A stretch of DNA of 64,000 nt, from NCBI GenBank assembly GCA_021613535.1, contig CP075494.1, positions 9,858,001 to 9,922,000 of the forward strand. The letters are read 5' to 3'. This stretch comes from Adineta vaga (lineage: Eukaryota; Animalia; Rotifera). The notes beneath the pieces are model-generated. The model did no database searches. It was not told where the DNA came from and saw nothing but the letters and a program-made list of their open reading frames with translations. The position numbers and the translations under genes were made by a program. Position 1 is the first letter of the stretch. Each line of letters begins with the position of its first letter. Shown one piece after another: positions 1 to 64,000 of this stretch.

Positions 1-2057
1 CATTGAATATTCCATATTTTGAAGGAGACTTTTGGTCGAATATTATTGAAGAAAGTATAAAAGGTATGTGTGTAATTTTTTTTTGAATTAAAATTGAATC
101 CGAGAAAATTTCTCTTTAGAACTTGATCAAGAAGAAGAAGATCGAAGAAAACAAGAAGTTGAAGCAGCAAGAGCCATGGAAGATGGTGGATTTGATGATC
201 CTATTGAACCAGAAGATCAAACCGATGTAAATAAATTTTCCTTAAACGAGTATATCTCTATTTTTCATATTGTTTTTCAATAGACATCCGATAAACGTAA
301 ATCAACTACGACCTATAAAAAGAAGAATTTGAAAAAAACAACATCCAGTCAACGTAAAGTAGCAAAAAAACAAATGTCAAATTGTACTGATTTATTATCG
401 AAAGTTTTCGCTACTATGGAAAAACATAAAGAGGTAAATATACAAACAAAAATATAGATTTAATAGATATCTATGAAATTCTTTAGGCATTCTTTGTTAT
501 TCGTCTTCGTAATCCTATTGCATCTTGTCCAGCTGTTAATGATACGGATGCTTTAATTCAGTGTGATTTAATGGATACTCGAGATGCTTTTTTAAATTTT
601 GCTCGCGATAAACATTATGAATTTTCTTCATTACGTCGTGCCAAATTTTCTACCATGGCTCTTCTCTATGAATTACACACGTCAACAACAGATAAATTTA
701 CATATAATTGTAATACATGTCGACAACAATGTGAAATACGTTATCATTGTACTGTATGTGAAGATTTTGATCTCTGTGAGAAATGTTATAATATTGAACC
801 TAAACATGAACATAAAATGGAACGTTCTGTTCCATCAATTGTCGAAGATTGTGATCAAAATTCTTCAAATCCAAATGGTAAATCAATGGCTAGTTCACAA
901 TTGCAACGCCAACAATCTATGCAACGTTGTATTGAAGCATTATTACATGCTGTTAATTGTCGAAATGCAAATTGTGTTAATCGAAGTTGTTTTCGTTATA
1001 AACGTGTTATACAACATACGAAAGATTGTAAAGGAAAAAATAGTCAATGTAATGTTTGTAAACAAGTGATATTTCTCTGTTGGTATCATGCAAAAAGTTG
1101 TATGGATCAACATTGTCAAGTACCGTTTTGTACGAATTTAAAAACTAAAATACAAAAACAAAGAGCGACTAGCTCACAAACTGATCGACGTCGTATGCAA
1201 GCGATGATGCAACAGAGAACGAGTACAATGCAATCACAGACACAAGGTAAATATTCAGTTTTTCAATTCATATCTATAAGATAGTATCATATTATCATTC
1301 GTATTGAACTTAAATTGCAAAGAAAAAACTCTATCATATATTTTTAGTATCAACCACACCAACTCGTACTGATTCCATATCGAATTCCTCTCATTTATCA
1401 TCCTATGATACGGCTCTAACAAATCAATCAGTAAATAATTCATCGGGTAAACCATCTGTAACACTTATTCGTACACCTCAACAACAAACTAATTGGCATA
1501 ACCAACCACAACCACAACAACAAACATATATTATGGCACAGAAACCAAACACTGGTAAACCAATTAGTAATCTATCTCAACAACAACAACAACAACAACC
1601 ATCCAATGACTTAAGTTTATTAATCAATCGAGTTAAACAAGATCCATCTACTGATGAACAACAACGATCTGACATAAATGATCAAAATAAACAACAACCT
1701 ATGTTTTCACCATTACTAAATAAAACTTCGACTAATCGTTTACCAACTTCAACATACATACAACCACAACAAAATTGGTATTCGTCAACCTCTCAGCAAC
1801 AATTTAATCCGCCATCTAATTTTTCAACTGCCACACGTCCTCGTTATCCATCTGTTATGCCTCAACAAACTCAAAATCAATCATCACCACAAACACTTTT
1901 AGCACCATTAAGACCGAATTCTTCAACTCTACCTCCTACTTATATAACACGAACAAGTTCAACACCAAATTTACCGCGAGCACAATTGATAAGACCTCAT
2001 CAATTCTCTTCCCAACAACAACAGCCACCATCCTCACAAGATCCATCTATACGCTAA
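1..2057 (+). CDS. CBP: CREB-binding protein/p300 histone acetyltransferase, 3' part (end of HAT domain, ZZ, TAZ2, Q-rich tail); multi-exon, 5' end outside window
   Basis: Spliced translation gives IPYFEGDFWSNIIEE, MEKHKEAFFVIRL, CDLMDTRDAFLNFARDKHYEFSSLRRAKFST, ZZ finger (YHCTVCEDFDLCEKCY) and TAZ2 (CIEALLHAVNCRNANC...HAKSC...CQVPFC); stop at 2055-2057. Confidence 0.95.
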
Positions 2058-3208
2058 TGTTTCTTTTCTCTCCTTTCATTTTTGATTTTGTCTGTACATG
2101 TTTGTTTTCTTTTCATTTTCTTTTCTCTGCGTTTGTCCTTCTTTATTTCTTGCTCTTTTTTTTACGTCTATATTTGATACACACTATTAACCTTCTCCGT
2201 TTGTCTTTTGCTTGTGTGCGCGTGTGTATGATCCGTTCGTTTCCTATATGATGAGAAAATAAAAGTAGTTACTTTTTTGAAACAGGAACGATTTTATTTT
2301 ATTTTTCTGCCTGGCAAAGAAGAACTTCTGTGCGTATGTATATAGATTTGAGATATTCATTCATCAGCATGCGCTTGGTTCTATCTTTTTCTAACATTTT
2401 TCTATGTTGTTTGTGGCGTGCTTTGCTTTCTTTCATTCATGTTCCTTTTTACAAAAAATAACCAACAACTTAAACAAGAAGAACCGTGTGTATGTCGGTT
2501 TGGTTTCTTTCTTTCTTTCTCTTTCTTTCGTTCGATTTTTTAATCACTGTCGTTTTCCTTGAACATTTTTGGTTTTGTTGTTGTTGTTCTTCTCAACTGT
2601 CAAGTTGAGTCTTTTTTTTTTTCGTTTTTTTTCCTTTTTCTTTTTGATATGTGAATAATAAAACAAAAACAAGATGAAATATTTCGTCAAATTATCAAAC
2701 ATATAACCTCAATTAATAGTTGTTAAGCACAATCGTTTGTAATGATAATCAAAATTTATTAAGAGAGATATAAAAAAAATATGAACATTTAGTTTGATTT
2801 CAATTCATTCATTCGAAGTTTTTTTACATTAATTCTGCAATTGTTTTCGTTTACCATGAAGATCCATAAGTGATTCAGTTGATTCTGATCTATCATCTTG
2901 AATGAAGGATTGTTTGATGTTGATTTTTACACGACATTCTTTTGCATAAGTTGAGAAAATATCGAGTAATCGATGAAATGTTTCTATATTAGCATAAATT
3001 CTATGACCAGTAAACGATGAATCTTTTGGATTTTATAATAAGTTTGGTTTTAGATAGAGAGAACGAGAATTTATATAGACGATATGCGCTATTGTACACG
3101 TGATCTTTCTTCTAATGTATTACCTCGATTATACGTACATAAAAATATGTATCGAAGTTGCAAAATATACTTTGATTATTTTGATTAAACCTAGTTATAT
3201 GCATGTCT

Positions 3209-3568
3209 CTATAAAATATTTTGTGCCGGAAGCATTTTATAATAAAATCTATGTCTTTCTATCAGATCTATGTGTGTGCCACTTTCTACTCCGTGTTCTT
3301 TATCCATAACATATATTAAATTACATGAAAGAATAGTCGATAGACGATGAGCAATGATGATTGATGTTCGACTTGGATCTTCTGCTTGAATGTGATCAAC
3401 AGCTCGTTGTGTAATCTATCATCAACAAGTGAAAAAATTGGCTAGATATGAAAAAAAAGAAGTGAAACTGACTCGTTCATTGAATGAATTTAGAGCACTT
3501 GTTGCTTCATCGAATAATAGAATCTTAGGTTGACGAAGAAGAACACGAGCCATCGTACTTCTATTCAT
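3209..3568 (-). pseudogene. Isolated C-terminal NBD2 fragment of an ABCB/P-glycoprotein transporter (2 exons)
   Basis: Reverse strand reads ARVLLRQPKILLFDEATSALNSFNE / ITQRAVD...SRTSIIIAHRLSTI...VESGTHIDLI (Walker B and H-loop); no upstream ABC exons seen. Confidence 0.75.
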
Positions 3569-4695
3569 TTTTCAAGTTCTTTCTTTATCAACATTTTTTT
3601 AAACATTGTTTATACAACAATTGATATCTTAACAATAAAAGTAAATTCTAGATGTATATGTATAAGAAGTAGACCATTCCGACTCGTTCACTACTTCGTT
3701 TTATGAAAATATATTTCAATTACGAGAATTATAAAGATGTTGCTAGATTTCAAAAACTGGAGTTTGAGTTGGATCTGGAATCAAAAAGGTCGATGATGCA
3801 GTACACTAGGCAGGACATATTCATCTTTCAATTCAACAGATATGAATCGATGTTTTGGTGTTGTAAACAACATAAAGTATTTTTTTGTTTCATTTACCTA
3901 CAGAAAATTCTTCATAGATGTTGCATTCTATTCAAAAAATAAGAACACTACAAATAAATATGATTATTGATGAATGATTGTCGCTCTAATTTTAAGAAAA
4001 ATAATCAGAATTGACAAGATAAGTCAAATAAGTAATACGAATTCTACGCATATATATATATATAATGCAGAATTTTTATTTTCTTCCATTTATAAACGCA
4101 ATCTTTAGTCAATGAAATTTAATATGTCAGTATGACATTGTATGTTCTCATCATCGTACTTATTGTGAACTGACAAACGATGAGAAATATAATATTTAAA
4201 ATATAGAACAGTTCTTTACAATCGCTAAAAAATCATAGAAAAACTTAAATGTATTGCTGTCTGCTCTTACTTAAGAAAATGAATCAAATTATTTTTATTA
4301 TCACGAGCAAGTATAAGATCATTTGGTTTGAAACTATACAATAGTTTGATCTTTAATGTGACTATGCAATTAATGATTTTCAATCTAGTTTATCGAGTAC
4401 TATTTTCATACAAACGATTTATTTGAAAATTATTCGTTGTGCATGATAATTCTTGTATTGTATATCCTTGACATTTTCAAGTATATTTTGAATTGCTGTT
4501 TATCAAATCGAAAAGGTCATCTATTTGTTGTGATTGATCACAGAGGAATTAGTGAGATATGGTATTTAATGATCTTTTTATTCGAACTTTGAAGAACAAG
4601 ATCGCATCTCTTTATAGTCTGTAATCAGATTTCTTTTCTTTTATGTTTATTTTATCAAAAGAGAAGACTCAACTTCTTTCATAGATCTAAAAAAT

Positions 4696-7282
4696 ATGCC
4701 AAGTGAAATTCTCAAATGGTTTAAACAACGATGGCGTTTATTAGTTGTCATATTAACACCATTGATTCTCCTTCCAATTCCACTTGTTGGCAATTCAACG
4801 GTATAAAAAAAATCTTTTTAAATTTTGCTTGTTTTACAAGTTCTATATTGAATTCTTCTTTAGCAAGCAAGATGTGGTTACGTAGTGCTAATTTTAACTA
4901 TCTTTTGGGTTTTTGAAGCCATACCTTTGCCAGTTACGTCTCTTTTACCACTTGCACTGTTTCCAATGGTAAGTTTTCTTTCGTACAAATCATTTTATAC
5001 TTCAATCTCTATTGTATAGGCAGGAGTTTTACGCGCAGATGAAGTAGCACCACATTATTTCAGAGATATTATTACACTTTTCTTTGGTAGTATGAGTATA
5101 GCTTATGCGGTTGAATCAGTGCAGCTTCATCGAAGAATTGCATTGTTCGTATTGAGTCTTGTAGGTACATCAACGAAATGGTAGGAAAATAATTATTTAT
5201 CTTTAATCGTCACTTGATTTCATCTGTGTTTTTAGGTCAATGGCTGGTATAATGGGTGTGACTGCTTTTCTTTCCATGTGGATAAATAATACAGCAGCAA
5301 CATCAGTGATGTTACCAGTTGTTTTGGCAATTACAAATGAACTTGAAAATCATCATAAAGGCTATCATGAAAAGAAGTATGCACTCAAAGAAGCAACATG
5401 TGCAGTAAATGGTAATTAATTGATTTAGACGATAAAACTTATTCATAATTCATCTCTTTTCATAGAAGTACTTGATTTAACTCAAACTGAATTAGCTTAT
5501 GATCGTACTCCCGAAGTTATTCTAAATACATTACATATTGAAGAACCGTATAGAGACAATCAGTTTAGCTCAACTATTTTTTTTCTGTATTGCAATTTTC
5601 TTTTGTAGTAAATCAATCAATTCAGGAACGGTGAAAAAGCATTTTCAATTGCCATGGAAAAAATCAAATCAATTGATACCACATACATCCGTACAAACAA
5701 AATATGAAAATATTAAAAAAGGTATTTATTTACATTTGAAAAAAAAAGGTTTTATCAAAAATTTCTTTGTATAGGTTTTCTTTTGGCTGTTGCATATTCA
5801 GCTTCCATTGGTGGTTTATCGAGTTTAGTTGGAACAGCACCGAATATATTTGTTAAAGGTTTTGCTGATAGGTTATAAGACGAAAACGATACTTTTTTTC
5901 TCTTCTATTATTATTATTATTTGATTTCATCTATTCGTAGTCATTATAAAAATACGGCTTTTCGGATAAATTTTCTTAATTTTCTACTCTTCGCTTTGCC
6001 TGTCGCTCTATTGATGCTTGTTGTCTGTTGGTTATGGTTACAGATTTATTACAATACAAAAGAGTTTGATACATCTTAAATAGAAAAATATAGTTCGTTA
6101 AAGCGCTTTTTTTGTCGTAGATTTTTTCAATGGCGTGCTGATTTGGAATCACAAGCTGTACAAGCTGATTTAAGAGCGATGTTAAACAAGCAATATACTG
6201 ATCTTGGACGACCAAAGTAAATTAATATATTTCGTTGTATTGAACTTCATTTTAATTGTACTTTAGATGGAATGAAATATCCGTAGCAATTGTGTTTGTT
6301 CTCATGATTCTTCTTTGGATTACGAAAGATTTTTCTGGTACACCAGGATGGGAGATAATCTTTCGTCGGAAATTTATTAGTGATGGAACCGTTGGAATTT
6401 TTTGTGGAATACTTCCATTGATTTTACCAAATGCCAATCCTTTCCAAAGTTAGATTGATATTTGCAAGATAATTTTGAAATCATCTGCTATTTTTGTAGA
6501 AGATTGGTCTTATCAACCAATTATTCGTTGGAATGATCTCGCAAAAAATATGCCATGGGGTGCATTGTTGCTACTCGGTGCTGGTCTAGTTGTTGCAGAT
6601 GCTTTTCAAGTTGAATAGTTGATCAAATCGTTTCCATATTTAGTTGTTTCCTTTTAGGTTTCAAAATTATCACAAAGTGTTGCAAAAGCACTTGGCTTTC
6701 TCGCTGGTGTTCCACGGGCAGCCGTTATTTTAGTCATTATTATTATTAGTGGATTTTTTACTGAAGTTACATCAAATTTAAGTACAGCAAGTATATTCTT
6801 TCCTGTTTTAGATTCAGTTGTAAGTTGAAAAATATCTACTAGGATATAAAATAACCTTTCTCTCTCAGGGACGTTCATCTGGTATTCATCCTGCATATCT
6901 TATTCTTCCTTGCACATTAGCAGTTTCATTAGCTTTTATGTTACCTATTGGTAAGAAAGTGTATTCAAAATGAAGTTGAACGAATTTCTTTTAATAACGT
7001 GTTTTTTAGCAACACCACCAAATGCCATTGTTTTCGCAAGTGGAGTTATTCGTGTTATTGATATGGTGAACTATATATATTGAAATTTAAATATCGAAGC
7101 TTTTCATTATTATATAGGTTAAAACTGGTATTGTTATGAACATAATTGGTTTTCTAATCATTTTCTTTGCAGCAACCACGTGGATGCCAAAAATTTTCGG
7201 ATTAGATGATCGAGCAACGGCAATATTTCTTCATTTAAATACAACAATTAACAATCAAAACTTATACAATGGAACCGGATGA
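4696..7282 (+). CDS. SLC13 / INDY-like Na+-dicarboxylate/sulfate cotransporter, multi-exon
   Basis: Exons encode WVFEAIPLPVTSLLP, LHRRIALFVL, FLSMWINNTAAT, AYSASIGGLSSLVGTAPN, TEVTSNLSTA, AFMLPIATPPNAIVF. Confidence 0.93.
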
Positions 7283-7623
7283 AAATAGTGTTATGTTTTT
7301 GTGTTCATGTACGAGAGAAAAAAAGACCTTTTTTTCTATATATAATAGTTGCTTGTAATAAAAACTACCAGATAGACAGATGGTTTTATGATTAGGTGAA
7401 AAAACAATCGTTAATTTGATTTCTATAGGAAAAAGGAAAAGGAAAAGGATGTTATACTAATAATATACTTAAACGTTTTGACAACTAGCGACATCAAATG
7501 ATTTGTTGATTGGTTCGTTTATGAGGACGAATAATGATGAAATATTACTTGTTAGTAAATGGTTTATTTTGTTTACTTGAGAGGAATCAGTTGCTTATAA
7601 CACGAACTTTTAGATAAATTATC

Positions 7624-10148
7624 ATGGGACGACGAAAGAAAACCGATGAGAAAACAGCGAAACCAATTCGTGGTCCGGGTCGAAAAGCAAAGAAACAAGG
7701 TGCACCAACATTTCCTAAAGAATTATTACCAACAGGTAAAAAATATTTTTACTAATTTTTTTTTTCATATAAAATCGTTTTATTTGAAGCTTCGACTGAA
7801 AAAAAGAAAATATCAAGTCGTGGTAGACAACGGTAAGAATACAATAATATTCTTCATGTCAATTAGTACGTATCGATTGTTATGGTGTTTTTTTTTCTAG
7901 AGCACGTAAACGTTTGGAAAAAGAAGAATTAAAACAAACAAATAAAAAAAATCCAAGTTTGTTTCAATTGAAACTTCGTTATCGATTGAAATTTTTTTTT
8001 CTTCATCTTTTAGAACTTGTAACAAGAACAAAAAAACGTCAATCGGATGGTGAATCCAATGAAGATGAGGAGGAAGAACAACAACAAATAAATGGATTTA
8101 CTGATGAAAATCAACAATGGCTTAAGCCAAAAAAGAAAAAAGTACTTTTTCAAAATAAATTCAATGAAAATCGTTTTTTCTGAACATATCATTTAGGTAT
8201 TATTTGATGATGATCAAAATGGTGAAGAAGTAATGGATGAAGATGTCCCATTTGATGATGAATTCAATGATGTGGAAAGTACTACCGATGAAGACGAAGA
8301 CGAAGACGAAACGGATGAACCCAAGGTTTGTTTTGTGAAAAAAAATTTCTGTGTGCCTTTTTATATCGAATTGAGTTTTTGGTTTAGCTTGATATTGAAA
8401 AAAAATCGAAAAAAATACGTGAAAAACAAAAGCAAGCAAAAGAACGTTCAGAACAAGAATTATTAACAAATATTCAACAACAAGAAAAAGTCCAATTTCC
8501 AAGTGGCCAAGAAATAACCAAAGATGGTTTGTTTGTTTTGAAAAGAAATTAAGTAAATAAGAAATTATATTTTAGCTCCGCAAGCTGATTTACAATTAAT
8601 CATGCATCGTATTCGTGAAGTAATCAATGTTTTAAATGATTTTAAAACAAAACGTGAACCGAACCGTTCACGAAAAGAATATTTGGATTTGCTTCAACAA
8701 GATCTATGTAATTATTATTCATATAATGATTTTCTAATGAATAAACTTTTGGATCTATTTCCACTTGCTGAAGTAATGATCAATTCTTTGTTTTTAATAT
8801 TTCAAAACTGGATTTATATTTTGAAATAGATTATTGACTTTTTGGAAGCTAATGAAGTTCAACGACCAGTTACGATTCGAACGAATACATTAAAAACACG
8901 TCGTCGTGATCTAGCTCAAGCTTTGATCAATCGTGGTGTTAACGTTGATCCATTAGATAAATGGACTAAAGTTGGATTAGTTATCTACAACAGTCAAGTA
9001 CCAATTGGTGCCACACCAGAATATCTTAGTGGACATTATATGCTTCAAGGTGCTTCTAGTTTTCTACCTGTTATGGCATTAGCACCACAACCGAATGAAC
9101 GTATTTTGGATATGTGTGCTGCACCAGGTGGAAAAGCGAGTTATATTGGTAGAATTTCATATTTTCAAAGATAAACTTTCCTCATGATTGTTTTATGTAT
9201 CTTTTAGGTGCATTGATGAGAAATAGTGGTATATTGGTAGCAAATGATGCAAATAAAGATCGTGCTCGAGCAATTATTGCTAATACACATCGATTAGGTT
9301 TAACAAATACAATTGTAACTAATCTTGATGGACGACAATTTTCCGAAGTATGTGATAATCGAGTTTGAAGTGATTGCATCATATGAAAGATGTTGTTTTT
9401 AGCATATGGGTGGTTTTGATCGTTGTCTTGTTGATGCACCATGTAGTGGTACAGGTGTTATTTCGAAAGATCCAGCCGTAAAAAGTTCTAAAGTAAATTT
9501 TGCATTAAAATGAAATTCGATGAATATTAATCATTGCCGAATATCTATTAGGATGAAAAAGATATTCAACGATGTTTTACTGCTCAACGCCAAATTTTAT
9601 TAAATGCTATTGATGCAGTGAATGAAAGCTCGGCAACTGGTGGTTATATCGTTTATTCGACTTGTTCAATTCTAGTAAGTTTATGAGAAATTAGGAAATG
9701 AATAGTTGGAATTTTTGCTTTGCTAGGTCGAAGAAAATGAAGCAGTTATTCAATATGCATTAAATAATCGGCCTGTGAAACTTGTTGAAACGGGCTTAGA
9801 ATTTGGTGTTGAAGGTTTTACAAAGTAATTTGATTGATTTATATGTGTATCTCAATAGAAAAATTTCGTTTGTTTTAGTTTCAAAGGAACACAATTTCAT
9901 CCGTTTATGAAATACTGTCGTCGATACTATCCACATTTACATAATTTGGATGGTTTTTTTGTTGCAAAATTGAAGAAATATTCGACAAAACAAGGCAATA
10001 AAAAAGGTTCGTATTTTCAGTCAAATTTATTCTTTAAAATCGAAAAATTCTTTCTTTTTCTGTTTTCAATTCAGAAGCTGAATCAACAATACAAAAGAAG
10101 GATAAAAATCAAGAAGACAATTCCAATGCATCGATTGCCGATGATTAA
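7624..10148 (+). CDS. NOP2: NOP2/NSUN1 rRNA m5C methyltransferase, multi-exon
   Basis: MGRRKK...GPGRKAKKQ N-terminus; RPVTIRTNTLKTRRRDLAQALINRGVN; LDMCAAPGGK; DRCLVDAPCSGTGVI; VYSTCSI; RYYPHLHNLDGFFVAKLKK. Confidence 0.95.
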
Positions 10149-10251
10149 TTCTTTTTGTTTTTTGTTATAACACTTGTTTTGTTATGATGTTGTTGTTTTT
10201 TTTTACAATAACATGATATCTGATGTTTGTTCTCTTTTCAGATTGAATCAT

Positions 10252-12050
10252 ATGGATATCATTGGTATAGTAACACGTTTACCATCACTTGTCTTCGGTG
10301 CATCACGTTGTGATGATAGTTTTGCTGATCGTCTCTCTTATAAATATACTGTTCTTATGCTTGTTTTATTTGCTATTATTGTTACGAATAAACAATTTGG
10401 AACTAAACATATTCAATGTATGTGAAAGATATTACCTAGGAAATAATAGTTAAGTTTTGTTTAGGTTGGGTACCGGCGCAATTTACAAAAAATTATGAGG
10501 TAAAAAGAAGAGAAGTAACTTTTTCCAGAAAGATTTTATTGTTTAGGAATATGTTAATGATATATGTTGGGTATCGAATACGTATTATATCCCACTTGAT
10601 CAAAAAGTTCCAAAAATAGATCGAGAACGTCGCCAAAACGAATTACGTTATTATCAATGGATTCCATTTATTTTACTTCTTCAAGCATTTTGTTTCTATT
10701 TTCCACATATTGTTTGGCGATCATTGTCACGCCGAAGTGGAATCGATGTTCGTGATATTGTTGATGCAGCTATCAATTACAAATCTGTTGATACAGCAAC
10801 AAAAGACGATAAACATAAAAATGAATTGATGGATTATATTGTTGAAGCTATTGATAAATATGTTGATGATCCGCGACGACAAGCCGATGAACGTGGAGCT
10901 CGTATAAGCCCGAAACGTATTTTCATGACTATATGTATTTTTATGGGAAAATATTTGGGTAATTATTTAATTATTGTTTATTTTACAACGAAAGCACTTT
11001 TTATCACAAATGCTGTTTGTCAAATATTTTTATTAAATCTATTTTTGGGTCAAGAATTTCATCTATTTGGTATACAAGTATTATCAAGAATTTTCGAAGG
11101 ACGAGGTAACGATTATTCTTTATGAAACAATTTATTGATTTCACAGTCATCTTCATAGGTTGGGATACACAATCTCCGTATTTTCCAAAAGTAACTCTAT
11201 GCGATTTTCAAATTCGAGAAGCACTTCATCCACGTGATTCACATCGCTATACAGTACAATGTGTTCTTCCATTGAATTTATTTTCCCAACAAGTAATCCT
11301 TCATTGATCTATTCTTTGCTTTCAATTCACTTATCATCTTTTTAGATTTTTACTTTTATTTGGTTTTGGTATATGATGGTTTTCATAGTTGTAAGTGTAT
11401 CCGGATTGATTTTTATCAGTTACATATTGAGTTTTTTTTGCAGTCAATATTTGATGTTGTCGTATGGGTAACACGTTTTTTCCCGGATAAACAATATAAT
11501 TATATAAAACGACGCTTACAATTGATGAAACGTGATACAGATTTTAATTCTCAACCACCTGAATATGTCAAAGAGTGGTATAGAGAATTTATATTTGGTT
11601 ATCTTGAACCAGATGGGATCTTTATGCTTCGTTTACTTTCGTCGAATACAAGTGATTTTGTTTGTACTGAAGTATGAATTCGTTTTCCTTGATTGAAATC
11701 AAATATATTTTTTCATTTATTTTCTCCTCTTCGATTAGGTTATCAATCATCTTTGGCAAGCATTTTATTTAAGAGATCCCAAACAATTAAAACGTAGAAT
11801 AAAACATGAACTAAGCAGTGAATCATCAACAACAGAAAGTAAACGTCAAGTTTCTGATCCTATTGATTTATCTGAAGGTTATGAATCAATACGACGTCGT
11901 AGTACCAATTTCCCACCACCGCTACAATCTCCAACAGGTAAAACAAATATTGGTTATGGACCATTAATCCCAACGAATAATACTCATCGATATTCAACTG
12001 TTACAACCAAACAATCATCTCTTGCAACTCTAGTCGAAGGCGATGTTTAG
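10252..12050 (+). CDS. Innexin (gap-junction/hemichannel protein), multi-exon
   Basis: DDSFADRLSYKYT, IQCWVPAQF, CWVSNTYY, YYQWIPFILLLQA, FPKVTLCDF, YTVQCVLPLN, YLEPDGIFMLRL. Confidence 0.93.
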
Positions 12051-12280
12051 ATAAAACGAATCAGTTCATTTTTCAAATAATCTCAGTCATTTGTTTTCCT
12101 TTCTATTTTTCTGTATAAACTTAATTCGTGTTATTTTAGTATGTAGAAATTGTCAAGAATCTTTTCTTTTTTTTTTCATAGAATTTTTTTCTAATCATCT
12201 GGTCAATATTTTAAAACAGATAAATAAATGAGAATTTTTTTGTTTATATATATATTAGACATAAAACTGTACAAAATAAT

Positions 12281-12934
12281 CTACTTAAGATATTGTTGAT
12301 GAAAAATTTGTGCAAGTCTGTGATATCCATCTTTGGATGGATGGAATCCATCGAAAGATACATATTCAGGATGTTCACCTAATTCTTTCCAATGAGAATA
12401 TAAATCTACTAAATCACAATGATTCTTCTTCACAACACGTTTTATTGCATCATTCCATCGTTTAATTTGAATATTGAGAAGAAGTTTTGGAATTCCAAGA
12501 GATGTATAAATACTAACTTTAGTTAAATCGGGAACATTTCCAACAAAGATACGTGTATGATTACCTAATCGATTTCGCAATTCAGCTAAGATGAAATTAA
12601 GATTAGTTGTATAACTTGTTAAAATTGAACGATCGTGAACTTGTTGATTGAAATCATTCACAGCTAACCAGATGGTGATAACATCAGGTTTATGATCGAA
12701 AACTTTTGGTAATTGTTGTTTTAGTGCATTTTCAAGAGTTGATCCATTACGGCCAAGATTAATGATTTGTTCTGCTGATATTAATGAAGCAAAGGTTGGA
12801 ACCCAACCGTCAACTGATGGATTAGATGTTCCAAGTCCAACTGTATCTGATGCTCCAATACTAACATATTTTTCTACTTTCATTACAGATTTGTCTGTTC
12901 GCTTCGAATGTGTCGATGATACTTGATTACCCAT
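12281..12934 (-). CDS. SGNH/GDSL-family hydrolase, intronless
   Basis: YVSIGASDTVG (block I variant), NLGRNGS (II), IWLAVND (III), DGFHPS (V). Confidence 0.85.
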   Translation of the reverse strand: MGNQVSSTHSKRTDKSVMKVEKYVSIGASDTVGLGTSNPSVDGWVPTFASLISAEQIINLGRNGSTLENALKQQLPKVFDHKPDVITIWLAVNDFNQQVHDRSILTSYTTNLNFILAELRNRLGNHTRIFVGNVPDLTKVSIYTSLGIPKLLLNIQIKRWNDAIKRVVKKNHCDLVDLYSHWKELGEHPEYVSFDGFHPSKDGYHRLAQIFHQQYLK

Positions 12935-13273
12935 TTGAGTTCTATGCTTAGAGTTAAGCAGTCTTTTTCGGAACGCAGAAGAGGAAGAAGTGAACTTATA
13001 TATATGTAGGGAGAGAGAGAGTGCATTCTCTGCCTCACGTGAAGAAAAACATGCGTTCTGTTTCTTTCTGTGTGTGCCTTGCGAATAGACGAGAATATTC
13101 TACTACTATGACAACAACGCTTTTGAATAATACATCTATCGATGGGTTTCGTATAGGAAAATGTTTTGTTTCAAGTATAAAGAATAACGTTGAAATCTAC
13201 TACAAATGATAGAAATTTTGTTTAATTAGAAAAATACGAAATTAAAAGTCTGAATGGATCTTCGATAGTTTTT

Positions 13274-13870
13274 TTATTCTTCTCGAACGCGTTTGTGAAT
13301 TCGATGAGCTTTAGCTTTTCCACATTCCAAAATCTAAAAGCAAGTTGTTTCATATCAAATTATAGTACAAAGAGAGTTGTGTTTTATCTTACAATTTGTT
13401 GTTGATCTTGATCATCAACCCAACGTGTTACCATTGATTCTTTGCCATTTTTATCATGCATTGTTTGAATCCATTTACCATTTTCAAACCGAACGATTCC
13501 CTGAATGATAGTTCGAAATTTATATGATAAATTGAATATTCGAATGTATTGATTACTTTAAGTTCACGTCCATCTGCTGTCGTTTCTTCATATTCCTCAT
13601 TTGGAACAAATTCTATACTCATCGTTCTCAAACTTGTTTCTGTACGTAATGTCCATTTTCCATTAGTTTCACTGATAATAAGACGCGGTTTCATAGATTT
13701 TGCTACCATACGTCCCATCATGCCAACTCCGATCTCTTTCAAATACTCATCCATACTATCACCATTCACCTAATAAGAAAACAAAAGACATGATGATTAT
13801 TGATTTTATATCATTTACATACATAATCCCAGATACCTTTTAAAGCTTCAATTCTTTCATTCACAGCCAT
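13274..13870 (-). CDS. Fatty-acid-binding protein (iLBP), 4 exons
   Basis: Spliced: ALKGIWDYVNGDSMDEYLKEIGVG...EFVPNEEYEETTADGRELK...ILECGKAKAHRIHKR. Confidence 0.9.
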
Positions 13871-15244
13871 GAATGAGTTCAAACAGTGTTGTAATAATAA
13901 CTCTTCTATCTTCTACAAAAAAACACAAGGTTATGCAAATATAAAAGAATGAAAATACAGGTATTTTTATATATTCTTATCATTGTCCTATATTTGTTGA
14001 AAGTTTTATTTATATCATCAGTAATGAACTGTATACAATGGCAAAATATAATTATTCATTATAGAGAAAGTGACAAAGTGCACCGATTTAGCAACACAAA
14101 AGTTTCTATTTCACAACCATTTGTTCCGTTGGACTTTTACTCGAATAAAAAAAAGACTTCTCGTTCAGTATTTCCCTCTTGTTACTTACAGCATACTATA
14201 TTTTACATTGATATTGACATTCCTCATCTAGATTTTGATTCCCAAACATTAAAATAAACATATCTTTCTTGTTTTACTTGAAGAAAATATTATATTAACA
14301 AAATAAAAAGGAAGTCTTTTTCGATATAATATATACATATGTAATAAAAGAAAAAAATGTCTTTGACTTCGGTTTCGTTTCACAAAAATCGTAGTTCAAA
14401 TGATAAATTCAATCGACTTATGTGTACAAACAGAGGGCCTTGTCAATAACATCCGAGATCTAAAACTAATAATGAATTAATATGTGATTGTCAACATTTC
14501 TTAAAATCGGTAAACAGACAAAGCGTAGATGTAAGTGTTTTGCTTGCTTTCATTTAATGAAAACCACTTGATACAGTTTCAGTCTTTTGTGAATGAACAT
14601 ATTCAGTTTTAATATCTTTCTCAATATCATCAAGTAAATTGTTGGCTAACTTTGATTGACCATCGTCACATAAAGTATGAAATATCGTAAGTTTGTCCTC
14701 AACTGATAGTTGAATATTGTTGTCACTCATACTAGTACTTGCACGTGTAAATGTGGAACCCTTTTATAACTATAATCTTATTCAAATGCTTACATATCTT
14801 TATATAGAATCCATACTCTGTTGATATTTCTTTTGATAAAAGATCAGTGTATCAATAGGAAATGTGTCTTATTTTCCAACTTAAACATTCATGATTTTTT
14901 GCTGTGTTATGCAAATAGTTTGTAAAAATTAAATGGGTACTTTATTTATTATTTCATAGTTTTTCACGGAAAGACAGAATAAACTACTGAATGAGACAAA
15001 ATCACAGGTAAACGAGGTATGTACGTATTTCTATTCACTCACCTCCTAGAACTACATGATTGGTTACTTCCTTGCATTTAGGAGAGAACGTCAGAACATA
15101 TGCGGAAAGATTATTTTGGTTGTATATACTTCTATTTATTCAATTTTCGATGAAACTAAAAGATTTTGGTAGACGAAAAAGATTCGATTCGAATAAGAGT
15201 AAATATTTCATATATGTCCGAAAGATCAAAACATTCTAAGATGA

Positions 15245-15796
15245 TCATTTTAAAATAATACATCGACTTGATAATGAATCCATTCGATCTTTCTTCCATT
15301 TATTTTTCATATTTTCATTGTATAGTGCTTGTTTGTTACGAATATGTTCCTGTTCTTTAGTTTCATACTCTATTCTTGCTTCCGATTCTTGATTAGATAA
15401 AATCGAATACAACGTATTTTTCTTGAATTTTGAATCAGCTTGATTTCGTACATATGGATTGTCACTACATAAATCATCAACTAGAACCGTTTTCCATTTC
15501 CAATTAGGTGGCACTTGTGAACCTGATTCACCTGGTTTAGGCGGAAAAGGTCCAAAATCAGGATTTTCTGTCAAATCATCGGTGTGTTTATCGTCACGTC
15601 CAGCACCAATCAATTGCCATTTATTAAAAGATGCAACAACAATCAATGTAGTAATATATAGTGATAGAAAAGAAAGCATCGATAAATAAGCAAGAACAAT
15701 CAAGGAAATATATGAGAGCGCTTTAATTCTTTAGAAATCTTAGTTACTACCTACCAATATCGATATTTCAAATATATTACCTACTTGTACTTTCAT
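15245..15796 (-). CDS. Unknown protein with N-terminal hydrophobic segment; 3' exons uncertain (may continue to ~14554)
   Basis: ATG at 15796, short first exon and intron, then ORF 15703-15245; head-to-head with the oxygenase start. Confidence 0.45.
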
Positions 15797-16259
15797 ATGG
15801 TATTGTTTGCATCAGCAAATTATCGACATCTATTGAAAATTTTCTCGTTTGTCACTTAGAAAATTAGTCAGATCTCAGTTTTCGATTCAAGTCAATGTAT
15901 CAACAAAGCTCAGCGTTAATAGATAAGATTTAGCATATTTTTGTTCGTGGAAAGATTCGTACATATTCTTCAATGATAGACAATACAATCATCTTTCAGT
16001 GAATAAGTTACTAAAAGCTTGTGCAATACTGATTCAAAATGTAAGTAAAGACTATTGACACTATCTTTGTTTGTTTTAGATTATCCAGATAGAATCATAT
16101 GTCTCGACAGCAATTTCTTGGTAGTATTGATTTAGGTATAACAACATCGTTATTAACAAATACTACCATACCAATTCAAATAGACGAAAATATTCAAATC
16201 AATACAATTAAACATGATGAAAATCTTATACTGATTGAACTCGGACATTTACTTACACC
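15426..16259 (+). repeat. 834-bp direct repeat, copy 1 (copy 2 at 19267-20100)
   Basis: Near-identical sequence at a constant offset of 3841 bp with sharp boundaries. Confidence 0.95.
16099..16259 (+). pseudogene. Truncated 5' copy of the 2OG-Fe(II) oxygenase/F-box gene
   Basis: MSRQQFLGSIDLG...LGHLLTP, then an abrupt switch to unrelated sequence. Confidence 0.85.
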
Positions 16260-16880
16260 TTCTGAAACTGCGCAGTGATACAAACCACCCTACATTGCAC
16301 GTAGATACTATCAATGCTTAACGGAATTATGGAAGGCGTCATAAGAAAACTACGGAATCATCCGAAGGTGAACAAATTTAGCCATGTACTACTGCCCAGC
16401 ACGCTAAAACTTCGACAAATTTAGACAACAAATGACAGTTACCGCAAAATACACAAAAAAATACAGGATATTTAGTACACTGCCGGTAGTTTACGAAACC
16501 ATGACTAGTTTTGTATATTATGGACGGAACCTTTGGAGAGTTTACGAAACCCCCACGATTTTCGTAGATGCACCACAGATCCTTTGAGAAGTTTACAGAA
16601 CTATACCATGTTGAGTATAAATGAGGCAGAACCTTTAGAACACCTACTGAACCTCCAGTAGTTCTGTATGAAAGATGCGTAACCATCAGTAGTTTAGTTT
16701 GATACATAAAGAACTTGTTGAGGGTTTAGAAGGAAAACTACGGAACTATGTATGAATTTCTGAACCTAAAAAGGTTTTCTTTGGCGGCTACAGAACGTTT
16801 CCCACTCTGCCGAACTTATGATAGTTCGCCGCAGAACTATTGAACCTTTAAAGTTTGGTAAAGTACCTTTTTTTTGAGTG
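16260..16880. mobile_element. Probable single end of a CACTA/EnSpm-like DNA transposon
   Basis: Ends in TTTTTTGAGTG (reverse complement CACTCAAAAAA); dense short subterminal-type motifs (ACGGAA, GAACCTTT, GAACTAT); no partner end or transposase seen. Confidence 0.45.
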
Positions 16881-17706
16881 CTTGTAGAAGTTGAGAAGAA
16901 TTTATCTGATTATCTGCATAGCGTTTGTATCGAGTGTTAATTCGATTACTGTTCAATGTTTTTGCAATTCAATATTTTTATCTTCTGATCTTTTCTTTTT
17001 CGTCATTTTCTTTCGACATTTTTGGTGTTCGACGTTATATAGTAAAATCTCAATCGCTTTACTGATATATATCTAAAAGGATTTAATATTTTGGATTTTT
17101 TCATATCTTATTGGGATCTATGTTTTGCACAAAGTTCAAACTCAAAGGAGACTAGACAGTTAGAAACGTTTCCTCGTTAGCTCTCTCATGATTGAGACAG
17201 TCGTATCGTCCATCATAAGATCAAAAAGAACTGATAATCATTTCAATTATTCAATTAAACACTCTACTTTTAAAATTCTGTTTATTGAGAAATTAAAAAA
17301 CACAATGTTAAAGATACTGTAAAAAGATTCCTAACAAAAGCTTACGATTTCCAAGAGTTAATTATTACCTCTATCTCGTTCTCTGATCATGATTTTCAAT
17401 ATTTTCAGTCTTCCCTAAAATGAAAATGTTCCGCCGCCTATGACACTCAAACCCTCCTCTTTAAGTCTAATGTGTGCTCTTTCGTTGCTATTTGCTCAAC
17501 TTAAAACGAATAATGAAATACAAGAAGAAAAGGATTAAACAGGTAGAAAGGAAAAATTCGAAAGAACGAAAAAGTGCAGTATAAATATTGAAATATAAGA
17601 CGAGACACAAGTATGTCGGTGTGCATTGATAACGCACTTCACTTTCGTTGGTTATTTCCACATTATTACAGGGTTTTGTCCCATGCCAGGCTCAATAAAA
17701 GAGTGG

Positions 17707-17717
17707 TATATATAAAA
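17707..17717 (+). promoter_or_regulatory. TATA box upstream of the 213-aa ORF
   Basis: TATATATAAAA about 80 bp upstream of the ATG at 17794. Confidence 0.5.
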
Positions 17718-17793
17718 GAATTTTCGACGTTTAGTTTCGAACCAGTGCGAGTTACATCGAGTTGACATCGACTAGATTTACTCTACTACGGCA

Positions 17794-18435
17794 ATGGCGA
17801 GTAAAGATGGCAAAACTCTCGTTAAGGGGATCTCGACCACTGTTCTGCAACATTACGATCAATTTCAAATGGCTCTTGATCGAATGGAAAAGTATCATAG
17901 TTTTTCCAACGACTTTCAAGTGATGTCATTCAGCAAGGTGGATAAAGTGGCTCTTGATAACATTATCGACATGTTCGAAGATGAGGATGCGAAAAAATTG
18001 ATCAGCTCTCAAATTAACATTCTTAAAATGCAAAAGAAAGGAGGCGAAGCCAATGTGTTTCGTGGATCATCGAAGCCCGGTTCGAAGCGATTTTACAAAT
18101 ACATGTTCATCGCCAGGGTCAACTATGATGATACAGTCGATTTCAATTTGTGTAGTATGGAGAAACAAGGCAACTGGGACGTGACAAAAACGCTTTTCGA
18201 AATTTACGGCGAGTTTGGTGATACACTTTTTCGTTTTCTCACAGGCACAGCGGTCGTCGATGCGGCCAAAGAGTTTGCTGTGGCATGGGCTCAAGCTTTA
18301 GGATTAGCATCTCACAGATTACAAGCGCTTGAACAAGGCGAATTTATCACTGAATTCGACATGACCAAACGACTCATCGATGGTAATTATTGCGAATTCG
18401 ATAAAGAAAAGAAACAAGTATTCCTGAAAAACTAG
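17794..18435 (+). CDS. Intronless 213-aa hypothetical protein within the 3-kb insert
   Basis: Clean ATG-to-TAG ORF, visibly more GC-rich than its flanks, with a TATA box; no recognised domain. Confidence 0.65.
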   Translation: MASKDGKTLVKGISTTVLQHYDQFQMALDRMEKYHSFSNDFQVMSFSKVDKVALDNIIDMFEDEDAKKLISSQINILKMQKKGGEANVFRGSSKPGSKRFYKYMFIARVNYDDTVDFNLCSMEKQGNWDVTKTLFEIYGEFGDTLFRFLTGTAVVDAAKEFAVAWAQALGLASHRLQALEQGEFITEFDMTKRLIDGNYCEFDKEKKQVFLKN

Positions 18436-18530
18436 ACAGATTTGTAGACGAACGTATTTTTTTGTTAGACAAGAATATTCGCATACTTTTGTTCGAATGA
18501 GAATGATCATTCGCAGAACTATACTTATAG

Positions 18531-18587
18531 ATGGGTTTGGGTGTGGGTGAAGTAGCGTCTTCTTATGATTTACACCCACACCCACAT
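18531..18587 (+). repeat. Short GTGGGT/ACCCAC hairpin repeat, copy 1
   Basis: GGGTGTGGGTGAA...TCTTATGATTTACACCCACACCCAC; inverted homolog at 19149-19201. Confidence 0.6.
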
Positions 18588-19148
18588 AGAATCTATTTCA
18601 ATATATTGGGATTTTAATTTTCATCGCAAGTATACCTATAGTTATCCATATAATGATCTTGCTATGTAATGTAGCTTTTTCGGCATAAACATTTACTTCA
18701 AAATTGAAAAATAAATGTCTCTATGATGTTACAGAGTAAACTCTAAAATGTAAGGAAATATACTTTATGCATTATTTGTAAAATGGTGTCTATGATGTTT
18801 TTGAAATGTGCAGATACAGACTAAGCATTAATCATAGTTTTTCAATTGCCATATATTTCATGTTACTTGGAAATTACTTATGCGTCTTGACTGTGACCCA
18901 CTTACCTTAAAAATGGTATAAAAGACTTAGAAATTGAGTTCGAATGAGAGCATTATCAGGAGCTGCTCAGATGTTGTTTTGATCAATTTCTAAATGATTC
19001 GTTGAAACTGACGATTAACGTAGATATTTGTCTTTCTGTAGCAAAAAACTATTGCAAAACCTGTTCTTTTGTTTCGCAACCGATCACATACCCGCGATAA
19101 CGTTGTTGCATTGCTGTCCATGGTAATGCTTACCGGCAAATTTTGAGA

Positions 19149-19201
19149 GTGTGGCTGTGGATGTGAATCATAAGAAACCGCTGATTCACCTACACCCACC
19201 C
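19149..19201 (-). repeat. Short GTGGGT/ACCCAC hairpin repeat, copy 2 (inverted)
   Basis: Reverse complement GGGTGGGTGTAGGTGAATCAGCGGTTTCTTATGATTCACATCCACAGCCACAC matches copy 1. Confidence 0.6.
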
Positions 19202-19256
19202 CTCTGAATCAGCTCATCGTATTGTATTCCGTAGTGGAGTGAAGTTCGAATGCCAT

Positions 19257-19637
19257 CTAGTTTCTAAATTTTGAATCAGCTTGGTTTCGTACATATGGAT
19301 TGTCACTACATAAATCATCAACTAGAACCGTTTTCCATTTCCAATTAGGTGGCACTTGTGAACCTGATTCACCTGGTTTAGGCGGAAAAGGTCCAAAATC
19401 AGGATTTTCTGTCAAATCATCGGTGTGTTTATCGTCACGTCCAGCATCAATCAATTGCCATTTATTAAAAGATGCAACAACAATCAATGTAGTAATATAT
19501 AGTGATAGAAAAGAAAGCATCGATAAATAAGCAAGAACAATCAAGGAAATATATGAGAGCGCTTTAATTCTTTAGAAATCTTAGTTACTACCTACCAATA
19601 TCGATATTTCAAATATATTACCTACTTGTACTTTCAT
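19257..19637 (-). pseudogene. 3'-truncated duplicate of the unknown gene starting at 15796
   Basis: Near-identical up to ...NQADSKF, then a stop at the repeat boundary. Confidence 0.75.
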
Positions 19638-20100
19638 ATGGTATTGTTTGCATCAGCAAATTATCGACATCTATTGAAAATTTTCTCGTTTGTCACTTAG
19701 AAAATTAGTCAGATCTCAGTTTTTGATTGAAGTCAATGTATCAACAAAGCTCAGCGTTAATAGATAAGATTTAGCATATTTTTGTTCGTGGAAAGATTCG
19801 TACATATTCTTTAATGATAGACAATACAATCATCTTTTAGTGAATAAGTTACTAAAAGCTTGTGCAATACTGATTCAAAATGTAAGTAAAGACTATTGAC
19901 ACTATCTTTGTTTGTTTTAGATTATCCAAATAGAATCATATGTCTCGACAGCAATTTCTTGGTAGTATTGATTTAGGTATAACAACATCATTATTAACAA
20001 ATACTACCATACCAATTCTAATAGACGAAAATATTCAAATCAATACAATTAAACATGATGAAAATCTTATACTGATTGAACTCGGACATTTACTTACACC
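19267..20100 (+). repeat. 834-bp direct repeat, copy 2
   Basis: Matches 15426-16259. Confidence 0.95.
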
Positions 20101-22189
20101 AGACGAATGTGAGCAAATTGTTAATAATATTCGTCAACAAACATTCGAAAATATGCACGAGAAATATGATATTCGAAAACGAAATAATTCACGATTGATC
20201 GTCATGGATGAACAACTAGCTAAACTACTTTGGCAACGTATCGAGGTCAACAAGAAACTCACAGAATTAGTGACAAATATGAAACCATTAGGTTTTAATG
20301 TTCACGGTAAATGGCAGATGAGTCGAGTTAATCCTGCAATGAGATTGAATAAATATGATGAAAACGAATATTTTGCACCTCATAAAGATGCTCAATATGC
20401 ACCAAGTGGTGACGAACGATCTTTATTGAGTTTATTAATTTATTTAACTGATAATTATGATGAAGGTGAAACAAAATTTTATTTTCCAAAAACACAATTA
20501 TCAGTCATAGATATGAAAGGATTAACAATAAAAGAAGAAATTCAAGCTTATGGTGGTCTACAAAATGGTTATGAGTGTATTGCATTGAAACCAAAGAAAG
20601 GATATGCTATTCTCTTTACACATAATCTCTTACATGAAGCAATATCACCAAAAAAGACAAGCGATTCGAAGATGATGCAACGTTTTGTCTTACGAAGTGA
20701 TCTATTAGTAGAGAGAATTGAAAAACCTTCTGGATTTGCAGTTTGTCCAGAAGAAGAAGAAGATTATTTTGCTTGTTTAGATTTGTTTCGTGAGGCACAA
20801 CAAAATGAATTAAACGATGTTCGTCTATTCAATTCTTTTCAAGAATTGCACTCTACAGGAGATTTATATGAACGATCATTATCAATTCGATATTGTTATC
20901 CACGTTTACTTGAATATAAATTGAGTCAATCCAATCTTGAACAGCATTCAATCATTCATCAATTACCGTCGGAACTTTGGCTTCATATTTTTCAATTTAT
21001 GAATGAACAAGATATTCAATATTTAACATTTGCTGATCCAGAATTTCAATTATTAAAACTGATTTGGGATGCTCAAACGAAACAATCGATCGAACATGAT
21101 TCATTTCGATCAAAATTCTTTCCAACTATTCATACTCAATATGGTAGTCGAACATTATTTCGTTTTTCTGATGCAAATTTCTTCTTTCAACATGTTCATG
21201 AATGTTGTCGCGTAGCAGCTGTTTATGCATTCTTTTTATTAGGACATAGCAGAGATGCAACAACATATATTGTTCGATACGATCGAAATACTCAAGAAGT
21301 TTGTGAAGTGGAAATGAACAAACTTCTTACAGATGTATTTTATAATCGAAATTGTTATGGTTCGTTATATCGAATTAAACAAAAAGATGAAAATAAAAGA
21401 CAATCAACAATAGATTTCAATGCAAGTGTTGATCGAACATATATGAGTAATCGACATGAATCACAATTTATTGGCGAAGATCTTCTTTCACATTGTTATC
21501 TACGATATGAAAATCCGAATCGGAAAAGTGAAAAGAAATTCGATAATATTTATGATGAAAACAAGATTTTAGCTTTTCAACGAAATAACGCATTATTTGA
21601 TAGTAATGAAAGGCTTGTTGACCGATATGTAAATCTTTATGAAAATCCAAATTGTCGAATGCGATGTTCAAGAAATGGTTGTTTAGGTTTTCGAGAATAT
21701 TTATTGAATCAAATAGAAAAACAATCAAGTACGAATCTATTTCGAATGTTATTAAGTCAAGATCATGTTATTGATAATTTTTGTAATTGTTCTCTAAGTC
21801 ATAATCGATTCGAAAATGTTCGTGATTTAATACAAATCTATAATCATTTGATATTTGATTTTGATACACATCAACTCAAAGTTGAACAATTAACAAATCA
21901 ATCTTCAAATACATCATATCAATCAGTTTTACATAAATCAATTACAATCCTACAAACATTGGTTCCTCAAGACAATCCTATTTCATTCTATCGTACTAAT
22001 ATTGAAAAATTAGCGACGAAAACCAGAGGTTTTAATCATGCATCTTGTCAATGTTCTTATCCATCGGTGAAAGTCAATCAATTTTCATTTCTTGATTATA
22101 CACATCTATCTCACGTATATCTGACTGTTACTCGAAATGACAATGATGTATTCGTTTTGGCAACATATGATGGTATTGCTGCTCTCTAA
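19940..22189 (+). CDS. Prolyl-4-hydroxylase-like 2OG-Fe(II) oxygenase fused to an F-box-like motif and an unknown C-terminal region; intronless CDS
   Basis: RLNKY...FAPHKD (HxD), LLIYL...GETKF, PKKGYAILF.H.LLHEA (distal His), RFVLRSDLL; IHQLPSELWLHIFQFM is F-box-like. Confidence 0.8.
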   Translation: MSRQQFLGSIDLGITTSLLTNTTIPILIDENIQINTIKHDENLILIELGHLLTPDECEQIVNNIRQQTFENMHEKYDIRKRNNSRLIVMDEQLAKLLWQRIEVNKKLTELVTNMKPLGFNVHGKWQMSRVNPAMRLNKYDENEYFAPHKDAQYAPSGDERSLLSLLIYLTDNYDEGETKFYFPKTQLSVIDMKGLTIKEEIQAYGGLQNGYECIALKPKKGYAILFTHNLLHEAISPKKTSDSKMMQRFVLRSDLLVERIEKPSGFAVCPEEEEDYFACLDLFREAQQNELNDVRLFNSFQELHSTGDLYERSLSIRYCYPRLLEYKLSQSNLEQHSIIHQLPSELWLHIFQFMNEQDIQYLTFADPEFQLLKLIWDAQTKQSIEHDSFRSKFFPTIHTQYGSRTLFRFSDANFFFQHVHECCRVAAVYAFFLLGHSRDATTYIVRYDRNTQEVCEVEMNKLLTDVFYNRNCYGSLYRIKQKDENKRQSTIDFNASVDRTYMSNRHESQFIGEDLLSHCYLRYENPNRKSEKKFDNIYDENKILAFQRNNALFDSNERLVDRYVNLYENPNCRMRCSRNGCLGFREYLLNQIEKQSSTNLFRMLLSQDHVIDNFCNCSLSHNRFENVRDLIQIYNHLIFDFDTHQLKVEQLTNQSSNTSYQSVLHKSITILQTLVPQDNPISFYRTNIEKLATKTRGFNHASCQCSYPSVKVNQFSFLDYTHLSHVYLTVTRNDNDVFVLATYDGIAAL

Positions 22190-22513
22190 TCATTTATTTT
22201 AGTTATCACACTCTTTCAAATTATAGTTAGACATGTTGATATTCACATTAATATATCAGATACAAACAAGTCGCCATCGTTTTTCTGAACTTTCTTGTAG
22301 GATACGATCATTACAAAAGATAATTTCGTATTTTGATAGGCATTACTTTAGATACGAATGACGATAAAAACATTATTCATCATGTTATTTCACTTATGTC
22401 TAGGAAATTGTGTAACTTGTATATTTATACAAAAAATAAAGAGTAAGGAAAACAACTGTTTAACAATCAAAAATAATACTAATCATTGTAATAACATCTT
22501 TTACAGTAGTTAA

Positions 22514-23177
22514 TTAATAGTCTGTTTGTTGTACATTTGAATAATGAAAATCAATCAAATCGTCCGAATTTGTAGAAGGCGTTAAGTGAGCTCCGATGCG
22601 ACATCTTACTAGAATAAAGAGTAAAGCAATTGAGATGATCACAAATAATGAAACAAGCAATCCAATAGCAAGAAATAGTTGAATCAATGATGACAGGCCA
22701 TTCGGTAGTTCTAATACAACAGTAGTCACAGATGTTCGATGATAAAAACAAACATTACGCTGACCAATCTAAATCAAAGAACATTTTCTCATTCACATCT
22801 ATTCATATCAAATAAGTTCTGCTTACTTGTGATCGATCATGTAGTGTATGTGTATTCATCATTTTCACAGTACTTATGATATCACTTTGATTCTCAAGTC
22901 GATATTGGACTAAAATATGCTCATCGAAACAAGTATTTGTTTTGTACGTTGCACGAGTACCACAATTCATTGATTCATGTTTCAATAATGTATAATTTAA
23001 CACTAAACATGTTGTATTCTTGTGATTATTTATTACATTTTCAATTCTTCCATAAGACACTGCTGATTTTAAACTCCAGATAATGCATGGAATTAATAAG
23101 AAAAATAAATAAGTCGTTCCACAACGTAATGCTGAATAAATTCGATGATTTAATCTAACAGTATCAGAAATATACAT
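22514..23177 (-). CDS. Two-TM protein with a Cys-containing extracellular loop (channel beta-subunit-like topology), 2 exons
   Basis: ORFs 23177-22803 and 22729-22514 joined by a GTAAGC...TTTAG intron; two hydrophobic helices. Confidence 0.6.
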
Positions 23178-24145
23178 ATTTGTTCTTTCGAATGATTAAT
23201 AAGAAGCAATGTGGCAGTGGTTATGGACCATGTCGAACCGACTTCTTTCTCTTGTATTGATACAAATATATCCTTGATATTTATTTTTCTTTGCATTATT
23301 ACTGATCACCTTAAATTAAAAAAAAAGAGAAGAAAAGAAAAATATCTTGCTTATTTATTTTTTGTAATATGACTTGCAAAAAGAGGGCGAGTGATATTTT
23401 TATAATTGATAATAAAAGGTATCGTTTCGGAATTTCTCGAAGAAGAATATTACTATAGAAATCAAAACGATTCTCGCTGTATATGTATGACGAAGAAAAA
23501 AAACTATTTCAGTATGTTTATAATATGTACCCAATGAAGGTGAAAACAAGTACTACACATGTGTTACAAAATATCATAGACAACGCAAGTAATGTAACAG
23601 GTAAATACGAATATTATGACTATTAACATGGGCGTATACAAACATGAATAACACGGAAAACATGCAGACGGAGAATGCATAGTTTTTCAATGCTTCATTT
23701 TACATTTCATCGAATTACTTATTTGTATGATATTAGAAATTTAATTGAGAAAGAATTCTTTTGTATATACTTATTTCTAACCGAATAACCTAACATATCC
23801 CTATGATCATCATCTCGACATTTCCCATTGAAATAAAATTAATTTATAACAACTCATACTCCATAAAAGTATTTTGACCTTGTTGAAAAAACTGGTATAT
23901 CAAAAGCTAAGATTCTTTACTTTTAATCCAAACTATTTGTCAATATAGATATTGAAAGTATGAAGCAAAGGGGAAAAGCGAGACAACCCGATAGGTCAAT
24001 TACCTTTGAAGTTTTTTTTCTCAATAATCTACATGACATGATGTCTTATATATTGAGTTTGTCGATGAAAGTACCTATCTATTTCATATACATTCGAAAA
24101 ATAGTCGTAATAAGCAATATTTCATTGTCCCTAGAAGTGACAAAA

Positions 24146-24869
24146 TCATCAATCTTGCCTCCGAATACAGAACTTGATATTCTACTTTCATTTCCAACAC
24201 AGAAATTTGATTCATAACAACTTCCAATTGTAATTCGATTAAATTTATCACTGTCAACATAATCATTGCTTCCATTATTTTTATTCATCAACGTATCATT
24301 CATATAAATCTACCTGAAGAATAACACCGACATTCGTATAGACATAAGTAACATAATACTATTGTTGTAATTTCAATTGAATTGTGTACCTACTAAATCA
24401 TCATCAACAAATCCTAATCGAATATAACCATTTATCACTTGCTGTTATACCACAATGAGCAAATAACATGAAGTAATGATATGTGATAGCAAGATCAAAA
24501 GGTGAACCAATCCATATCCATATCCAAGCAGATATTGTAAAACTACTTTGAATTAAATTCATGTAACAATCAACAGAAGCACATGTACTAAAAGCAAAAT
24601 TAACAGAACTACCATATCCTGGTGATGATCAGAGATTTGTATAATTCTCCATTGTATTGATCATACACATCGTTGAAATTACCAGTGATACATGATAAAT
24701 TATGGTAACATTGACATGTACAGTCGCAGAATGTTGTCATCGATGATATACTAATTATGAGATTAGAAGGATCAAATGGAAAATATTCAGCTCAATAATA
24801 AATAGTCATAGGGATTGCTGTTGCAAATTGAAGAAAAAGTACAAGTACGACTAGTGACTTCATCAACAT
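24146..24869 (-). pseudogene. Secreted PAN + LamG/ConA-like pseudogene, 3'-truncated copy
   Basis: Signal peptide MLMKSLVVLVLFLQFATA, early in-frame TGA, SFTISAWI; cut after FGGKID. Confidence 0.6.
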
Positions 24870-25094
24870 TTTTTCAACTGAAACTCTTTTGTTTCTTCAC
24901 TACTTTTCTTTCATTATTTAAATGCTTTGAGAGAAGCTGCTAATCAAAATAAAATATCATTCATCATGATGAGTATACAATTATCAACTATATTTGCTGA
25001 TAACATTCATACTTTTATAATGTGATTCACATTTTTTATTCTAATTTATATTTTCTTTTCCAACAATAATAGCTCACTCAAAACATCCTCATCT

Positions 25095-25571
25095 TCATTT
25101 CACTTCGTTCGTTGATTGACAACATGGAGTCGAAAGTGAAAGATGTTGACCTGCTAAACCTATCAAGGGTGTCTTTTCACTTGACAACGCATCATTTCGA
25201 CAACGAATAATACCAAATATAAAGTGACCAGAAACTAATCCCAATAGTAATGTGATGAAAAAACCTACGTCATAGGTCATGACCAATAACATGATTCCAT
25301 AAGCAAGTAACATATGAATGCCATAGACGAAAGAAAGACACAACTGATGAACGATCAATGATGATCTTGTATTCAGTCTTGTCGATAGAAGATGACGACT
25401 ATGAATTAATAGTTCATTTGACAAACCCAAACAAAACACACCAATAATAGCAAAGACATATTTGAGATGAGTATTAATATTCCATCCAGGAAACAGAAAT
25501 AGTAGACATTGATCATTGAAAATCGAAAACTGAAAACCATTCTGCATCACCATACATTTGTCCATCATCAT
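25095..25571 (-). CDS. Ctr (SLC31) copper transporter, intronless, copy 1
   Basis: Met-rich N-terminus, LFPGWN, TM2 MLLVM (MxxxM), TM3 GLVSG (GxxxG). Confidence 0.88.
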   Translation of the reverse strand: MMMDKCMVMQNGFQFSIFNDQCLLFLFPGWNINTHLKYVFAIIGVFCLGLSNELLIHSRHLLSTRLNTRSSLIVHQLCLSFVYGIHMLLAYGIMLLVMTYDVGFFITLLLGLVSGHFIFGIIRCRNDALSSEKTPLIGLAGQHLSLSTPCCQSTNEVK

Positions 25572-26273
25572 TGTCAGTGAATTTCTCTTCTTTTTTCTTT
25601 CAAGAAAGCAATTTCATTTGATTATTGTAGTTCTAAAAAGGTAAATGGATGAATGAAAACATCAAGCTCCATCAAATGAGAGATTTTCATACGTTCAGAT
25701 ATTTCTTTTCAATACTTTTAACACAAAGCAAAATAAACATACGAAAAAGAAAATGATCAAATGTGTTTTTCAACACGTATGCGCTTCACTAATCATCATG
25801 TGATTATCGTTTCGCATCAATGCATTTTCTTTCTTTCTTGTACATAAAACACTTGTATCGAAATGTAGCACGATGACTTCAACTTGTCTTGTTCGGTATC
25901 GCTGAAACATTGTCTGAATAAAAACCACGACTAGAATGCTTGTCCAATGATCTATTCTTATCTCTTAGAGGGTGATTGTTTTGTTGATGAAATGGCTAGT
26001 TTAAATTGTTTTTTTTTATCAGTCTCTTTATAACATACATATACTTTGATTCAAGATTATCATATTGACTGATATAATAATTCAAAATAATATCTATAGT
26101 AGATTAGATTTCTTGAGAAAATGTACAATTAATTTCCCTTTTTTTTACAGCACATTCCTCTGTGACTATTTTGTTTTTGGAGGGTATACTTTTTTTCTCG
26201 AGCATATCATAATGTCGCGATAAACGCTACGTAAAACTGTTGATATCTTTGCATATTTGATTAATAAAAAAGT

Positions 26274-26377
26274 TGTTGCTCTGGCAGATCAGTGTTACCA
26301 CCAATCCACACGATTTCGTCATCGCAACATGTATTTAATCCGTTAGGATATTTACCTCTTGGTAAGTTGTAATAAGC
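26274..26377 (-). ncRNA. Spliced-leader (SL) RNA gene, pair 1 left
   Basis: GCTTATTACAACTTACCAAGAG (matches the bdelloid SL as I recall it) + GTAAAT donor + structured 82-nt intron closed by TGTTGC/GCAACA. Confidence 0.9.
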
Positions 26378-26510
26378 AACTTTTCTTCACAATGTGTGGA
26401 GCACAAACTTTTCATTGTCTCTACATATATGGTTTTGGAAGAAGCAAACGAAAAGTAAGATGTGTCGAGACAGCGTAGATGGCGTGCTCTAGAGACCACC
26501 GAAACAAATT
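26378..26510. promoter_or_regulatory. Bidirectional SL RNA promoter (133 bp), pair 1
   Basis: ATRTGTMRAGACR-N11-GTGCTC-N21 upstream of each SL start. Confidence 0.7.
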
Positions 26511-26614
26511 GCTTATTACAACTTACCAAGAGGTAAATATCCTAACGGATTAAATACATGTTGCGATGACGAAATCGTGCGGATTGGTGGTAACACTGAT
26601 CTGCCAGAGCAACA
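26511..26614 (+). ncRNA. SL RNA gene, pair 1 right
   Basis: Same leader, donor and intron. Confidence 0.9.
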
Positions 26615-27533
26615 CTTTTGCTTAATAAAAAAGAATTAAATTTACACAAATACGACTGAAAGCTTAGAAATTAGTCAGATGGTTGATGTCTATTCACAAA
26701 CGAACAATGTGTTCGAATTCGGATAATTTTTAGAACGTATAGATTATATATTGATGTTCAGATATAATTTATTTCTAATATCTTATAAAAATCCTCCACC
26801 ATTCTTTATGACGCCAGCCACTTATAGATTCCGATTCGTGATATTAATCATTGCTGTCAGGATAGTATCGATCGACTTTCTCTAGACGCACATATGTACC
26901 ATGCTCATCATAATTGATATGGTGTTTAAATGATCTTGAGAATGATTGTTCATACGAGTTTTATGAATCAATAACGGTTTCCTATTGTATTTTCAAACGC
27001 TAATACTTAGTGGAAATCTATTCTGATAACCAAATCAAATCGAGTGAAAACTGTTTTCACGTTAGATCAACAATGCTGGGTTGTTAAATTGTATCACAAA
27101 AGATTATTTTTATGTAAGAGATCGTTTCATACGTTGATGGCAGTATTTGATTTGAATTTCTAATTCTTATATTTGACATAAAACAATATTTTATTATAGA
27201 ACGAAAATAAATAATCGATGTCAACGATACAAATCTGCCTGTAGTATTTGAGGTTACCTATTTTAGACTACACGTACTTGTATCAACAACTAACTATAAG
27301 ATTTCAATTATCTCATCATCTAAGTTTCAGTAATACTTTTCGATCACCCATTCATACTTAAATATTAGAGCCGTAATAGTCGGTTAATATCCTTCATTTT
27401 CAATCGAGAGTAAAAAAAAGCGAATGAAATTAATGTAAAGTACATCAAACGATGTTTTGGCGATTTCATAATGAATAGTTAAGCGGGGATGATCGTAGCT
27501 ATATTATCTTTATAATTTTGATTAATGAAAAGC

Positions 27534-27637
27534 TGTTGCTCTGGCAGACTGGTGTTGCCACCAATCCGCACGATTTCGTCATCGCAACATGTATTTAATC
27601 CGTTAGGATATTTACCTCTTGGTAAGTTGTAATAAGC
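27534..27637 (-). ncRNA. SL RNA gene, pair 2 left
   Basis: Same leader, donor and intron; stem variant CACCAGT. Confidence 0.9.
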
Positions 27638-27770
27638 AATTTATCTACACAGTGTGTTGAGCACAAACTTTTCCTTGTCTCTACATATATGATGTGGGAA
27701 GTCGTAAAGGAAAAGTAAGATGTGTAGAGACAGCGTAGATGGCGTGCTCTAGAGACCACCGAAACAAATT

Positions 27771-27874
27771 GCTTATTACAACTTACCAAGAGGTAAATAT
27801 CCTAACGGATTAAATACATGTTGCGATGACGAAATCGTGCGGATTGGTGGTAACACTGATCTGCCAGAGCAACA
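27771..27874 (+). ncRNA. SL RNA gene, pair 2 right
   Basis: Identical to 26511-26614. Confidence 0.9.
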
Positions 27875-28131
27875 CTTTTTTTTAATAAAAATAATGATAA
27901 CGTTACAAATACAATCATCATCTCACGTTACTACTATTCCTTGTAAAACTGAGTTTACTCAGACCTCTGACATGAGCAGTATCGCGGAGTTAAAACCAAA
28001 ATCATTCTATCAAATACGAAAAAATGACATTTTAATCATATCTCTGAGATCGACTAGTTGAGTAGATAATTGTCTAAAAGCAAAAATCATTGAATTTATT
28101 TGAAATACTCAAAAGAAAAAGAATGAACATA

Positions 28132-28625
28132 TCAGGTTTTATGAAAATGAAAATGTACAAGCGGACGAAGTCCTGTTGGAACATCATGAATTATACATTG
28201 AATATGAGCAGGAAGTGGAAGTGAAGAACGTTCTCGCCATGGAACAGTACGTCGAATTAAAATTGTTGCTTGATCACGTAATGATGCAGGTGAGCATTTA
28301 GGCCATGGCTGATCTTTTGTTGTTCCGTACATTTGATCGTCACCTGGAGCAGGATAGATAGAATAAATATTAAAAAAAAGAGAGTTCATCTACAAGGAAA
28401 AAGTATCTAATAAAATAGTTATTTATATACATCGACATAATCAATTTAGAAATTGACATATGAAAATGAAGCAATTGTTTCTGATTTACGTGATCCATAT
28501 GTTGGGATCATTTTTTAAATATATTGACACTGTTTTCTTTGTACGTCCTCGTTCAGATTCATGTCACAAATTCATCCAATTGAATTGATATCAATGAGTA
28601 AATGGCTGACTGAACATATGACCTA
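28132..28625 (-). pseudogene. Degenerate gene with a SOCS-box-like C-terminus
   Basis: PASLRDQATILIRRTV...SLPLPAHIQCII; upstream exon has several stops. Confidence 0.45.
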
Positions 28626-29179
28626 GAATGGAATTGTTCAATCATTGCTCAATTTTTCTGTCAACTTTATCTCTGCGAAGTGTACGATAGAAAGCGAAAA
28701 AAAAAGAATATTTTTTTATTATTTAGTTCAGTTTGTAATGTAAGATTAATGTTACAAATAGATTTTTGTCAGCGACATCTACGTACGAGCTTTATACATT
28801 TAGCAGAATATTTTACTCATGATGAGTTCAATTGATAATAAAACGTCAGAGTAATTAACTAGGGTATATTCTGAACAGAAGTAAATTTTGTATGGATTGC
28901 GAATAAGAATGATCTCCTATAACAATCTTAAATTTCAATACAAATAATTGAAAATGAATATAACATGTTTGGTGTGAATATAGGTTTGAAATAGATCTCA
29001 TTTCAATATTTTCTAACAGGTATGTTGTTATTTTTGATAAGATGCGAAAAATAAATATGTCACTGGAGATTTCACAATATAGATGGATCGACGAGATGGT
29101 TATCGTGATATAAATAATCCGATATGACATTATTTTTGTCTCATTTGATTTTTGAAATCTATCACGTCTGATACGAATT

Positions 29180-29639
29180 ATGATTGGACTTCGATTTGCT
29201 GTATTTTCTTGTTTTATTCTATTCGGTAAATTCATTTTCAATCCAAATTCACTCGGGAAAAAGAATATTTCATATTTATTGTAGTCTTCATTCCGTTGGG
29301 TAACAGTTTGAAATGCTATTCATGTACGGTTTGCAACGATCCTTTCAATGAGAGTGATGTGAAGATGGAAGAGAAACCTGATGGTGAAGGATATTATTGC
29401 ACAGTACGTTCATTTTTATATCTCTTTAATATTTAATAATTATCTGCTGTAAAATCTAGAAAATATCTGTGGGTTTCGCTATAAATCGAGGCATATCTAA
29501 AACATGCGATCCTGTAAATGTTTTTGGTAAAGGTCAATGGTGTTGTCAAAAAGACTTTTGCAATCATAGTAGCAAAACGTTACCAACCAATCTTCTACTA
29601 ATAGCTTTGATCATGGTTGCGTCAATTAAATTTTTTTAA
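29180..29639 (+). CDS. Ly6/uPAR three-finger protein, probably GPI-anchored, 3 exons
   Basis: Signal peptide, LKCYSCTVCNDP...WCCQKDFCN, hydrophobic C-terminal tail; not in the ORF track because of introns. Confidence 0.85.
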
Positions 29640-29807
29640 AACTGTCTTCATTTAAGCAAAAAAATATTGTTTCTTTTTCTTCGTAATAAAATTATATTAA
29701 TGGTGAATAAGCACAACATTATTATAGACATGAAATATTTAAATGCTACAGGTTTCAAACTACTTGATATGATTATAATGATTTGTTTTGTCAATAATTC
29801 TCTTCGG

Positions 29808-32800
29808 CTATTTCCAAAACTGAACAAGTTCATTCGTAGACCAATAGATACTTAAATTTTTGTTTATTTTCTTCAATTCCATTAAATTTCGTCCTTCTTT
29901 GTTATCCATTAAATTATTTTCCAGATTGAGAGTAGTAAGTGTCTGAAACGCATAAGATTCAATAGATTAAACAAAAGAGCATAGTATACTATTTTACTGA
30001 ATTATATTGCAAAGCTTCGCGTAATAATTTGACTCCTTTATCGCCAATACTATTACTTGCAAGATTAATTTTTGTCAATGTCTATATGAAATAATAGGCT
30101 ACATAAACAGATAAAAATTTAAACATAGTCAGTCTAACCGTATTATTACGTAATGCATCGCATAGATATTGTGTACCTTTGTCACCAATATGATTGCAAC
30201 AAAGATTGAGTGTTGTTAATACCTGTATTACAAACGAATCAAAATAACAAATGATAGATTGTTTATTCACTTTGTTTTGTTGTAATGCACCATTGAGATA
30301 TTGCATACCTTTTTCATTAATATCATTATATCCGAGATCAAGCACACGAAGTGTCTATCGAATAAATAACATAGATAGTTTTCTAACAAGAAAATATTCT
30401 TCTTTTCATACTTTATTTTTCAATAGAGCATCTCGTAAATATTGTGCTCCTTCATATTGAATTCGATTGAAAGCAAGACTCAATGTCGTGAGTGACTATA
30501 TGGCATAAAATAAATCATTTTCGATATAGTTCTTATATCTTACTGAATTATATTGTAAGGCAGTACTTAAATGTTCTACTCCATCATTTCCAATTTCATT
30601 TGAAGTTAATATGAGTGTAAGAAGTGTCTATAAATATATAGGAGAACTTTACATATGAAAAAAGCCTTTTTTTATGCGTTACTTTATTATATCGTAGACC
30701 ATCACTTAAATATTTTACTCCTTCGTCGGGCATTTTCGAACAGTCCAAATTCGATGCCGATAGATTCTATATTATATAAAAGATTATTGAAGAATACAAA
30801 TGCATTCTTTTTACTCGAGTATTTCGTAGAGTATCATATCCACCACTACCAATTTTATTATTTTCTAGATTAAGAACAGTAAGAGTCTAGAAGAAAATGA
30901 TTAGATCATATTGTAGTTTAAGAGTAGGAAATAATCTTTAATTCATACAGAATTACGCCGTAATGCTTCACTCAAACATTGAGCTCCAAGTTCGCCAATT
31001 TGATTTGAAGAAAGATCAAGTGTAGTAAGTATCTGTAATAGTATTCCTCATATATTTCTCTCGAAAGAAATAGTTCTTACTGTATTGTATCGTAAAGCTT
31101 CACCTAAATACAATGCTCCTGTTTCTCTGATTTCATTCGAAGAGAGACTAAGTATCGCAAGTGCCTATACCATACAATAACAACTAATACCAATCAAAAA
31201 CGATAAAAAAATATTTATTACCTTATTTTGTCTTAAGGCAATACTGAGATATTTTGCTCCTTCGTTTCTAATTTTATTAAAATCCAGATATAGTGTTATC
31301 AGAGCCTAAATACATAAAATCAAAAAGTTCCTAACATAAGTATAATTAATTTACCGTATTCAGACGTAATGCATCACTGAAATATTCGATTCCTTCGCTA
31401 CCAATTTGATTATGTTCAAGATTTAATATTTTCAATGTCTACAATAACTATAGTCAGTTAATATGCAAGAAAAGAAAACAAATGAAAAGGTTTGTTTACT
31501 GAGTTATGTTTTAATGCATTACTTAAATGTTGCATTCCTTCGTCTTTGATCTGATTTTGTTTTAAATTACAGGAAGTAAGTGTCTAAATGGTAGAGAAAG
31601 ATTGTTAAGAAAAATATCATTGAAAAAAACAAACAAGAATCTTACGGTATTTTTTAGCAAAGCATTAGTCAGATGAACTATTCCTTCGAAACCAATATGA
31701 TTATGTTCGAGAGAGAGCGAAGTCAATGTCTAAAGCGAAAGATATGAATCGTAAGACGGATTTTTCTCCTACTTTGTTTTTTTGTAATGCTTCACTTATA
31801 TATTGTGCTCCTTGACATCCGATGTTATTATATGTTAAACTAAGAGATGTTAGTGTCTATATAAAAGAATCAATTAAACAGAAAAGCAACAATGATATTT
31901 TATTGTTCTCACTGTGTTAAGTTGTAAGGCATAACTTAAACATTGTACACTCTTATCATCAATTAGATTCTGAGAAAGATCGAGTACTTTTAATGTCTAA
32001 ATTGAATTTAAAACACGTCACAAGAAAGTTGTGTTTATAAAGCTAATATTATTTATACCGTATTATATTGTAAGGCATGACCCAATTGCTCTATGCCTTG
32101 AACATCAATTTGATTATTTTTTAGGATGAGCGTAGTAAGAACCTAAAGTATAATTAACAAAGTTAAATGATGAATGAATATTATATGTATTTTTTCACCT
32201 TATTTTGTATTAATGCATTGCTTAGATATCGAGCTCCATGATTTCCAGCTCGATTATTTTCCAAATTGAGTGAGAGAAGTTTCTATTATCATGCTTAATT
32301 ATGAATATTCAATTATCCGATTAAAGACTGTCTTACTGTATTATTTTGTGTCAAAAAATAAGCGACGATTTCCATATCTTGATCAATAAGCTCCATTGAA
32401 TTCAAAGATAAATGTGATTTATTTTGTTTTGCTTGAAAGATTTTTTCTAATCTTGGATTACGAAATTGCAATGGAGATGGTGTTCTAGTTGTTGGTTCGG
32501 AAAATGTAAGCGTTGGTTGCTCTAGAAATGATGTTAAATTTCGCAATGAATTCACCGGTCTCAATTTCATTCCCGGTGATGCGGACGCTGATTCGATAGA
32601 TAAATAGTTTCGTACTAAAAATATGAATTAATCGAATTCGAGTGCATTCTCTCTATTGAAGATTTTATTTTCCTACCAGGTACGAATAAACTAGTTGATC
32701 TAGGAATGAATGCCGTTGACATAGGTATAGGTTGTAATAATGGATAAACCGGTTGTATTTCTTTGAGAGAAATTATATGTAAATCACCTTGATGTAAATA

Positions 32801-33436
32801 ATCAATTACTTGAAATGATGTACCAGCCATAAGAAGTAATTCATCTGTTGATGGAAAATATGAATGACCACGTATATCTTTACCTGTATGACATTCAATT
32901 GTAAATAATGTTCTTGAATTTGATGGATTTAAATATTGTTCCGATTGTAAAGTATTTAATAAAGTTGTACATAATGAAAATCCCCACCATACAATTATTT
33001 TACCTATGGGATAGTTATAACTTAAATCTATGTTGATACAACGATAAACAGTTGTCGATATATTTGGTAATCGAAATAATCCATTTAGAAGAAGTCTTAA
33101 ATAAAGATACCATGGCTTTATATACTCTCGATTCGATGAACGTAAAATAGAATTTAATACAGAATAAAGACATTGATCTTTTGGTTCCCATCCCATTGAA
33201 TAAAGCATAATGGCAGCAGCTTCATCTGTTGTGAGATCATCTGCAGGATGTTCACATCTTTGTTTGGCGCTCTGAGCATAATTTTTAATCCTTGGTACAA
33301 ATTCTACCAATTTCTCAATCGCTACTTCCAACGTTTCTAGTGGCATATGTTCATAGCCATTAATTGGTAGAAGAAATTCTTGTGGTTCTTCTGCAATGTC
33401 AGTGATACGTAATATGCGATTTGAGATAACATCCAT
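29808..33436 (-). CDS. Mono-ADP-ribosyltransferase (ART) domain fused to RI/NLRC3-type leucine-rich repeats (mostly 84-nt exons)
   Basis: LTTDEAAAIMLYS, VYRC, WWGFSLCT, YFPSTDELLL; repeated exons TLTxLxLxxNxIGxxGxxYLxxALxxN. Confidence 0.88.
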
Positions 33437-34220
33437 TTGCTCGTTTATCTAATATTAAGATGTGAACTTCTAAAAAAAACTTTTATCTGAGATTTTTCTA
33501 TTCATGTATACAGGTTTATAACGATTGATTACATAAAAAACTTCTCAAAATAAGCTTTCACGAATGACTACTATTACGAAGAAAAATGGAGTTTGAATGC
33601 AGCAACATTGTGCGGATGACTGTAGTTGAAAGCATTAAGATGTCTAAATTGTATTCATTAAGCTTGAATATAAATTTTAACAAAATCTTTTATTCTCTTT
33701 TTTTCCCTTCTACTTCACATCAATTCAAAGATTATATTCAGTTTTTTTTAGACATTCATTTATTTAAAACTAAAACACCGTAAATTCATGCAAATTGATG
33801 ATGTATGCAATGAAAATGCTGACAGATAAAAAAAGAACATTATAATTTAATTAGAAATTTATTGAGCTGTAGTGTATACATTAATTATGTTGACGATGTT
33901 ATTCAGTGACATCTACGTAGTCGAGCCATGTTTTTTTTTCAAAATACTTACCTCCGAAATATCAATGGTTAATTAATTCGCTCGTCCTATTCTTTACATT
34001 TCTTCGTCTTGTTCTTTCAATAAAATATTGTATTGTATGTGTCTACATCGTCTTTTATTGCAAGGTGAACGAACATTTGTTGTTTATTTTTTCTTTCCTC
34101 TTTTTCTCTCGAAGAAATTCGATCAACTATCTTCTTCATCTTAGATTTTTATATTACGTTATTCTTTCTTTTCGAGTTTCTTTTCTTTTTATGATGAGAT
34201 AAAACCAAATTTTGTCCTAT

Positions 34221-37200
34221 ATGGCAGGTATTATCATTAAAAAAACATAACATCAATGTAAATATTAAAAGAATCTTTTGTCTAGGTGATTGGAGAATCA
34301 GTACCGAAGATCGAACAAAGTACGATTCGTACTTTCAACAGTGTAATCCAATCCAAGGTTATGTAACAGGTATGAGTTGAAAGAGGATAAATTGATAAGA
34401 TTAATAATTAATTCTTCAAGGTGATCAAGCCCGAAAGTTTTTCGTTCAATCCGGTTTACCCGGAGAGATTCTTCGTAAAATATGGTAAATAATATATATA
34501 CATATATGCCGATCGTTTTGAAAAGAATTAATCGATTATTTTCGTATTTATCAGGGATCTTTCGGATATAACCACGGATGGTCGTTTAGATAAACGAGAA
34601 TTTGCTATTGCTTGTCATTTAATTGCTTCACAAGTAGAGATATAAAACAAATGAATTCACAGTTTTAAATAAAATTTGATTGGTCTATTGAAGGTTCAAA
34701 AGAAAGCACAACTTCCAGCTACACTTCCTCCTACTCTCCTCTCTGATGCAATAACGATAACAACAAATGGTGTTTTACCATCTATGCCTATGTTTCCATC
34801 ATCCATTACACGTAAGTAGTTTCGTCTTATCGACTATTTTCTCATCAGTTATGAAAACAATTTTAAAATAAACTAATGGATATTAAAGGACCACCAATGC
34901 CTATTTGGAGTGGTAAGAATACTATGTAGTGTGTCTTGTCTTTGTTAACCTGAATAACGCTTTTATCTCTCTTGTATAAACTTCATTTATCAATAAATAT
35001 TCTTCTTTTATTTAGCTCCCGGTCAACCATTAGTTGCAAAGTAAATCCAACGCAATTATGATTTAAAATTCTTAATGAATATATTTTCCTTCGTTTCTTA
35101 GTCAATTATTAAAAGCAGCAATTGTTCCTCCTTTTCCATTAAATGCAGCTAGTCGATCAAAATATCTACAACAATTTCATTCATTAGTTGATGTTACAAA
35201 AACTAATGGATTTATGACGGGTGTACAAGCAAAAAATATCCTTCAACAAACAGGTTTATCTCAAACTTATCTTCATCAGATATGGTAAATATAGCATATG
35301 TTGAAATTCATATGGAATAAATCGAATTTGATTTTAGGAATTTAGCTGATATCGATAAAGACGGTCGTTTAACTCCCGATGAATTTGTTATAGCAATGCA
35401 TTGTTGTGATGTTATACGTGCTGGTCAAACTCTACCTGTACGTGTCCCAGATGAATGGTTACAAGGAAGTACAATACTACGTGAACGAGCAGGTTCATTA
35501 GCAAAATCCAATGTTAGTCAAGCATTTGCAAGTATTAATCAAGATTTGAAAGATACATTTTCATTTGCAACATCAACGGAAAATCTATCCAATGAAACTG
35601 CCGAAGCTCTCGAACGAAAGAATAGTCTTGTAACTTATGAAGAAAAACGACAGAAAAATTATGAGGTTCGTCGTTTTCATTTGTATTTCTACTAGTTAAC
35701 TTGTACAATTTTGTATATAGGATGGATATAGAGAATTAGAACGACGTCGACAATTATTACGTGAACAAGAAGAACGTGAGCAAAAAGCACGTGAAGAACG
35801 CGGTAAGATATACTTGTTATTTTTAATAATGAAACGAAAACTTAATGTTTAGATCGTCAACGTGACTTAGATTTACAAAAGCAAAAAGATGAACAAGAAC
35901 GTAAAAAACAAATGGAATTCGAACGACAATTAGAAGGGCAACGTCGATTGGAACAACAAAGAGAAGAAGAACGAAGGAAATTATTCGAACAACGAGAAGT
36001 AATTATCAGAACGACGAAAATTCATTTCAATTTAAATTGATTTCAGGCAGCAAGAAAAGAAATGGAACGTAAAAGTCGTTTGGAATGGGAACGTCAACGT
36101 TTACAAGAACTATCTGTGCAAAAATCTCGTCTCCTTGAACAAATTAATGATCTAAAATCACGCGAAAAAGCACTTGAATTAGAATTACAAAGTATGGATG
36201 ATACAATGCAAACACGTCAAACAAAAATTCATCAAATTAATACAAATATTCAAACAATAGATCAATCGATTGATGAAATTCAAAAACGTACTCTGCAAGA
36301 AAAAAATCTTTTAGAAAATTTCGAGCAACAGAAGAAAGATGCAATGATGAAGTTAAATCGTATCCAAGCAGAAAAAGGATCTATAAGTTCATCTTTACAA
36401 CATCTTAATCAATCAAAAGAATTCAGTATGAAGAGAAAAACACATACTTAAGAATCGAATTGTAATGCATTCATTTTGTTCTGTTAAGATCCTGGAAATC
36501 GCGAGTCGGATCAAATGAAATTTGCTCAATTAAAACTTGATAATATGAAACACGAAAATAGTCGAATTGATGAACAAATTACAACAATGAATTATCAATG
36601 TAAACAATATCAAAATCAAATGGAGGTTTGTTTAATTGAGAATATATGTATAAAAAAACATTCATTTTACATCCTATTTATCGTAGCAACTTCGTCTTCA
36701 ATTAAATCAACTTGAACAAAATGCTCGAAAAGCAAAATCACCATCAAAGTAAGAACTATTATTGGATCTTTCATACTGATTACTATCTTTATTCTTCTTT
36801 TTCCTCCTAAAGTAAAACTACACCAACAGCGGCTTATAGTAAGAAATCTTTTTCTGTGTCTTCTTTGCTCTAACCTATCTTGCTTTGTTATTTGTCAGCT
36901 AATTATGATCAATTCCATGCTTCCAATGATTTCAATTCTTTATCTGCCTCATTTCCCATTGCTTCCCCATCAGCTCTTGATGTCGATCCATTTCAAACAG
37001 TGGATCCATTTGCTTCTCAATCTGATCTAGGTTCACCTAGTACAATTGTAACAAATAATGATTGGTTTCAATCACCTACAAATGGATCTTCACCAAATGA
37101 TCCATTTCTTTCAAAAACAGAATTTTCATCACAAACACAAAAATCTCTACCAAAAACAAACGGAAAACAACCATCCGCTGTTGATCCATGGGGTGGATCA

Positions 37201-40200
37201 AATACAACAAACAATGGAAATAGTTGGGCATCATTTAATAATGCAAGTTCACCATTTGGTACTGCTAATGAATGGCCACAACCGCCAACAAATGGAAATT
37301 CATCGAATGGTAGTTAGAAGAATTTGTAGACATGATTTGTGTGACTATTTCATTCGTATTCAGGTACAACACAATATCGAGCATTGTATGATTATGCACC
37401 GGAACGTCCAGATGAAATAGCACTTGCTGCTGGTGATATTATAACAGTAAGTTAAATGAAATTGTTCTATTCTTTCCTCGATTCAATGAGATGAAAACAT
37501 ACTAATTTTTAGAAAAAATCCCAAGAGGCAAGTTTTGTTTGTCGAAAAATTTCGCACGTCAATATTTTTACAGCATGTTCATCTTTCTATTTATCTTCTT
37601 CTATCGCACGTTCAATATACATTCTAATAAATTATAAAAAAAACTTATTTTATTTTCATTTTCATTTAAGGTTGATCCAACACAAGTACAAGATGAAAAT
37701 TGGCTCTTTGGAAAAGTTGGCAATGATAAACAAGGATTCTTTCCCACTGCATATGCTGAACCTTTATCGTACGTGATCAAAAAATTTGATAATCTCTATC
37801 AAAAAAATTCTCTTGTCGTATAGATCTTTATCATCTCCGACAAATGGAAATACTACTGATACGACTTCACCATTAATAGTAAAAGATAAAAGAAATAAAA
37901 ATGTATAATACATATGAGATATTTTAGTCGGGCTCATGGGTGATGACATTAGCTGATTATCAAGGGAAAACAATGGATAAACATTTATCGTTTCAAAAAG
38001 GTGAAATAATTCTTGTTCGCGAACAGAAAGATCCCACTTGGTATAGTGGACAACTTCATGGAAAAGTAAACAACATAGTCTTTATAAAATAAAAACAAAT
38101 GAAGTTTTTTCCGATTTTTAGGTTGGTTGGTTCCCGAGAAATTATGTTCGGCCAGCAAATGAAGTAGAAATACAAAATAATAGAAATACAACTAAGTAAA
38201 TATACATGCCAAATCAAAAATGATTCTATTCATGGATAATCTATCTTTAGAAGTATACCAACGACTCCAAGTTCATTAAATTCACCCACTTCATCAAATG
38301 GTACGACTCCAATTGACAATAACATCGGTAATCATTGTTTCTAGTTATCGTTTGCGAATGAGTGAATATCGCTGTTAGAGGGAAGCAGAGAAAGTAAAAT
38401 TCTAGTTAATCTTTAGCTTTACGTCAAGCACCATCCGTACCGATCGTGTGTAAGTAGAAAATGAATAAAATATCTTTCCCTGTCTTTATTCATGGTTATG
38501 GAATAACAGATATATTCGTTTTCTATTGAAAACAATGTCTATTGCTTTTATTCTGCTCATTGTTATGAATAAATACAACTGAAAATTTCTAATGTCTTCA
38601 TTGATTAAGTAACAGCTCTTCCTATTTTTATGCTTTTTTTTCGTAAAAGCCAAATGAAAGAATGAAAATGATTTTGCATGTATTCTTTTGTCGTTTTTTC
38701 TTTCTTTTTAATAGTCTTCCTCATTTTCACTCGAACTAAATAAGGAATAATTTCTTTTTGTTATATTTAGCTGACGTCTATGTATCGATTTATCCATATG
38801 AAGCGACGGATCCCGCTGATTTGTCATTTGATGTTAATGAACGTATTATTGTATTGAAACGTGATGGTGATTGGTGGACGGGAAAGATTGGAGATCGTGT
38901 TGGAACATTTCCAAATAATTATGTTCAAAAAATTAATAATGTAAGTTGAAAGTAAATATTGATTATTTTGTTACTGCTTGTTTTTTTAAGCCAACACACG
39001 AAACAGCCATAGCTATCGCTGCATTTCAAAGCAATGATGAAAATCGATTATCATTCGATCAAGGTCAAATTATTTACATAAGAAAGAAAGGTGATAAAGG
39101 ATGGTATCAAGGAGAAATTCGAGTACAATGATAAAATATCATTTTTATTACTTATCTCTTCTATGACCTTCTTTCTATAGGGCGCAAATCAACCATTACG
39201 TATTGGTTGGTTTCCAGCAAATTGTATTCAATTACAAGATCTTTCATCACCATCAACGCCAACACCAGTTGTAACATATCAAAACACACAAGGTATTCAT
39301 AGAAGACAAAAGAATTTATGCAATAAGTTTCTTTTTATTTAGAATATCCACGTTACGTTGCCAGTTTTGCCTATGAAGCTCAACAAGATGATGAATTAAG
39401 TTTTCCGGCGGATGCTATTTTAGAAATCTTAGATCAAGAAGGTACAACAGGTTGGTTTAGAGCACGTTATAATAATCAAACTGGTTTGATTCCATCTACT
39501 TATGTCAAACCAATTGAAGAATCTTCTCCATGTAAGTTTCTAATTTTCACATAATTATTTGCTTTATATTCGAATTAATTCGATTTTTATACTAAATTAT
39601 AATATGGGTGCGCAGGGAGCGATGTATGTGGATTTCATAGCTTTTTTTCTAGATAGACTAACCGAGTGAAAGATACTTGATAAAAATCTTCAACCCGCTT
39701 TATTTTTGTTTTGTAATATTTTCTTTGGCTAATTAATTTTTGTCCATATTCTAGGACAATGATAATCATCAGACGCACAAAACACATCATCTCGCGCATT
39801 ATTTATACCAAAAAAAGGATAATGATGGTATTCAAATGCATAGAATTTCGTATAGACAATTGATATAATATTTTCTTCAGTAATGTATTTTTCTAATCGT
39901 AATCAGTTTAAATCGAGTTTATGCGCGAATATTTTTCAATCCACATACATTCGCATTATTTTATTAATTTCTTTTTTTCTTCTGTCATCATCATCATCAT
40001 CATCATCTTCGACATGTGTGTGTGTTTTCTGTGTGACTAATTGATCTTGTGTCTTATCAATCTATATTCGTGTGTTCGATAAAAATATGCTTTATGCATT
40101 AATCATCTATATGTTTATATCTTTTCGATCTATCTCAAACTTTAATTTGTGAAACCTGGTGATAAATTTTCTTTTTGTTCCTGTGAATGTAATCATCAAT

Positions 40201-42724
40201 CATTATTATTTTTTTTTCTGTATAGCCGCATCAACTTTTCCTCTTTTTTTTGTATCACTCACTCATAATATGAAAAAAAACGAAATATAATTATCTATAA
40301 AGCTATACTTCACTTTAAAAGCAAACTACTCAATTCTCTTTTGAAGAAGCACCAATAAAACAATTGTAATAATGGCTGTATGAAGACGATAAATTGCGCA
40401 TATAATATGGGTAGCTTTTTTTGAAAGTATTGACGACATTTTTCTATGCATGTCGACTAGCATGGCTAATTAGTTTGAGAATTTGAAATAGTCTAAATAT
40501 CACTTGATTGTTTTCTTTTCCAGTTCCAACAGCACAAGCACTGCCAAGTGATCCCTCACGAGTATCTGCGATACAAGAATTAATTGAAACTGAACAACGC
40601 TATGTCGATGATTTATTAACTGTTGCTAATAATTTTATTAAACCATTGAATAATATTCGAGTTTTAAGTGATTATGAAATCGATCAACTATTTATTAATT
40701 GGTTTCATCTAATTGCATTGAATAGTAATCTACTCAAAGCTTTACAAGAACAAGTGAATTATAAAGAAGACATATCATCAACAGAAAATGGAGTTGTAAT
40801 GAGAACACCACGATCAGCATCTTTATCAAATATTCAATTAGTTGCTCAGGTTTGTAACTTGACACAATTTGACACAATTTGAAATGGATTCAAATATTTA
40901 TTGTTATTGTTTTAGTTGCATTCAAAAAATTCAATTGCTGATCGTCATCGTTCACATACACCTGAAGTTTTACATTCGCCAACAGTACTTCGAATAAAAC
41001 ATCATAGCGTTCTTCATCATCGTTCACCATCAAGTCATAATCTAACAGTTCACACACCTATTGAACATATGAATAATTCTCTATCTCCATCATCACCAGG
41101 ATTTCCATCATCTGCCACAATGACAATTAATGAATCAACAAAAATCGGTGACATTCTTTGTTCACATTTACCAAGTATGATTAATGAGTATTTTCAATAT
41201 TGTCATCGTCGTTTTCAAGCAAATAAATCATTTCAAATAAAATGTGATTCCAATGAACAATTCCGTTCGTATTTACAAACATTTCAAGAGAAAACCGGTG
41301 GTTTATCATTGAATGGTTTTCTAACAAAACCCATTCAACGTGTTACACGTTATCCATTATTAATTGAGAAAATTCTTAAACATACTTCACAAAATCATCC
41401 GGATTATTTATCCATTAAACAAGCATTTGATTGTGCACGTCAATTAAATGAACGAATAAATACACAAATAAGTGAACAAGAAAGTAGTTCACGTTTAGAT
41501 TGGTTACAACATCATTTAACATTTGGTAGTGATGAAAATTGTTCCGATGGATATTTATTTGATGAATTAGTAAAATTTAATTCATTAAATCGTTATCATA
41601 TTCAACGACAATTACTTTTACATGGTTTAGTCATAAAAGTATAGAGAGAGAAAAACTATCATTCTATTTGATTGAATGAATTTTGTTTTAGGTATCAAGT
41701 GGAAAAGAATTATTAGGATTTTTATTCAATGATTTTTTGTTACTTGCAACAATGAAATCATCGAATAATTGGCATACACAAATATTTGAACGGAAAACAA
41801 ATTTCCAATTAAAACTTTATCGCATGGTTTGAACAAAAAACATTTTCTAGAAGTTGATTTTATCTTATTTTTCATAGCCTTTATTTCTAACTGATATCAT
41901 CATTGCAAGTGATTCACTTCATGATCAATTATCATTTTCAATTACAACAAAAATTTATGAAAAACCATTACAATTAAAAACCCAGCAAACAAATGTTCGG
42001 TATGTAAATAGAATGAAATTGATGAAAAGCAATGATTTAATTTAGAACTTTATGGGTTAAATCAATTAATAATGCAGTAGAAGAATGTCAAGCAGCAGAA
42101 AAATCTATTTTAGCTGATAAAGCAATGTTTGCAGTAACAGGTAAAAAGAAATGTTTGATTTAAATCAAATTTTATTTCTTTTTCTTTTCTCTTTAGAAAA
42201 CAAACGTGATTCGAAAATAGCTGTTGCTCGTCTTTTACTTGTGGTACAAGAAGCACAGGATCTATCACCAGCACCAACAACAGTTGATCGACATCGTTCG
42301 TATATGAAATTTGTTGTTTAATAGTTTAACATTTCTTTTTCTTAGGTTCTGTTGATCCATATTGTGAAATAACAATTGGTGAATTAACATTAAAAACTCC
42401 ATTTATTAAACGAACACTTAAACCAAAATGGAATGCACCTATGCAATTTCTCTTGTATAATTTAGTTGAAGATACGATACATATTAATATATTTGACAAT
42501 GAATTTTTTTCTCCTAATGGTTTGTTTTTCCATGTTCTTGTATGAAAATCTTCTTTTTTTTTCATTTAGAAAACCTTGGTTCAACATCGATTAATCTTAT
42601 TGATATTCTTCCTTGTTCATTAGATAAATTTTTAACACAACCATCATTACCATTTACACAACAAGTTTATTTGAATAATGGGGCTTCATTAGTAATCAAA
42701 TGTACCGTTCAACTTTTAACATGA
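34221..42724 (+). CDS. ITSN: Intersectin, long form (EH-EH, coiled coil, 5 SH3, DH, PH, C2)
   Basis: IWDLSDITTDGRLDKREF and IWNLADIDKDGRLTPDEF; KELERRRQ-type coiled coil; five SH3 domains; IQELIETEQRYVDDL...FLTKPIQRVTRYPLL; C2 DPYCEI...PKWN. Confidence 0.93.
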
Positions 42725-43120
42725 TCATGAATGAAAAAGCAAAATTGATCTTATTTATTTCCTCAGTATTGTGCAATTGATTTGTTTTCTTTTGTCTTCG
42801 ATTTCTTTGTCTATAAATGTATTTTCGTCCAAACAGTGATTTTTTCTCTTTAAATCCGCCCGAAAAAACAAAACAACAATCTCACCAAATTTTACTTCAA
42901 TTAACTTTTATTGAACAAATTAGTTGATATTAATGTCTTACGGACCGGTGATATTCTTCTTATCGAACATAAAACAATGAATTTATGTGTCAAATTTATT
43001 CCGTTAATTACACATCTCAGTTTCTTTTCTTTTTGTCTATATATTTGTGTACGAATTCTGTTTATTAATGATTAGAATCTTTACTTATTTTGCTTTCATA
43101 TCAATGTGTATGTATGTGTT

Positions 43121-43145
43121 GTGTGTGTGTGTGTGTGTGTGTGTG
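43121..43145. repeat. (GT)n microsatellite
   Basis: About 12 GT units. Confidence 0.9.
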
Positions 43146-43578
43146 GCAATGTTACTTTTTTCTTTCATTCTACTTATAAATATATGAAGTTACAATTTTT
43201 TAACACATTTTGCATATAGAGATTGATGAGTAGAGTGTCTGAAAAGATTTTATATAAGACCTTATTTATGACGAGCATCACGTATTCATTGCAATCAAAT
43301 CAATACGATCATCCATTTCGCAACTATTATCACACATCTTATAGATTTTGTTTTCATGAAGATTTTTATTCGAAGAAAATAGAGGTACAATAGTAGTGTA
43401 GAAAACGTTAAGGTGATGCAACTATCCAACTATTCAAGTATTAAATATATAGTACTGTAATACTGGAAGTGTCCTTCTCAAACCAAAACAATGACACTAA
43501 CAGACTTCTCCCCGTCAATACTTAGCCTTCTTCGTTCACCATCGTCATCAAGATGTCCGAATTGCTGCTTGTTGGTGT

Positions 43579-43930
43579 TTATTTTTTGTTCAGTTCTAAT
43601 TCTGACCTAGAGAAGAGACTGTGATAACCGATTTGACACGTCAACTTTGCATCTGATGCTGCGTTATATAAGTCGAAAATATCAATGTTTAACTTTTCTT
43701 CCCGATTCCATACTATTGTGTTAACATCGTCAGCATAGGCAATGGCTTTAATTCCAATCTGTTTCATACTACGTCCTTCTTTGTAACTTGTGAGGAATAT
43801 TATGCACATAGTTCAGAATAGACCACCAGGCGGTACAAAATCGGGGGTTGATGGATTCGATGTAAAAGAGGGTCGAGACAAATAAGAAATAAGAAATTTG
43901 ACTCTGTCGAACGCCTTTTCTTGATCCCAT
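43579..43930 (-). mobile_element. Degenerate reverse transcriptase fragment related to the neighbouring LINE
   Basis: KGVRQ and IKAIAYADDVNTIVWNREE...DIFDLYNAASDAK, versus intact SGVRQ and IKTIAYADDINTLVRNRDEE...DMFELYSQASGAK. Confidence 0.8.
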
Positions 43931-44064
43931 TAGTTGACAGGGTAAAAAAGAGAAGGAAATTAATGTGACGTCCATCAGATGATATTTTGGGGATTTCATA
44001 ATGAATAATTAAGCGGGAATGGTCGTAGCTATAAAATCTTTATTATTTTGTTTCAAAGAAAAGT

Positions 44065-44140
44065 TGTTGCTCTGGCAGAGCAGTGTTACCACCGATCCGC
44101 ACGATTTCGTCATCGCAACATGTATTTAATCCGTTAGGAT
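44065..44140 (-). ncRNA. 3' part of the SL RNA gene interrupted by the LINE (pair 3 left)
   Basis: SL intron sequence from ATCCTAACGGATT to GCAACA directly follows the LINE poly(A). Confidence 0.88.
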
Positions 44141-44243
44141 TTTTTTTTTTTTTTTTTCCTCTCTTGTTTTATTTATTTGCATCCATGACAAAAAACCACT
44201 AAATTCAACCTGAAAAAACAAGTATGTTAGTGCAATGACTAGG

Positions 44244-47200
44244 CTAACCAACATCAAAAGGTAACCGTTTGATGGTTGTTAAGAAAAGTCGGGTTGCCAT
44301 GGATGGATCTAATTCAAAATTTCGACTACATTGGTGTCTGGCGATATTTCGATATTTCCATATGGAAAATAAATAGTTGCCGATCATAAAAACGATATTC
44401 TTCCGTATTTGACGAATGGGCGATAACTGATTGATTTCTTTGAGGTATATAATATCGATTGTTGTTTTACTAATTTTGTTACCACAGATTGATTCTAATC
44501 TGTCGTTGAGACAGTCAAAGAGCTTGTTAAAAGCGGAACATTTCGTGAAAAGATGAGATGGAGTTTCGACTTCGTTGCATAAAAGACATTTTCTTGTATT
44601 TTCATTGTGGCCGGTACGTGATCGAGTATGGATTCCATAATTGGCTAAGATCATCCAAAAGTCCAGTGTGTGACTGGGCAAGCTTTCTCTCAGCAATCGG
44701 AAAAAATTGATATTTTTTAAAAGTGGAACTTTACGTACAGAAACAGGATGACGAAAGTAAAATCGATTAACGATTTGCCAGTAAAAGGATGGTTGATTTT
44801 GTTGTATGTTTAGACTTCCACCTGCTTTCAGCCACTTTGCAGTATTTGATGCAACTTCATGGAAGAAAGAATCGCCTTTCTCGATGTGAGGTATCAGATT
44901 TGACCAAAGACGTGGGGCATATTGTCGTAATTGAACACCTGTTTCTATTAAAGCATAAAATTTCCAAGGAGCTAAATGCAATGGATTGATCAGTTGAGAA
45001 CCACATTTAATTCGAAGTGCTTCGATCATTGCTTGAAGGTGCGGTAAACTATAACCCCCGTCATGTTTATGTCCGATAATTGTTCTTAAATGAATTCGAG
45101 GACCCAAAGAAGACCAGAAGAACTTCACAAACATATTTTGCAGCTTTGCCACCACTTTCTTCGGAATAACTGAGAGTGAAAACCAATATATCAATTGACT
45201 CAAAATAAAAACTTTCAACACCGTTACTCGTTCCTTTAAGAAAGGTTAATTGTGGACCAATATCCAATCTGTTGTTTGATACTATTTAATTTCTTTTCCA
45301 ATTCGAGTGGTGGCAGTTGTCCTTTTGTATCCATTGGAATACCCAGAAAGATACACCATTCGCAATTAATTTTGGCTTCGAAATATGGTGGAGTCAGCCA
45401 ATCTGATATCCATAGTATTTCGGTTTTGGAGCTGTTGACTTTTGCTCCTGATGCTTGACTATATAATTCAAACATGTCCATTGTTGATCTTTCTTCGTCG
45501 CGATTTCGTACAAGTGTGTTGATGTCATCGGCGTAAGCTATGGTTTTGATTTTCACTTGTTCCGTATTGAGTATATTGTCATTAATTGGAAAAATAATTT
45601 GACGAATAGCTCTAAACTGACTTCCAGGTAGAAATGCACCAGGAATTGATTGATTTAAACGTATACGATTTAGGAGTGGTTCGAGACAAATAATAAATAA
45701 TAAGCCTGATAGGCTGCAACCCTGCCTGACGCCCGAACTAAAAGCAATCGACGTAGAGATGTAATTGTTTAATTTGATTCTAAAGGATCCGTTGCCATAA
45801 AGAAGTTTTATCCAATTGATGATATTGGAAGTAAAACCAAAAGCATTTAATACTCCTACTAAATATCGATGGTTAATCCTATCAAATGCTTTCTCCTGAT
45901 CCCATAAAACTATCCCAATCGGATCACGAATTCGTCTTTGGTATTCAATGATTGATCTGATTAAAATGACATTGTCCTGTATTGACCGGCCAGGAACTGA
46001 ACATGTTTGATCAGGATGAATGATGTTGGCAATCACCTTTCGTAGACGTGTACTAAGAACCTTTGATAATATCTTGTAATCGATGTTCATCAAGGAGATA
46101 GGTCGAAAATCTTTCATCGACCCGTCGGATTTGTTCTTTTTCTTGAGGAGAGTTAACAATGCTTGAAGAAATTTAGGATGGAATTGACCTTTTGTTTTAG
46201 CAGTGTTAATCATTTGAATGTAATGGCTGCCAATTATAGGGAAAATCAATCGCCACACCTCGGCAGTAATGCCATCATCACCTGGTGATCTTTGATCAGG
46301 AATAGCACGAAGTGCATTAAAGCATTCCGATACTGATATTTCTCGATCTAATAATTCACGATCTTCTTCACTTAATTTTGGTAAATCAGCGAACAATTCA
46401 CTCCATGATGACATATTGATTGTTTTTTCTTTATATAATTCATGATAAAAAAGTGTGGCAACTTCGAGCATGTCGTCAATTTCCTCTACACGTCCTTTCA
46501 GTGGATGGTTGAGGAAATGGATAACAGATTGATTTGCCCGCGTACTTGATAGACGTGAAAGAGCAATTTCTCCAAGTTCTTGAGTTGTTTTATCACCGTG
46601 TCCATGATTATTTGCCATTACTTTTTTGACCAAAGTGTCGTGGATGGTATCACGAATTTTATCCATCTCCTTTAAATCGTTAGCTGAAGCATTCGTTGCA
46701 AGTGTGCGATAACGTTCTTGAAGACATTTAATACCATTTCGTGATTCAGCAACCATTTGTTTTTGTTCATCTTGTAAGAGCAAAATTAAACTAGTTTTTA
46801 AATCTGACCACCAGGCAAGATCTTCAAAATTCGAAGACTTTTTGAGTACTTCCCATATTTTTTGGAAACGAGGTAGAAAACTTGGTCTTTTAATCACTTC
46901 GCCATTACATATCCATCTATGGTATTCTGTTGTTGTTGTTGGAGGTGATGATAAATGAAGTGACATTCCATCATGATCTGAAATGCCAACGGGTGTATAA
47001 GCAATATGCAAGATGTTTTTGCGTATAACCTTCGTTCCAAAGAAAAAGTCGATGCGACTGTGTATGTTTCTGGATTCATTGTGGTAAGAGTACACGATTG
47101 AACGAGGGTGTTTTGAGCGATATAATTCGATTAAAGATAATGGTTGTAGAAATTCACTATTGAGAGTTGCATAAGAACGTTGATCATTTCGACCTTCTTG

Positions 47201-47656
47201 GCGAAGACGATCTTTTGTTGGATCAGCAATACAATTAAAATCACCTCCAATCACCATCCAAAGAGATGTCGGAATATATAAATGAAGATCTTTGAAAAAA
47301 TCCCACCTTTCATTTACTTGTGTTGGTGCATAAACACTAGCTACTGTAATAGGACAATTGTTGATTATAATTTTGGCGAAGGCGATCCGACCACTATAAT
47401 CTACGCCAGAATCAATAATGAGTAATTTGTGTTTTATCATGACCATTACACCACCAGCTGACCATGTTCCGAGACTACAGAAAATAGCATAATCAGTGAA
47501 TGATTGTTTGAAGAGATCTAATTGTTGTTTCGACGTAATATGTAATTCTTGTAGAAGAACAATATCATGCGGGTTAACTTTGAGCCATTCTCGAAATAAT
47601 GATTGTTTATTAACTGATACAATGCCACGGATGTTAAATGAGAAAATTGTAATCAT
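44244..47656 (-). CDS. LINE ORF2 (APE endonuclease, RT, C-terminal CCHC) with one apparent 1-bp frameshift at ~45237
   Basis: SFNIRG, LLQE, GGDFN, SRIDF, SDH; FRPISLMNIDYKI, DQEKAFD, GVRQG, YADD; CLLC...HLFTKC; one extra T restores NLS-LKERVTVLK. Confidence 0.9.
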
Positions 47657-47849
47657 GTTTGATGTAATTGTTTAATCGGTAAGGAATTTATAATTTTTTT
47701 TTTTATTTTGAATGATTTTTAAACATTTTTTTTTGGACTTTTAATTAGTTCATTAATTTTTTTTTTTTTTTTAAATATTATATATACATGTGTATATATA
47801 TTTATTCTTTTTAATGTTTTTGTGTGATTTTTACTTGTGAGATGGAGAG

Positions 47850-49046
47850 TTATTGGTCATTAACTTCTCCCTCCTCTTGTTCGTCCATTACCGACGTTGA
47901 AGAATCGTATGTGTGAGCTTTCTTTGGGTCCACTTCTAGATCCGAATCGATGCTTCTATCTGCACATGTTCGTTTAAAATCACTTGTTGAGTTCTTGTAT
48001 GCTTGATACATTATACGTTCTTGTAATGACGTGGCTGTTGTAGCAACCACAGCTTTTTCATTTTGATCCTCTAATAATGTGGACTGTTGTGGATCAAGTA
48101 TTACATTGTCTTCATTTTCTGGTACAGCTTTTGTATTTGTCAAAGTTGTTGTTGTTTGTTGAACTTCTTCGACGGAAATAACATGATTATTTGTATCTTC
48201 TTTTCCAGGTTGAATATTAAGATTTTGCTGAAGAGAGCAATCTTTGGGTTTATGACCAGATTGTTGACAACGAGGGCAAACTTTCTTTTTCCGCTTTTGT
48301 GAAGCCGTTGTTGGTTTAAATACCTGTCCAACTGGAGTAGATTCAACACCCGTATCACCTTGAATACTTGGTGAGTTTGTAGAAAAAATGTTCACTGGTG
48401 TTTCACTAACTGCAGCTGCATATGATTTATTCTGTTGGCATAATGGATCATCATGTCCAAGTGTAAAGCATTTATGACATTTTAAAACTTTACATTCCGC
48501 TTTAATATGACCAGCTTGTTTGCATCTATAACAAACTTTTTGACGACCTTCAAGATTGACCGAGAACGTGTAACCATTATAACGAATACTAATAGGTACT
48601 TTTTCTTCGTCTTGGCGTGTAAAAAAGCGAATACGTATGCGACGTACGAATGTTTTGATTGTTTCAAAAGGTTGTGGCAGTTTTTCTACATCAACATTAA
48701 GAACTAAACCTCCCCATTTTGAAGCAATTGATCGAATATCATCGTCTGAAATAGCTGGTGGAACATTAAGTAATCTAATAATTTTGACATGTTTGTATGG
48801 TTCGCTAATCATAAATGTTTGATCACCAACTTTAAATTCATTATTTTTAAGAATAATTTCTCTTGCATTGGTTGTTTTAAAGATAACGTACCATTCAGAG
48901 AAATTTCCGAGATTTCCAAACGAGTCAATATCTGACACTGGAATGATCTGACCGAGAGCATTAATCATTCCTGTGCGATCAATTCGATCGCTACCTTTAA
49001 TCAATGTAAGCAAAACTGCTTCCCGTATCAACTGGTGAAACGACAT
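47850..49046 (-). CDS. LINE ORF1 (gag-like, CCHC zinc knuckles)
   Basis: First ATG at 49046; CYRCKQAGHIKAEC, CHKCFTLGHDDPLC, CPRCQQSGHKPKDC. Confidence 0.9.
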   Translation of the reverse strand: MSFHQLIREAVLLTLIKGSDRIDRTGMINALGQIIPVSDIDSFGNLGNFSEWYVIFKTTNAREIILKNNEFKVGDQTFMISEPYKHVKIIRLLNVPPAISDDDIRSIASKWGGLVLNVDVEKLPQPFETIKTFVRRIRIRFFTRQDEEKVPISIRYNGYTFSVNLEGRQKVCYRCKQAGHIKAECKVLKCHKCFTLGHDDPLCQQNKSYAAAVSETPVNIFSTNSPSIQGDTGVESTPVGQVFKPTTASQKRKKKVCPRCQQSGHKPKDCSLQQNLNIQPGKEDTNNHVISVEEVQQTTTTLTNTKAVPENEDNVILDPQQSTLLEDQNEKAVVATTATSLQERIMYQAYKNSTSDFKRTCADRSIDSDLEVDPKKAHTYDSSTSVMDEQEEGEVNDQ

Positions 49047-49221
49047 TATAAAATTTCGTAACCAAAGATAAGCAAAGGTTAATGGAAATATATAATAGAA
49101 GGATAAATTGAAATAGAGCGCAGAATGAGCTGACAAGAATCACGCTAAAATCGCTCGTTTCACAGATATCTTCTTTGTTTATTTAAATTTGGAAAAATTT
49201 AGTGTTTGTTTTTCAATTCAA

Positions 49222-49262
49222 AATCCGTTAGAATATTTACCTCTTGGTAAGTTTTAATAAGC
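49222..49262 (-). ncRNA. 5' part of the interrupted SL gene (leader exon + donor + TSD), pair 3 left
   Basis: GCTTATTAAAACTTACCAAGAG|GTAAATATTCTAACGGATT followed by the LINE 5' end. Confidence 0.88.
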
Positions 49263-49395
49263 AATTTGTTTCGATGGCCTCTAGAGTACGCCATCTACGC
49301 TGTCTCTACACTTTGCACTTTTCCTTTACGACTTCCCACATCATATATGTAGAGACAAGGAAAAGTTTGTGCTCCACACATTGTGAAGAAAAATT

Positions 49396-49499
49396 GCTTA
49401 TTACAACTTACCAAGAGGTAAATATCCTAACGGATAAAATACACGTTGCGATGACGAAATCGTGCGGATCGGTGGCAACACTGATCTGCCAGAGCAACA
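49396..49499 (+). ncRNA. SL RNA gene, pair 3 right
   Basis: Leader, donor and intron. Confidence 0.88.
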
Positions 49500-49690
49500 A
49501 CTTTTCTTTCAATAAATGAAATAAAAGATAAAATTCTTAAGAATGTGAGTTTTGTTGTGGCAACTATTCCGATTTGAAAGCAAGCTTTTCACATCAATCT
49601 GCAACACTGTTATAGAACGTTTGATGTTACTGATTATTTTCGTATCTCATTTTGTACTACACAGTCAGTTATCTTTCTATATTAATGGAT

Positions 49691-49776
49691 AAAAGTTGTT
49701 GCTCTAATAGATCAATGCAACAAACGCGCATTTATGTAGACTGAAGACAATATCAATCTGCTAGAGCAATATTTTC
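49691..49776. pseudogene. Collapsed relic of an SL gene pair
   Basis: AAAAGTTGTTGCTCTAATAGATCAATG and CAATATCAATCTGCTAGAGCAATATTTTC resemble the two outer ends of an SL pair. Confidence 0.55.
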
Positions 49777-50229
49777 CTCAATTTCTTGTCACATCAGAAA
49801 GGAATTTTAACGACCGTTAAATAACAATTCCAAATTATTGTTCAAAAATTGCAAATGGTTAAACTTCGATTATATACTCAATATCAACAATGCCAATGAA
49901 ATGCATCGGTATTCTACACACTTTTAATGAAACTATTTATATCACACATCCATTCTGTTTCTTTTGCTGAAACCGAAAGTTATAGATTCATTAAATTTTG
50001 TTCTTCTCTGTGATCAAATTAGTCAAATCGAATCGTTGTTGCTCATTCTCTTTTTAACTTGATTGTGTTTCAATTAGGTTATCACATTTATATTATTATA
50101 TTTGAGTTAGTGCATAATTAATTATCTTCTTTTTTCTCTATACTTATCCGTGAGTATTTTCTCTGGTATGTAATAAATTCATTATGCACGGTGAGTAAAT
50201 ATAAAGTTTTCTTTGGTTAATAAAAAAGT

Positions 50230-50333
50230 TGTTGCTCTGGCAGATCAGTGTTGCCACCGATCCGCACGATTTCGTCATCGCAACATGTATTTAATCCGTT
50301 AGGATATTTACCTCTTGGTAAGTTGTAATAAGC
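50230..50333 (-). ncRNA. SL RNA gene, pair 4 left
   Basis: Leader, donor and intron. Confidence 0.9.
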
Positions 50334-50466
50334 AATTTTTTTCGATGGTCTCTAGAGCACGATATCAACCTCGTCTTTACACATCGTACTTTTCCTTCCG
50401 TTCTCCCGAAACCATATGTGTAAAGACAGCAAGAGAATCGTGCTCTAGAGACCATCGAAACAAATT

Positions 50467-50570
50467 GCTTATTACAACTTACCAAGAGGTAAATATCCTA
50501 ACGGATAAAATACATGTTGCGATGACGAAATCGTGCGGATCGGTGGCAACACCAGTCTGCCAGAGCAACA
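50467..50570 (+). ncRNA. SL RNA gene, pair 4 right
   Basis: Leader, donor and intron. Confidence 0.9.
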
Positions 50571-51522
50571 ACTTTTCTAATAATCAAATACAAAAAGATA
50601 ATCTAAGTACAATCATTGTATCGATACTACCAGTTGTGATAGGAGAAAATATGTAATGGATGAATGCACTTTATTTTCTTGATCAAATAACATCTCTCAT
50701 TATAATATTCTACCACCATGCAACTATTCTCTTAGTTTTAATCTAAATAGATGTCAATTTTTTAACTTTCTCTTAACAAAGCAACATTGCTTGGCTGATA
50801 TATCATTATCACATGATAAATGCTTCGAAGTAGACAAGAACAATACGGGGATCGAGTGAGGGAGTCGTACGTTTTCTTCAAAATACATCGTATTTAATCT
50901 TGATTTAGTAAATTCATAACGATACATGCCTTAGACACCCACAAGAATTACAATAAAGTCATAGCTTTCAAATGTATGATCTCAATCTCACAGATTCATT
51001 ATCGGCACTAGTAATGATTAACCAATTTTCAATGTATAGACAGTTTATTGTTCTATAGATGTTGCTTTATCCACCTTTCAACCACTCAACAGTATATGAA
51101 GCCACTTCACACAAGAACGTGTTCACATACTATATTTGAGGAATTAAACTAGACCGAAATCACTCAATAAAACGATTCCGAACACAGACCAGTATTCGAT
51201 CTGTTGTTTGATGTTAATATTTTATACTCTCATTCTGTTTGTTACATTGCTAACTGCGTCTATAAATATCTCAAGAAAAGTGTACCAGTCGCGACATACT
51301 TACGCTTCGGGGAGTGACATCAAAGACCACTTCAAACTCGAAAAAACCGTTCATGAACCAATGCATGTTCTGCGATGAAATGCATTTTCCCATACTCTCA
51401 ACCGAATTCATGTCGACATTTTTTTTAGATTTACATTCATTCAGCTTTATTGAGAACTCGTAACAAATGTTAAGATGCTTTTACAGATTGGATTATTTTT
51501 TTTCCTTGTTTAATTATAAAAG

Positions 51523-51626
51523 TGTTGCTCTGGCAGATCAGTGTTGCCACCGATCCACACGATTTCGTCATCGCAACATGTATTTAATCCGTTAGGATAT
51601 TTACCTCTTGGTAAGTTGTAATAAGC
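51523..51626 (-). ncRNA. SL RNA gene, pair 5 left
   Basis: Leader, donor and intron. Confidence 0.9.
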
Positions 51627-51759
51627 AATTTGTTTCGATGGTCTCTAGAGCACGCCATCTACGCTGTCTTGACACATCTTACTTTTCCTTTACGACTTCC
51701 CATATCATATATGTAGAGACAAGGAAAAGTTTGTGCTCAACACACTGTGTAGATAAATT

Positions 51760-51863
51760 GCTTATTACAACTTACCAAGAGGTAAATATCCTAACGGATT
51801 AAATACATGTTGCGATGACGAAATCGTGCGGATCGGTGGCAACACCAGTCTGCCAGAGCAACA
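51760..51863 (+). ncRNA. SL RNA gene, pair 5 right
   Basis: Leader, donor and intron. Confidence 0.9.
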
Positions 51864-52648
51864 GCTTTTCTTTCAATCAAAATTATAAAGATAATATCGC
51901 TACGATCATCCCCGCTTAACTATTCATTATGAAATCGCCAAAACATGGTTTGATGTACTTTACATTAATTTCATTCGCTTTTTTTTACTCTCGATTGAAA
52001 ATGAAGGATATTAACCGACTATTACGGCTCTAATATTTAAGTATGAATGGGTGATCGAAAAGTATTACTGAAACTTAGATGATGAGATAATTGAAATCTT
52101 ATAGTTAGTTGTTGATACAAGTACGTGTAGTCTAAAATAGGTAACCTCAAATACTACAGGCAGATTTGTATCGTTGACATCGATTATTTATTTTCGTTCT
52201 ATAATAAAATATTGTTTTATGTCAAATATAAGAATTAGAAATTCAAATCAAATACTGTCATCAATGTATGAAACGATCTCTTACATAAAATAATCTTTTG
52301 TGATACAATTTAACAACTCAGCATTTTTAATCTAACGTGAAAACAGTTTTCACTCGATTTGATTTGGTTATCAGAATAGATTTCCACTAAGTATTAGCGT
52401 TTGAAAATCCAATAGGAAACCGTAATTGATTCATAAAACTCGTATGAACAATCATTCTCAAGATCATTTAAACAACATATCAATTATGATGAGCATGGTA
52501 CATATGTGCGTCTAGAGAAAGTCGATCGATAGTATCCTGACAGCAATGATTAATATCACGAATCGGAATCTATAAGTGGCTGGCGTCATAAAGAATGGTG
52601 GAGGATTTTTATAAGATATTAGAAATAAATTATATCTGAACATCAATA

Positions 52649-52871
52649 CAGTGCTGTTCAAAATTATAAGAACAAAGCTTTTTTTTATGTATTAACAAAT
52701 TTTTATCTCCCTTTTCTCTGCTTAAATTGATCTCTCAAATAGTATATATGTATTCGAGTACTCGAATACATATATACTATTTGAGAGATCAATTTAAGCA
52801 GAGAAAAGGGAGATAAAAATTTGTTAATACATAAAAAAAAAGCTTTGTTCTTATAATTTTGAACAGCACTG
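52649..52871. mobile_element. Tc1/mariner-type MITE forming a near-perfect spacerless palindrome
   Basis: CAGTGCTG...CAGCACTG termini, TA TSD; empty site in the mirror arm at ~26749. Confidence 0.88.
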
Positions 52872-53006
52872 TATATAATCTATACGTTCTAAAAATTATC
52901 CGAATTCGAACACATTGTTCGTTTGTGAATAGACATCAACCATCTGACTAATTTCTAAGCTTTCACTCGTATGTGTAAATTTAATTCTTTTATTATTAAG
53001 CAAAAG

Positions 53007-53110
53007 TGTTGCTCTGGCAGATCAGTGTTGCCACCAATCCGCACGATTTCGTCATCGCAACATGTATTTAATCCGTTAGGATATTTACCTCTTGGTAAGT
53101 TGTAATAAGC
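53007..53110 (-). ncRNA. SL RNA gene, pair 6 left
   Basis: Leader, donor and intron. Confidence 0.9.
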
Positions 53111-53243
53111 AATTTGTTTCGATGGTCTCTAGAGCACGCCATCTACGCTGTCTCGACACATCTTACTTTTCGTTTGCTTCTTCCAAAACCATATATGTAG
53201 AGACAATGAAAAGTTTGTGCTCCACACATTGTGAAGAAAAGTT

Positions 53244-53347
53244 GCTTATTACAACTTACCAAGAGGTAAATATCCTAACGGATTAAATACATGTTGCAAT
53301 GACGAAATCGTGTGGATTGGTGGTAACACTGATCTGCCAGAGCAACA
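53244..53347 (+). ncRNA. SL RNA gene, pair 6 right
   Basis: Leader, donor and intron. Confidence 0.9.
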
Positions 53348-54049
53348 ACATTTTTATTAATCAAATATGCAAAGATATCAACAGTTTTACGTAGCGTTTA
53401 TCGCGACATTATGATATGCTCGAGAAAAAAAGTATACCCTCCAAAAACAAAATAGTCACAGAGGAATGTGCTGTAAAAAAAAGGGAAATTAATCGTACAT
53501 TTTCTCAAGAAATCTAATCTACTATAGATATTATTTTGAATTATTATATCAGTCAATATGATAATCTTGAATCAAAGTATATGTATGTTATAAAGAGACT
53601 GATAAAAAAAAACAATTTAAACTAGCCATTTCATCAACAAAACAATCACCCTCTAAGAGATAAGAATAGATCATTGGACAAGCATTCTAGTCGTGGTTTT
53701 TATTCAGACAATGTTTCAGCGATACCGAACAAGACAAGTTGAAGTCATCGTGCTACATTTCGATATAAGTGTTTTATGTACAAGAAAGAAAGAAAATGCA
53801 TTGATGCGAAACGATAATCACATGATGATTAGTGAAGCGCATACGTGTTGAAAAACACATTTGATCATTTTCTTTTTCGTATGTTTATTTTGCTTTGTGT
53901 TAAAAGTATTGAAAAGAAATATCTGAACGTGTGAAAATCTCTCATTTGATAGAGCTTGATGTTTTCATTCATCCATTTACCTATTTAGAACTACAATAAT
54001 CAAATGAAATTGCTTTCTTGAAAGAAAAAAGAAGAGAAATTCACTGACA

Positions 54050-54526
54050 ATGATGATGGACAAATGTATGGTGATGCAGAATGGTTTTCAGTTTTCGATT
54101 TTCAATGATCAATGTCTGCTATTTCTGTTTCCTGGATGGAATATTAATACTCATCTCAAATATGTCTTTGCTATTATTGGTGTGTTTTGTTTGGGTTTGT
54201 CAAATGAACTATTAATTCATAGTCGTCATCTTCTATCGACAAGACTGAATACAAGATCATCATTGATCGTTCATCAGTTGTGTCTTTCTTTCGTCTATGG
54301 CATTCATATGTTACTTGCTTATGGAATCATGTTATTGGTCATGACCTATGACGTAGGTTTTTTCATCACATTACTATTGGGATTAGTTTCTGGTCACTTT
54401 ATATTTGGTATTATTCGTTGTCGAAATGATGCGTTGTCAAGTGAAAAGACACCCTTGATAGGTTTAGCAGGTCAACATCTTTCACTTTCGACTCCATGTT
54501 GTCAATCAACGAACGAAGTGAAATGA
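54050..54526 (+). CDS. Ctr copper transporter, copy 2 (identical protein)
   Basis: Same translation as 25095-25571. Confidence 0.88.
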   Translation: MMMDKCMVMQNGFQFSIFNDQCLLFLFPGWNINTHLKYVFAIIGVFCLGLSNELLIHSRHLLSTRLNTRSSLIVHQLCLSFVYGIHMLLAYGIMLLVMTYDVGFFITLLLGLVSGHFIFGIIRCRNDALSSEKTPLIGLAGQHLSLSTPCCQSTNEVK

Positions 54527-54751
54527 AGATGAGGATGTTTTGAGTGAGCTATTATTGTTGGAAAAGAAAATATAAATTAGAATAAAAAATGTGAATCACA
54601 TTATAAAAGTATGAATGTTATCAGCAAATATAGTTGATAATTGTATACTCATCATGATGAATGATATTTTATTTTGATTAGCAGCTTCTCTCAAAGCATT
54701 TAAATAATGAAAGAAAAGTAGTGAAGAAACAAAAGAGTTTCAGTTGAAAAA

Positions 54752-55545
54752 ATGTTGATGAAGTCACTAGTCGTACTTGTACTTTTTCTTCAATTTGCAA
54801 CAGCAATCCCTATGACTATTTATTATTGAGCTGAATATTTTCCATTTGATCCTTCTAATCTCATAATTAGTATATCATCGATGACAACATTCTGCGAATG
54901 TACATGTCAATGTTACCATAATTTATCATGTATCACTGGTAATTTCAACGATGTGTATGATCAATACAATGGAGAATTATACAAATCTCTGATCATCACC
55001 AGGATATGGTAGTTCTGTTAATTTTGCTTTTAGTACATGTGCTTCTGTTGATTGTTACATGAATTTAATTCAAAGTAGTTTTACAATATCTGCTTGGATA
55101 TGGATATGGATTGGTTCACCTTTTGATCTTGCTATCACATATCATTACTTCATGTTATTTGCTCATTGTGGTATAACAGCAAGTGATAAATGGTTATATT
55201 CGATTAGGATTTGTTGATGATGATTTAGTAGGTACACAATTCAATTGAAATTACAACAATAGTATTATGTTACTTATGTCTATACGAATGTCGGTGTTAT
55301 TCTTCAGGTAGATTTATATGAATGATACGTTGATGAATAAAAATAATGGAAGCAATGATTATGTTGACAGTGATAAATTTAATCGAATTACAATTGGAAG
55401 TTGTTATGAATCAAATTTCTGTGTTGGAAATGAAAGTAGAATATCAAGTTCTGTATTCGGAGGCAAGACTGATGAATTTAAGATCTATTGTCGAAAATTA
55501 ACAAAAACTGAGATATGTTCATTGTCAAGCAGTACTTCATGTTAA
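54752..55545 (+). pseudogene. Secreted PAN + LamG/ConA-like pseudogene with its natural 3' end
   Basis: In-frame TGA after IPMTIYY; C-terminus FGGKTDEFKIYCRKLTKTEI fits the LamG FxGxIDExxIYxRxLxxxEI motif. Confidence 0.65.
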
Positions 55546-55944
55546 GAAATGGACTCGAAATACTTTTCTATATTTATTTTTAATATTCTAAATAATAAAA
55601 TTTTTATTCAATTACTGAGGGTTTTATTGCTTCTTAGGATGATCAATGACTGATCACATTAAATAAACGCATTTGATCATCGACAATATACTAAATAACC
55701 TACGCAATGTGAAATAAGTTTCCCACGGGGGACGTTGATTTATCTAATATTAGAGGAAAAACGACGGATTGCGTAGTTATTGATTTATTTGTTTAGTGAT
55801 GAGAAAGGTAACGTGCGTCATTCGAGGACGAAATCTATTTTGGTACCTTTGTTTACTATTTGTATAAATACATACTTCGAAGAGTACAAATCGAAAAAAA
55901 CGATATTTGATTTTGGCGAATTTTATACTTTATGTTCATTTTTC

Positions 55945-58900
55945 ATGGAAACGAAAGTGAATATATACTTACTAGTACTTACTATTTCATCTGGATTTAT
56001 CGATAAAAGTAAAAGAGATAGTTTTAGAAATCTTTGTCAAATTAAATATCTCCGTTTCTATTCTAGCGATAGGTCAAAATTGTAAAACTGCAGGATGTCC
56101 TAATAATTTGTGTTGTTCAGATTTTGGCTTGTAAGAAAATTATTTCAATCTAATATCAATCATAATCAATCTATTATAGTTGCGGAAGTACACCAGAACA
56201 TTGCGGTTTCACAACAACGTCACCATCATTGAATAATACTATAACGATACGACGTACTGTATTTTTTTGTATGAAAATGTTTATATGTATTCGTTTCTTC
56301 CTTTAGCTGGTGATTGTAGAGTTTGTGGATGTACTGCACTTGGTGATTGTTGTTCTCCATTTGGTTTGTAAGTAGAAGAAAGAATATAAATTTGACATGT
56401 AAATTTTATTTTCATGTTTATTAAGTTGCGGAAATACAGCAGATCATTGTGCGAATCAAACTGTTGAGACACCCGAATCAACGCTGATTTCTCAAACTCG
56501 AAGTAATTTTATTTTCCTTTGTGAAGTTAAACATACATTTCATTTCTATACAGATGGTGATTGTCGAATATGTAATAATTGTGATGGAACACAAATCTGT
56601 TGTGAAAATACTGGAATGTAAGATTACTTGATTACTATATGTAGAGAAAAATCTTTATCTCTTTTTACTTTTAAAGTTGTGTCGATGAAGAAAAACAATG
56701 TATTGATAGTAGTTCAACAATTGCACCTCCGACAAATAAATGTCATCCTAATCCATCAAAGTTTTATAAAATATTTCATAACATTCATAATAAAGTTATT
56801 GATTGTAAAGAATTTTCAACCAATGCTAATGCTTCAACGATTGTTCAATGGTCACACAGTGAAACTCTCAATCAATTATGGCAATTTATTCCCATCAATC
56901 AAATAGCAGATACCTATTTGATTGTTTCAATTCAAACAAATAAAGCATTAACAGTAACAGAATCTAATAATCTTCAACAATGGTCTTATCAAACAGATAA
57001 TTTCAATCAATTATTTCATATTCAACAGGAAAATAATGAAAATGATTTATGTCGAATAGTTAATCTACAAACAAATAGATCGATTATTATTCAATCAAAT
57101 CTAAATGGACAACCGATTGAAATTGCAAAACAAGAAATAAGTAATGATTTCGTATGGAAACTGATTGAAACAGGTAAATTTTTGGTTAACAATGAATATT
57201 TAATACGATTATTTGTAGGCAATGCTAACAATCGTTATTGGAAAATCTATATTGATGAAAATCTTAATGAAATTTGTGAAGATAATGAAAATGAAAAGTC
57301 TACAGAAAAGTTAACAATAGAAAATTGTTTATATTGGTGTAATAAGGACAAACGAAAAGAATTTTGTATGTGGAATTCAAATGATAATGATGGTCAAATA
57401 GGTTATTGTATTGCAACAAATCAATGTCAAAATAAAACGAAAATAAAGATTGAAAATGAAAAATACCGAACTTATATCAATAGTAAATGAAATATTTGAA
57501 TTAAATTCAAAATATAAATTTTCAATTTTGATATTTTTACAGGACCTGATATGGATGTTTTTACAAATGATATTGATGCAGATACATCACTTACTTTTCC
57601 TACAGCATCATTTTCAAATTACATTGACTATACAAAATATCTTCTGATTTCTGCGAATAATTTTCTTATTCCATCTGAACCATTACGTTGTATTGAGTTC
57701 GATCCTCAAAAACAACGTATTCTTGTTTTTAATGAAACTAATGAAGGTATTCGATTTTGTGATTTATGTCCAAATCTTCCACCATTTGATAAATATGCTG
57801 ATTATATGATCAAAGCAAATCCATTGAATCAAATCGAAAATTCTCGATTTGATCAATGTTTTCTTGAATGTGTGCAAAATGTTCAATGTATTGGTTATTC
57901 ATATAATTCAAAGAATTTCACATGTTTAATATTTAAAGAAACAGAAATTATCGGAACAAGTGGATTAGTTTATCAACAAGAATGGATAACAGTTCTTGTC
58001 AAACAACCAATTGGAATCATTCAAAATTGGTTTTATAGACGAAATACAAGAATTGTGATTAGACTTCTCGATGCAATCAATCGAACTGAATCGGCTGATA
58101 CATTTTTAAAATGTTTAAATTTATGTAGTCATTCTCAAACTCCGTGTTTAGCAGTAACATATGATTTTCATTCAAAAATTTGTCAATTCTTTGAAAATAT
58201 GACAACAGATAATTGGATTCAATCATCTTACGGTTCAATATCGGCATTTCATTTCTCGTATCTCTATGGAGATACATCAAATCAATGGAAATTTATATCG
58301 GAAGATAAGAATTCCAATGAAGATTCATTAAAAAACGATTCAAGTAAAACATGTCGTTTACCAGATGATAAACCATCGGATGAATATGATATTTATTTCA
58401 ATTCCAATTGTTTAATTGGTGGTAAGAGTAAAAGAAAATCTTGTTGATAAGAATCTGTCTTATTTATTTAGGTGGTAATGGTTGTGATGAAAATGGTTGT
58501 CAATTATGTTTAAAATATAAAACTAATTTTGAACAAAATCTTCCACTCTGTCCTTCATCATTATCTAAAGCTGATAGTTTACAAAATATTGAAAATTGTA
58601 TGAAAATTTGTTCAAATCAATCGATCACTTGTTTAGGATTTGATTATGATCCAGCGACGTCAGTGTGTACTTATATTTCAACATATTCAAATTGGATAAG
58701 AAATAAAAAGAATCAAACAAAACGATATTTACTCTCATATCCATCAAAAACATTTCAGTTTCTTCCTGATTGTGAATTAATTTCGAGTTCAATATCACAA
58801 TCAACGACGGTTGATGAATGTTTAAGTACATGTGGAAATGAATGTCAAAAAGTATCTTATAATTACAAAACATCTCAATGTAAAACAGGTGGATATTCAA

Positions 58901-61900
58901 CAGGAATATCACGAATTGATTCTCAAATCGATTCACATTGTTTTATAAGAAATTTCAATGGAAACAATGATTTGACATCAATACGAATGGCATTTTATCG
59001 TTATTTAGGTGTTGAATTAAAAGTTTCATCATTGAATGAAATCTCGTATCAATGTCAAGGAGATTGTTCGAATGAATTGAATCAATGTTTAGAAAATTGT
59101 TTACAATCGAATGAATGTCAATATATTTCAATTACATATACAAATGCAAATTCATTTCTTTGTAAATTATTCAAAAATATCATCAATGAAACAACAGATT
59201 TTGTTGCAAACAATTTCTCCGAAATATATTATCGATATTTTGATGTGAATTTGAATTTATCGACAGTTGATGCAATGCCTATATTTCAAGCGGAATCTGA
59301 TTTAGCACAATGTTATGATCAAACAAGAACTGGCAAGAAAAATGAACAAACATATTCGACATTAGAAGGTTTTAAAGATTCATTGGAAATATCAAGTAAT
59401 GATACTGAACAAAATCAGAATAGTTTAACGAAAAAACGTCGACGACGATCGATATTTTCTGATATTGGCAATTTCTTCAAGGACAATATTATCGATCCTG
59501 TTATTGATACTGTCGTAGATATTGTCGAAACACCTATTCAAATTGGTAAAGCAATTGGTTCAGCTATTTCTGGTGATACAGAACAAGCGAAAAAAGATCT
59601 TCTTGAAATTGGAATTGTGCAAGATGCAATTAGTTTAGGAGAAAATGCAGTGGAATTCGGTAAAGCATTAGGAAAAGGGGATCTTGCAGGTGCGGGTGAA
59701 GCTTTATTGAATGTTGGAGCTGATGCATTAAGTTTTGTACCAATACCAGGAGGAAAAGTAATTGGAAGTATTGGAAAGAATGGAATTAAAAATGGATTGA
59801 AAGGTTCCAAAAAAGATTCCAAACCAACATCAAATGATAGGCAAGAGGATGATAACAGAAGATCGGAAGATGAAAATGATAGACAATGTAGTTTGGTGGT
59901 AAGTGAAAGAAAATTTTGGTTTTTCTTATTTTCTAACAATTATGATGTACGTATTTTAGACACGTCGAAAACGAGCTGATGGTACTGGTAAACGTAAATG
60001 TGATAATAATGATAATAATCAACAACAGTAAGTTTAACCTGAAGAATGCTTATTTATATGAATTAACTTTTTTTTATTAAGAAACAATCCAAAATGTCAA
60101 AGGCCAAAGATAACATTTTTATTAGAAATTGGCGATTGTCATATGAAATCAATTGGTAAAAAATGTGAATGGATATGTAAAGCTGGTTATAATGAATCTG
60201 CTGCAGATGGTGCATCTTGTGATCGACAGAAATCTAAAAATAAGAATGCAGTATGGGACCCAAAACCAGCATGTAATCCTCAACAATGTGGTACAGGAAA
60301 TAATCCATATATATCAGTTGAAACAGATGGAATTGTAGCTTTTACAATATATTATGATAAAAAACGAAAATTACCTATATGGTCATTTTGTATTCATGAT
60401 TCGAAAAATCGTGTAACGAAAGATCTTAAAGTTGAACGTGGTGGTAGTTTTTATAAGCATCCATGTCCACAATTAATATCAGATCAACCATCAGATGATC
60501 ATTATACACATTCTGGATACGATCGTGGACATTTAACTCCATCAGATGCTCATCGATATTCCGACAAAGCATCAAAATCTTCAAATTTTTTTATTAATGT
60601 AGCACCACAAGATCCATTTACAAATCAAGATTTCTGGAAAAAAATTGAAGCACATCTTTTATGTCATAATAATAAATATCCAGCAAGTTTAGTTGCTACT
60701 GGTATTTGTCCTGATTCAAGAGGTAAAACCAAATCTCTTCAAAAATTAGATATTCCAAGTTGTTTTTGGAAAATGATTTGTTATATTCGAGATGGTAAAA
60801 CACATGTTGTTGGTTTTCTATCGGATAATAAACTTATTGAGGAAAGACATTCTGCAGATTATAATAATACAAAAAGTGCAATATTTCGACCTGTTTCTCA
60901 ACAAACTATTAGAGATCTTTTGAAAGGTGATGCTAATTATGCGAAAAATCCATTCGATTCAAGTGTATTATCAAAATCGAATAAAGGTATTTTAAAAAAA
61001 TGAAATTCATTCATATTTAAGTCTTTTTTAATTATTTGTAGGTCGTGGAGCAATTTTAGTACAACCCAGTTTATGTGCAAATGCATTAACATTAGATCAA
61101 ACTGAATCTGATGCATGGTACAATGATTTTATGGGTATTAAAAAAGGTTCAACAAAAACAAAAAGACAAGCAAGTGATATTTTTAACTCTCGAGGATGTT
61201 CAGCATCAGAAGCTCAAGCAATGGCATTATTTATGGGTCTAAAGTCACTTGATGTAACAGATGAAGAAGATATTGTACCAGATGATAGGAATAGTGATGA
61301 AAGTGATTTAGGGGATGAAGATGATGATGATGGTACTGATGGTCGTCCACAAGCAGCTAATTGTGGTAAACGAATTATTGGTTATTATCCAAGTTGGGGA
61401 ACAGGAAAAATTTCCGGAAAACATATTCGTCGTTTAACACATATTATCTATGCTTTCTTTGAAGTTGATAGCAGTGGACAAGTCTTTCTTGGTAGTGCAG
61501 ATCGAACACATAGTCAAGATGTCGGAAAAGATATTGAAATTGCGAAAAAACGTTTAGATCATCTATTAAAATTGAAACAAATTTATCCCGAACAAAAATA
61601 TATGTTTGCTGTTGGTGGATGGGAGAACTCGCAATATTTCAGTTCAATTGCTCAATCACCTGATAAACGTCTTCGATTTATTGCATCATCGTTAAAATTA
61701 CTTGATGAATATGATCTTGATGGTATTGATATTGATTGGGAACATCCAGTAACAGGTGGAGCTGTCGAAGGTATTCCAGATGATAAAGAAAATTATGTTT
61801 TATTCATGAAAGAAATTCGACAAGCATTAGATCAACATAGTGGTAGTGAAGGAAAATATCTGCTATCATTTGCATCAGCTGCAGGACAATGGACACTTGA

Positions 61901-63224
61901 TCCAGGTTATAATCTTCCTGGATTATTAAAATATGCTGATTTTGTTAATATAATGACATATGATTTCTTTGGTGCATGGGAATCGAAATGGGGAGCATAT
62001 ACAGGACCACCAGCACCACTCTTTTTTGGAATGCCACCAAGATTTTCTGGTAAAACAAATGTTGATTGGACAGTTAAATATTATATGTGTAAAACAAATC
62101 AACCACATCAAATAAACATGGGTGTACCATTTTATGGTCGATATTGGAAGAATGTTCCAAGTGAACCAATAGATCCCACAGATGGTATGAGGAGAAAATA
62201 TAAAGAATTATTTAATTATTTGATATTTTCTGCTTTAGGTATGTGGCATAAAGCAAATGCTGTAAATGGTAAATTTGAAGGTGGTTATGCGCCATGGAAT
62301 GAAATAAAAAGTTCTTGGTTAACAAATCCAGCTTATAAACAAGAAAATCATGAAAAATCCAAATCATCTTATGCTTATAATGCTCAAGAAGGTATATTCT
62401 TAGGTTTTGAATCACCTGAATCATTACGAGATAAAGCAAAATATGCTGTGGATAAAAATGTTGGTGGATTAATGATATGGGCAATTGATCAAGATGATGA
62501 TGATTTAACAATGATGAATATTGTATCAACAGCTCCATTATGTCAAAATACTGATCCAAAAGCAACATTTTATAAATGTTCACCATTAAAAGATGAAAAA
62601 CGTTGGTGGACATTAGAAGATAGTGAAGAAAATGCTGGTATGTGCGGTCGATCAGCACCATTATATAGAGGTTATTATCCTGTTTGTGATCCTGATGATC
62701 CGGGTTATAGTTGTTGTAGTCCTGAAGGCTTTTGTGGATTTTCTGATAAACATTGTAAAAGTCCTGGTGTTAATTATGGTGAAAATCCTGATTTATTAGT
62801 TCAAGAACCTGTTCGTCCAACAATCAATCCTATTCTTTGGTATACACTCGATGCACCGGATGGTAAGCGCGGTCGATGTGGACGAGATGTACCTAAACTC
62901 GATAATGGTGAATATCCAATATGTAATCCTGATGATGCTAATGCTCACTGTTGTTCAAATGGTGGTTATTGTGGAGCTGGTAAAGAATTTTGTGAATGTG
63001 AAGAATGTATTGATTTCAAAAACGATCCAAAGTTTCGATTCAAACCAAAACAATGGACTGATGATGGAAAATGTGGTAAAAATGCTCCACAAGTCAATGG
63101 TCAAATGGCTATTTGTAATCCTGATTCTAAAACAGCATATTGTTGTTCATCGTCAGGTTACTGTGGTTCAGGTGCTGAATTTTGTGATTGTGAAGGATGT
63201 GTCAATTACAAGAATAAGAACTGA
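55945..63224 (+). CDS. Large secreted multidomain protein: hevein-like repeats, ricin-B lectin, PAN/apple domains, Gly-rich hydrophobic segment, DNA/RNA non-specific endonuclease, GH18 chitinase, C-terminal chitin-binding repeats
   Basis: CPNNLCCSDFGFCG; QW/QLW repeats; CxxxC...CxGxxY PAN patterns; YDRGHL...NVAPQ; RIIGYY, AVGGW, DGIDIDWE, MTYDF, GGLMIW; CNPDDANAHCCSNGGYCG; ORFs separated by intron-sized GT-AG gaps. Confidence 0.8.
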
Positions 63225-63873
63225 CTTTTTATGTAAATATTTTGTTTTTTATTAATAAAATTTCAAGAAAAAATTTACATTAAATTCATCTCGAACATTC
63301 CAATATAGTTAAAAATCATTGTAAACAAAATAAGTCTTGTATCAAATCTTTTCAATTAAATTTATGATGTTACACAAAATATTGTTTCGAAAAATAGAAA
63401 GCTTCATATTTGTCCACGCCCATGTTAATAGTCATAGTATTCATATTTACCTGTTACATTACTTGCGTTGTCTATGATATTTTATAACATGTGTTTCGTA
63501 CTTGTTTTCACCTTCATTGGGTACATATTATAAACATACTGAAATAGTTTTTTTTCTTCGTCATACATATACAGCGAGAATCGTTTTGATTTCTATAGTA
63601 ATATTCTTCTTCGAGAAATTCCGAAACGATACCTTTTATTATCAATTATAAAAATATCACTCGCCCTCTTTTTGCAAGTCATATTACAAAAAATAAATAA
63701 GCGAGATATTTTTCTTTTCTTCTCTTTTTTTTTAATTTAAGGTGATCAGTAATAATGCAAAGAAAAATAAATATCAAGGATATATTTGTATCAATACAAG
63801 AGAAAGAAGTCGGTTCGACATGGTCCATAACCACTGCCACATTGCTTCTTATTAATCATTCGAAAGAACAAAT

Positions 63874-64000
63874 ATGTATATTTCTGATACTGTTAGATTA
63901 AATCATCGAATTTATTCAGCATTACGTTGTGGAACGACTTATTTATTTTTCTTATTAATTCCATGCATTATCTGGAGTTTAAAATCAGCAGTGTCTTATG
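63874..64000 (+). CDS. 5' part of the duplicate two-TM gene (mirror of 22514-23177)
   Basis: MYISDTVRLNHRIYSALRCG..., runs off the window. Confidence 0.6.
   Translation, partial: MYISDTVRLNHRIYSALRCGTTYLFFLLIPCIIWSLKSAVSY

Follow-up and report, generated by a model that had tools for sequence, protein, structure and literature searches.

Divergent two-gene cassettes of spliced-leader RNA genes in Adineta vaga, a rotifer of the bdelloid group

Introduction

Spliced-leader (SL) RNA and trans-splicing have been known in rotifers since 2005 (Pouchkina-Stantcheva and Tunnacliffe, 2005), so finding SL genes in a bdelloid genome is in itself a limited surprise. Bdelloid SL RNAs are about 100 nt long, and their leader is carried by more than half of the transcripts (PMC1925144). 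In nematodes (SL1/5S), flatworms and trypanosomes, SL genes form arrays that are multicopy, clustered and subject to concerted evolution (PMC12582326, PMC3795323), as are the genes described here. Those arrays are same-strand tandem repeats, often near 5S genes, whereas the genes described below come as divergent pairs of fixed spacing, with U2 as the linked gene.

Promoters of insect snRNA genes transcribed by RNA polymerase II combine two elements, PSEA and PSEB (PMC1761439). The arms of the SL pairs resemble them in having two short elements at a fixed distance upstream, the distal one common to U2. The sequences are unrelated, however, and the portion of the insect literature available to us describes no obligate divergent pairs.

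Back-to-back small-RNA genes exist in Dictyostelium, which has divergent snRNA gene pairs, and in trypanosomes, whose U2 and U6 genes have a divergent tRNA partner with internal boxes that act as the promoter. We mention these cases, which are not SL-SL pairs, as leads only. The trypanosome U2 and U6 genes differ further from the SL genes, each of which appears to have upstream elements of its own. Our literature search, which covered the main texts of freely accessible papers, found no published description of a back-to-back SL layout. We deal with a known RNA whose conserved gene layout has apparently gone undescribed so far, and with what is apparently the first genome-wide view of rotifer SL gene organisation, one that departs from the tandem-array rule.

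Results and Discussion

Six divergent SL pairs in the window

The window, i.e. the whole 64,000-nt stretch analysed, had originally been predicted to contain twelve SL RNA genes in head-to-head pairs. Twelve leader starts are present (Table 1), and the start-to-start gap is exactly 133 bp in 6/6 pairs, as predicted, but only 11 of the genes are intact, the minus-strand unit starting at 49262 being split by a LINE. Six palindromes of about 340 bp had been reported; five of the cassettes measure 341 bp, and their SL arms are identical at 100-103 of 104 positions. Palindromy is only partial, however, as each 133-bp spacer has halves that agree at just 33-43 of 66 positions. Adjacent pairs are separated by 919, 730, 952 and 1143 bp, in line with the expected 0.7-1.1 kb, but they fall into two sub-clusters 21.3 kb apart. 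Nor are all the sequences between pairs unrelated, as had been thought, since 24142-27879 and 51518-55479 form an inverted segmental duplication, which makes pair 1 a copy of pair 6 and pair 2 a copy of pair 5. The anticipated GT donor, terminal TGTTGC/GCAACA helix, GTAA/GCAA loops and stem variants were all found in the window units, and two intact copies (50467 and 51760) have a C-A mismatch in the hairpin. Chance can be ruled out as the origin of these units, because the leader pattern has 59 matches in the genome and the reversed pattern none. A scan of the whole window with Rfam at gathering score and with ARAGORN gave no match, and no Rfam model detects these SL genes.

Table 1. Features of the SL gene region, in window coordinates. 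The leader starts at the first coordinate of plus-strand genes and at the last coordinate of minus-strand genes.
Feature	Coordinates	Strand	Remarks
Inverted segmental duplication, left arm	24142..27879		98-99% identity; pairs 1-2 and Ctr copper-transporter exon
SL RNA gene, pair 1, left arm	26274..26377	-	intact, 104 nt, 116.5 bits
Spacer, pair 1	26378..26510		133 bp; two predicted mirror-placed snRNA-type promoters (about -51..-40 and -33..-22 per gene)
SL RNA gene, pair 1, right arm	26511..26614	+	intact
SL RNA gene, pair 2	27534..27637	-	intact
Spacer, pair 2	27638..27770		133 bp
SL RNA gene, pair 2	27771..27874	+	intact
SL gene, pair 3, 3' remainder	44065..44139	-	nt 30-104 of LINE-split gene
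Tx1/L1-type non-LTR retrotransposon	44140..49221	-	inside SL gene, 5.08 kb
SL gene, pair 3, 5' part	49222..49262	-	split; leader, donor, to about nt 41
Spacer, pair 3	49263..49395		133 bp
SL RNA gene, pair 3	49396..49499	+	intact
SL RNA gene, pair 4	50230..50333	-	intact
Spacer, pair 4	50334..50466		133 bp
SL RNA gene, pair 4	50467..50570	+	intact
Inverted segmental duplication, right arm	51518..55479		pairs 5-6
SL RNA gene, pair 5	51523..51626	-	intact; inverted duplicate of pair 2
Spacer, pair 5	51627..51759		133 bp
SL RNA gene, pair 5	51760..51863	+	intact
True MITE, separate from SL unit	52649..52871		near-perfect hairpin, CAGTG ends, TA duplication
SL RNA gene, pair 6	53007..53110	-	intact; inverted duplicate of pair 1
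Spacer, pair 6	53111..53243		133 bp
SL RNA gene, pair 6	53244..53347	+	intact

The leader and its acceptors

The 22-mer is identical to nt 2-23 of the rotifer leader listed in Table 1 of PMC3795323. With the 2005 bdelloid SL RNA, as relayed in PMC3795323, PMC1925144 and PMC2606063, the window units share these leader positions, a length of about 100-105 nt and the GT donor; the original prediction had given bdelloids a leader of about 23 nt and an SL RNA of about 105 nt. The genomic leader differs from the published one in having 22 nt preceded by a T, and the extra 5' G of the latter is probably derived from the cap. Among mRNA-like environmental contigs, which derive from animals other than the one sequenced here, L095 (Rab2) and L082 start exactly at the 22-mer and L115 (Rab1) carries it after three G. 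The Rab1 and Rab2 genes of the A. vaga genome have a pyrimidine tract and an AG at the point homologous to the leader junction of the contigs. The leader that was expected at mRNA 5' ends is therefore present on three contigs, with acceptors in the genome's own Rab1 and Rab2. A contig from RNA runs of this species begins at its own Rab1 acceptor, with no coverage upstream; the leader was not seen on it, only 2 unread letters preceding the acceptor. No RNA run matched the SL stretch of these loci among contigs of long-RNA libraries, and the leader pattern had no match in prokaryotic and viral sequence collections.

RNA structure and the Sm site

Covariation was assessed over 120 sequences chosen by leader similarity, a set in which G22-G23-T24 is unchanged throughout. 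Pairing was observed in 95.2% of cells against 90.0% in shuffled alignments, with 236 double-change cells against 66; none of 500 shuffles reached the observed values, and slid controls paired in 22-51%. Helix I is paired in 96.5% of cells with no double change. It is the 3' hairpin that covaries, with as many as 47 double changes at one pair, and this bears out the SL body as a structured RNA. A small hairpin at nt 57-68, suggested by single-sequence folding, is missing from the consensus fold.

The absence of a canonical Sm site, also predicted, was confirmed: RAU3-6GR occurs in just 1 of 120 sequences. The published rotifer variant AAYUYUGA, proposed as the Sm site of the bdelloid SL RNA, is absent from all 57 units of this genome; of 99 units from elsewhere, 17 have it, inside stem-loop II. 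Other accepted SL RNAs likewise have no canonical Sm site (PMC6053224, PMC2606063), so the assignment to the bdelloid SL family stands. The published rotifer site is thus not conserved (about 150 sequences), and the question of how the SL particle assembles is therefore reopened. A candidate replacement is a kink-turn-like motif with G71/A115 and A72 in 120/120 sequences and G114 in 119/120, an invariance that yields no covariation; the Sm-less units may carry this motif in place of the Sm site.

Pairing across the genome and in related rotifers

A genome-wide survey of orientation, proposed together with the original prediction, established divergent pairing as the rule. Among 85 SL loci in this genome, 78 belong to SL-SL divergent pairs and three are divergently paired with a U2 gene, and the four solitary loci all score low (61-67 bits vs mostly 100-120). 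SL-U2 pairs keep a spacing of 122-137 bp. In metagenome contigs, which are not tied to species, 103 of 113 SL units are paired, mostly at 131-137 bp from start to start. Some pairs have odd spacings (four at 110-115 bp and four at 242-436 bp), SL followed by U2 in tandem is also seen, and about a dozen single pairs are dispersed over three chromosomes with some flanking DNA in common. Rfam found no 5S gene in the window or in the scanned SL loci, and a 5S-linked arrangement was dropped.

Promoters and the spacer

A motif at about -51..-40 was found in 60 of 76 arms and never in a control window. A similar distal motif lies upstream of 14 U2 genes, including U2 genes that have no divergent partner. 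We read each arm as having an snRNA-type promoter of its own in two parts, a putative PSE-like element (about -51..-40) followed by another element (about -33..-22). Over 60 nt, the two promoters of a pair differ at 18-25 positions, compared to medians of 6.5-13.5 between arms of the same side; on this sequence comparison, the promoters of the two sides belong to distinct lineages. The central 30 bp or so between the distal elements are not conserved and hold little positional information across species, and in most pairs the spacer centre is purine-rich and strand-biased. In 38 distinct metagenome spacers, the centres are no longer recognisably alike, yet the length has stayed at 132-137 bp.

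Alternative explanations

Judged by their sequence, the window units are bdelloid SL RNA genes, i.e. genes for the RNA of Pouchkina-Stantcheva and Tunnacliffe (2005), and the original reading is upheld by the match to the published leader, the leader-initial contigs with their acceptors, the covariation and the failure of a MITE interpretation. It had missed the gene split by a retrotransposon, the duplicate pairs and the pairing rule across the genome and related rotifers. A reading of the 341-bp units as MITEs or fold-back transposons, with arms that happen to carry or derive from SL sequence, is very unlikely. Like MITEs derived from Tc1/mariner, the SL cassettes are short, non-coding and multicopy, with inverted arms (here 104 bp), and dispersed single pairs have partly common flanks. 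Unlike these MITEs, they have no consistent target-site duplication, just AT-rich chance words, and no fixed ends, as flank homology stops raggedly at anything from <100 to >1000 bp without a sharp common boundary; for these two reasons we reject the MITE reading. Moreover, the arms end with the RNA 3' helix and a T-run, covariation occurs within each arm at the RNA level, and U2 can replace one arm at a similar spacing. The window also provides a control, since a genuine MITE situated 140 bp away from pair 6 has hallmarks that the SL units lack; the duplicate arm has an empty site near 26749, a filled/empty contrast observed for this MITE only, between duplicate arms of one genome. Repeat annotators may nevertheless mask SL cassettes as MITEs. 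For the dispersed pairs, a carrier of Helitron or TIR type was provisionally set aside, since the copies have no common ends. The notion that the palindromes are assembly artefacts has a precedent in the first A. vaga assembly (PMC8494291), and the 3.7-kb inverted duplication is taken from the assembly. We regard an artefact as very improbable, close to negligible: the arms are not identical in sequence, nor are the spacer halves, the layout recurs in dozens of independent metagenome contigs, and four DNA runs (one study, possibly of the source strain) contain 52-66% of the words of 26200-27950.

Two further explanations accept the genes and concern their pairing. Fixed spacing and the purine-rich, strand-biased centre might suggest that a single central element drives the two genes, in the manner of bidirectional promoters in vertebrates. 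This is improbable; both arms have motifs of their own at equal offset, partnerless U2 genes share the distal one, and a common central element is rejected because the spacer centre is not conserved. It is quite possible, if somewhat doubtful, that the pairing is a historical accident, a single ancient inverted duplication that has been copied as a block ever since, its geometry under no selection. All pairs may indeed stem from one event, each arm appears to have its own promoter around an unconserved centre, and solitary, tandem and odd-spaced units do occur. Against this, spacer length has been maintained despite fully diverged centres, SL-U2 pairs hold a comparable spacing, and no solitary locus scores well.

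Proposed model

With a probability of roughly 0.9, bdelloid SL genes are organised in polar, divergent two-gene cassettes in which each arm has its own promoter. Each gene, including the particular copies in the window, would be transcribed outward from its compact snRNA-type promoter, most likely by RNA polymerase II, presumably with SNAPc. The 104-nt RNA would pass its 22-nt leader, cut at the G|GT donor, to the unpaired AG acceptor of pre-mRNAs. The inherited unit would be the cassette, with two promoters set back to back, distal elements about 30 bp apart, a start-to-start spacing of 131-137 bp kept across bdelloids and sometimes U2 as the partner. Copying would occur by DNA-level duplication (segmental, inverted or dispersed) rather than by transposition of its own, and gene conversion may sometimes homogenise the arms. 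The spacing could have a functional reason, such as open chromatin shared by the two genes or two promoter complexes that load cooperatively, and the cassette offers a compact natural test of interaction between snRNA-type promoters. It is tempting to speculate, although we consider it unlikely as a whole, that SL and some U2 genes are obligate two-promoter units loaded cooperatively about three helical turns apart, that solitary copies decay, and that the RNA assembles on the kink-turn, with a Snu13/L7Ae-type protein and no Sm ring.

A retrotransposon in one SL gene

The minus-strand unit of pair 3 ends after about nt 41 and resumes beyond an inserted retrotransposon with nt 30-104. The element encodes an ORF1 with a zinc knuckle and an ORF2 with an APE endonuclease and a reverse transcriptase; in this copy the ORF2 frame is broken near 45221-45236, and a poly(A) lies at 44140-44157. 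The same fixed site in an SL gene is occupied in 3/3 full copies of the retrotransposon. SL genes are the target of SLACS, CRE and CZAR in trypanosomes, and these elements, like NeSL of nematodes, are SL-targeting LINEs; the pair-3 insert resembles them in its fixed site in SL genes. The NeSL and CRE clades have a restriction-like endonuclease (PMC4640811), whereas the pair-3 element has an APE endonuclease and the ORF1 zinc knuckle.

Arrangement of the SL Genes

The 22-nt leader of the spliced leader (SL) RNA starts at 12 sites in the window, in six minus/plus pairs whose starts lie exactly 133 bp apart in every case, as predicted. Scored with a covariance model that was built later from the window units and related sequences, 11 of the 12 units are complete 104-nt genes (115–120 bits). 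The minus-strand unit starting at 49262 breaks off after about nt 41, and its nt 30–104 are found at 44065–44139, behind a poly(A) tail. The original prediction of 12 genes in six divergent pairs thus holds for the leader starts and their pairing, but the twelfth gene is split by a LINE. The expected distance of about 0.7–1.1 kb between adjacent pairs was found for four gaps (919, 730, 952, and 1143 bp) but not for that between pairs 2 and 3 (21347 bp), and the supposed palindromes of about 340 bp are palindromic in the RNA part only (100–103 of 104 positions match, vs. 33–43 of 66 in the spacer halves). Since pairs 1–2 and 6–5 are carried on the two arms of an inverted duplication (24142–27879 vs. 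51518–55479, 98–99% identity), the window holds four independent cassettes rather than six. With this duplication, a second inverted one, and a direct one (see table), the region appears to be recently rearranged. Three further SL pairs lie just beyond the window end. Between pairs 3 and 4, a weak model match (49667–49768; 21.6 bits, E 0.012) is possibly a decayed SL fragment.

A genome-wide survey of SL gene orientation, suggested with the original prediction, was performed by pattern, BLAST, and covariance-model searches, with split genes counted once. It gave a lower bound of at least 85 SL loci in the A. vaga genome, of which 78 form 39 divergent SL-SL pairs and three face a U2 snRNA gene at 122–131 bp. 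The four solitary loci reach scores of only 61–67 bits; each is degenerate, truncated, or placed in tandem after a U2 gene. The start-to-start distance is 130–135 bp in 31 of the 39 pairs (exactly 133 bp in 19), 110–115 bp in four, and 242–436 bp in four. Environmental contigs contained 113 distinct units with room to test for a partner: 98 have a second SL gene opposite them (89 detected by pattern and 9 more by model; commonest spacing 134 bp) and five face U2, giving 103 paired units. These contigs carry no species assignment, the same animals recur in several samples, and a single event may be ancestral to all SL pairs; the pair counts are therefore a measure of conservation and not of independent origins.

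SL genes elsewhere are described as forming same-strand tandem arrays, often near 5S genes (PMC3795323, PMC12582326), in contrast to the divergent pairs found here. According to a 2025 paper, SL gene arrangements in other groups are not yet analysed at scale. No description of the bdelloid SL gene layout was found in the accessible literature searched.

Features of the window and of related SL loci (bare coordinates are window positions; C1–C6, A. vaga chromosomes)
Feature	Position	Strand	Remarks
Gene with ZZ/TAZ zinc finger	571-1284
GDSL lipase	12281-12934
Direct duplication	15426-16259 vs. 19267-20100		Window sequence
2OG-Fe(II) oxygenase domain gene	19940-22189		749-codon open frame
Inverted duplication	22260-23648 vs. 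63403-64786		98-99% identity; continues beyond window end
Ctr copper transporter, mirror copy	25095-25571	-	Duplicated together with SL pairs
Ctr copper transporter	54050-54526	+	Duplicated together with SL pairs
Gene whose many short, repeated exons are LRR-like	28855-33436	-	Arginine ADP-ribosyltransferase (ART) domain 32615-33436, Pfam E 2e-10
RhoGEF	40916-41644
Tx1/L1-type LINE, full copy 1	44140-49221	-	Inside SL gene
Tx1/L1-type LINE, full copy 2	G000:C5:10915977-10921051		Inside SL gene
Tx1/L1-type LINE, full copy 3	G000:C6:1428237-1433292		Inside SL gene
True MITE, 223 bp	52649-52871		Near-perfect arms, TA either side; empty site near 26749 in duplicate arm; relatives on C1, C2, C3, and C5
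U2-tandem pairs (L010-L012, L016-L017)	C5 10.91-10.93 Mb; C6 4.52-4.53 Mb		One arm's leader two bases longer, U2 gene tandem behind
Broken SL gene (L022/L144)	C3:6910780 and 6912691		About 1.9 kb coding-like sequence after leader, then SL 3' part

Leader Identity and Trans-Splicing

Bdelloid SL RNA and trans-splicing are already known, and the window units are almost certainly SL RNA genes. In keeping with the bdelloid leader of about 23 nt on an RNA of about 105 nt named in the original prediction, the 22-mer of the 104-nt units corresponds to nt 2–23 of the 23-nt leader published for rotifers (PMC3795323 Table 1). The genomic base at -1 is T in 95–100% of units, and the first G of the published leader is therefore probably cap-derived. 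A leader scan over environmental contigs gave 101 loci, and three of the contigs are mRNA-like and open with the 22-mer (L095, L115, and L082), so that it is not missing from mRNA 5' ends. L095 has a Rab2 reading frame with the leader at base 1, and L115 encodes Rab1 with the leader after three G. The A. vaga orthologues of Rab1 (C2 and C5) and Rab2 (C3 and C6) have a pyrimidine tract and AG precisely at the leader junction of these contigs, with similar sequence downstream; in the published assembly, the six chromosomes make up the homoeologous pairs 1/4, 2/5, and 3/6 (PMC8494291). RNA-run contigs on A. vaga Rab1 start at the acceptor and leave 330 bp upstream uncovered, and did not display the leader. 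Leader use is thus demonstrated by mRNA-like contigs for related animals, and the data are consistent with it in A. vaga.

Structure of the SL RNA

An alignment of 120 distinct SL units supports a fold comprising two stem-loops (I, around the donor, and II), a terminal helix, and a long 3' hairpin. Pairing is retained in 95.2% of cells, compared to 90.0% in shuffles, and double changes occur in 236 cells vs. 66, a count inflated by the relatedness of the sequences; none of 500 shuffles attained either value, and slid controls paired at 22–51%. Covariation falls mostly in the 3' hairpin, where several base pairs swap A-U/G-C in 22–47 sequences, and RNAalifold unaided recovers this hairpin and the terminal helix. 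The predicted GNRA loop is present in 90 of the 120 units. The reported lack of a canonical AU4-6G Sm site was also borne out, with one canonical site (RAU3-6GR) among the 120. The published rotifer Sm-site variant AAYUYUGA (PMC2606063) is found in 0 of 57 A. vaga units and in 17 of 99 others, there within stem-loop II. Conservation is highest in an internal loop adjoining the terminal helix, RAUGACG opposite CCAGA (alignment columns 66–75 and 110–117), and this invariant loop, in place of a recognizable Sm site, would fit the kink-turn pattern.

Promoters and Origin of the Cassettes

Each arm of a pair carries its own upstream elements at identical offset: a distal box (TGTGTARAGAC-like, at about -51 to -40), a proximal box (GATGTCGTG-like, at about -33 to -22), and AAGTT or AAATT just ahead of +1. 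Of 76 metagenome arms, 60 contain the distal box, compared to 0 control windows, and a similar box lies upstream of all 14 U2 genes checked. The 28–33 bp separating the two distal boxes are purine-rich on one strand and otherwise unconserved. This two-box layout is similar to the bipartite PSEA/PSEB organization of insect Pol II snRNA promoters (PMC1761439). In some U2-tandem pairs the spacer is cut to 110–115 bp, with loss of promoter elements of one arm.

Our main reading, to which we give a probability of about 0.9, is that each cassette would contain two independent snRNA-type promoters and would have been copied by DNA duplication. In eleven dispersed pairs, left and right promoters of the same pair differ at 18–25 of 60 positions, and same-side promoters of different pairs at medians of 6.5–13.5. 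Left and right promoters are thus separate lineages, and the cassette is therefore polar and duplicated as a whole. Three of these pairs have RNA bodies that are only 1–3 positions apart between the two arms, and their right-arm body differs from every other right arm at 5–10, which suggests occasional arm-to-arm gene conversion. The resemblance of the pairs to MITEs, with possible target-site duplications, did not survive inspection of the flanks: no consistent duplication was found there, and the flanks common to dispersed pairs stop raggedly. BLAST detected a decayed U2 downstream of the left arm in the flank of two dispersed pairs (L002:2613-2677 and L014:2267-2301), and the dispersed single pairs therefore probably descend from a U2-SL-SL block. 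As for the spacing of about 133 bp, selection is the explanation we somewhat favour, because the length is constant over a diverged centre, the SL-U2 spacing is similar, and solitary copies are poor. That it is frozen history, kept without selection, is possible but less probable.

A LINE Inserted in SL Genes

The two parts of the split gene are separated by a LINE of 5.08 kb, which has a zinc knuckle in ORF1 and encodes an APE endonuclease and a reverse transcriptase; the Tx1 family of LINEs is already known from A. vaga (PMC7943196). All three full copies in the genome are inserted in SL genes at an identical position, some 18 nt beyond the donor, and one short 3' fragment lies outside SL genes. 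In the window copy ORF2 is split over two frames; each of the other two copies has it as a single frame of 1142 codons. Because the SL sequence differs between the 5' and 3' junctions in all three (by one, several, and three changes), the flanking SL sequences are not clean target-site duplications; it is as if the LINE brought its own SL 5' end. Three environmental contigs from other animals (L049, L059, and L102) encode reverse transcriptases 54–62% identical to that of the window LINE, interspersed with SL and U2 genes.

Follow-up and report, generated by a model that had tools for sequence, protein, structure and literature searches.

An APE-type, Keno-like non-LTR retrotransposon that appears to target spliced leader RNA genes in the rotifer Adineta vaga

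In a stretch of 64,000 nt of Adineta vaga DNA (the window, whose numbering is used for all locus coordinates), a non-LTR retrotransposon splits a spliced leader (SL) RNA gene directly after its GTAAAT splice donor, with element and gene in the same orientation (Table 1). The best explanation is that this non-LTR retrotransposon, of the APE type, is a Keno-like member of the L1/Tx1 group that inserts site-specifically into SL RNA genes. It would belong to an SL-targeting clade that is spread through bdelloids and nested among U2-targeting relatives, with one Rotaria lineage switched back to U2. Taken as a whole, including the insertion mechanism proposed below, this reading is given a probability of about 0.85. 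Until now, the retrotransposons known to use SL genes as targets were all unrelated ones that carry a restriction-like endonuclease (RLE), and no paper found in the full-text literature searched connects Tx1, or any other APE LINE, with SL genes, whether in rotifers or in other organisms.

Table 1. Features of the interrupted SL RNA gene and of the inserted element, in window coordinates
Feature	Position	Strand	Remarks
Non-LTR retrotransposon	44140-49222	minus	5065-nt body and 18-nt poly(A) tail, 5.08 kb in total
Element body without tail	49222-44158	minus	
Element 5' UTR	49047-49222	minus	assigned by inspection
ORF1	47850-49046	minus	398 aa counted from the first ATG; CCHC zinc knuckle
ORF2, first part	45236-47656	minus	APE endonuclease and RT; stop from a one-base frameshift at 45238/45239
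ORF2, second part	44244-45221	minus	different frame; RT C-terminal region and CCHC zinc-binding motif (zf-RVT)
Poly(A) tail	44140-44157	minus	18 nt; last A ambiguous with target
SL exon of interrupted gene	49241-49262	minus	22 nt; rotifer SL consensus of PMC3795323
Splice donor GTAAAT of interrupted gene	49235-49240	minus	
5' copy of target hairpin	49223-49234	minus	ATTCTAACGGAT; 12 nt; pseudo-TSD
3' part of interrupted SL RNA gene	44059-44139	minus	starts with hairpin copy TCCTAACGGAT; local cluster type
Spacer of head-to-head SL gene pair	49263-49395		presumed promoters of both genes
Intact partner SL RNA gene	49396-49505	plus	uninterrupted target GTAAAT-ATCCTAACGGAT

The sequence-only reading had described a full-length ORF1/ORF2 element inside an SL gene and in its orientation. 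Location, orientation and domains were borne out, but ORF2 of the window copy is frameshifted: a one-base length difference from two sister copies at 45238/45239 divides it into frames of 806 and 325 aa. The open frame of ORF1 extends back to 49136, and its zf-CCHC match (25.4 bits) is over the cut-off. ORF2 matches Exo_endo_phos (PF03372, E 2e-13, residues 6-228), the APE domain being N-terminal, and RVT_1 (PF00078, E 1e-36, residues 506-749). Its C-terminal region matches zf-RVT only, with an E of 5e-4 that lies under Pfam's cut-off; C1024, C1027, H1035 and C1040 of this zinc motif (C-C-H-C) are invariant among 15 relatives, as are the catalytic motifs GDxN, SDHD and YADD. An AATAAA is located about 15 nt upstream of the poly(A) tail. 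In a search of the PDB, the closest solved structure was human L1 ORF2p (E 4e-64, residues 2-880), the only strong match; R2 was matched at E 1e-17 over the RT core only, and the R1/TRAS endonuclease gave no match. By these PDB matches, the RT is of the L1 group and not of the R1, I, CR1 or RTE groups. A search of the ESM Atlas returned generic EN/RT clusters only, in which Tx1 and L1 are not separated.

The SL exon of the interrupted gene equals the published rotifer SL (PMC3795323, Table 1) except for one A for C; exon position 9 is A here and C in all 11 neighbouring SL genes. The 140 nt upstream of the gene are 88-92% identical to the neighbouring pairs, and its 3' part shows 1-2 mismatches in 70 nt to neighbouring genes. 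SL genes form clustered, similar repeats, and the insertion region is AT-rich. Rfam, which holds no rotifer SL RNA family, gave zero matches in the window. A 13-bp TSD starting right after GTAAAT had been proposed; a repeat is indeed present there, but it is imperfect, at about 12-13 bp with a one-base mismatch (ATTCTAACGGAT(T) on the 5' side versus ATCCTAACGGAT(T) on the 3' side), and it is the 5' hairpin copy that is one base off both the 3' copy and the local gene type. The nick placed earlier at GGAT^ATTTAC holds as to its position after the donor and is ambiguous by one base: because the last A of the tail may belong to the target, GTAAAT^A and GTAAATA^T are both possible. That the site is not of the L1 type, TTTT/AA, was confirmed, the observed site being GTAAAT(A)^TCC.

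The A. vaga genome has about 63 SL genes, and the element family is present in it three times. Gathering the other copies had been set beforehand as the test of an SL-targeting family, and it put all three at the same SL-gene nucleotide; exactly three of the ~63 SL genes are interrupted, each by this family at that one nucleotide. All three copies are full length and lie in three different SL genes, beyond which the flanks are unrelated. The family's copies occur on different chromosomes; one other copy is 994 kb from the window copy. Their poly(A) tails measure 18, 10 and 18 nt. The window copy shares 99.90% identity with the L005 copy and 95.95% with the L006 copy; the ORFs of both L005 and L006 are open, and dN/dS between these two lineages was 0.15 for ORF2 and 0.12 for ORF1. 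The 99.90% sibling copies, open ORFs and low dN/dS are signs of activity. No dispersed young copies and no 5'-truncated copies were seen in the 100 Mb genome. An old 110-bp 3' fragment at C4:3807987 is an off-target remnant at a non-SL site, and one relative, L040, is inserted at a non-SL site for which an Rfam search gave no match. The SL-gene specificity of the family is strong, not absolute.

Rotaria socialis and rotifer-like metagenome contigs carry relatives at 44-83% protein identity at the same SL-gene hairpin (L041, L042, L047, L048, L050 from R. socialis, L052, L056 and, probably, L043). At least six of these insertions, at 44-64% ORF2 identity, are further clear and independent cases, and one more, at 83%, is probable; L058 is the empty-site counterpart of the L056 insertion. 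The P0004 and P0009 contigs stop before any insertion junction. All full-length copies are in SL genes and in sense orientation; at their 3' junction, the poly(A) gives way to target sequence at the 5' base of the small hairpin behind GTAAAT. The insertion offset past the donor is 0-5 nt overall, +0/+1 in the A. vaga subclade versus about +4 in two other subclades. One nested Rotaria lineage lies in U2 snRNA genes instead of SL genes, and its 3' junction is at the same U2 site as that of the nearest non-bdelloid relatives, which are Keno-like and inserted in U2 with a 15-bp TSD. The tree joins the SL clade (SH-aLRT 95) to metagenomic LINEs that lie in U2 genes at this site, with its 15-bp TSD, and has another U2-inserted group on its other side. 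A long branch sets the SL clade apart from its relatives, to which its ORF2 is no more than 32% identical, and the closest outgroup group (L057, L059, L060, L064 and L066) has no recognisable insertion target. These quick, long-branched trees cover metagenomic relatives, and a placement in the Tx1 clade drawn from them is tentative. The earlier proposal that SL targeting here is APE-based, not RLE-based, and arose independently agrees with the APE domain, the L1 ORF2p match and the U2-inserted Keno-like relatives; the last of these fits a Tx1-type origin of SL targeting, which would be independent of CRE/SLACS/CZAR/NeSL.

The SL half upstream of the element is in part foreign to its locus, which points to read-through from the SL promoter and joining by homology at the 5' end. 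In L005, the donor and hairpin differ from the local type at 7 of 41 positions and from a chromosome-2 gene type at only 1 of 41; the upstream 140 nt are 99% identical to a local paralogue, and the 3' SL half shows no difference in 70 nt from four local genes. The donor and hairpin of the window copy carry 2 non-local bases in 41, while its element body is only 0.1% off its sibling. The 5' hairpins of L041 and L043 also differ from the 3' target, and among the U2-targeting relatives, part of a U2 leader is duplicated in the outgroup L065, and L061 combines a U2 leader with a 3' flank that is not U2. The leaders of the window and L005 copies differ although the elements are 99.9% alike, and they would have to come from different donor copies, absent from this haploid assembly. 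Logan contigs over 44000-49500, labelled as RNA only by a guess, give patchy coverage of the element body and leave 49152-49335 empty, with no joints; as the SL/element junction is thus uncovered, read-through transcription is inferred from DNA alone.

In the proposed mechanism, the ORF2 endonuclease would nick the antisense strand at the hairpin base after the donor, the nick being placed by the conserved flanks and not by the variable bases at the nick itself. Target-primed reverse transcription (TPRT) would then set in at the poly(A) tail. Its template would be an RNA that begins at the SL gene's start site and reads through into the element, with SL exon, donor and hairpin as its leader, and the 5' junction would be sealed by pairing of the leader cDNA with the target's SL exon, so that donor-type bases remain beside the element.

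That an ordinary non-specific L1-like LINE came to lie in an SL gene by chance, or through a loose AT-rich nick preference, would suit the window itself, where one insertion only is seen in an AT-rich region; its probability is close to nil, since all three genomic copies and at least six independent insertions of the 44-64% relatives occupy the same SL hairpin. With ~63 sites in 2x10^8 strand positions, the chance of an SL-site hit is about 3x10^-7 per insertion. Moreover, the nick bases are not TTTT/AA and differ between subclades; the census contradicts chance, and the unrelated flanks argue against one duplicated locus. Very improbable, too, is spread at the DNA level among SL genes (ectopic gene conversion, unequal exchange or segmental duplication via SL homology) in place of repeated targeted retrotransposition. 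The clustering and likeness of SL genes would favour it, and conversion tracts could in principle give chimeric 5' halves, but the tails differ in length, the copies are on different chromosomes with unrelated flanks, and elements only 44-64% alike use the same site across species. Beginning with the first base behind the tail, the 3' target half is local, and only the 5' side is foreign, an asymmetry predicted by TPRT and not by conversion, and dN/dS of 0.12-0.15 shows descent through functional copies. Gene conversion, segmental duplication and insertion by chance are all rejected on these grounds. Loose targeting followed by survival, with non-SL copies harmful, or silent without the SL promoter, and then lost, draws on a plausible SL-promoter dependence, on the existence of off-target remnants and on the efficient purging of TEs by bdelloid genomes (Nowell 2021). 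It is nonetheless very improbable: selection can give neither the single-nucleotide precision of 3' junctions within each subclade nor the different subclade offsets, and, as noted above, no dispersed young or 5'-truncated copies were seen in the 100 Mb genome.

A further alternative accepts the targeting as real and assigns the element an internal promoter, the SL 5' half being plain target DNA whose mismatches came from later mutation or short gene conversion. In its favour, the 5' and 3' hairpin copies of L047 agree, the L006 exon variant is native to its paralogues, and the Logan contigs give no RNA support for read-through at the SL/element junction. This alternative is considered unlikely, because the non-local bases of L005 occur in donor and hairpin only, flanked by a promoter that is 99% local and a 3' half that is 100% local, and because the window copy has 2 changes in 41 against 0.1% body divergence; the 5' hairpins of L041 and L043 and the duplicated or orphan U2 leaders also speak against it. 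The read-through reading can be carried further, with the element as a passenger in SL RNA transcripts, driven by the snRNA-type SL promoter and carrying a genuine SL exon and donor; in full, this extension is possible but doubtful. The leader might be cis-spliced onto an acceptor in the element 5' UTR, where inspection of the sequence gave a candidate ATTTTAG about 97 nt past the donor, or the SL 5' end and cap might be used directly. Element mRNA would resemble trans-spliced host mRNA to the translation machinery, and the unspliced form would be the retrotransposition template. Only an insertion between the donor stem-loop and the remaining SL RNA would retain promoter, cap and leader and at the same time make the transcript useless as a donor in trans-splicing. 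If so, the repeated moves between SL and U2 would be due as much to a need for snRNA-type promoters as to the specificity of the endonuclease.

SL RNA genes are a textbook safe haven, though so far only for the RLE retrotransposons of trypanosomes and nematodes, and a bdelloid-wide APE-type Keno-like clade in the same niche would be a clean case of convergent target choice. The U2 to SL to U2 series, with its offsets of +0/+1 versus about +4, would offer a natural series on retargeting that could show how an AP-endonuclease integration machine changes target, and it bears on programmable LINE-based insertion tools. The family also illustrates TE persistence in long-asexual, TE-poor bdelloids: it is kept at about three copies per haploid genome, is confined to about 5% of the members of a redundant family of genes, and has open ORFs in two of its three copies, in lineages that diverged under purifying selection. 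The chimeric 5' halves are DNA-level evidence for a template RNA that begins at the start site of the host gene.

How does this element compare with known retrotransposons? With mammalian L1, it shares a poly(A) tail and a TPRT-type structure. However, L1 uses degenerate TTTT/AA nicks genome-wide and is often 5'-truncated, whereas the rotifer family uses one site with all three copies full length, and rotifer ORF1 has a CCHC knuckle in place of the L1 ORF1 fold. Like CRE1/CRE2, SLACS and CZAR of trypanosomatids and NeSL-1 of nematodes, it shows sense, specific insertion into multicopy SL RNA genes. Those elements belong to the early-branching CRE/NeSL groups, with a restriction-like (PD-D/ExK) endonuclease C-terminal to the RT, whereas the rotifer element has an N-terminal APE endonuclease, an L1-type RT and two ORFs. 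SL-specific RLE elements cut inside the SL exon, while the rotifer element inserts in the intron part, 0-5 nt past the GTAAAT donor. Their likeness is therefore attributed to convergence, not kinship. "Spliced leader exons" have been named as a retrotransposon target (PMC4640811; PMC8869645). With the R1/R2 rDNA elements, it has in common the proposed host-gene read-through that makes a promoter of its own unnecessary, the co-transcription being deduced here from DNA chimerism only and having a precedent in the R1/R2 type (PMC4494074). A target-derived 5' end that aids 5' sealing is also shared, as are variable 5' and precise 3' junctions; clades and target differ, and R2 has ribozyme RNA processing and no poly(A).

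Target-specific LINEs of the Tx1 clade insert in U2 snRNA genes (Keno), 5S (Mutsu), tRNA genes (Dewa) or Tx1D (Tx1L). The first listing of "Tx1" in A. vaga was reportedly that of Flot et al. in 2013. A. vaga has been reported to hold "Tx1" (Nowell 2021), and Keno has been described (PMC4494074; PMC4640811). Unlike in these elements, the target here is the SL RNA gene, which is not listed for the Tx1 clade or any APE element in the literature searched. Otherwise, the rotifer element resembles Keno and the Tx1 clade in its two ORFs, APE endonuclease N-terminal to the RT and C-terminal CCHC motif, in sense insertion into multicopy small-RNA genes at a single nucleotide, about 30-35 nt after the start site, and in a 12-15 bp duplication with a 5' part of the target gene carried as leader.

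The interrupted SL gene of the window, with the element that splits it, is laid out in the table below. Its exon matches the published rotifer leader of 23 nt (PMC3795323 Table 1) with one A-for-C difference. In the predicted RNA fold of the partner gene, a donor stem-loop is followed by a small hairpin, AUCCUAACGGAU (z = -6.1), and the element lies at the 5' base of this second hairpin. The sequence-only reading had described a full-length ORF1/ORF2 element of APE type inside an SL gene and in its orientation, with a 13-bp target-site duplication directly after GTAAAT. Location, orientation and domains were found as described, and ORF2 carries an APE endonuclease together with RT and a C-terminal zinc motif. 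However, the ORF2 frame of the window copy is split at 45238/45239, where its sequence and that of the sister copies differ in length by one base. The duplication is present after the donor at 12-13 bp, but with one mismatch between the copies. A candidate splice acceptor, ATTTTAG, stands ~97 nt past the donor and is partly conserved in the sister copy L006 and in the relative L043; it could plausibly serve in cis-splicing of the leader.

Features of the interrupted SL gene and the inserted element (positions in the window)
Feature	Position	Strand	Remark
SL exon	49262-49241	-	matches published rotifer leader
Splice donor GTAAAT	49240-49235	-	
Hairpin sequence	49234-49223	-	12 nt
Element body	49222-44158	-	5065 nt
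ORF1	49046-47850	-	CCHC knuckle
Poly(A)	44157-44140	-	18 nt, AATAAA upstream
Remainder of SL RNA gene	44139-44059	-	
Intact partner SL gene	49396-49505		head to head with the interrupted gene

Is the SL gene a preferred target of this element? A census of the 100.8-Mb, six-contig A. vaga assembly (one haplotype), in which the exon/donor and the conserved 3' block served as search motifs and every match was inspected, gave about 63 SL genes, mostly in head-to-head pairs and 12 of them inside the window (C5:9858001-9922000). Of these 63, only three carry an interruption: the gene in the window, C5:10915948 (L005) and C6:1428207 (L006). Each is interrupted by this element, full length and in gene-sense orientation, and the poly(A) tail passes into the target at the identical nucleotide in 3/3 copies. 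The sequences outside the three SL genes bear no relation to each other and the tails measure 18, 10 and 18 nt, so these are three separate insertions; as only ~63 such sites exist among 2x10^8 strand positions, a chance origin of the pattern is excluded. SL-gene targeting, suggested earlier from one insertion, was thus borne out by all three genomic copies, which share one SL nucleotide, and likewise by most relatives. Whole-genome DNA and protein searches detected no further copies except one 110-bp 3' fragment on C4 (L007 4988-5092; C4:3807987-3808091, -). This old fragment, with 78% identity and a short A tail at a non-SL site, is an off-target, 5'-truncated insertion.

Within the head-to-head pairs, the donor motifs are 173 bp apart; six pairs lie in the window (26350-27800, 49235-53270) and three just past its end (L027, C5:9923200-9926250). 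SL gene types are uniform inside a cluster, and chromosomes differ in donor (GTAAAT, GTATAT, GTAAAA) and hairpin loop. A degenerate copy without insertion (L008 574, +; C6:4528473), in which the exon is mutated and the 3' part truncated, resembles an SL pseudogene.

The window and L005 elements were found to be 99.90% identical (five substitutions and a one-base indel), and L006 differs from both by 4.05%. In L005 and L006, ORF1 is uninterrupted and ORF2 encodes 1137 aa. ORF2 and ORF1 show dN/dS values of 0.15 and 0.12, respectively, between these two lineages, whose divergence therefore accrued with the proteins under selection; the catalytic motifs are unchanged in 15 relatives. This selection pattern is as would be expected of a family that is currently or recently active. 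Sequencing contigs labelled as another organism match parts of the element (window 44359-49023) at ~93-100% identity, which marks them as close family copies under another species label.

Judging from the bases that adjoin the element, the 5' SL half of an insertion is not simply target DNA. At L005, four neighbouring genes match the 3' half without any difference over 70 nt. Upstream of the exon, 140 nt share 99% identity with a paralogue nearby, which therefore provides the empty-site reference. The donor and hairpin adjoining the element read GTAAAT-ATCTTCACGGAT, whereas the local type is GTATAT-ATCGAAAAAGAT; they differ from the local type at 7/41 nt and from the gene type of chromosome 2 at 1/41. 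Two bases in the 5' half of the window copy are absent from all 11 neighbours, although the element body is only 0.1% off its sibling, and the 5' and 3' sides disagree likewise in the relatives L041 and L043. Foreign bases are confined to the 5' side, whereas the 3' side is of local type as soon as the tail ends. Target-primed reverse transcription (TPRT) would leave this asymmetry if its template RNA already bore SL exon, donor and hairpin and if the 5' junction arose by pairing of the leader cDNA with the exon of the target. Gene conversion was considered as the source of these chimeric halves, but such a one-sided pattern is unlike that of conversion. Given the 5' confinement, we infer that transcripts start at the SL promoter and read through into the element, a mode known for R1/R2 and also proposed for Tx1-type elements (PMC4494074). 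Among U2-targeting outgroup LINEs, L065 has a partial U2 leader in a tandem duplicate at its 5' junction (165-270), and L061 has the U2 leader at its 5' end and a non-U2 3' flank (701-760 / 5640-5700). Both loci point to an element RNA that carries the U2 5' part along with it.

With the ORF2 of L005 as query, 14 proteins formed a tight group at 48-83% identity; they belong to Rotaria socialis, R. magnacalcarata and further assemblies, and all other matches are at most 29% identical. Junctions were inspected in the contigs encoding these relatives and in metagenome contigs; for most relatives, the contig was taken as rotifer DNA solely because it carries a rotifer SL gene.

Insertion sites of the ORF2 relatives
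Locus	Protein or source	ORF2 identity	Site
L041	P0005	53%	SL gene, sense
L042	P0012	48%	SL gene, sense
L047, L048	P0011 (two loci)	48%	SL gene, sense
L050	P0003, R. socialis	64%	SL gene, sense
L052	P0006	51%	SL gene, sense
L056	metagenome contig	44%	SL gene, sense
L043	P0001	83%	5' SL exon and donor; 3' flank SL-like, contig ends
L045, L046 (2nd copy)	P0013, R. magnacalcarata; R. socialis	50%	U2 snRNA gene (Rfam RF00004)
L040	P0002	65%	non-SL site, imperfect ~17-bp duplication

The junction lies at +0/+1 past GTAAAT in the subclade of A. vaga, P0001 and P0003, and at about +4, past the GATC stem, in the remaining two subclades; the duplication is ~13 bp across subclades. An intact SL gene with the same downstream flank as L056 (L058) represents its empty site. 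On the rotifer-like L056 contig (metagenome Ga0209930_1003720, 1-7000), several SL pairs occur together with one complete U2 gene (5665-5860) and with two element 3' ends of identical sequence (263, 3639), so that the two alternative targets of the clade are physically interleaved. At L040 (ENA ERZ25067825 contig, element ~1620-6575), the flanking repeat reads AGTGTGATTRGTCA..., and an Rfam search of the target gave no match; this locus may be a further target switch. In L054, a 49% relative, a G-rich telomere-like TTTGGG/TTTTGGG run (3470-3594) after ORF2 replaces the usual 3' UTR and SL flank.

The ORF2 tree (PMSF model) recovered the bdelloid clade with full support and SL-inserted members in 3/3 subclades. 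The Rotaria lineage with U2 insertions nests with P0011 and P0012 (support 98-100), whereas L040 nests with P0003 and the copies from A. vaga. In a second tree, with metagenomic outgroups added, the bdelloid clade clusters (95*) with a group holding U2-inserted LINEs, and another U2-inserted group is placed across the tree. In these outgroups, the element is preceded by the U2 5' part, which extends to ...GTATCTGTTCTTATC, and is followed by poly(A) and then GTATCTGTTCTTATC, a duplication of 15 bp; the 3' junction of the Rotaria U2 lineage falls at the same U2 site. The most parsimonious history would start from a U2-targeting ancestor, with a single switch to SL genes at the root of the bdelloid clade and a later reversion to U2 in Rotaria. 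Such a sequence of switches is provisional because the tree searches were quick, the branches are long and the outgroups are metagenomic LINEs rather than named references.

A mechanism can be proposed from the observed target, orientation, junction positions, staggered duplication, intact enzymatic motifs and chimeric 5' halves. The bases at the nick vary among gene variants and subclades, and the upstream exon/donor and the downstream block AAATACATGTTGCGATGACG are conserved; the ORF2 protein therefore probably recognizes one of the conserved flanks and would then cut at a set distance from it. The template RNA, already bearing SL exon, donor and hairpin, would be copied by TPRT from a primer end with little or no complementarity to poly(A) (e.g., ...GGAAAA-3' in L047), and the 5' junction would be made by pairing of the leader cDNA with the exon of the target. 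Such leader-mediated joining would account for all three genomic copies being full length.

How does this element compare with known systems? In the literature searched, SL exons are listed as targets of RLE elements only, namely CRE/SLACS/CZAR and NeSL (PMC4640811, PMC8869645), and the listed Tx1-clade targets are U2, 5S, tRNA, microsatellites and a DNA transposon (PMC4494074, PMC4640811). "Tx1" appears among A. vaga LINEs with no stated target (Nowell 2021). No link between an APE LINE and SL genes was found in the literature searched, the scope of which left out Flot et al. 2013 and Repbase. Keno, a U2-specific Tx1-clade family, has been described with the same U2 insertion behaviour as the outgroups (PMC4494074, PMC4640811). 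The earlier proposal of an APE-based route to SL genes distinct from that of RLE elements is supported by the APE domain and by the Keno-like U2 insertion of the nearest outgroups. On the literature searched, the element is accordingly rated as Keno-like in mode with a new target: it works as Keno does, but in the SL gene, where it converges with the RLE elements.
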